Source of the DNA: Fusobacteriota bacterium
Lineage (GTDB): Bacteria > Fusobacteriota > Fusobacteriia > Fusobacteriales > JBNJFI01
Length of the DNA stretch: 26,952 nt
NCBI GenBank assembly: GCA_051746725.1
Contig: JBNJFI010000013.1
Location: forward strand, 4,735-31,686
Direction: 5' to 3'
The position numbers were made by a program, and so were the translations under genes. The notes under the pieces are model-generated. The model was not told the origin of the DNA, searched no databases, and was given only the letters and a program-made list of their open reading frames with translations. Within the stretch, counting starts at the first letter, position 1. Each line of letters begins with the position of its first letter. Positions 1-26,952 of the stretch are shown here, piece by piece.

Positions 1-223
1 TTGTTATTTCATTATTTTTTATGGTAATACTTAATTTATTCTTCCATCTTCCTTTCTCATATTCCCCTGTATATTTTCCATCTTTAATAGAAGCAAGCTT
101 TATAGAGTTAATTTTCAGATTCTTCCCTTCATCTAATCCTCTTTTTAGATAAAAAATTCCAGAAAATGAGATTAATAAGAAAATTATAAAAGCACCAGCT
201 AAAATTTTAATAAGAGTTTTCAT
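1..223 (-). CDS. Membrane-anchored FMN-binding-domain protein (partial, runs off window start; not in the ORF track)
   Basis: ATG at 223-221 overlaps the TAA of the upstream gene (TAATG), with AAGGAGA RBS upstream. My translation: MKTLIKILAGAFIIFLLISFSGIFYLKRGLDEGKNLKINSIKLASIKDGKYTGEYEKGRWKNKLSITIKNNEIT..., an N-terminal TM helix followed by DGxYxGxY, typical of FMN_bind-family starts. Confidence 0.7.
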   Translation of the reverse strand, partial: MKTLIKILAGAFIIFLLISFSGIFYLKRGLDEGKNLKINSIKLASIKDGKYTGEYEKGRWKNKLSITIKNNEIT

Positions 224-1071
224 TATTTATCTCCTTTTTTGACATTATATTTTAACTCTGAGATATATCCATCGAAGTAAACAAAATCTTGATCTTTTAA
301 ATTCCAAATACCTTGTATTCTAGATGGAGTCTTTATTCCATTTAAATTTTTATATTCTAAAAATTTAGCAGTCCAAGGATTCTTTTTTGCTTTACCATCT
401 CCTTGGTCCATATATCTATCTTCTGTATAAAATTTAGTTATTTTTCCATCATCATTTATAGTTAAAATACCACTTACCGTTAATCCTCTATGGGTCATTA
501 TAATTTTAACATTATTTTTATCTATAGTTTCAAAATTTATATAATCCTTAAAAAAAGCTGATGGGATAATGGGAGTTTCTGACAAAAAAGTTACAAGTGC
601 TGATTGTTTCATATTTGAATCTTTTACATCAAACAAAGGTATAAATTTAAGAAGTTTACCTGTCATTGCTCCTTGTCCATTTTGATATTTATCTCTACCT
701 TCAAAAGGAATTAATCCCATAATTCTAGAATGAAGATACACGATTCTAGAGGGGTTATCTACAAAATTATATTGAATGCTAGTTAATTTCATAGGAGACT
801 GTTTTTCAAGACCTCTTTTAAAGTCCACATCTTCGAAAACTATCTTAGCATTTGCCATTTTTTTTCTTCCGACAAATCCTGAATAACTAAGATATCTTTT
901 AATGGGATCTGGTAAAGTCGAAATTTCGTTTTGGGTAAAAATATCATTAGATATTCTGGTATTATTAAATTCAGAATTAATTTCATTCAAAAAAGTTGAT
1001 TTTATAGTCCGGGAATAAGAAATAAAAGAAACGGGTATAAATAAAATCAAGGTAAAAACAATTAATTTCAT
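223..1071 (-). CDS. Conserved hypothetical exported/membrane-anchored protein, DUF6544-like
   Basis: 282-aa ORF with hydrophobic N-terminus; motifs LPDPIKRYL, GRDKY..G.G.M, RY......PW, P......W recalled for DUF6544-type proteins; tightly coupled to its neighbours. Confidence 0.6.
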   Translation of the reverse strand: MKLIVFTLILFIPVSFISYSRTIKSTFLNEINSEFNNTRISNDIFTQNEISTLPDPIKRYLSYSGFVGRKKMANAKIVFEDVDFKRGLEKQSPMKLTSIQYNFVDNPSRIVYLHSRIMGLIPFEGRDKYQNGQGAMTGKLLKFIPLFDVKDSNMKQSALVTFLSETPIIPSAFFKDYINFETIDKNNVKIIMTHRGLTVSGILTINDDGKITKFYTEDRYMDQGDGKAKKNPWTAKFLEYKNLNGIKTPSRIQGIWNLKDQDFVYFDGYISELKYNVKKGDK

Positions 1072-1072
1072 A

Positions 1073-1555
1073 TTAGTTAACCTCCATTATATTTTGAGAA
1101 AATTTTTCAATATTCTTATACTTTATATTATAAGTACTTTTTTGTATGTTTGCCATTTTTTTTACTATGAATTTAAAGAAAAAATTCATTTTTTTAAAAT
1201 TATATCCATATCCAAAATATTCCTTTTTAAAGGCGTGATCTAAAAGATCTTTATCAAAAGAATTATTGAATTGAGTATTTAGTTCTTTTTCATTACCACA
1301 ACATAAAAATAAAGCTAATTTTTTATCTAATAATTGTGATTTATTTTTAATACTAAAATTAGATATACTTTTTTGGATTTTTCCGCCATATATTGATCCA
1401 CCTACAATAATTAGGTCATAATCTTCAAGATTAATATTTTTTTTGTAATTGGTTAGATTAATTATATCAGTATTACTAGGAAGTTGTTTTTTCAAAAAAG
1501 ATGCAGCTTTTTCAGTTGTGCCATATTTAGTGGCATAAAGTATGATTATTTTCAT
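1073..1555 (-). CDS. Flavodoxin-domain protein (Flavodoxin_5/HemG-like)
   Basis: N-terminal YATKYGTTEKAA FMN-phosphate loop, YDLIIVGGSIYGG and LALFLCC; AGGAGG RBS at ~1561-1566. Confidence 0.85.
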   Translation of the reverse strand: MKIIILYATKYGTTEKAASFLKKQLPSNTDIINLTNYKKNINLEDYDLIIVGGSIYGGKIQKSISNFSIKNKSQLLDKKLALFLCCGNEKELNTQFNNSFDKDLLDHAFKKEYFGYGYNFKKMNFFFKFIVKKMANIQKSTYNIKYKNIEKFSQNIMEVN

Positions 1556-1633
1556 TAAATCCTCCTTTTTAAAGTTTTAAAAACTATAACATGAACCTTA
1601 TTTATTTTATGAACGACATTCAAACACAGTAAT

Positions 1634-1662
1634 ATAATACTCTTTATTTTTATATTTGTCAA
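1634..1662 (-). promoter_or_regulatory. Sigma70-type promoter of the flavodoxin operon
   Basis: Minus strand TTGACA (1662-1657), 17 bp, TATTAT (1639-1634). Confidence 0.6.
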
Positions 1663-1694
1663 GTAAAAAAATATTTATAACAAATATTTATAAC

Positions 1695-1745
1695 AAAAAA
1701 TCTAAAAAGAAGAGATACTTAAAATCTCTTCTTTTTAGATTTTTT
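1695..1745 (-). terminator. Rho-independent terminator after the Nif11-like gene
   Basis: TCTAAAAAGAAGAGAT / ATCTCTTCTTTTTAGA perfect inverted repeat with A and T tracts on both sides, immediately after the stop at 1744. Confidence 0.8.
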
Positions 1746-2154
1746 AACTATACCATTTTTCTAATTTTTTTATGATATGAGTATGTATTTTTGGATCAAC
1801 TTTTTCTTGAAGTTTTTTATCAATTACAGAAGCGATAACTCCATTTCCACTTCCAATGACTGCTCCTCCAGATCCGATAACTGCTCCTCCTGCACCTACT
1901 GCAGATAATGCAGTGGTTCCAACTAATCCAGAAGGTGGATTATCAAGGTAATCATTTAAATCGCTTTCGTTTAGATTTTTTAATTCTTCAACAAGCTCCT
2001 TCGAAGATTCTTCTATTTCTTTTATGGTCATTTCTATTCCTGCTTCAGAAGCTGTTAGTTTTAAATCATTGGATGACTCACAGTTGAAAATTCTCTTAGC
2101 TAATTCTTCACTCTTTTCTGCTTTTTTGAATAACTTTTTCATTTTTTTGTCCAT
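1744..2154 (-). CDS. Nif11-like leader domain protein, possible RiPP/bacteriocin precursor
   Basis: FKKAEKSEELAKRI...S..DL...A.EAGIEMT..EI resembles the Nif11 leader consensus; followed by Gly-rich GGAVIGS repeats. AGGAGG RBS, own promoter and terminator. Confidence 0.55.
   Translation of the reverse strand: MDKKMKKLFKKAEKSEELAKRIFNCESSNDLKLTASEAGIEMTIKEIEESSKELVEELKNLNESDLNDYLDNPPSGLVGTTALSAVGAGGAVIGSGGAVIGSGNGVIASVIDKKLQEKVDPKIHTHIIKKLEKWYS
1828..1890 (-). repeat. Three degenerate 21-bp tandem units encoding GGAVIGS-GGAVIGS-GNGVIAS
   Basis: Units at 1870-1890, 1849-1869 and 1828-1848; the first two differ only at synonymous positions. Confidence 0.8.
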
Positions 2155-2234
2155 TATTACCCTCCTTTAGTTTAATTAAAATAAGTGAAATAAAATCCAT
2201 ACCATTTTTTTATACTTTTTTCATTCCTATATTA

Positions 2235-2263
2235 ATTCTAGCATTTTATTTTTTGATTATCAA
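2235..2263 (-). promoter_or_regulatory. Sigma70-type promoter (extended -10) of the Nif11-like gene
   Basis: Minus strand TTGATA (2263-2258), 17 bp ending in TGC, TAGAAT (2240-2235). Confidence 0.55.
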
Positions 2264-2538
2264 GTTTAATTTTCACATTTGTAAATCTCGAATTTAAATG
2301 TACGCCTATCTATTTCTAATAATTTCAGTTAAGCTGATTTTAATTTTTCATTGGAGATTTTATTTGCTGTTTCTCGAATATAAAATATTCTTCAATTAAC
2401 CATCTCCTTAATTTTTTGGTTATGTTTGTAGTTAAATAAACTAAAAATGAATACCTTTTGTTATTGAATTTATATGGAAAAAAAGATTAACAATATAATA
2501 TGCCAAAAAAATAGGTAAACTTAAAAAAATAATATTCA

Positions 2539-2567
2539 TTGACAAGGAGAAGTACACATGGTAAAAT
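2539..2567 (+). promoter_or_regulatory. Sigma70-type promoter (extended -10) of the ferredoxin gene
   Basis: TTGACA (2539-2544), 17 bp ending in TGG, TAAAAT (2562-2567). Confidence 0.7.
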
Positions 2568-2606
2568 AGATTATCATATAATAATGTTTTAATATGGAGG
2601 TGTAAA

Positions 2607-2834
2607 GTGACACAAGTAGCAAAAGTCAAAAAAGGTTTATGTGATTCTTCTCCAGCGTGTCCTGCTAGAAGAGTTTGTCCTGTAGATGCGATATCTCAAG
2701 ATAAGAGTACTGCAAAGGGACTTATGGCTATGTTAGGTGGAGGATTAGCTTATGTAGATGAAAAATTATGTACTGGATGTGGAAAATGTATAGATTATTG
2801 CCCTATGGGAGCAATAGAGATGGTTAAAAAATGA
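2607..2834 (+). CDS. Small 4Fe-4S (probably dicluster) ferredoxin
   Basis: Canonical CTGCGKCIDYCP (CxxCxxCxxxCP) plus variant CDSSPACPARRVCP; GTG start with GGAGG RBS. Confidence 0.9.
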   Translation: MTQVAKVKKGLCDSSPACPARRVCPVDAISQDKSTAKGLMAMLGGGLAYVDEKLCTGCGKCIDYCPMGAIEMVKK

Positions 2835-2865
2835 ATCTGGAGTTTATCTCCAGGTTCATTTTTTT
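2831..2865 (+). terminator. Rho-independent terminator after the ferredoxin
   Basis: ATGAATCTGGAG / CTCCAGGTTCAT hairpin followed by a T run. Confidence 0.8.
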
Positions 2866-2989
2866 ATATATAAAGTTAAATTAGAATAATGAAGAATTAA
2901 AAATTGAAAATAAATTATTATAAATGAGTATTATTTAGGTTTTAAAAGAGTAAAAATAAACAATAATGAGCAAAAAACAAACAAAATAC

Positions 2990-3018
2990 TTGTAAAAAGA
3001 ACAAATACATGGTATAAT
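2990..3018 (+). promoter_or_regulatory. Sigma70-type promoter (extended -10) of the first amylase
   Basis: TTGTAA (2990-2995), 17 bp ending in TGG, TATAAT (3013-3018); AGGAGG RBS before 3074. Confidence 0.7.
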
Positions 3019-3073
3019 TTTATAATATATTGGTATAATAAGAATTGATAAAAGAAAAAAATAGGAGGGGAAA

Positions 3074-6000
3074 ATGTCAAAAAAAGGTATTTTATTATTG
3101 ATGGGGTTTATGTTAGTTATATTTACAGGTTGTTTGGGGCAAAATGATGAATTGGAAACGGAATATGGAGATGAAGGGTATGGAGTTAAGTTAGAGAGAG
3201 TGGAAGAAGAGGTTCTGTCTGTTAAAAATATAAATGAATTAGATGGGATAGTTTTGGAAGTTAATGATGTGTTGGAAAATGAAGAAAAAATTAATTCGGA
3301 TTACACTTTTTTTATTAAACGTCTGAAAAATTCAACTAAAATAGTATTAACTGGAGAAAAAATAAGTAAAGGTGTTGAGATATTAAGGATTGATGGATTG
3401 AAAAAAGCTTTGGAAATCCAAGTTTTAGAAGAAGAAAAGTTAGGCGAAGATCAAAAGATATCAAAAAGAGTAGAAATAGAGAATAAATTATTAGGCGATT
3501 TTAATGGGGATGATGTTGTAGATGTTGAAGATTTGAGTATGTTTTCTAGCGTTTATGGTGGCTCGTATAATGTTAGTTACGATATTTATCCATCTCAAAA
3601 AGGTTCGGGAGACTGGGGAGAAATTTATTCGACTATTAACCCTGATTCTAAAATAGATTTACATGATTTTATAATATTTGGGAGAAATTTTAACAAAAAA
3701 GTACCTAGTGTAAAAGTAGTAGAAAGATATGAAGTGACAGGAGAAACCCGAGTTAAAGAAGGGGCAGAGCTTAGTTTGGTGGCTACTGCGTATTACTCTG
3801 ATGGTTCGTCAAGTGAAGCTGGATCCATTTGGAGTTCTTCGGATGAGTTGGTGGCGACGGTTCGTTATGACTTTGGGACAGTTACTGGAAGAAGTTCTGG
3901 ATTTGCTACTATTGAAGCGACTCATAGTGAAAGTGGCCTTAAAGATAGTGTTGAAATAGAGGTTATCAAAAAAGAGGAAGAAAGTGGTATAAATATTTAT
4001 TATAAATCAAGTGGAATTCCGGATGTATGGATTTGGGAAGCCAATGATGGGTATGCTATATCAGAAGAAATGGGATATACTTGGACAGGGCGTCCTGAAA
4101 TGGAAAGGGTTCAAGATACTATAGATTGGTATGTTTATAATATCCCTGAAAATATCATAGCTTCTAAACCTGGGACTGTTCATGAAGGGGAAGAAATTAC
4201 TCTTCTTACTGAAGACTTACATATTATGTTTAATGGTTCAGGTGAAGTTGTAACTGAAGCCATTGATAGGTGGTATGATGGTGAAAATTGGTATTTAGAA
4301 AATCCTGATGATCCAATGGCTCCGTTAATAGAAATAAACCCTCGCGGTGGAGAAATAAGGGGAGATGGAACTGTCAATGTTGATATTATGGGACCAGATT
4401 TAACTGATGTGAGTATTCAAATTAATGGAGAATTGATAAGTCAATCTCCAAATTATAGCTTTCAAGTAAGTGAAGTTTTGGAAAATGGACAAACAGGGGA
4501 GTTGACGGTAACTGCTTCTAATCCTCAAGGTACGGAAAATACTGTTAAAACTTATATAAGAAATGATGATTTAACATTAGATTTTACTTGGGATAATGCA
4601 ACAGTTTACTTTGTAATGACGGATAGATTTAATGATGGAGATTCCACTAATAATAATTCATATGGCAGGCCGCAATTAGATGCTTGGGGCAATGATGTTG
4701 GAACTTTTCATGGAGGAGACTTAGCCGGGTTAACTGAAAAATTAAATGAAGGATATTTTGAAAAATTAGGAGTAAATGCGATTTGGATAACTGCGGCATA
4801 TGAACAGATACATGGATGGGTAGGTGGAGGAGCTGATGGAGATTTTGCTCATTATGCTTATCATGGTTACTATCCTCTTGATTGGACGATGGTTGACAAA
4901 AATATGGGGACAGTAGAAGACATGAGAAATTTTGTGGATACTGCTCATAGTCAAGGGGTACGAGTTGTTATGGACATAGTTATGAATCATGCTGGTTATC
5001 ATACAGTTAAAGATATGGATGAATTTGGATTTGGTTCTTTGGAAGGGATAGATGGTAGTTGGACTCCTTCTTCTAGTCAAACTTGGCATGATGCTCCTGA
5101 TTATATGACTGGTGGGAGTGAAAGTGATTGGGCGAAATGGTGGGGACCTGAATGGGTTTATGCTAGAATTTCAGAAGATCTTGAAATGCCGGGATATGAA
5201 ATTAATGGTGATGTTAGGATGTTGTATGGCCTTCCAGATTTAAAAGTTGGGCTTGATGATACATCTTCTGTAGGTGTTCCGACAATATTAGATAATAAAT
5301 GGGATCAATCTGGAACAAACAATACTGAATGGGTTGTGCCTGCTGCAGAAGAATATAGACAAAATTTAGATGCTTCTCCTGCTGAATATTTAACTAATTG
5401 GATATCATCTTGGGTAAGAGAATTTGGTATTGATGGATTTAGAATAGATACAGCTAAACATATACCTGCTGATCGTTGGAAAGAATTATATTTGAAATCT
5501 AATGATGCTCTTTGGGAATGGAGGAACGATAATCCTAATAAAGAAAGTTCTTCTTGGAGAGATGATTTTTGGATGACTGGTGAAGATTGGGGACACGGTA
5601 TAGGAAAAAGTCATTATCCAGATTATGGATTTTCTTCGATGATAAACTTTAATTTTCAAGGGCAAGGCGGTGGAGGACCTGCATATAGTTCGCCATCTGA
5701 GATGGAAGGGACTTATTCTGTTTATGCTGATACATTGAATAGTGATCCTGAATGGAACGTTTTAAGTTATATATCGCAACATGACACTGAATTATATGAT
5801 AGATCTAATCTCGTAGATGGAGGTACTAATTTATTATTACTTCCAGGAGGAGTTCAAATTTTCTATGGGGATGAAATTGGAAGAGTTGCAGGTAATGGTT
5901 TATCTGATGGAACTCAAGGAAATAGATCTTCTATGGATTGGAATAATATAGATCAAATAGTTTTAGATCATTGGCAGAAAGTGGGGCAGTTTAGAAGAGA

Positions 6001-6262
6001 CAATGTAGCGGTTGGTGCTGGAGATCATAATATTTTAAATTCAGAACCATATACTTTTAGTAGGGTTTTCAATAGAGATGGCTTTCAAAATAAAGTTGTC
6101 GTGGCTATATCTGATGGATTAACAGAAATAGATGTAAGTGGAGTGTTTTTAGATGGAGCTTCATTGCGGAATGCTTATAATGATGAAGTTGATATTGTTG
6201 AAGGTGGCATCGTGGAATTTACAGGAGAAAATGGAGTAATACTTATAGAAAAAATTAAATAA
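3074..6262 (+). CDS. Lipoprotein GH13 alpha-amylase, MalS-like (probably GH13_19), with dockerin-like, Big_2 and CBM26-like modules
   Basis: Lipobox FTGC; dockerin-like 3488-3697; MalS-type NATVYFVMTDRF and EQIHGWVGGG..GDFAHYAYHGYY; GH13 regions DIVMNH, GFRIDTAKH, WMTGEDW, YISQHD. Confidence 0.9.
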   Translation: MSKKGILLLMGFMLVIFTGCLGQNDELETEYGDEGYGVKLERVEEEVLSVKNINELDGIVLEVNDVLENEEKINSDYTFFIKRLKNSTKIVLTGEKISKGVEILRIDGLKKALEIQVLEEEKLGEDQKISKRVEIENKLLGDFNGDDVVDVEDLSMFSSVYGGSYNVSYDIYPSQKGSGDWGEIYSTINPDSKIDLHDFIIFGRNFNKKVPSVKVVERYEVTGETRVKEGAELSLVATAYYSDGSSSEAGSIWSSSDELVATVRYDFGTVTGRSSGFATIEATHSESGLKDSVEIEVIKKEEESGINIYYKSSGIPDVWIWEANDGYAISEEMGYTWTGRPEMERVQDTIDWYVYNIPENIIASKPGTVHEGEEITLLTEDLHIMFNGSGEVVTEAIDRWYDGENWYLENPDDPMAPLIEINPRGGEIRGDGTVNVDIMGPDLTDVSIQINGELISQSPNYSFQVSEVLENGQTGELTVTASNPQGTENTVKTYIRNDDLTLDFTWDNATVYFVMTDRFNDGDSTNNNSYGRPQLDAWGNDVGTFHGGDLAGLTEKLNEGYFEKLGVNAIWITAAYEQIHGWVGGGADGDFAHYAYHGYYPLDWTMVDKNMGTVEDMRNFVDTAHSQGVRVVMDIVMNHAGYHTVKDMDEFGFGSLEGIDGSWTPSSSQTWHDAPDYMTGGSESDWAKWWGPEWVYARISEDLEMPGYEINGDVRMLYGLPDLKVGLDDTSSVGVPTILDNKWDQSGTNNTEWVVPAAEEYRQNLDASPAEYLTNWISSWVREFGIDGFRIDTAKHIPADRWKELYLKSNDALWEWRNDNPNKESSSWRDDFWMTGEDWGHGIGKSHYPDYGFSSMINFNFQGQGGGGPAYSSPSEMEGTYSVYADTLNSDPEWNVLSYISQHDTELYDRSNLVDGGTNLLLLPGGVQIFYGDEIGRVAGNGLSDGTQGNRSSMDWNNIDQIVLDHWQKVGQFRRDNVAVGAGDHNILNSEPYTFSRVFNRDGFQNKVVVAISDGLTEIDVSGVFLDGASLRNAYNDEVDIVEGGIVEFTGENGVILIEKIK

Positions 6263-6273
6263 AAAATAATTTT

Positions 6274-6306
6274 AGACCCTTAGAGTTCGGATCTAAGGGT
6301 CTTTTT
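6274..6306 (+). terminator. Rho-independent terminator after amylase 1
   Basis: AGACCCTTAGA / TCTAAGGGTCT 11-bp stem followed by TTTT. Confidence 0.8.
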
Positions 6307-6610
6307 ATAATTAGATTTCAAAATATTAAAGTTTATCAAAAAAAGAACAAATAAGAATAGAGAGGGCATTCCTGTTAGGTGTGGAGTAGTTTTTTAAAAT
6401 CTACCTGGTCTAAAATAAGTTTTTAGGTGCTCAGATATTTATTAAGAGAGAAGGTGGTGAGGTTGCTCGCGATGAAGGATGGGAAGTTACAGCTTTTGGT
6501 ATAAATTTTAATGTTATTGGAATAGTTGTACCAGGTTCGTATTGATGAGAAGGTACATAAACAGTGTTATATAAGAATTAAGTTAGATATTAGAAAGAGA
6601 GGGATTGGTT

Positions 6611-9600
6611 ATGAGAAAAATAAAAGTTACACTATTTTTAGTTTTTATATTAACTCTATTTATGACTGGGTGTTTTGATGAAGAGGTGGATAAAAATTAT
6701 ATAAAGAGTACTTATAAAAATGGATGGACTAAATTTACTGCAAATAAAGATTTACATGGATTGGAGATTTCTTTTTCAGAAGGTAATATAGGGGAAGTTG
6801 ATTCTGGTGATAATTATAAAATAGTAAAAGCGAATAGAATTTTTATAGTTTCTAAAGAAAAGTTGGAAGCTGGCGACCAAATCTTTAAGATAAAGGGAAG
6901 GTATACAGAGTATATGTTAGGAGATATTGTTGAAGATTTAGATGGAAATATTGTTCAAAAAAGGTCCGGTGAAAGACTTTTAGGAGATTTTAATAATGAT
7001 AAAGAGGTAGAGCTTATAGATTTAAATCTATTTTCTGAAATTTTTGGTTCTGTTAGTGGTGATATAGGATATAGTAGTGAATATGATATGTTTCCAGCTC
7101 AGAAAGGGACAGGTGACTGGAGTAATATATATTCGTATTCGGATCCTGATGGGGTAGTAGATCTATTGGATTTTGTGATATTTGCAAAAAATTATGGAGA
7201 AGTTGCTCCAGATGAAGAGGTATATGTGACTTCTATAGAGATATCTGGAGAAAATGAATTAAATGTTGGGGGTAATATAAGCTTAGAAGCTACTGTGATA
7301 TATAGTAATGGAGATAGTTCAGTAGAATCAGTAACTTGGACAAGTGCAAATACTGATTATGCTACAGTGGATGGTTTAGGAACTGTAACAGGATTAAAAG
7401 TTGGAACAGCAACTATAAAAGCTCAAAAAGGTAATGAGTATTCAGAACATATAGTTACAATAAGTGATATAAATAGTTTTGATGGAATAAAAGTTTATGC
7501 AAAGGACTATAGTTATGTTTATTCTTGGGGAACTGCGAGTAGTCAATATGAAAAAGTAGTAAATGAGTTGATAGACCAAGGTGATGGTTGGAAATATTTT
7601 GAATTTGATATGGAAACAGCTGTAAACTTAGTATTTAGACCGAATGGTGGAGATGATTGGTCTGGTAAGACGAATGATCTATCAAGAGAGGGTAAGGGAG
7701 AGTATTGGTATTATAACGGAGAGTGGTATAACTTGAACCCTGAAAAAGACACAACAGCTCCAGAGTTGTCTGTATTGCCGGCTCCAGATAAAACGGTTGA
7801 CTTGAATAGTACAACCTATGATATCTATTATGAAGGTAACCCAGGGATAGTAAGTTTAAATATAATAGATAATAGTGATGATACTCCAGTAGGTTATTAT
7901 ACAATAGATGGGACAACTCCTTCTGGTAGTAGTACTAAATATCAAGGGGAGGATATTCAAATATCTGAAAATTTAGAATTAGAAGTTTATCTAATAGATG
8001 CTGATGGAAATAATGAGATATACAGTTATACTTTTTTGCTAAACAAAGATGTAACTGATCCAGTTATAGAATCAACTTTGGAAGCGGGAACATATGAAAG
8101 TTCTAAAGTTGTTCAATTTAATATAACCGATAATGAGGATAGCGATCCAAATATCTATTATACAGTAAATGGAACTGAACCAATTGAGGAGTTAAACTAC
8201 CTTTATACTGGACAGGAGATCTCTTTGGAAGAGGGTAAAACTAGAATAAATATTTTAGGGGTTGACGCTTCTGGAAACACAACAATAAAGGAGTTTGTAT
8301 ATTATATAGGTGATGTAAATGTTCCACGGGATTTCCGAGAAGAGACAGTATACTTTATGATGACGGATAGGTTTGCTGATGGTGATTCAACGAATAATAA
8401 TATTTGGGGAGATGAATACTTGCCAAATGGAGAAGAGGATAAATATAATACAAACTCAAGTAAAACAGGACCTTTATCATATTACCATGGCGGTGATTTT
8501 AAAGGGATAATAAATAATCTGGACTACCTTCAAGAGCTTGGATTTACTGCAATATGGATAACGCCGGTGGTGAAACAACCAGAAGGGAGACATATTTATG
8601 ATCCTAATGATACCATAACTGGAAATGGTGGTGATTATTATTCTGCGTCAGCATTTCACGGATATTGGGGATATGATTTCGATCAAATAGATCCACATTT
8701 ACATTCATCGGGGAAAGATGATGATGGTTGGGGAGACTTTGATGCACTGGTAGATGCTCTTCATGCGAGGGATATGAAATTAATGCTTGACATAGTTGTG
8801 AATCACGGACATCCAAATGCTGTTTCTCAAGAAGCTAAAATATTTGAAAAACGACAAGAGATAATAATGGATGGACAAACATGGATATGGGAGACGCAAG
8901 ATCCGTATTATACAGGAGAAGAGGGTAGCCCTGATGGGTTCTTTAGTTATGCAAGCACAAAAGGAACTTGGTTAATTGATTTACTAGATTTTAATGAAAA
9001 TGGAACAAACAATGCAAGAGAACATCTCTATAATGTGTACAAAAAGTTCATTGATCATGGGGTGGATGCATTTAGAATTGATACTGTTGCTTATATGAGT
9101 GCAGGTTTTTGGAAAGATTTTACAGAAGAGATGGATGCACATGCAAGAAGCCTTGGTAATGATAATTTTTATATGTGCGGAGAGGCTTGGACTGGAGATA
9201 GAACAGCAGCCCTTGATTTGATTTATAAAAATGGCGAAAATAAAACTTTTCATATGTTGGATCTTCACGGTTCTTCAATGGATTTCCCTGGTTGGATGGG
9301 AGCAGTATTCAAGGGAGAGAGAGGATTTGAAAACGAGAATAGTTGGCAGAGAATAGCTGGTAGTCAAGGAGATGCGTCTGGAAAATATGATCCGACATAT
9401 CTTGCAACTTTTGTTGATAATCATGATGTAACTAGAGCGAATGGTATAATGGGTAAAGAGCAGTATATGAATAATCTAACTTATATTTACCTGTTTAGAG
9501 GAATACCAGTGGTGTTTTACGGAACAGAACTCTTGTACTCTTCGTGGCCGCACTATATTACAACTACAGAAAAAGAAGATGTTGTAGCAAGGTGGATGTT

Positions 9601-9961
9601 AGGGTCGGAGGGAATTAATTATGTAAAAAATAATCAACCAGATTTAGCAAAGCACCTTAAAATGCTAAATCACTTAAGACGCTCTTCGGAAGCTTTGCAA
9701 AAAGGGCAACAAATAGATATAGTTATGGAAGGCGATCAGGCAATATTTAAAAGAGATGCAGGTTCAGCGATAGCGTATGTGGCAATGACAAAAGGTGCTG
9801 GATATTCATATGAATTTACAGGAATACCTTCTGGAACTTATAGAAAAGTTACTCCAGATAGCGCTAATGGAACTTATTCAGAGGAGTTGGTAGATATCTC
9901 TTCTGGAAGTTATAGTGTGGATGTTTCTGATAATTCATTTATTGTATTAGAGGAACAGTAA
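6611..9961 (+). CDS. Lipoprotein GH13 alpha-amylase-family enzyme with dockerin-like, Big_2, CBM26-like and two Fn3-associated/CHB_HEX_C-like modules
   Basis: ATG 6611 fits RBS spacing better than TTG 6605; lipobox MTGC; dockerin-like 6977-7198; YYTIDGTTP and YYTVNGTEP; REETVYFMMTDRF, DIVVNH, AFRIDTVAY, MCGEAW, FVDNHD. Confidence 0.9.
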   Translation: MRKIKVTLFLVFILTLFMTGCFDEEVDKNYIKSTYKNGWTKFTANKDLHGLEISFSEGNIGEVDSGDNYKIVKANRIFIVSKEKLEAGDQIFKIKGRYTEYMLGDIVEDLDGNIVQKRSGERLLGDFNNDKEVELIDLNLFSEIFGSVSGDIGYSSEYDMFPAQKGTGDWSNIYSYSDPDGVVDLLDFVIFAKNYGEVAPDEEVYVTSIEISGENELNVGGNISLEATVIYSNGDSSVESVTWTSANTDYATVDGLGTVTGLKVGTATIKAQKGNEYSEHIVTISDINSFDGIKVYAKDYSYVYSWGTASSQYEKVVNELIDQGDGWKYFEFDMETAVNLVFRPNGGDDWSGKTNDLSREGKGEYWYYNGEWYNLNPEKDTTAPELSVLPAPDKTVDLNSTTYDIYYEGNPGIVSLNIIDNSDDTPVGYYTIDGTTPSGSSTKYQGEDIQISENLELEVYLIDADGNNEIYSYTFLLNKDVTDPVIESTLEAGTYESSKVVQFNITDNEDSDPNIYYTVNGTEPIEELNYLYTGQEISLEEGKTRINILGVDASGNTTIKEFVYYIGDVNVPRDFREETVYFMMTDRFADGDSTNNNIWGDEYLPNGEEDKYNTNSSKTGPLSYYHGGDFKGIINNLDYLQELGFTAIWITPVVKQPEGRHIYDPNDTITGNGGDYYSASAFHGYWGYDFDQIDPHLHSSGKDDDGWGDFDALVDALHARDMKLMLDIVVNHGHPNAVSQEAKIFEKRQEIIMDGQTWIWETQDPYYTGEEGSPDGFFSYASTKGTWLIDLLDFNENGTNNAREHLYNVYKKFIDHGVDAFRIDTVAYMSAGFWKDFTEEMDAHARSLGNDNFYMCGEAWTGDRTAALDLIYKNGENKTFHMLDLHGSSMDFPGWMGAVFKGERGFENENSWQRIAGSQGDASGKYDPTYLATFVDNHDVTRANGIMGKEQYMNNLTYIYLFRGIPVVFYGTELLYSSWPHYITTTEKEDVVARWMLGSEGINYVKNNQPDLAKHLKMLNHLRRSSEALQKGQQIDIVMEGDQAIFKRDAGSAIAYVAMTKGAGYSYEFTGIPSGTYRKVTPDSANGTYSEELVDISSGSYSVDVSDNSFIVLEEQ

Positions 9962-10128
9962 AAAATAAATTTCAAAAAAGAGGAGGCAAATACCTTTTTG
10001 TGGTTGGATCAGAATATAAAAAGAAAAACAATGTATGATAGGCCTGATAAAGTTTATAAACAGAAAGGTTAGGGTGTTGGGGGATAGACTTAGTTGGATT
10101 TAAAAATTATAAATTAATAGAAAGACTG

Positions 10129-10270
10129 TTTGTAGGAAAAAAAGTGGAGTAGTGGAGTAATAGTTATGGAAAAAGCAAATTAAATAAAAAATGATATTTA
10201 ACCCTTAGAGTTTGGCTCTAAGGGTTTTTTAATAATTATCTTTAAAATATAGAGAACTAAAAGTTTAACC
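10129..10270 (+). repeat. Degenerate direct-repeat copy of ~6218-6335 (3' end of amylase 1, terminator and downstream DNA)
   Basis: TGGAGTAATAGTTATGGAAAAAGCAAATTAAATAAAAAAT versus TGGAGTAATACTTATAGAAAAAATTAAATAAAAAAT, then a near-identical ACCCTTAGAG...TCTAAGGGT hairpin and similar following sequence. Confidence 0.7.
10200..10230 (+). terminator. Rho-independent terminator (paralogue of the 6274 hairpin)
   Basis: AACCCTTAGAG / CTCTAAGGGTT stem followed by a T run. Confidence 0.8.
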
Positions 10271-10299
10271 TGAAAAGATTAAAAAATAAGCAAAAAAAC

Positions 10300-10328
10300 T
10301 TGGAAAAAACTAAATAATATGATATAAT
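10300..10328 (+). promoter_or_regulatory. Sigma70-type promoter (extended -10) of the cohesin-pullulanase unit
   Basis: TTGGAA (10300-10305), 17 bp ending in TGA, TATAAT (10323-10328). Confidence 0.65.
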
Positions 10329-10408
10329 AACTATAGTGTGTATAAATAAATCATTCAAGTTCATAAAAAAACTATATATATTAAAAACGAACAAATAAGG
10401 AGGGGGAT

Positions 10409-11062
10409 ATGAAGCGTATAATATTAATGATATTGGTAATATCTTTTTTGAGTGTCGGATGTATATTTCAAGAAGATCAAGATATAATTAAAGAAGAAGC
10501 AGTGGAAGACATTAGAGATGAAACAAATTTAGATGATAAACAAGAAGATATAAAGATACCATCTAGAAGTGTTTATTTAAAGGTTAATAAGTTGCAAATT
10601 GAAAATGGGGAGATACTTAATCAGGTTGAAAATGTGTTTGATTCAAAAAAGTTTAATTTTGATGAGGGAGATTATTACGAAGTTATTGTGTATACAAAAG
10701 AAATAAATGAAAAAATAACAGGGTTATCAGTTGCTTTAAATTATGATAAAGAGAAAATAAAAAAAGTAGGGTATGAATTGAATTCTCCTTGGAATAAAGG
10801 TTTAACTATAGAATGGAGCTCTGACGGTATATATCAATTTAATAGTGCGTTACGATCAGAAGAAAGAATATTAGATGGAAAGAATATAATAGGAAGATTT
10901 ATTTTTGAGAATGTTCTGGATAATAACGAGGGAGTAAAAAATATTTATATAAATGAAAGAATGACAAAGATGACTACAATTTCAGGAAAAGATGAAAATG
11001 GAAATAATAACTATAAAACTATATCGGATATAAATTTTGGAGGAACAATAACTATAAAATAA
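10409..11062 (+). CDS. Lipoprotein with a single cohesin-like domain
   Basis: Lipobox SVGC, acidic linker, then EGDYYEVIVY...ITGLSVALNYDKEKIK...GIYQF...G...IGRFIF...FGGTITIK, matching the cohesin beta-strand pattern (G..V.V.V, I.G..L.L.YD, terminal GG.I.I). Confidence 0.7.
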   Translation: MKRIILMILVISFLSVGCIFQEDQDIIKEEAVEDIRDETNLDDKQEDIKIPSRSVYLKVNKLQIENGEILNQVENVFDSKKFNFDEGDYYEVIVYTKEINEKITGLSVALNYDKEKIKKVGYELNSPWNKGLTIEWSSDGIYQFNSALRSEERILDGKNIIGRFIFENVLDNNEGVKNIYINERMTKMTTISGKDENGNNNYKTISDINFGGTITIK

Positions 11063-11094
11063 TATTAATTTATAAAACAGGAGGAGTGAGGGAT

Positions 11095-14000
11095 ATGAAG
11101 AGAGGGTTGCAAAAAAGTTTTGGTTTGATTTTACTGACTTTGATATTTGCGCTAGGAGGATGTTTTTCAGAAAAGGAATCAGATAAAGGAATAGGAGTTG
11201 AACTTATAAGAAATGGTGATAAAGTTTCCGTTATAACTCTTAGAGATTTTGATGGTTTAAAATTAAAAACTAGCAACGGAGAATTTATGTCTAAAGAAGA
11301 TGACATATTACAATTAGATATAAATAACGATGAGTATATATTAGCTGGTAAAAAGACGATTAAGAAAGGTTCGGAAATAGGAACGATAGAACAATCAAAA
11401 AAGGGTTTAGTAGTAGAGATAAAAGAATTTGAAGAGTTAGAGTTTGAGAGCAAAAAAGTTATAAAGAAAGCTTCTGAAAACGATTCAAATATTTTACTAG
11501 GAGACTTTAATGCGGATAAAATTGTTGATTTGAATGATTTGGTTTTATTTGCTGATAAATATTCAAGTGAAATTTCAGATGGAATTTATGAAGAGGTATA
11601 TGATATTTATCCATCTTCAAAAGGGACAGATCAAGATTGGGAAGATATATATAGTTTATCTAATCCAGATGGATCCATAGATTTACTTGATTTTGTTATA
11701 TTAGCAAGAAATTTTAATAAAGAAGAACCTATAAATAATGTAATTGAAAGTATACAAATATCTGGTCCAACAGAAGTTTATGTGGGAGAAACTATAAATT
11801 TAACTGCAAAAGCTATATTTACTGATGGAAGTGAATCTACAGATGGAATTACATGGTCAAGTAATGATGAAAGCATTGGAACTGTAAATAACGGAACTGT
11901 AAGTGCTATATCTTCTGGAAGTATAATAGTTGAAGCTTTTAGAGATGGAATAATACAAACGCATAGTGTACAAATATTAGAACAACAAAATGGGATTGCA
12001 ATTCATGTTCAGAAACCTTCTGACTGGGGAGCAATTTGGATATGGTATAATTCAGATTTGACCACCCCTGATGTTTGGGATACTGCTGACTTAGCTGCAC
12101 CTCCAGGAGATCTCGAAAATTATAGAGACGGATGGTATAAAAAAACAGTTGATAGTACAGAAGTTGAGTTTTTATTTAATAATGGCATCGAGGATGAAAA
12201 TGGTAATTGGGATAAAAAATTTGATAAAACTGGTGTAACAACAGCAATAGAAACTACTAATTTTGTGGTAACCAATGACATCTGGATAACAAGTGATGGA
12301 ACGGCATATGATGCTGATCCAGTAGGTCCTAGTGCACCTTCGATTTCTATAACACCTAAAGGTGGAGATATAAAAGGTTCAGAAAGTATAATTGTAGATA
12401 TAACTGGTGAAAATATTTCTTCGAAGGAGATATTATTTGCTGGACAACCAATTACTATAAGTTCGGATAGAACTTCAATATTAGTTTCAGAATATTTAAC
12501 AGAAGGACAAGAAGGAATATTAGAAGCGACAGCTACTAATACTGAAGGAACAACAACAAAAACGGAAACCTTTATTAGAAATGATGAAGCGGTAACTGAT
12601 ACAACAATACACTTTAGAAAACCAACTGATTGGGCATGTGCTTATATTCATTATTGGAATACAGTGGCTAATCCTCCAACTGAATGGACAGCAAGTGTAT
12701 TGATGAATTCCACTGGTGAAGGTTGGTATTCAGTAACTTTAGAAGGGGATAGTTCAGCAAGTTTTTTATTTAAAGATGCTCAGGGAAGCCCAACTAATAC
12801 AATGGGAGATTTTTCAGCAAGTGGAGAAGTATGGGTTGAAAATGGAACATCTTATGATAGAAATCCAGATTGGGCTCAGCCAGCGGTGCTTTCAACAGAT
12901 CCAGCAGGTGGATATTTTGAAACAACTCAAACAATAACATTAAATATAGATTTAGATTATAGAACTACACTATTAGATAGTAGATATACTATTGATGGAT
13001 CAGATCCTAAATTAAATGGGGTGACTTTTAATAACGGTGATCAAATAACTATTGGATCTAATATGGTAGAAGATGAATTAAAAACTATAAAAGTTTGGTC
13101 ACAAGTCGAAGTTGATGCAGATGGAGAAGTTTTAGAAACCTATGAAAATATATCATTTGTTAAAGGTTCGATTAAACAACCTACAAAACTTGGAGTAGAT
13201 TATGGACCAGCAGCTTCCTCTTTTTCAATATGGTCTCCAGATACTTCAGATGTGAAAGTTAAGGTAAATGGTGTGGAATATCCAACAGAAAAAATAAGTA
13301 ATTTCGATGGATATAGCGATGTCTACAGTACAACAGTTCAAGGAGATTTACATTTAGCTGAATATGAGTTTTATATAAATGGTAAATCTGTAAGAGATCC
13401 TTATGGAATAATGGTCAAACCAAATACAAATACAAATATAGTAATAGATTTAAATAAAACAGGTCCAGAAGGAGGATGGGTAGATATTCCAGTATTAGAA
13501 AATAGAGAAGATGCAATGTTATATGAAGTTCATATACGAGATTTAACTATAGATGATTCATCTGGTGTATCTATTGAAAATAAAGGTAAGTATCTAGGGA
13601 TGGTTGAAACAGGAACTGATTATCAGGGAGTTTCAACAGGAATAGATCATCTGAAGGAATTAGGAGTAACGCATGTACAAATATTACCTTTTTATGATTT
13701 TGCAACTGAGATGTATAATTGGGGATATGATCCTGTGAACTATAACATACCAGAAGAGCAATATTCAGTAGATCCATATGATTATGTCGGAAGAATAAAT
13801 GAAGTTAAGACGATGATTAACGAATTTCATAAAAATGGGATTAGAGTTGTAATGGATGTTGTATATAATCATACATATGGAGATGAAATGTTCCAAGATA
13901 TAACATCTAGATATTATACAGGAAATGATGACTCTGGAACAGGAAATGGGATTGATACAGGAGAACCTATGGTAAGTAGAATGATACAAGATTCATTGGA

Positions 14001-15042
14001 ATATTGGGTAGATGAATATATGGTTGATGGATTTAGATTTGACTTAGCTGGAGTATTTTATTATGATGAATTTAGAAAATGGGGGGAACACCTAAATGTA
14101 AATATGTTCCCGGATAGAAATTTAATTATGCATGGTGAGCCTTGGAATGGACACTTTTTATCTGATACTGAAATGGATCAAAAAGTTTATATTGGAAATG
14201 CTCCTGCTTTTGCAAGTGGAAGATTAGGAGTGTTCAATGCGAAATATAGAGAGGCAATCAAAGGAAATAGTGATGGAAAAATTGGAGGGTATATGTTTAA
14301 TAACGTTCCTTCATGGGATGGTGCCATTGGATCTGGAATGAAAGGATCAATAATGGCAAATAAGAGTACAAATCCTTTACCTGATCTTTGGGATCCAATG
14401 TTTGCATATGATCCTGAACAATCAATAAACTATTTAACTGCTCATGATAATTATGGTTTATGGGATAAAATAATATATACATTAAGTGATGGATCTCCTA
14501 ATGCTGGAGTGGATACTGCTTATGCAGAAAGAATAGGTAGATTTGGAATGGGAATGATATTCACTTCTCAAGGTATACCATTTTTACATGGTGGAGAAGA
14601 GATATTGAGATCTAAAACACATAATGGTGATTGGACAGATCCTGCAAACTGGGTATATGGAGATTATGGAACTCATAATACTTATAACTCTCCAGATTCA
14701 TTTAATAGTTATAAATGGGAATGGAAAGTAGATAATCTAGATACCTTTAATTATTATAAGGATTTGGTTCAACTAAGAAAAGAAAATAAAGCTCTTAGAC
14801 TTACAACATGGGAAGAAATAAATAATCATATGACAACTTGGACTGATCGAAGTGGTCAAGTAGTAATAGGTCAAATCACCGGAGTTACTGGTGCAAATGA
14901 TATAATGGTTGTATATAATTCAGGGACTAATTATACTATCGATAATACTGGATGGACTAAGATATTTGATGCATATGGATTAAATCCAACGGATCAATCT
15001 GGTGTATGTGAAGGAACAGGTATAACGGTATTTAGAAGATAA
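11095..15042 (+). CDS. pulA: Lipoprotein type I pullulanase (GH13_14-like) with dockerin-like, Big_2, two CBM26-like, CHB_HEX_C-like and CBM48 modules
   Basis: ATG 11095 preferred over GTG 11086 on RBS spacing; lipobox LGGC; dockerin-like 11494-11721; FSIWSP...DPY (CBM48), YEVHIRD, signature YNWGYDP, DVVYNH, GFRFDL, HGEPW, AHDN. Confidence 0.92.
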   Translation: MKRGLQKSFGLILLTLIFALGGCFSEKESDKGIGVELIRNGDKVSVITLRDFDGLKLKTSNGEFMSKEDDILQLDINNDEYILAGKKTIKKGSEIGTIEQSKKGLVVEIKEFEELEFESKKVIKKASENDSNILLGDFNADKIVDLNDLVLFADKYSSEISDGIYEEVYDIYPSSKGTDQDWEDIYSLSNPDGSIDLLDFVILARNFNKEEPINNVIESIQISGPTEVYVGETINLTAKAIFTDGSESTDGITWSSNDESIGTVNNGTVSAISSGSIIVEAFRDGIIQTHSVQILEQQNGIAIHVQKPSDWGAIWIWYNSDLTTPDVWDTADLAAPPGDLENYRDGWYKKTVDSTEVEFLFNNGIEDENGNWDKKFDKTGVTTAIETTNFVVTNDIWITSDGTAYDADPVGPSAPSISITPKGGDIKGSESIIVDITGENISSKEILFAGQPITISSDRTSILVSEYLTEGQEGILEATATNTEGTTTKTETFIRNDEAVTDTTIHFRKPTDWACAYIHYWNTVANPPTEWTASVLMNSTGEGWYSVTLEGDSSASFLFKDAQGSPTNTMGDFSASGEVWVENGTSYDRNPDWAQPAVLSTDPAGGYFETTQTITLNIDLDYRTTLLDSRYTIDGSDPKLNGVTFNNGDQITIGSNMVEDELKTIKVWSQVEVDADGEVLETYENISFVKGSIKQPTKLGVDYGPAASSFSIWSPDTSDVKVKVNGVEYPTEKISNFDGYSDVYSTTVQGDLHLAEYEFYINGKSVRDPYGIMVKPNTNTNIVIDLNKTGPEGGWVDIPVLENREDAMLYEVHIRDLTIDDSSGVSIENKGKYLGMVETGTDYQGVSTGIDHLKELGVTHVQILPFYDFATEMYNWGYDPVNYNIPEEQYSVDPYDYVGRINEVKTMINEFHKNGIRVVMDVVYNHTYGDEMFQDITSRYYTGNDDSGTGNGIDTGEPMVSRMIQDSLEYWVDEYMVDGFRFDLAGVFYYDEFRKWGEHLNVNMFPDRNLIMHGEPWNGHFLSDTEMDQKVYIGNAPAFASGRLGVFNAKYREAIKGNSDGKIGGYMFNNVPSWDGAIGSGMKGSIMANKSTNPLPDLWDPMFAYDPEQSINYLTAHDNYGLWDKIIYTLSDGSPNAGVDTAYAERIGRFGMGMIFTSQGIPFLHGGEEILRSKTHNGDWTDPANWVYGDYGTHNTYNSPDSFNSYKWEWKVDNLDTFNYYKDLVQLRKENKALRLTTWEEINNHMTTWTDRSGQVVIGQITGVTGANDIMVVYNSGTNYTIDNTGWTKIFDAYGLNPTDQSGVCEGTGITVFRR

Positions 15043-15045
15043 AGA

Positions 15046-15083
15046 AAAATATCCTCCTGAATAAAAAATAAGGAGGATATTTT
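15046..15083 (+). terminator. Intergenic stem-loop (terminator or mRNA-stabilising hairpin)
   Basis: AAAATATCCTCCT / AGGAGGATATTTT 13-bp stem with 12-nt loop; short interrupted T tail. Confidence 0.6.
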
Positions 15084-15123
15084 CTTAAAATTTAATTTAA
15101 AAATATAAAAAAAGGGGGATATT

Positions 15124-18021
15124 GTGCAAAGAAAAAAAAGAGTTTTTTTTAAAGTAATAATTATGATGATTTCTATTTTAATGTTTGGGTGTTTTTCTTC
15201 TAATGAACAAGATAAAGGGGTAGGTGTAAGTTTAGAAAGAAGTGGGGATCAAATCAAAATTATTGCTGCTAATGATTTTGATGGAATTGATTTAAAAGTT
15301 GAAGGAACGGATAACAATTTAAAAGAGGAAAATAATTTTACAAAGATTAAAATTGACGAAGGAAGATATATCTTAGCTGGGTCTCAAAAAATATCAGCTG
15401 GGCAAACCATAGGGACTTTAGATAATATTTCAGGAATTATAGAAGTTGAAGCTATTAGATCAGATTTAATAGAACAAGATGGTGTTGTTCAAAAAAGGGT
15501 TGATTCATCTACTACCAATAAATTATTAGGAGATTTTAATAGTGATGAAATAGTAGAAACCTTAGATTTGCAAATGTTTTCTGATGTTTACGGAATTGAT
15601 TCAACAAATGTAAATTATGATGAAATTTATGATATATATCCAGCGAACTTAGGAACCGGAATTTGGGCAGATATTTATAGTATCTCGTCTCCGGATAATG
15701 AAATTGGGTTATTGGATTTTATAATATTAGCAAGAAATTTTAATAAAGTAAAACCTAAAGAAATACAAGAAATCGTAATAGAAGGGCCGACGCAGGTATA
15801 TGAAAATGAAAGTATAAATCTGAGTGCTACTGCCATATTTACAGATAACAGTCAATCTACAGATGGAATTCAGTGGTCAAGTAGTGACGAAACCATTGCT
15901 ACCGTTACTGGAGGTAAAGTAGATGGATTGTCAGTTGGTAATTCTGATATAACTGCAAGTAGAGATGGGATAAATTCAATTTATTCAATAGAAGTTTTAG
16001 AACAACAATCTCAGGGAATAACTATATATCTTGAATCAGAAACAGCTCCAGATTTATACGCTTGGTCTACGACAGAACCTAAAGTCGAATATTTAGGGGG
16101 ATGGGACTCACCACAAAATACTTTAGTAAATAAAGATGGTTTGTTCTATTATCATACTTTTCCAGAAGAAGCTACGGAAGTAAATTATATTCCTTTTTTA
16201 GATGACCAGTCAGATGATTTATTAGCTACTCAAGACACATGGGTAACAGCAGATGGAGAGATATATAATAGTTATCCATACGGTCCTACTCCACCTAGTG
16301 TTTCAGCAAATCCTGGAACTACAAGTTTTTCTGACGATTCTATATCAGTTACTTTAAATTATAGTGGAGATGAGATATTAGAGGCTAGATATACAGTAGA
16401 TGGATCGGATCCTGCTACAGGAATATTATATCAAGATGGAGAAACAATTACTTTTGGTGAAACTTTATCTTATGAACAAAGCATGACTTTAAAATTATAT
16501 TCAACAAATGGTACTGAAATAGCTACTGATGAATTTGTATACACCAAAAAAGAAAAAGTAGCTCCAAATAATAATTTTAATAATTTAAGAATTTATCAAG
16601 TTATGGTATCTACTTTTCAAAATGGAGATAATAATATAGGGTATGGAACAGGTTATGGAGAAAGTCATCATATGGGGGATCTTGTTGGAATAAAGGAAGC
16701 AATTCCTTATATGTCTAACTTAGGAGCAAATGCAATATGGATGACTCCAATTTTCCATACTTATGGAGATGGAGCTCTTGATTCAACGGGTTACTTCACA
16801 AATGATTATTTTTCAGTGGATCCAAACTTTGGAACAGAACAGGATTTAAGAGATTTAATTGCAGAAGCAAGAAAATATAATATGTATGTTATTTTAGATG
16901 GGGTATTTGGACATCACAATGGTTCTGGAGAAATTCCCGCTTCACCAAGTGGATATACAGTTTATGGTTCAAATGACCCAGTTTCATATCCAGATAGTTT
17001 AGATTTTTATAAAGAGGTATCAACTTACTGGATAGAAGAATATGGAATAGATGGGTGGAGATTGGATCAAGCATATCAAGTGACTTCATATCAAGGAATG
17101 CAAGATAGAAGCTACTGGCCTGAAATTCGAGAAGCTGTAGAACAAGTATCTCAAGAAAGAGAGAATCAAGGAGAAACTTGGGGAACTTTAGGATATATGG
17201 TTGGAGAAATATGGAAAGGTGAACAGGAAATTAATGATTATGGTTATGAAGGGTATAATGGAGAGATAGGTTTGAGATCTAACTTTGATTTTCCTGTAAG
17301 ATATTCTTTGGTTCAAACTTTAGCGCAAGAAGAATGGGGAACAAATAATGGGAAAAGAGGATTACCAGCCTCTAACTTAGATGCTGGAATGGATAAAAGA
17401 GATATCTATCCAGATTTTGCGATACCAAATACTTTTTTGACAAATCATGATCTAATAAGATTTGGGAATTTAGTAAAAGAAGCCCATGGATATGGACAAG
17501 AAAATCCTGATTATTGGAAACGACATAAAGCGGCATTGAGTTTTTTAACTATGCAAACAGGTCCTATAACATTATACTATGGAGATGAAATTGGTCAAAT
17601 GTCTCCAGGTAGTTATGCTCCAGATGATGGTACTCCAAACGATAGAGGTTTATATTGGGATCATTGGGCTAGAGATAATGGAAAAATATCAAACTTTACT
17701 AGCCAAGAACAAGATTTACATGATTATACAAAGTCATTAATGAATTTGCGAGATACTTATTCAGCGCTATGGAATGGAGATAGAGTAAATTTAATTGGAA
17801 ATGATGAATATGTATATTCTGATTTAAAAGTTGATGGAGATCAACGGATAGTATATTTGGTAAATGTATCAACTGAAACTCGTACAGTTAGCCTTCCAGC
17901 GAGTACTGTTGGAGGAACAACTTTAAGAAATCTAATGGGAGAAAATACAATATCAGAATCTAGCGGAAACTATTCTATAAATGTACCAAGTTTATCTGGA
18001 GTATTCTATATTGTTGAATAA
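15124..18021 (+). CDS. Lipoprotein GH13 alpha-amylase (marine/Vibrio-type, possibly GH13_37) with dockerin-like, Big_2, CBM26-like and CHB_HEX_C-like modules
   Basis: GTG start with GGGGG RBS; lipobox MFGC; dockerin-like 15523-15747; LRIYQVMV...GYGTGYG.SHH.GDL, variant region I DGVFGH, GWRLDQAYQV, MVGEIW, FLTNHD. Confidence 0.88.
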   Translation: MQRKKRVFFKVIIMMISILMFGCFSSNEQDKGVGVSLERSGDQIKIIAANDFDGIDLKVEGTDNNLKEENNFTKIKIDEGRYILAGSQKISAGQTIGTLDNISGIIEVEAIRSDLIEQDGVVQKRVDSSTTNKLLGDFNSDEIVETLDLQMFSDVYGIDSTNVNYDEIYDIYPANLGTGIWADIYSISSPDNEIGLLDFIILARNFNKVKPKEIQEIVIEGPTQVYENESINLSATAIFTDNSQSTDGIQWSSSDETIATVTGGKVDGLSVGNSDITASRDGINSIYSIEVLEQQSQGITIYLESETAPDLYAWSTTEPKVEYLGGWDSPQNTLVNKDGLFYYHTFPEEATEVNYIPFLDDQSDDLLATQDTWVTADGEIYNSYPYGPTPPSVSANPGTTSFSDDSISVTLNYSGDEILEARYTVDGSDPATGILYQDGETITFGETLSYEQSMTLKLYSTNGTEIATDEFVYTKKEKVAPNNNFNNLRIYQVMVSTFQNGDNNIGYGTGYGESHHMGDLVGIKEAIPYMSNLGANAIWMTPIFHTYGDGALDSTGYFTNDYFSVDPNFGTEQDLRDLIAEARKYNMYVILDGVFGHHNGSGEIPASPSGYTVYGSNDPVSYPDSLDFYKEVSTYWIEEYGIDGWRLDQAYQVTSYQGMQDRSYWPEIREAVEQVSQERENQGETWGTLGYMVGEIWKGEQEINDYGYEGYNGEIGLRSNFDFPVRYSLVQTLAQEEWGTNNGKRGLPASNLDAGMDKRDIYPDFAIPNTFLTNHDLIRFGNLVKEAHGYGQENPDYWKRHKAALSFLTMQTGPITLYYGDEIGQMSPGSYAPDDGTPNDRGLYWDHWARDNGKISNFTSQEQDLHDYTKSLMNLRDTYSALWNGDRVNLIGNDEYVYSDLKVDGDQRIVYLVNVSTETRTVSLPASTVGGTTLRNLMGENTISESSGNYSINVPSLSGVFYIVE

Positions 18022-18038
18022 AAAATAAATAATAAAAT

Positions 18039-18088
18039 TTTAGCTCTCATTATAGAAAGGTTATTTCTAAATGAGAGCTAAATATTTT
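18039..18088 (+). terminator. Long stem-loop after amylase 4, probable terminator
   Basis: TTTAGCTCTCATT-A-TAGAAA / TTTCTA-AATGAGAGCTAAA, followed by TATTTT. Confidence 0.65.
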
Positions 18089-18090
18089 AA

Positions 18091-18354
18091 TAGGTAGTTG
18101 CAAAACTACAGAAAGAAACTATGAGTTTATCCACAAAGTTATTAATAGTTTTAATCTAATTTGATTTTGTATTACCCGGGCGAAGGCCCTTCGCCCTTAC
18201 GTTCAGATTACATAGGGATAAGGATATAAGTTTTTCTGTAAGGGCAAACGGCGTTTGCCCGGGTGCAACCAGTATCTAAAATTGGAGGGATACTCTAATT
18301 TATAGAACTAATAAAGCAAATGAAATTAGGATATAAGAATTTTGCAATTAGCTA
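18091..18354. mobile_element. Putative non-autonomous MITE-like element (264 bp)
   Basis: Ends TAGGTAGTTGCAAAA and TTTTGCAATTAGCTA are inverted repeats (13/15 match); flanked by identical AAATATTTTAA at 18080-18090 and 18355-18365; no ORF inside. Confidence 0.65.
18174..18264. repeat. Inverted pair of REP-like palindromes (REPIN-like)
   Basis: 18174-18200 (minus strand GTAA-GGGCGAAG-GGC-CTTCGCCC-GGGT) and 18238-18264 (plus strand GTAA-GGGCAAAC-GGC-GTTTGCCC-GGGT); 37-bp spacer; GC-rich within AT-rich DNA. Confidence 0.8.
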
Positions 18355-18380
18355 AAATATTTTAAAACAAGGGGGAAAAA

Positions 18381-21300
18381 TTGAAAAGATTAAAAGGGGG
18401 AATGTTATTATTTTTAGCAGTGATATTTTTATTTATAGGCTGCTTTAAAAATAATAATGAAGAAAATATTAATGTTAAAGGAGTAAGAGTTCTAAAAGAA
18501 AATGGAAAGATAAATATCTATTCAGATTTAGATGAGAGCCTTTTAGGTTTAGAAGTAACTATAGATAGAAAAATAAAAGAAAAAGATTTAATGATGGAGG
18601 CTGGTTATTTAGATATAACAAATATTAAAAATGAAAAGACAGAGATGGCCTTAGTTAAATTAGAGGATGCGATCAATAAAGGTGATAAAATATTTTCTGT
18701 ATCTAATATTTCAGGAAATGTATCGATAAAAGTTTCAAAGCAGAGTACTCAAGATGAATTTGATAATATTGAAAGTATTTTAAAAAATAAGAGATCTGAT
18801 GTTCCTAATATTCTTTTGGGAGATTTCACCAATAGTGGTAGAGTTGAATTGGAAGATTTGAACCTTTTTTGCCAATCATTTAAGAGTCAAAAAGGAGAAA
18901 CTCGATATAATTCAAATTATGATATTTATCCGGCTCAAAAAGGAATTGGAGATTGGGGAAATATTTATAGTGTAGTAAATCCAGATGATAAAGTAGACTT
19001 AAAAGATTTTGTTATCTTAGGTCGAAATTTTAATAAAGAAAAACCCACAGAAATAGTACCAGAATCGATATCGATATCTTTTCCAAATAATATTATATTG
19101 GGAGAACCTAACAAGTTAGAAGCTATAATAAATTATACAGATGATAGCAGTAAAATAGAAGATGTACAATGGGAGATTTCAGACTCAACAGTTGCTGAAA
19201 TTTTGAATCCAGATGGTGATGAAGGTACTGATAAGTATCTTAATGGTATATCAGAAGGAACAATAATTCTTACAGCGAGAAAATATGATTTAGTTAAGAA
19301 TAAAACGATTATAATTCAAGAAGAATTTAATGATGGTATAAAAATTAATGTAAAGGATTATAATTACATATGGGCATGGGATACTACTGATGACACAATT
19401 AACTATACTGGTGGAAGTTGGCCAGGAATAGAAATGGAAGAACATTCCAAAAAAGTTGGCTGGTATACATACATGATATCATTAGAAGAATTAAATGGCG
19501 TAAATGATGTAAGCGTTATTTTGAGTGAGACTGGAAGTAACCAATCTGCAACGAAAAACTTAGAGGTTGGAGAATGGTGGTATGATGGAAGTTGGCATGA
19601 TCATGATCCGGATATTGATATATTGCCACCAAGTGAAATCGTTAGTACTCCAAAGTCTGGGAATCATGAAGAGAGTAATCTGATTATTTCTTTAGAAGCT
19701 ATAGATAATATAGATCCAGAACCAGTGATTTATTATACTTTAGATGGAACTATTCCAGATGAAACAAGTGAAGTGTACACAGAATCAATAAATATCAATT
19801 CAGATACTACAATAAAGGCTATGGCAGTAGATAATGTAGGGAATGGATCTGAGATTTTTCAACTGGAATTCAATTTAAATAGAGATATTTATCCTCCTGT
19901 AGTTGGAACTTCAATAGAACCAGGTAGATATGATAATCCACAGACATTGATGTTAGATATTTCTGATGATAAAGATAATACTCCACTTGCTTATTATACG
20001 ATAGATGGGACTACTCCTACGAAAGAGTCAACGCTTTATAATGGACAATCTTTAAATGTAGAAAACGATACAATTATAAAGGTGTTAGCAGAAGATAAAT
20101 CTGGTAATAACAAAATATATAGTTTTAGATATGCTATTGGTGAAATTAATTTACCTGAAAGAGACGATTTTAGACAAGAAAGTGTATATTTTTTGATGAC
20201 AACTAGATTTTATGATGGAGACTCTTCAAATAATAGATACACTAGATGGGGACTAAATGCAGGGAATGATGAAAATAATGATCCAGGTTGGAGAGGTGAT
20301 TTTGCTGGATTAATAGAAAAATTAGATTATATAAAAGCACTTGGATTTTCAGCTATATGGATTACTCCTCCTGTTTTGAATAGAAGTGATGGAGATTATC
20401 ACGGGTATCATGCTTGGGATATGAGCCAAATAGATGGAAGATTAACTTCTCAAGGAGCATCTTATCAAGATCTTATTGATGCTGCCCATGATAAGGGACT
20501 AAAAGTTATTCAAGATATTGTATTAAATCATAGCTCGAGGTATGGAGAAAAAAATCTAGGCGGAAGAATTCTATGGGGTGACCCAGATGATCCAGATTGG
20601 GGAAATGCTAAAAATGGTGGAGAAGCTGATTATTATGATGAATATAATCCAGATTTTGAATATGATGGAATAACAACAGAACCTATATCAGGTAAGTCAA
20701 ATATGTATATAGGAGATGTTTATCAGACTGAAAAACCAACTCAAGAAGATTTGCCTTGGTTATGGGAAGATGGAGATGATGATTTTTCAAATAATCCTTA
20801 TTTAGAACCATATTTAAACTTAGACTATATGACTTATGGAGAATTAGTTCCTAACCTTGATTTATGGGGAGGAACAACTAAATGGACTAGTGATGAAGGA
20901 TGGAAAATATATCAATATCAATGGTCAGAATTTGGATATAGTTTATTGAACCCTGAAATATATCATATAATGACTTTGAAAAATTGGGAAGACTATACTT
21001 GTCAACTGGGGTCTATACATCCGGATTGTGTTGACTTGAATACTGAAAGCAAACCAGTTCAAGATTATCTAATTGATACCTACAATCGATATATTGAAAT
21101 GGGAGTAGATGGATTTAGGATAGATACTGTTAAACATATAAGTAGGGTAATGTTTAATAGACATTTTATACCAGCTTTTGAAGAAAAAGCAAGACAAGTT
21201 AGAGGTAAGGATGATTTTTATATGGTTGGAGAAGTTGCAACTCGTGTTGGTGAGGTTTGGAATAAAGGGCACGCTCCATTATCTGTTCCGTTTTATACAT

Positions 21301-22220
21301 GGAAAGAGAGAACTGAATATAGTGCGGATGATGAAAAAGCTGCTTGGGAAGGTTATAATTATGAAGAAGGAAGAGGAACTTCAGATCAACCAACAAGTAA
21401 TAATCATTATTTAGAAGGAAATGATTATAGAGAACCTGATTACACTGAATCTTCTGGACTAGATGTTATAGATTTTAGAATGCATTGGAACTTCCAAAGC
21501 GCAGGATCTGCTTTTAATGTCAAAGATGGAGATCATTTTACTAATGATGCCACTAAAAATTTAACATATGTTGAATCACATGATTATAGTCCTGTGGAAA
21601 TAGGTGGAGATCATTATGCTAGAGTAAGTGATGAAGCTACAATGGCAGAAAATTGGAGTTTGATGTTTACTTGGAGAGGAATCCCAACTATATATTATGG
21701 TAATGAAATATTATTTAAAGCTGGGGCTCAAATAGATGGAGATCCTAATAAATTGCAGTTAGAAGATTCAGGAAGAGCTTATTATGGGGAACATCTAGAG
21801 GGAACTGTAGAGGCTAGTGATTTTGGAGAATATACTGCTAGTGGGACTGTTGCCCAGACTTTGGAACATCCATTGGCTCAACATCTAATAAGATTAAATA
21901 AGATTAGAAGATCTATACCTGCTCTTCAAATGGGACAATATTCAACTGATGGAATAAGCGGTGCACTTGCATTTAAAAGGAGATATACAGATGATAATAT
22001 AGATAGTTTTGCTTTAGTAAGCATTTCAGGAGATGCTTCTTTTTCAGAAATACCTAATGGAAGATATGTAGATGCTGTTACTGGAGATGAAAAGCAGGTA
22101 ACAGATGGTAATTTAAATATATCAGTTTCAGGCAAGGGGAATATTAGAATATATGTATTAGATACAGTTAAAACATTAGCTCCTGGAAAAATTGGTGAAG
22201 ATGGGAAATATATTTATTAA
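18381..22220 (+). CDS. Lipoprotein GH13 alpha-amylase (possibly GH13_42-like) with dockerin-like, Big_2, CBM26-like and two CHB_HEX_C-like modules
   Basis: TTG start with GGGGG RBS; lipobox FIGC; dockerin-like 18813-19037; YIWAW...WPG..M...GWY (CBM26-like); DFRQESVYFLMTTRF, DIVLNH, GFRIDTVKH, MVGEV, YVESHD. Confidence 0.9.
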   Translation: MKRLKGGMLLFLAVIFLFIGCFKNNNEENINVKGVRVLKENGKINIYSDLDESLLGLEVTIDRKIKEKDLMMEAGYLDITNIKNEKTEMALVKLEDAINKGDKIFSVSNISGNVSIKVSKQSTQDEFDNIESILKNKRSDVPNILLGDFTNSGRVELEDLNLFCQSFKSQKGETRYNSNYDIYPAQKGIGDWGNIYSVVNPDDKVDLKDFVILGRNFNKEKPTEIVPESISISFPNNIILGEPNKLEAIINYTDDSSKIEDVQWEISDSTVAEILNPDGDEGTDKYLNGISEGTIILTARKYDLVKNKTIIIQEEFNDGIKINVKDYNYIWAWDTTDDTINYTGGSWPGIEMEEHSKKVGWYTYMISLEELNGVNDVSVILSETGSNQSATKNLEVGEWWYDGSWHDHDPDIDILPPSEIVSTPKSGNHEESNLIISLEAIDNIDPEPVIYYTLDGTIPDETSEVYTESININSDTTIKAMAVDNVGNGSEIFQLEFNLNRDIYPPVVGTSIEPGRYDNPQTLMLDISDDKDNTPLAYYTIDGTTPTKESTLYNGQSLNVENDTIIKVLAEDKSGNNKIYSFRYAIGEINLPERDDFRQESVYFLMTTRFYDGDSSNNRYTRWGLNAGNDENNDPGWRGDFAGLIEKLDYIKALGFSAIWITPPVLNRSDGDYHGYHAWDMSQIDGRLTSQGASYQDLIDAAHDKGLKVIQDIVLNHSSRYGEKNLGGRILWGDPDDPDWGNAKNGGEADYYDEYNPDFEYDGITTEPISGKSNMYIGDVYQTEKPTQEDLPWLWEDGDDDFSNNPYLEPYLNLDYMTYGELVPNLDLWGGTTKWTSDEGWKIYQYQWSEFGYSLLNPEIYHIMTLKNWEDYTCQLGSIHPDCVDLNTESKPVQDYLIDTYNRYIEMGVDGFRIDTVKHISRVMFNRHFIPAFEEKARQVRGKDDFYMVGEVATRVGEVWNKGHAPLSVPFYTWKERTEYSADDEKAAWEGYNYEEGRGTSDQPTSNNHYLEGNDYREPDYTESSGLDVIDFRMHWNFQSAGSAFNVKDGDHFTNDATKNLTYVESHDYSPVEIGGDHYARVSDEATMAENWSLMFTWRGIPTIYYGNEILFKAGAQIDGDPNKLQLEDSGRAYYGEHLEGTVEASDFGEYTASGTVAQTLEHPLAQHLIRLNKIRRSIPALQMGQYSTDGISGALAFKRRYTDDNIDSFALVSISGDASFSEIPNGRYVDAVTGDEKQVTDGNLNISVSGKGNIRIYVLDTVKTLAPGKIGEDGKYIY

Positions 22221-22248
22221 TAAATAACAAACGAATTAATAAAAAAAT

Positions 22249-22287
22249 AAAAAAAGATGGCACTTTAGAAAAGTGCTATCTTTTTTT
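22249..22287 (+). terminator. Rho-independent terminator ending the amylase cluster
   Basis: GATGGCACTTT / AAAGTGCTATC hairpin between A7 and T7 tracts. Confidence 0.85.
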
Positions 22288-22321
22288 GGTAAAAATAAGA
22301 ATAATTTAATTAATATTAAAC

Positions 22322-22351
22322 TAGACAAAAATTAAGTAGATATGATATAAT
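22322..22351 (+). promoter_or_regulatory. Sigma70-type promoter (extended -10) of the gshB-like operon
   Basis: TAGACA (22322-22327), 18 bp ending in TGA, TATAAT (22346-22351); AAGGAGG RBS. Confidence 0.6.
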
Positions 22352-22395
22352 ATACTGTAAATATAAAATTTGTTATAAATCTGAAGGAGGAAAGA

Positions 22396-23445
22396 ATGAA
22401 TATTTGTTTTGTAATTAATGAATGGAAAAAAATTAACCCCGAAAAGGATACAACTTTAAGGTTGATACATGAATGCGCTTTAAGAGGTCATAATATTGGA
22501 ATAATATATCCTAGAAACTTAACTATTAGAGATAATATAACTTATGGATTTGTAAAATTAATTAAAATGGTGGATAAAATCAGCAAAAAAGCAACAACTT
22601 TTTATAAGAAGGTAGAATTTAAAGAACAATTGCTTCCTTTAACAGGATTTGATGCAATATTTCTTAGAAAAAACCCACCGCTAAATAATGTAATGTTAAA
22701 TTTTATGGATTCTATAAAAGATGAGACCTTTATTTTAAATGATGTAGAAGGCTTGAGAAAGGCAAATAATAAACTATATACTGCTAGTTTTCATGGACCT
22801 TCAAGTGATTACCTGCCAAGAACCTATGTATCTAAAAATATAGAATATCTAAAAGGTGTTATTGACAATAATCCAGAAGAGAAGATGATATTGAAGCCTT
22901 TAGATGGATACGGTGGAAGTGGTGTTATAGTTATAGAAAAATCTGCTAAGAATAATTTAAATTCATTACTAGATTTTTATATTAATAGTAAAGGCGGGCG
23001 GCATTATATAATACTTCAGGAATATATAGAAGGAGCAGAAAATGGAGATATTCGGGTTTTGATGTTGAATGGGCAACCTATAGGAGCATATAGAAGAGTT
23101 CCTGCATCTGGAGAGTTACGGGCAAATATAAGTGTAGGAGGAACAGCTCAAAAACATGTTTTAACAAAAGAAGAGATAAGGATATGTAAACAAATAGGAA
23201 AACATTTGATTCAAGATGGGATATATTTTGCTGGATTAGATATTATAAATAATAAATTAATAGAAGTAAATGTACAAAGTCCAGGTGGAATAGTAAATAT
23301 AAATAAAATGAATAAGGTTAAATTAGAGAAAAAAGTTGTAGATTTTATAGAAGAAAAAGTACACGAACGAGAAGAGTGGAATAACAGAAAAGAGTTCAGA
23401 CTTAAAAAGAAAAAGACTTTTAAAGAAGAGGTTACAAATGCTTAG
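22396..23445 (+). CDS. gshB: Glutathione synthetase-like ATP-grasp ligase (GshB family; true substrate uncertain)
   Basis: KDTTLRL...RGH, FDAIFLRKNPP, ILKPLDGYGGSGV, QEYI....GDIRV, RANISVGG, GLDII....IEVNVQSPGG. Confidence 0.8.
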   Translation: MNICFVINEWKKINPEKDTTLRLIHECALRGHNIGIIYPRNLTIRDNITYGFVKLIKMVDKISKKATTFYKKVEFKEQLLPLTGFDAIFLRKNPPLNNVMLNFMDSIKDETFILNDVEGLRKANNKLYTASFHGPSSDYLPRTYVSKNIEYLKGVIDNNPEEKMILKPLDGYGGSGVIVIEKSAKNNLNSLLDFYINSKGGRHYIILQEYIEGAENGDIRVLMLNGQPIGAYRRVPASGELRANISVGGTAQKHVLTKEEIRICKQIGKHLIQDGIYFAGLDIINNKLIEVNVQSPGGIVNINKMNKVKLEKKVVDFIEEKVHEREEWNNRKEFRLKKKKTFKEEVTNA

Positions 23446-25444
23446 TTTAACTGTAGAAGAGTTGATCGGAAAGATAAAAGTTGAAGAAAATGTCACTGCT
23501 GAACTTTCTGATGGATCTATAACAGTTATAATCGAAAAATATGTCCCTTATATATGTACAGCGATTCATAACGGAGATAATTTAAGGAAGGATCTAGAAG
23601 AAAAAATAATATTAAATAAGGATGAGAGATGGAGAGAGGAAGATCCATTTACAGATCAATTTATTGAACCTTTACCTATAAGGATAATTGCAAATGATTC
23701 TAGGTTTGAGTATGATTTAAATCGTAGACCAGAAATTGCTATATATGAAGAAGCTTGGGGCAAAAAAGTCTGGAAAAAGCCTCTTTTGGACAAAGAGAAA
23801 AAACTTTCTTTAAAAAAACACCAAAATTTTTATAAAGTTTTAGAAGCTTTAGTAAAAAAAATCGAGTCTAAATTTGGAGCAGCTATAATTTACGATATTC
23901 ACTCATATAATTATCAAAGAGAAAACCAAAAAAAAGGCCTTCCTGTATTTAATATAGGTACTGAAAAAATAGATAGAAACAGGTTCGCTAAATATATAGA
24001 TAGGTTCAAAGATAAATTAAAAAATATTGAATTTGAATCTATAAAAAATAAAGTGGGAGAAAATGAAGTCTTTTTTGGAAGAGGTTATCTTCTAGAATAT
24101 ATAACAAATAAATTTCAAAACACATTGGTTTTAGCAACGGAAATAAAAAAAGTATATTGTAATGAAAAAAATAAAGATGAGTATCCAGAAGTGATATCTA
24201 TAATTAAGCATGGTCTTAGAACTGCAATAATAGATGTATCAAAAATATATTTGAATAATGAATCTAATATAAAAATTACAAAAAAGTATAAACTCTTATC
24301 TACAGGATTAAAGGCAGATATAAAGAGTATAGATAAGGAAATATATAGACTTTTAAAAGACTTTGAAATGCTAGTTTTTATCAATCCTGTAAACATAGAA
24401 GGAGAAAAAAACAAATTCTTTAAGTCAAAATATACAAGAGAACCAAAATTTAAGTATAGAGCATTAAATATAGATCCTTATGATGTTAAAAAGAAATTAT
24501 ACGAGCTTCCTATAGGAGATATAGAGGATATAACTTTGAGAAAACTATATAAAGATGTGATTGAATTTTATTCAAAAAAGGTAGATCTATTATTAAATAG
24601 AAATACGCCAAATTTTAAATATCTTTCACTGATGTTATTTGGGAAACCAGATAAAACAGATATAGCTAATGCCAGATATTTAATTCACTCTATGAATATA
24701 GATAAAAATAATGGAAAGATATATGATTCTCTAGAGTCTGTCGAAAAACTAAGACAAGTTGTAGAAGGTTATGGATTTAATTGTAAGGTTAGAGAAAGTA
24801 AAAATATAGTTTCTAGGGCTATGGTTATAAATAATAAAAAGACTTTAAAAATCAAAAAAGGTATAAAATTTAATTCTGATGAATTATATGCCATGGGGGC
24901 TCATGAAGTAGGTGTCCATCTTTTAACTACAATAAATTCTAGAAATCAGCCATTGAAAATTTTAAACTTAGGATTGCCAGGAAATACAGAAACTCAAGAA
25001 GGACTTGCAATTTTAGCAGAATATCTTTCGGGACATCTAGACTTTAAGAGACTGAAAATGTTAGCATATAGAACTATATCCGTAAACTTAATGCTAAAAG
25101 GATATTCTTTTAGTGAAGTATTTGAATATTTTATGGATGAACATGGATTTAATAGAGAAGATGCTTTTTATTTAACTACTAGGATATTTAGAAGTGGTGG
25201 ATTTACTAAAGATTATCTGTATTTAAAGGGGTTTGTAAAGATAAAGAATTTTTATCAAAAAAGGGATTTGAAAAATCTTTTAGTTGGAAAAACGAGTATT
25301 GAGTATTATGATATAATTAAAGAACTAATAGATAGGAAAATATTAAAAAGTCCTAAATATATAACTAAAGAGTTTTCTAAAGAAAAAAATGAAGATGATA
25401 TTTTAGATTTCATAATAGGGAGTCTAAAAGGAATAAAAGAATAA
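23438..25444 (+). CDS. Fusion of an N-formylglutamate amidohydrolase-like domain and a DUF1704/QEGLA-motif metallo-carboxypeptidase domain
   Basis: N half: TAIHNG, REEDPFTD, SRFEYDLNR, YDIHSYN. C half: HEVGVH (HExxxH), TQEGLA, RIFRSGGFTKDYLYL.G. 8-nt overlap with the upstream gene. Confidence 0.8.
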   Translation: MLSLTVEELIGKIKVEENVTAELSDGSITVIIEKYVPYICTAIHNGDNLRKDLEEKIILNKDERWREEDPFTDQFIEPLPIRIIANDSRFEYDLNRRPEIAIYEEAWGKKVWKKPLLDKEKKLSLKKHQNFYKVLEALVKKIESKFGAAIIYDIHSYNYQRENQKKGLPVFNIGTEKIDRNRFAKYIDRFKDKLKNIEFESIKNKVGENEVFFGRGYLLEYITNKFQNTLVLATEIKKVYCNEKNKDEYPEVISIIKHGLRTAIIDVSKIYLNNESNIKITKKYKLLSTGLKADIKSIDKEIYRLLKDFEMLVFINPVNIEGEKNKFFKSKYTREPKFKYRALNIDPYDVKKKLYELPIGDIEDITLRKLYKDVIEFYSKKVDLLLNRNTPNFKYLSLMLFGKPDKTDIANARYLIHSMNIDKNNGKIYDSLESVEKLRQVVEGYGFNCKVRESKNIVSRAMVINNKKTLKIKKGIKFNSDELYAMGAHEVGVHLLTTINSRNQPLKILNLGLPGNTETQEGLAILAEYLSGHLDFKRLKMLAYRTISVNLMLKGYSFSEVFEYFMDEHGFNREDAFYLTTRIFRSGGFTKDYLYLKGFVKIKNFYQKRDLKNLLVGKTSIEYYDIIKELIDRKILKSPKYITKEFSKEKNEDDILDFIIGSLKGIKE

Positions 25445-25482
25445 GATAAAACTAAAAAATAAATAATGAAAAAATAAATAAT

Positions 25483-25520
25483 AAAAGAGTCTTGCTAAGT
25501 TAATTAGCAAGACTCTTTTT
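25483..25520. terminator. Bidirectional terminator between convergent genes
   Basis: AAAAGAGTCTTGCTAA / TTAGCAAGACTCTTTT perfect stem. Confidence 0.85.
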
Positions 25521-25532
25521 GTTTAATTGATA

Positions 25533-26747
25533 TTACTCTAAAACCTTTTTTGCTTTTTCATCAATTTCATCTAAAGTAAAGTTAGCTATAAATATTCCTA
25601 AAATAACTAATATGATTAATGGATAAAAAACATATAGGTAAGATCCAAATATATCTTTAACAATTCCCGAAAGGAACCCTTGAATTAAAGCTCCGATTCC
25701 ATAAGCTGTAAAAACTAAACCATAATTTTCAGAATAATATTTGTGACCAAATATATTTGAAGTAGAAGCAGGTGCTATAGATAACCAACCTCCTAGATTA
25801 GCCCACATAACAGAAAATGTAAATACAAATACAACTCTGCTTTGAGAGAATATCAATATAAGAATTGATACAGCTAAAATAGATGAATATGAAATTATAG
25901 CAGCTTTTTTGCTCCCAAGTTTATCTGTAATAGCTCCAAAGACGGGCCTTCCTAAACCGTTGAAAATTGCAAAAAAGGAAGTTAAAAAGGCGGCCTTTGT
26001 AGAGGTAAAGCCAAGAACTTCTTGTGCATAAACACTTGAAATCCCAATTATCATTAATCCTGCTAATGTTCCAATGGTATAACAACTCCATAAACCGTAA
26101 AATTGAGAAGTTTTAATCATATCCTTTAAACTATAATGCACAGTTAAATCAACTTCTTCACTATCTTTTTTGAAAGCAGGATATCTTAGGAACATTGAGA
26201 AAAAAGCTAGTATTATCAAAAATGCAATTCCTAAAATTCTGAAAGTATTAAATACTCCAAATGCCCTTATTAATTTTTCTGATATCGGAGCAGTTATAAA
26301 TGGAGATAATCCAAATCCAAGTAGAGTTAATCCAACGGCAAAACCTTTTTTTTCAGGGTACCATTTGGAAACTACAGCCAAGGGAACACCGTAAATAATC
26401 CCAACTCCTATACCTCCAAGTAATCCATATGTAAAAATCAAAGTTTGCATACTTCCAACTATACTAGAAGATATCCAAGCTACTGCAACAAAAGCAGTTC
26501 CAATTATTGAAACTAGTTTTGGTGAAGTTTTTGCTATTAACTTACCGGCAAATGGCATAGAAAAAGCATATGCTAATAAAAATACAGTATAAGGCATATT
26601 AGCAATAGTTTGAGGCACCTCTTCGCCATTTAATTTTTCGAATGCATCTACCAGAGGCTTTTGGAATACACTCCATGAATAAATAGTCCCTAAACATAAA
26701 AACATTAGTAGACCAATTCCGATGTACATAAACCTATTCTTTCTCAT
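25533..26747 (-). CDS. MFS transporter, OFA (oxalate:formate antiporter / monocarboxylate) family
   Basis: About 12 hydrophobic segments; GTIYSWSVF, KWYPEKKGFAVGL...GFG, FNGLGRPVFGAITDKLG, FG.KY...NYG. ATG 26747 fits the AAGGAG RBS better than 26753. Confidence 0.88.
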   Translation of the reverse strand: MRKNRFMYIGIGLLMFLCLGTIYSWSVFQKPLVDAFEKLNGEEVPQTIANMPYTVFLLAYAFSMPFAGKLIAKTSPKLVSIIGTAFVAVAWISSSIVGSMQTLIFTYGLLGGIGVGIIYGVPLAVVSKWYPEKKGFAVGLTLLGFGLSPFITAPISEKLIRAFGVFNTFRILGIAFLIILAFFSMFLRYPAFKKDSEEVDLTVHYSLKDMIKTSQFYGLWSCYTIGTLAGLMIIGISSVYAQEVLGFTSTKAAFLTSFFAIFNGLGRPVFGAITDKLGSKKAAIISYSSILAVSILILIFSQSRVVFVFTFSVMWANLGGWLSIAPASTSNIFGHKYYSENYGLVFTAYGIGALIQGFLSGIVKDIFGSYLYVFYPLIILVILGIFIANFTLDEIDEKAKKVLE

Positions 26748-26820
26748 AATCATCTCCTTGTTTGTTTTTTGGGACAGATTTTCTTAATATTAAATTAGAG
26801 TACTTCTGCCCCTAAGCAGT

Positions 26821-26849
26821 ATTATACAATATTTTTTCAAAAAAGTAAA
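26821..26849 (-). promoter_or_regulatory. Possible sigma70 promoter of the MFS gene
   Basis: Minus strand TTTACT (26849-26844), 17 bp, TATAAT (26826-26821). Confidence 0.4.
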
Positions 26850-26952
26850 GTGATAATATATTCACTTCTAATATATAAGGTTCAGGCCTTTATTTTATTG
26901 GGTTTTTACAAAATTTTTACAATTATATGATTGACAATGTTAATAAATTAGT

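Follow-up and report, generated by a model that had tools for sequence, protein, structure and literature searches.

We propose, at a probability of roughly one half, that a gene cluster of an uncultured, deep-branching Fusobacteriota bacterium encodes, in a diderm cell, a system that displays starch enzymes through cohesin-dockerin pairs and that is built from lipoproteins and one-slot cohesins with no multi-cohesin scaffold. The cluster lies in a window of 26,952 nucleotides, the whole stretch of DNA analyzed here, in which six plus-strand open reading frames (A to F) span positions 3074..22220. Five of them encode predicted lipoprotein GH13 enzymes with N-terminal dockerins, and the product of the remaining one, C, positioned between B and D, is probably a divergent single cohesin. 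The amylosome has been characterized in Ruminococcus bromii, a Gram-positive gut species, and Fusobacteriota are not known for cohesin-dockerin starch systems.

Host and Gene Organization

The genome (97% complete, 155 contigs) encodes Omp85 and secretins, and a diderm envelope was therefore assigned to the host. An earlier note, made from the sequence alone, had anticipated a non-ruminococcal host, as the placement in Fusobacteriota bears out, and its description of a six-gene cluster with lipoboxes, GH13 domains, and homologous dockerin-like modules was confirmed over the same span. The genes are A (3074-6262, 1062 aa), B (6605-9961, 1118 aa), C (10409-11062, 217 aa), D (11086-15042, 1318 aa; ATG at 11095 is the likelier start), E (15124-18021, 965 aa), and F (18381-22220, 1279 aa), all on the plus strand, and C precedes D with an intergenic gap of 23 bp. 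In 6/6 products a lipobox cysteine (A20, B23, C18, D26, E23, and F21) follows, by pattern, a basic N-terminus and a hydrophobic stretch, and a lipobox regular expression supported the five enzymes. All six products thus carry the signal peptide II pattern and are predicted lipoproteins, in agreement with the earlier reading.

A weak promoter-like site with a TG-extended -10 element (2990..3018, plus strand; 10/12 consensus matches) was located upstream of A, in a scan that showed no overall excess of such sites (96 vs 103.6 in shuffles). A terminator-like hairpin (6274..6302, plus strand) follows A, and a near-identical copy (10200-10226, plus strand) lies upstream of C, followed by a promoter-like site (10300-10328) recognized by consensus matches only. 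RNA-library contigs from salt-lake runs covered the locus, with 29/30 bins covered in run X1.

GH13 Enzymes of the Cluster

Pfam Alpha-amylase scored above its cut-off, and the Asp-Glu-Asp catalytic triad was intact, in 5/5 enzymes, which share one order of modules: lipobox, a reduced cohesin-like domain of ~90 aa, a dibasic linker, the dockerin, Ig/CBM spacers, and GH13. A is a MalS-like alpha-amylase (KR linker, dockerin 139-208, Big_2, D792/E837/D904), which reached up to 481 bits against PRK09505 models, under the cut-offs of those models. B contains a KR linker, a dockerin (125-199), Big_2, two CHB_HEX_C/Fn3_assoc domains, and the triad D826/E860/D941. D resembles a type I pullulanase, an alpha-1,6 enzyme (KK rather than KR in the linker, dockerin 137-212, Big_2, two CBM26, D986/E1018/D1121); TIGR02104 was its best family by far, at 437 bits and below the cut-off of 504.5, and along with its intact triad it has the YNWGY motif, a signature of type I pullulanases. 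E carries Big_2 and a GH13 domain with D648/E695/D776 behind its N-terminal modules (15208..15747), and F combines a KR linker, a dockerin (145-219), CBM26, two CHB_HEX_C/Fn3_assoc domains, and D915/E951/D1068. The predicted families are consistent with the earlier claim that alpha-1,4 and alpha-1,6 enzyme types are both present. Seven module-bearing GH13s were detected genome-wide, the five in the window and two on contig C39, and their CBM26 domains and long Ig spacers suit polymeric starch; seven further lipoprotein GH13s in the genome lack the module, indicating that neither anchoring nor starch use needs it.

Atypical Dockerins Preceding the Catalytic Domains

The five dockerin-like modules were 47-58% identical (10/10 pairs), and a profile of the module retrieved 7 of the 9272 ORFs of the genome at E<1e-29, with the next match at E 0.65. 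When this profile was compared with PDB sequences, 22/22 matches fell on dockerin-bearing chains, as judged by entry name, with 2Y3N_B the best (E 1.6e-5). In VIA, the model of the E dockerin (15523..15747, plus strand; residues 134-208) aligned with 2Y3N_B (Z 8.5, rmsd 2.5, 58 aligned) and 2OZN_B (Z 7.2, rmsd 1.7, 55 aligned). The first Ca loop, DFNxDxxV[DE]xxD, is present in A, B, D, and E and slightly degenerate in F (T for N, S for D), and the second is interrupted by an insert of 17-18 residues, with two helices at model positions 118-125 and 168-176; in the D dockerin (11494..11721, plus strand), a canonical first loop is followed by a second loop split by 18 residues. In Pfam searches GH13 was recovered, whole-protein searches detected Dockerin_1 or Cohesin in 0/6 proteins, and 16/22 isolated modules matched Dockerin_1 at E<=0.1, the D module exceeding the cut-off (23.3 vs 22.9 bits). 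When genomes were scanned with Pfam Dockerin_1, this one was not picked up. Taken together, the profile matches, the fold, and the isolated-module matches sustain the earlier identification: the modules are true but atypical dockerins, type-II-like and with a 17-residue insert.

Protein C as a Probable One-Slot Anchor

C is a non-catalytic lipoprotein in which an acidic tether leads to one divergent cohesin (residues ~52-217; 10562-11059, plus strand). In the ESM-Atlas, 25/30 matches of C carried Pfam Cohesin (score 0.92), and its best non-self match among 1.84 billion proteins (phmmer, E 1.4e-5) was a protein with four Pfam cohesins. A profile of seven Thermotogota-type cohesin-like domains that excluded C placed C at the top of the 9272 ORFs (E 0.017), a score reached by 0/1984 shuffles; with two G007 sequences added, a second profile gave C only 2.6 bits, and 46/2000 shuffles were equally high. 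The Thermotogota-type domains matched Pfam Cohesin in 3/4 cases tested (E 0.0015-0.006), and isolated C had no match to it at E<=1. Searches of C against PDB sequences returned no cohesin, HHalign against the Thermotogota profile gave a probability of only 12%, and the single-sequence AF2 model was poor (pLDDT 44.5). Eight of the Foldseek top 10 were cohesin rows, none at E<=0.001, and the best cohesin in VIA had Z 6.0 at rank 13.

Cohesin-dockerin pairs are textbook interactions, and the structure-prediction check predicted one between C and the D dockerin, with scores of 0.77, 0.77, and 0.71 against 0.01 for the best of three controls, none of which was a wrong cohesin. The score mark used is reached by 116/157 solved pairs and 2/215 mismatched pairs; a pass may nevertheless reflect memory of solved cohesin-dockerin structures. 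The runs shared at least 95% of contacts, at pLDDT 90-91 for the dockerin and 88 for C, which was supplied here with an alignment. Dockerin helices 1 and 3 touch the beta-sheet face of C in the model, and in the predicted dockerin-binding face of C, G105 and I134 are invariant across eight aligned cohesins, with L132, A147, and L148 conservatively kept. We consider a bond between C and one or more of these dockerins quite likely.

The Atlas, phmmer, Thermotogota-type profile, and complex-model results indicate that the 217-aa protein is probably the cohesin that the earlier note had recognized. Its proposal that C is the hub of a multi-enzyme complex was only partly supported, since C carries one cohesin: C offers a single slot for anchoring rather than a scaffold, and alone it could not build a multi-enzyme complex, holding only one enzyme unless it oligomerizes. 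The genome search for more cohesins revealed a second cohesin-like lipoprotein on contig C35, beside a dockerin-tailed protease and without a Pfam Cohesin match; profiles that divergent cohesins escape recovered no protein with several cohesins from the 97%-complete, 155-contig assembly.

Reduced Cohesin-Like Domains and Dibasic Linkers Ahead of the Dockerins

The earlier reading had missed a cohesin-like domain and a dibasic linker before every dockerin. In E, this reduced beta-sandwich occupies 15208..15474 (plus strand; residues 29-117; AF2 pLDDT 89), and homologous domains occur in A, B, D, and F. VIA aligned it over 82-84 residues with the cohesins 2JH2, 2W1N, 2VO8, and 2XDH at Z 7.0-7.8, tied with a viral capsid domain (Z 7.7) and in a range (Z 7-8) that VIA calls possibly generic; cohesins made up 15/50 of the VIA rows. 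The domain is ~45 residues shorter than cohesins, and no sequence similarity to them was found, with 1/27 above all of its own shuffles. A model of the reduced domain and dockerin together reached pTM 0.83, with tight packing in the monomer, and did not superpose as a single body on known X-dockerin chains (Foldseek rmsd 14-15 A). Whether the reduced domain binds a dockerin is, in our estimate, evenly balanced.

Between the two domains of E, Lys124-Arg125 (15493..15498, plus strand) forms a conserved dibasic site, a candidate cleavage site in a low-confidence linker that is the sole segment of the model with pLDDT<50. Within a window picked after the motif was seen, and among 22 modules that are kin, KR occurred in 14/22 linkers, where 0.56 would be expected, and 22/22 had a dibasic pair (3.7 expected). 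The dibasic linker is retained in two GH13s of G007 in which the reduced domain occurs without a dockerin, and no obvious dibasic site follows the domain in the 45%-GC relatives and P0013. A clostripain-family lipoprotein is encoded in the genome. C11 proteases are described as Arg-specific (PMC12445089), and the KK linker of D speaks against cleavage by one of them; clostripain was found in 4/190 genomes without the module as well as in the three with it. Cleavage of the linker in vivo might equally prove true or false. The presence of the reduced domain and dibasic linker in every enzyme alters which mechanism is likely.

Distribution and Relatives

Full modules were present in 3/190 Fusobacteriota genomes. 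The relative G004 (97% complete) encodes orthologues of all five enzymes, scattered on separate contigs, and the five enzyme clades have G004 counterparts with strong support, so that the panel is kept across two families; the orthologue of B is 58% identical in the catalytic domain. Six modules were counted in G004, one in a protein without a GH13 match, and five different cohesin queries revealed no convincing stand-alone cohesin there. The single compact locus emphasized earlier is thus not conserved, as G004 has scattered enzymes and no detectable C. Nor is the system confined to this locus and to starch: two module GH13s lie on C39, and elsewhere the domain-plus-dockerin cassette accompanies papain-like proteases, FN3 domains, beta-propellers, and a caspase-like domain; among its bearers are Thermotogota-type proteins, with proteases and further domains as cargo, where a whole cohesin stands between the reduced domain and the dockerin. 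A cohesin-like lipoprotein gene adjoins a dockerin gene in Thermotogota-type loci and in a separate protease locus of G000, G002, and G007. In this genome, as in three relatives, a GH13 gene has a secretin cluster as its neighbor.

Comparison with Known Systems

The closest folds to the reduced domain were those of Clostridium perfringens (2JH2, 2W1N, and 2VO8) and Archaeoglobus (2XDH), and C. perfringens 2OZN was among the closest dockerin folds. The non-cellulosomal enzymes of C. perfringens pair directly without a scaffold, through cohesins of ~135 aa within secreted host-glycan hydrolases, whereas the ~90-aa domain described here is lipid-anchored and borne by starch enzymes. The best dockerin match in sequence and fold, both helices contacting the cohesin in the model, and the one-cohesin anchor recall the SdbA-type type II pairs (2Y3N, 2B59, 5G5D, and 4U3S); however, the anchor is a lipid rather than SLH domains, the preceding domain was not placed as a CipA X-module, and the cargo is an enzyme rather than a scaffoldin.

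The R. bromii amylosome is described as comprising dockerin-bearing GH13 amylases and a pullulanase with CBM26, single-cohesin partners, the sortase-anchored Sca2 and Sca5 of a Gram-positive cell, and Amy4, which has a cohesin and a dockerin in one enzyme and can self-bind (PMC4611034, PMC9112005). The present system resembles it in dockerin-bearing GH13s (5/5 in the window, seven in the genome), a pullulanase-like enzyme, CBM26, and a predicted single-cohesin partner, with Amy4 as a precedent for a cohesin and a dockerin in one enzyme; it differs from that description in the diderm host, the lipoprotein nature of all enzymes, the N-terminal dockerin with its insert, the reduced domain and dibasic linker, and the lack of a detected multi-cohesin scaffoldin. 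The words "lipoprotein" and "lipobox" are absent from the main text of PMC4611034. Klebsiella PulA, reported as a single surface lipoprotein starch enzyme of a diderm that uses type II secretion, lacks a dockerin, and leaves the cell in micelles together with its lipid (PMC2996285), is comparable in its anchoring and in the secretin cluster beside a GH13 gene, but the enzymes here bear dockerins, and their secretin export, like that of C, is only presumed. As diderm precedents, Saccharophagus degradans has many lipobox carbohydrases and putative distant cohesin- and dockerin-like motifs (PMC2386152), and for Ca. Stygibacter a dockerin-scaffoldin system has been predicted that counts a GH57 enzyme among its members and relies on a 3,755-aa multi-cohesin scaffoldin with a C-terminal attachment domain (PMC8542988); a lipobox, cohesin-like domain, and dockerin on a GH13, or a one-cohesin lipoprotein, is not among the features described in those accounts. 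Cellulosilyticum lentocellum provides adjacent single-cohesin and dockerin genes forming a functional heterodimer (PMC13487519), for cellulose, in a Gram-positive host, and with a single dockerin, against seven or eight here.

Proposed Mechanism and Alternatives

In the display system that we propose, the enzymes would be lipidated and then moved to the outer surface, probably via the secretin-based system beside another GH13 lipoprotein. The dockerin would bind C through the modeled contacts, and, given the fold and the tight packing, the reduced domain of the same or an adjacent chain may serve it as a further partner. An Arg/Lys-specific protease, for which the clostripain-family lipoprotein is a candidate, might then cut the linker, after which the enzyme would be held only by the Ca-dependent cohesin-dockerin bond and could stay in place, move over to C, or be released onto starch. 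Stable assemblies of two or more different enzymes are somewhat improbable. Rather doubtful is the fullest version, a scaffold-free amylosome in which each enzyme brings a mini-cohesin on a lipid anchor together with a protease site and a dockerin, clasps itself after cleavage, and forms head-to-tail mixed alpha-1,4/alpha-1,6 arrays, swaps onto the free cohesin lipoprotein, or is released; in deep Fusobacteriota and Thermotogota, the same cassette would provide cleave-and-redock display in general.

That C is instead a scaffoldin gathering the five enzymes into one amylosome, for example via oligomers or dense membrane patches, would agree with its cohesin-like nature and predicted binding of the D dockerin, its place in mid-cluster just before D, and the weak grouping of the seven dockerins of the genome in the tree (support 80/77); its single cohesin, the lack of a detected multi-cohesin protein, and the scattered G004 panel without a detectable C make this improbable. 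The reduced domain and dockerin could also be locked intramolecularly, like an X-module-dockerin dyad, and tag independent lipoprotein enzymes for folding, spacing, or export, with C a leftover or binding something else. The confident packing, the redundancy of a dockerin as an anchor on a lipid-anchored protein, the lipoprotein GH13s that do without it, and G004 without a detectable free cohesin speak for such a dyad; yet the G007 and Thermotogota-type arrangements show that it is not obligate, the model departs from X-dockerin chains, and the hydrophobic residues facing C are conserved over 22 dockerins, possibly as core residues. We judge this unlikely, though less so than a scaffoldin. About as improbable as the latter is a general lipoprotein display or envelope tether shared with Thermotogota, in which the pairs are generic anchor plus cargo, possibly periplasm-facing, and amylase use arose by duplication in a starch specialist: the varied cargo elsewhere and the G004 module protein without a GH13 match fit it, whereas the GH13 identity of 7/7 module proteins here, their fit to polymeric starch, and the conserved enzyme panel do not.

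Significance

We read the locus as a variation, in a diderm bacterium, on the principle of the amylosome. Pfam-based surveys, with 0/6 whole proteins detected, miss this cohesin/dockerin family, and the compact divergent pair and the ~90-aa cohesin-like domain could become building blocks of designer cellulosomes and tools for surface display in Gram-negative cells. The display system that we favor raises the question of why a lipid-anchored enzyme bears a dockerin, to which the dibasic linker and built-in mini-cohesin offer a candidate answer; if it is true, the amylosome principle would be extended to a diderm, to lipoprotein anchoring, and to outer-membrane export.

Organization of the Gene Cluster and Its Host

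The cluster comprises six ORFs on the forward strand (3074-22220), and all six products begin with a lipoprotein-type signal by pattern. Pfam assigns five of them (A, B, D, E, and F) to GH13, with Asp-Glu-Asp triads intact in 5/5, and the sixth, C, is a non-catalytic protein of 217 aa. The coexistence of alpha-1,4 and alpha-1,6 types claimed in the earlier note agreed with our assignments, in which A appeared MalS-like and D type I pullulanase-like, both under the NCBIfam cut-offs. The spacers from N-terminal module to catalytic domain carry Big_2, CBM26, and CHB_HEX_C/Fn3_assoc (Pfam). Short acidic patches follow the lipobox Cys in all six proteins, and we take them to resemble the lipoprotein export signal of Bacteroidetes.

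Because C is preceded by a promoter-like site, itself downstream of a terminator-like hairpin, and ends 23 bp before D, these two genes probably form one operon; in a consensus scan of the window, promoter-like sites were no commoner than chance overall. RNA-library contigs span the D-E boundary (run X2, 13201-15507) and do not establish a single transcript. After A (6274-6302) and before C (10200-10226) are two terminator-like hairpins that are nearly identical and similarly flanked, which may be a trace of local duplication. A GC-rich imperfect palindrome (18175-18265) lies between E and F, and since RNA-library contigs diverge from the window there (at 18174, 18203, and 18264), it suggests a dispersed repeat. 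Upstream of A are a 75-aa 2x[4Fe-4S] ferredoxin-like ORF (2607-2834, forward strand) and, on the reverse strand, a Nif11-like leader peptide ORF whose core is rich in Gly, Ala, and Ser (1744-2154; weak matches under cut-off), a possible RiPP precursor. At 22396-25444 (forward strand), a glutathione synthetase-like ATP-grasp gene overlaps a fused N-formylglutamate amidohydrolase-like/QEGLA (MATCAP) gene.

The host genome (2.18 Mb, 28% GC, 97% complete; the window is on contig C13) is the sole member of its own family among 190 Fusobacteriota genomes. It encodes Omp85 and two secretins, which indicates an envelope with an outer membrane. Parts of the stretch were present in eight RNA-library runs labelled salt-lake metagenome, with at least half of its words in 4/8, and locus bins with depth in RNA-library contigs numbered 29/30 (X1), 30/30 (X2), 22/30 (X4), and 15/30 (X7); this coverage denotes presence, not level or strand, with DNA carry-over uncontrolled, and depth was not used for gene ranking.

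Atypical Dockerins on the Five Enzymes

The dockerins of the five enzymes are real but atypical. Searches of the six whole proteins against Pfam and NCBIfam returned no dockerin or cohesin family, whereas 16 of 22 isolated modules matched Dockerin_1 at E<=0.1, and that of D passed the cut-off. Pfam misses these dockerins because a conserved insert of 17-18 residues (measurable in 19/22 rows; 23 residues in one) splits the second Ca loop. The five dockerin modules share 47-58% identity; a profile built from them matched exactly seven ORFs in the genome, and the two besides these five encode lipoprotein GH13s of contig C39 (L001:11388-17639). Upstream of both is a truncated gene (open frame ending at 17632) without a Pfam match; by eye, it resembles the C-terminal part of a 599-aa module protein (L029:9900-11696), itself without a GH13 match, of G004, a relative from the same order. 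Compared with PDB sequences at E<=1, the module profile gave 22 matches, the best being the type II dockerin 2Y3N_B; from entry names and general knowledge, we take all 22 to be dockerin-bearing chains. An AlphaFold2 model of residues 29-210 of E (31-row alignment; pLDDT 89, pTM 0.83) placed the dockerin close to 2Y3N_B (Z 8.5, rmsd 2.5, 58 aligned) and 2OZN_B (Z 7.2, rmsd 1.7, 55 aligned). The earlier description of five GH13 lipoproteins, each with a dockerin-like module, was thus confirmed by lipobox patterns, Pfam, and fold.

Protein C as a Probable Cohesin

Protein C is probably a single cohesin, as the earlier note had proposed; Atlas, profile, and complex-model results spoke for this assignment, whereas Pfam and the single-sequence fold did not. 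No Pfam Cohesin match was obtained, eight weak matches among PDB sequences included no cohesin, and homologue searches (lengths 119-380 and 73-291 aa) recovered only C itself. The single-sequence fold was a poor model, too weak to decide the fold; in Foldseek, 8/10 of its top rows were cohesins, none significant. Searching all representatives (1.84 billion proteins) gave four matches, the best non-self one (E 1.4e-5) being a four-cohesin protein; two at E 8-9e-4 look unrelated and were set aside. Among Atlas neighbours of C, 25/30 carry Pfam Cohesin (score 0.92). When seven cohesin-like domains of Thermotogota-type proteins, which bear the same dockerin, were made into a profile, C ranked first among the ORFs of the genome (14.1 bits, 0/1984 shuffles); another profile, weakened by the addition of two unverified sequences of the relative G007, gave C 2.6 bits (46/2000 shuffles) and did not rank it first. 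Weak Pfam Cohesin matches in G004, G007, and another relative, G002, were under cut-off in ORFs that look unrelated and were rejected.

The complex of C with the D dockerin was predicted with scores of 0.77, 0.77, and 0.71 against 0.01 for the best control, with contact agreement of at least 95% and pLDDT of 90-91 for the dockerin and 88 for C. The score mark was attained by 116/157 solved and 2/215 mismatched pairs, counts that are rough for this pair because custom alignments were used. In the model, both dockerin helices contact C, and G105 and I134 of C, at the interface centre, are invariant across eight aligned cohesins. Because the PDB is rich in cohesin-dockerin complexes, the pass shows likeness of the predicted complex to known ones rather than binding of this pair.

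A Reduced Domain and a Dibasic Linker Precede Every Dockerin

The earlier note overlooked a reduced cohesin-like domain and a dibasic linker ahead of every dockerin. In each enzyme, an all-beta domain of ~90 aa lies between lipobox and dockerin (19-33% pairwise identity including the linker). It is modelled as a reduced jelly-roll, closest among known structures to cohesins (2JH2, Z 7.8; 2W1N, 7.3-7.5; 2VO8, 7.2-7.3; 2XDH, 7.0), with 82-84 residues aligned at rmsd 2.3-2.5 and 15/50 rows being cohesins; a viral capsid domain tied with them (Z 7.7). There was no sequence signal to cohesins, and the profile comparison with the family of C was not significant; thus, the cohesin assignment of this modelled domain is a lead. 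The flexible linker that follows contains KR in 14/22 modules (0.56 expected from composition) and a dibasic pair in 22/22 (3.7 expected), counts that refer to related sequences and to a window picked after inspection. Since two G007 GH13s carry the reduced domain and basic site without a dockerin, domain and site would constitute a unit of their own, as expected of a cleavable lipid-anchored pro-domain.

Distribution of the Module and Related Cassettes

Full modules were found in 3/190 genomes of the phylum: seven in the host, six in G004, and seven in G007, where the seven reach into the dockerin (one atypical) and four partial matches come in addition. Three weak matches in family f2 (E 4e-5 to 4e-4) covered only the low-complexity N-terminal part and were not counted, and family f4 had the module in 0/52 genomes. 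The sole Dockerin_1 match in f2 (L116, contig C3 of genome G134) lies among ORFs that look GC-rich, unlike Fusobacteriota, and is probably contamination. A clostripain-family (C11) lipoprotein is encoded in the host (L112:1492-3078, contig C86); the family occurs in 7/190 genomes, namely all three with the module and four without.

A tree built from 19 catalytic domains united each of B, D, E, and F with a G004 enzyme and placed A within a clade holding one (support of at least 99 throughout). Because all five types have G004 counterparts, the five-type panel predates this genome. The compact locus is not kept in G004, whose module genes, with the five types among them, are spread over six contigs. 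Neither C, Pfam, nor three other queries found a stand-alone cohesin in G004, which is not proof of absence. The dockerins seemed to group by genome, only a hint because the dockerin tree had no starred branch.

Outside the phylum, the cassette consists, in order, of lipobox, reduced domain, full cohesin-like domain, dockerin, and payload, the last being a papain-like protease, FN3, beta-propeller, or caspase-like domain. Carriers were a protein named Tepiditoga sp./Thermotogota and contigs of 44-50% GC, on which the gene immediately upstream is for a lipoprotein with a cohesin-like domain at its end (one lineage, near-identical copies). The lipoproteins of four loci (L069, L080, L067, and L079) are of this kind, with the same dockerin and a papain-like, FN3, or propeller payload; an additional cohesin-like domain at the C-terminus of some could let them polymerise. 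Of the 21 metagenome loci recovered with a DNA pattern, 15 carry the module and six are chance matches, and no viral locus was recovered; a single-protein scan of named genomes yielded two (L037 and L038), of which L037 was rejected as an ordinary dockerin-like match.

Other Candidate Pairs and GH13 Genes in the Lineage

A search of the genome for further cohesins, as suggested in the earlier note, gave one cohesin-like lipoprotein, beside a protease on contig C35, and no scaffoldin was detected. There, a secreted non-lipoprotein M6 metalloprotease (L119:2799-4802) has a C-terminal dockerin-like tail of more canonical form (21.7 bits against a cut-off of 22.9). The next gene encodes a ~145-aa lipoprotein; its three-member profile matched 2VO8, a cohesin, at E 0.0014 and the NagJ cohesin weakly, and comparison with the family of C was not significant. 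Conserved in the host, G002, and G007 (L119, L121, and L122), the two form a candidate second cohesin-dockerin pair, which is a system separate from the GH13 modules because G002 has it without any of them; it nonetheless shows that the arrangement of a single-cohesin lipoprotein next to a dockerin gene is a repeated one in this lineage. In G007 (contig C460, L036:2353-5992), a 190-aa lipoprotein precedes a 1037-aa protein whose dockerin is divergent and in which Pfam recognised no family, and the two may be a further pair of anchor and cargo; the 190-aa protein (L036:5423-5992) is cohesin-like by eye, failed every test, and was not used as evidence.

Among 28 host GH13 ORFs checked, seven encode lipoproteins without the module. 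On contig C12 (L091:4097-14395; also L097), pilin-like, PilM-like, and secretin genes are closely followed by one of these, and secretin and GH13 genes also adjoin in G002, G004, and G007, which with the host make four deep-branching genomes; the neighbourhood is reminiscent of the Klebsiella pul locus. A second cluster on contig C61 (L092; 1-12851) has five GH13 genes, among them that of a pullulanase. None carries the module; four have a lipobox, and one is cut by the contig end.

A Proposed Model for Release and Reattachment

Anatomy, conservation, and catalytic residues are read directly from the sequences; the folds of the dockerin and the reduced domain and the binding of C to a dockerin come from models; surface export, cleavage at the dibasic site, and docking by the reduced domain are inferred. 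An enzyme already held by its lipid has no need of a dockerin unless the covalent link is cut or docking is lateral. A cut could occur in the linker, and lateral docking could use the built-in cohesin-like domain; we therefore favoured cleavage followed by redocking, at a probability of about one half. The enzymes would be exported to the surface as lipoproteins, the linker would be cleaved at its dibasic site, severing the covalent link to the lipid, and the built-in domain would bind a dockerin; C would be a spare one-slot anchor cotranscribed with the pullulanase. The predicted C-dockerin complex also fits a hub role for C in a complex of all five enzymes, which we consider improbable for what is probably a single cohesin. 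The reduced domain and dockerin of one enzyme might instead form a locked intramolecular dyad without any complex; their confident packing in the monomer model accords with this, the G007 GH13s that have the domain and no dockerin speak against an obligate dyad, and we regard the dyad as unlikely, if slightly less so than the hub. The varied payloads outside the phylum would suit a generic or periplasmic tethering cassette, and the shared five-type GH13 panel points to starch enzymes; we give this reading the same low standing as the hub. Redocking after cleavage remains our preferred reading.

In Ruminococcus bromii, Amy4 combines cohesin and dockerin in one self-binding enzyme (PMC4611034, PMC9112005). 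The system here, as read from sequence and models, is like that amylosome in its predicted working and unlike it in the diderm envelope, lipid anchoring, N-terminal dockerin, insert, and no detected scaffoldin; membership of the amylosome family requires binding and complexes, and the present system is known from sequence and models. Diderm precedents are partial: relevant passages report lipobox carbohydrases with putative cohesin-/dockerin-like motifs in Saccharophagus (PMC2386152), a scaffoldin-based system predicted for Cloacimonadota (PMC8542988), and Klebsiella pullulanase (PMC2996285). Full-text searches, with subscription papers mostly outside their scope, found no account of this architecture and no literature joining cohesin, dockerin, Fusobacteriota, and starch; the main text of a genome survey of cellulosome bacteria contained no Fusobacter-, Thermotog-, GH13, or lipoprotein (PMC11557425), and no relevant passage was found in a 2025 review (PMC12484212). 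Prior mention of the Thermotogota-type modules is possible.

Taken together, the original observation was borne out and its interpretation as a multi-enzyme amylosome partly supported. A scaffold-free, self-clasping, releasable amylosome of a Gram-negative cell is a tentative reading that we hold to be less likely than not.
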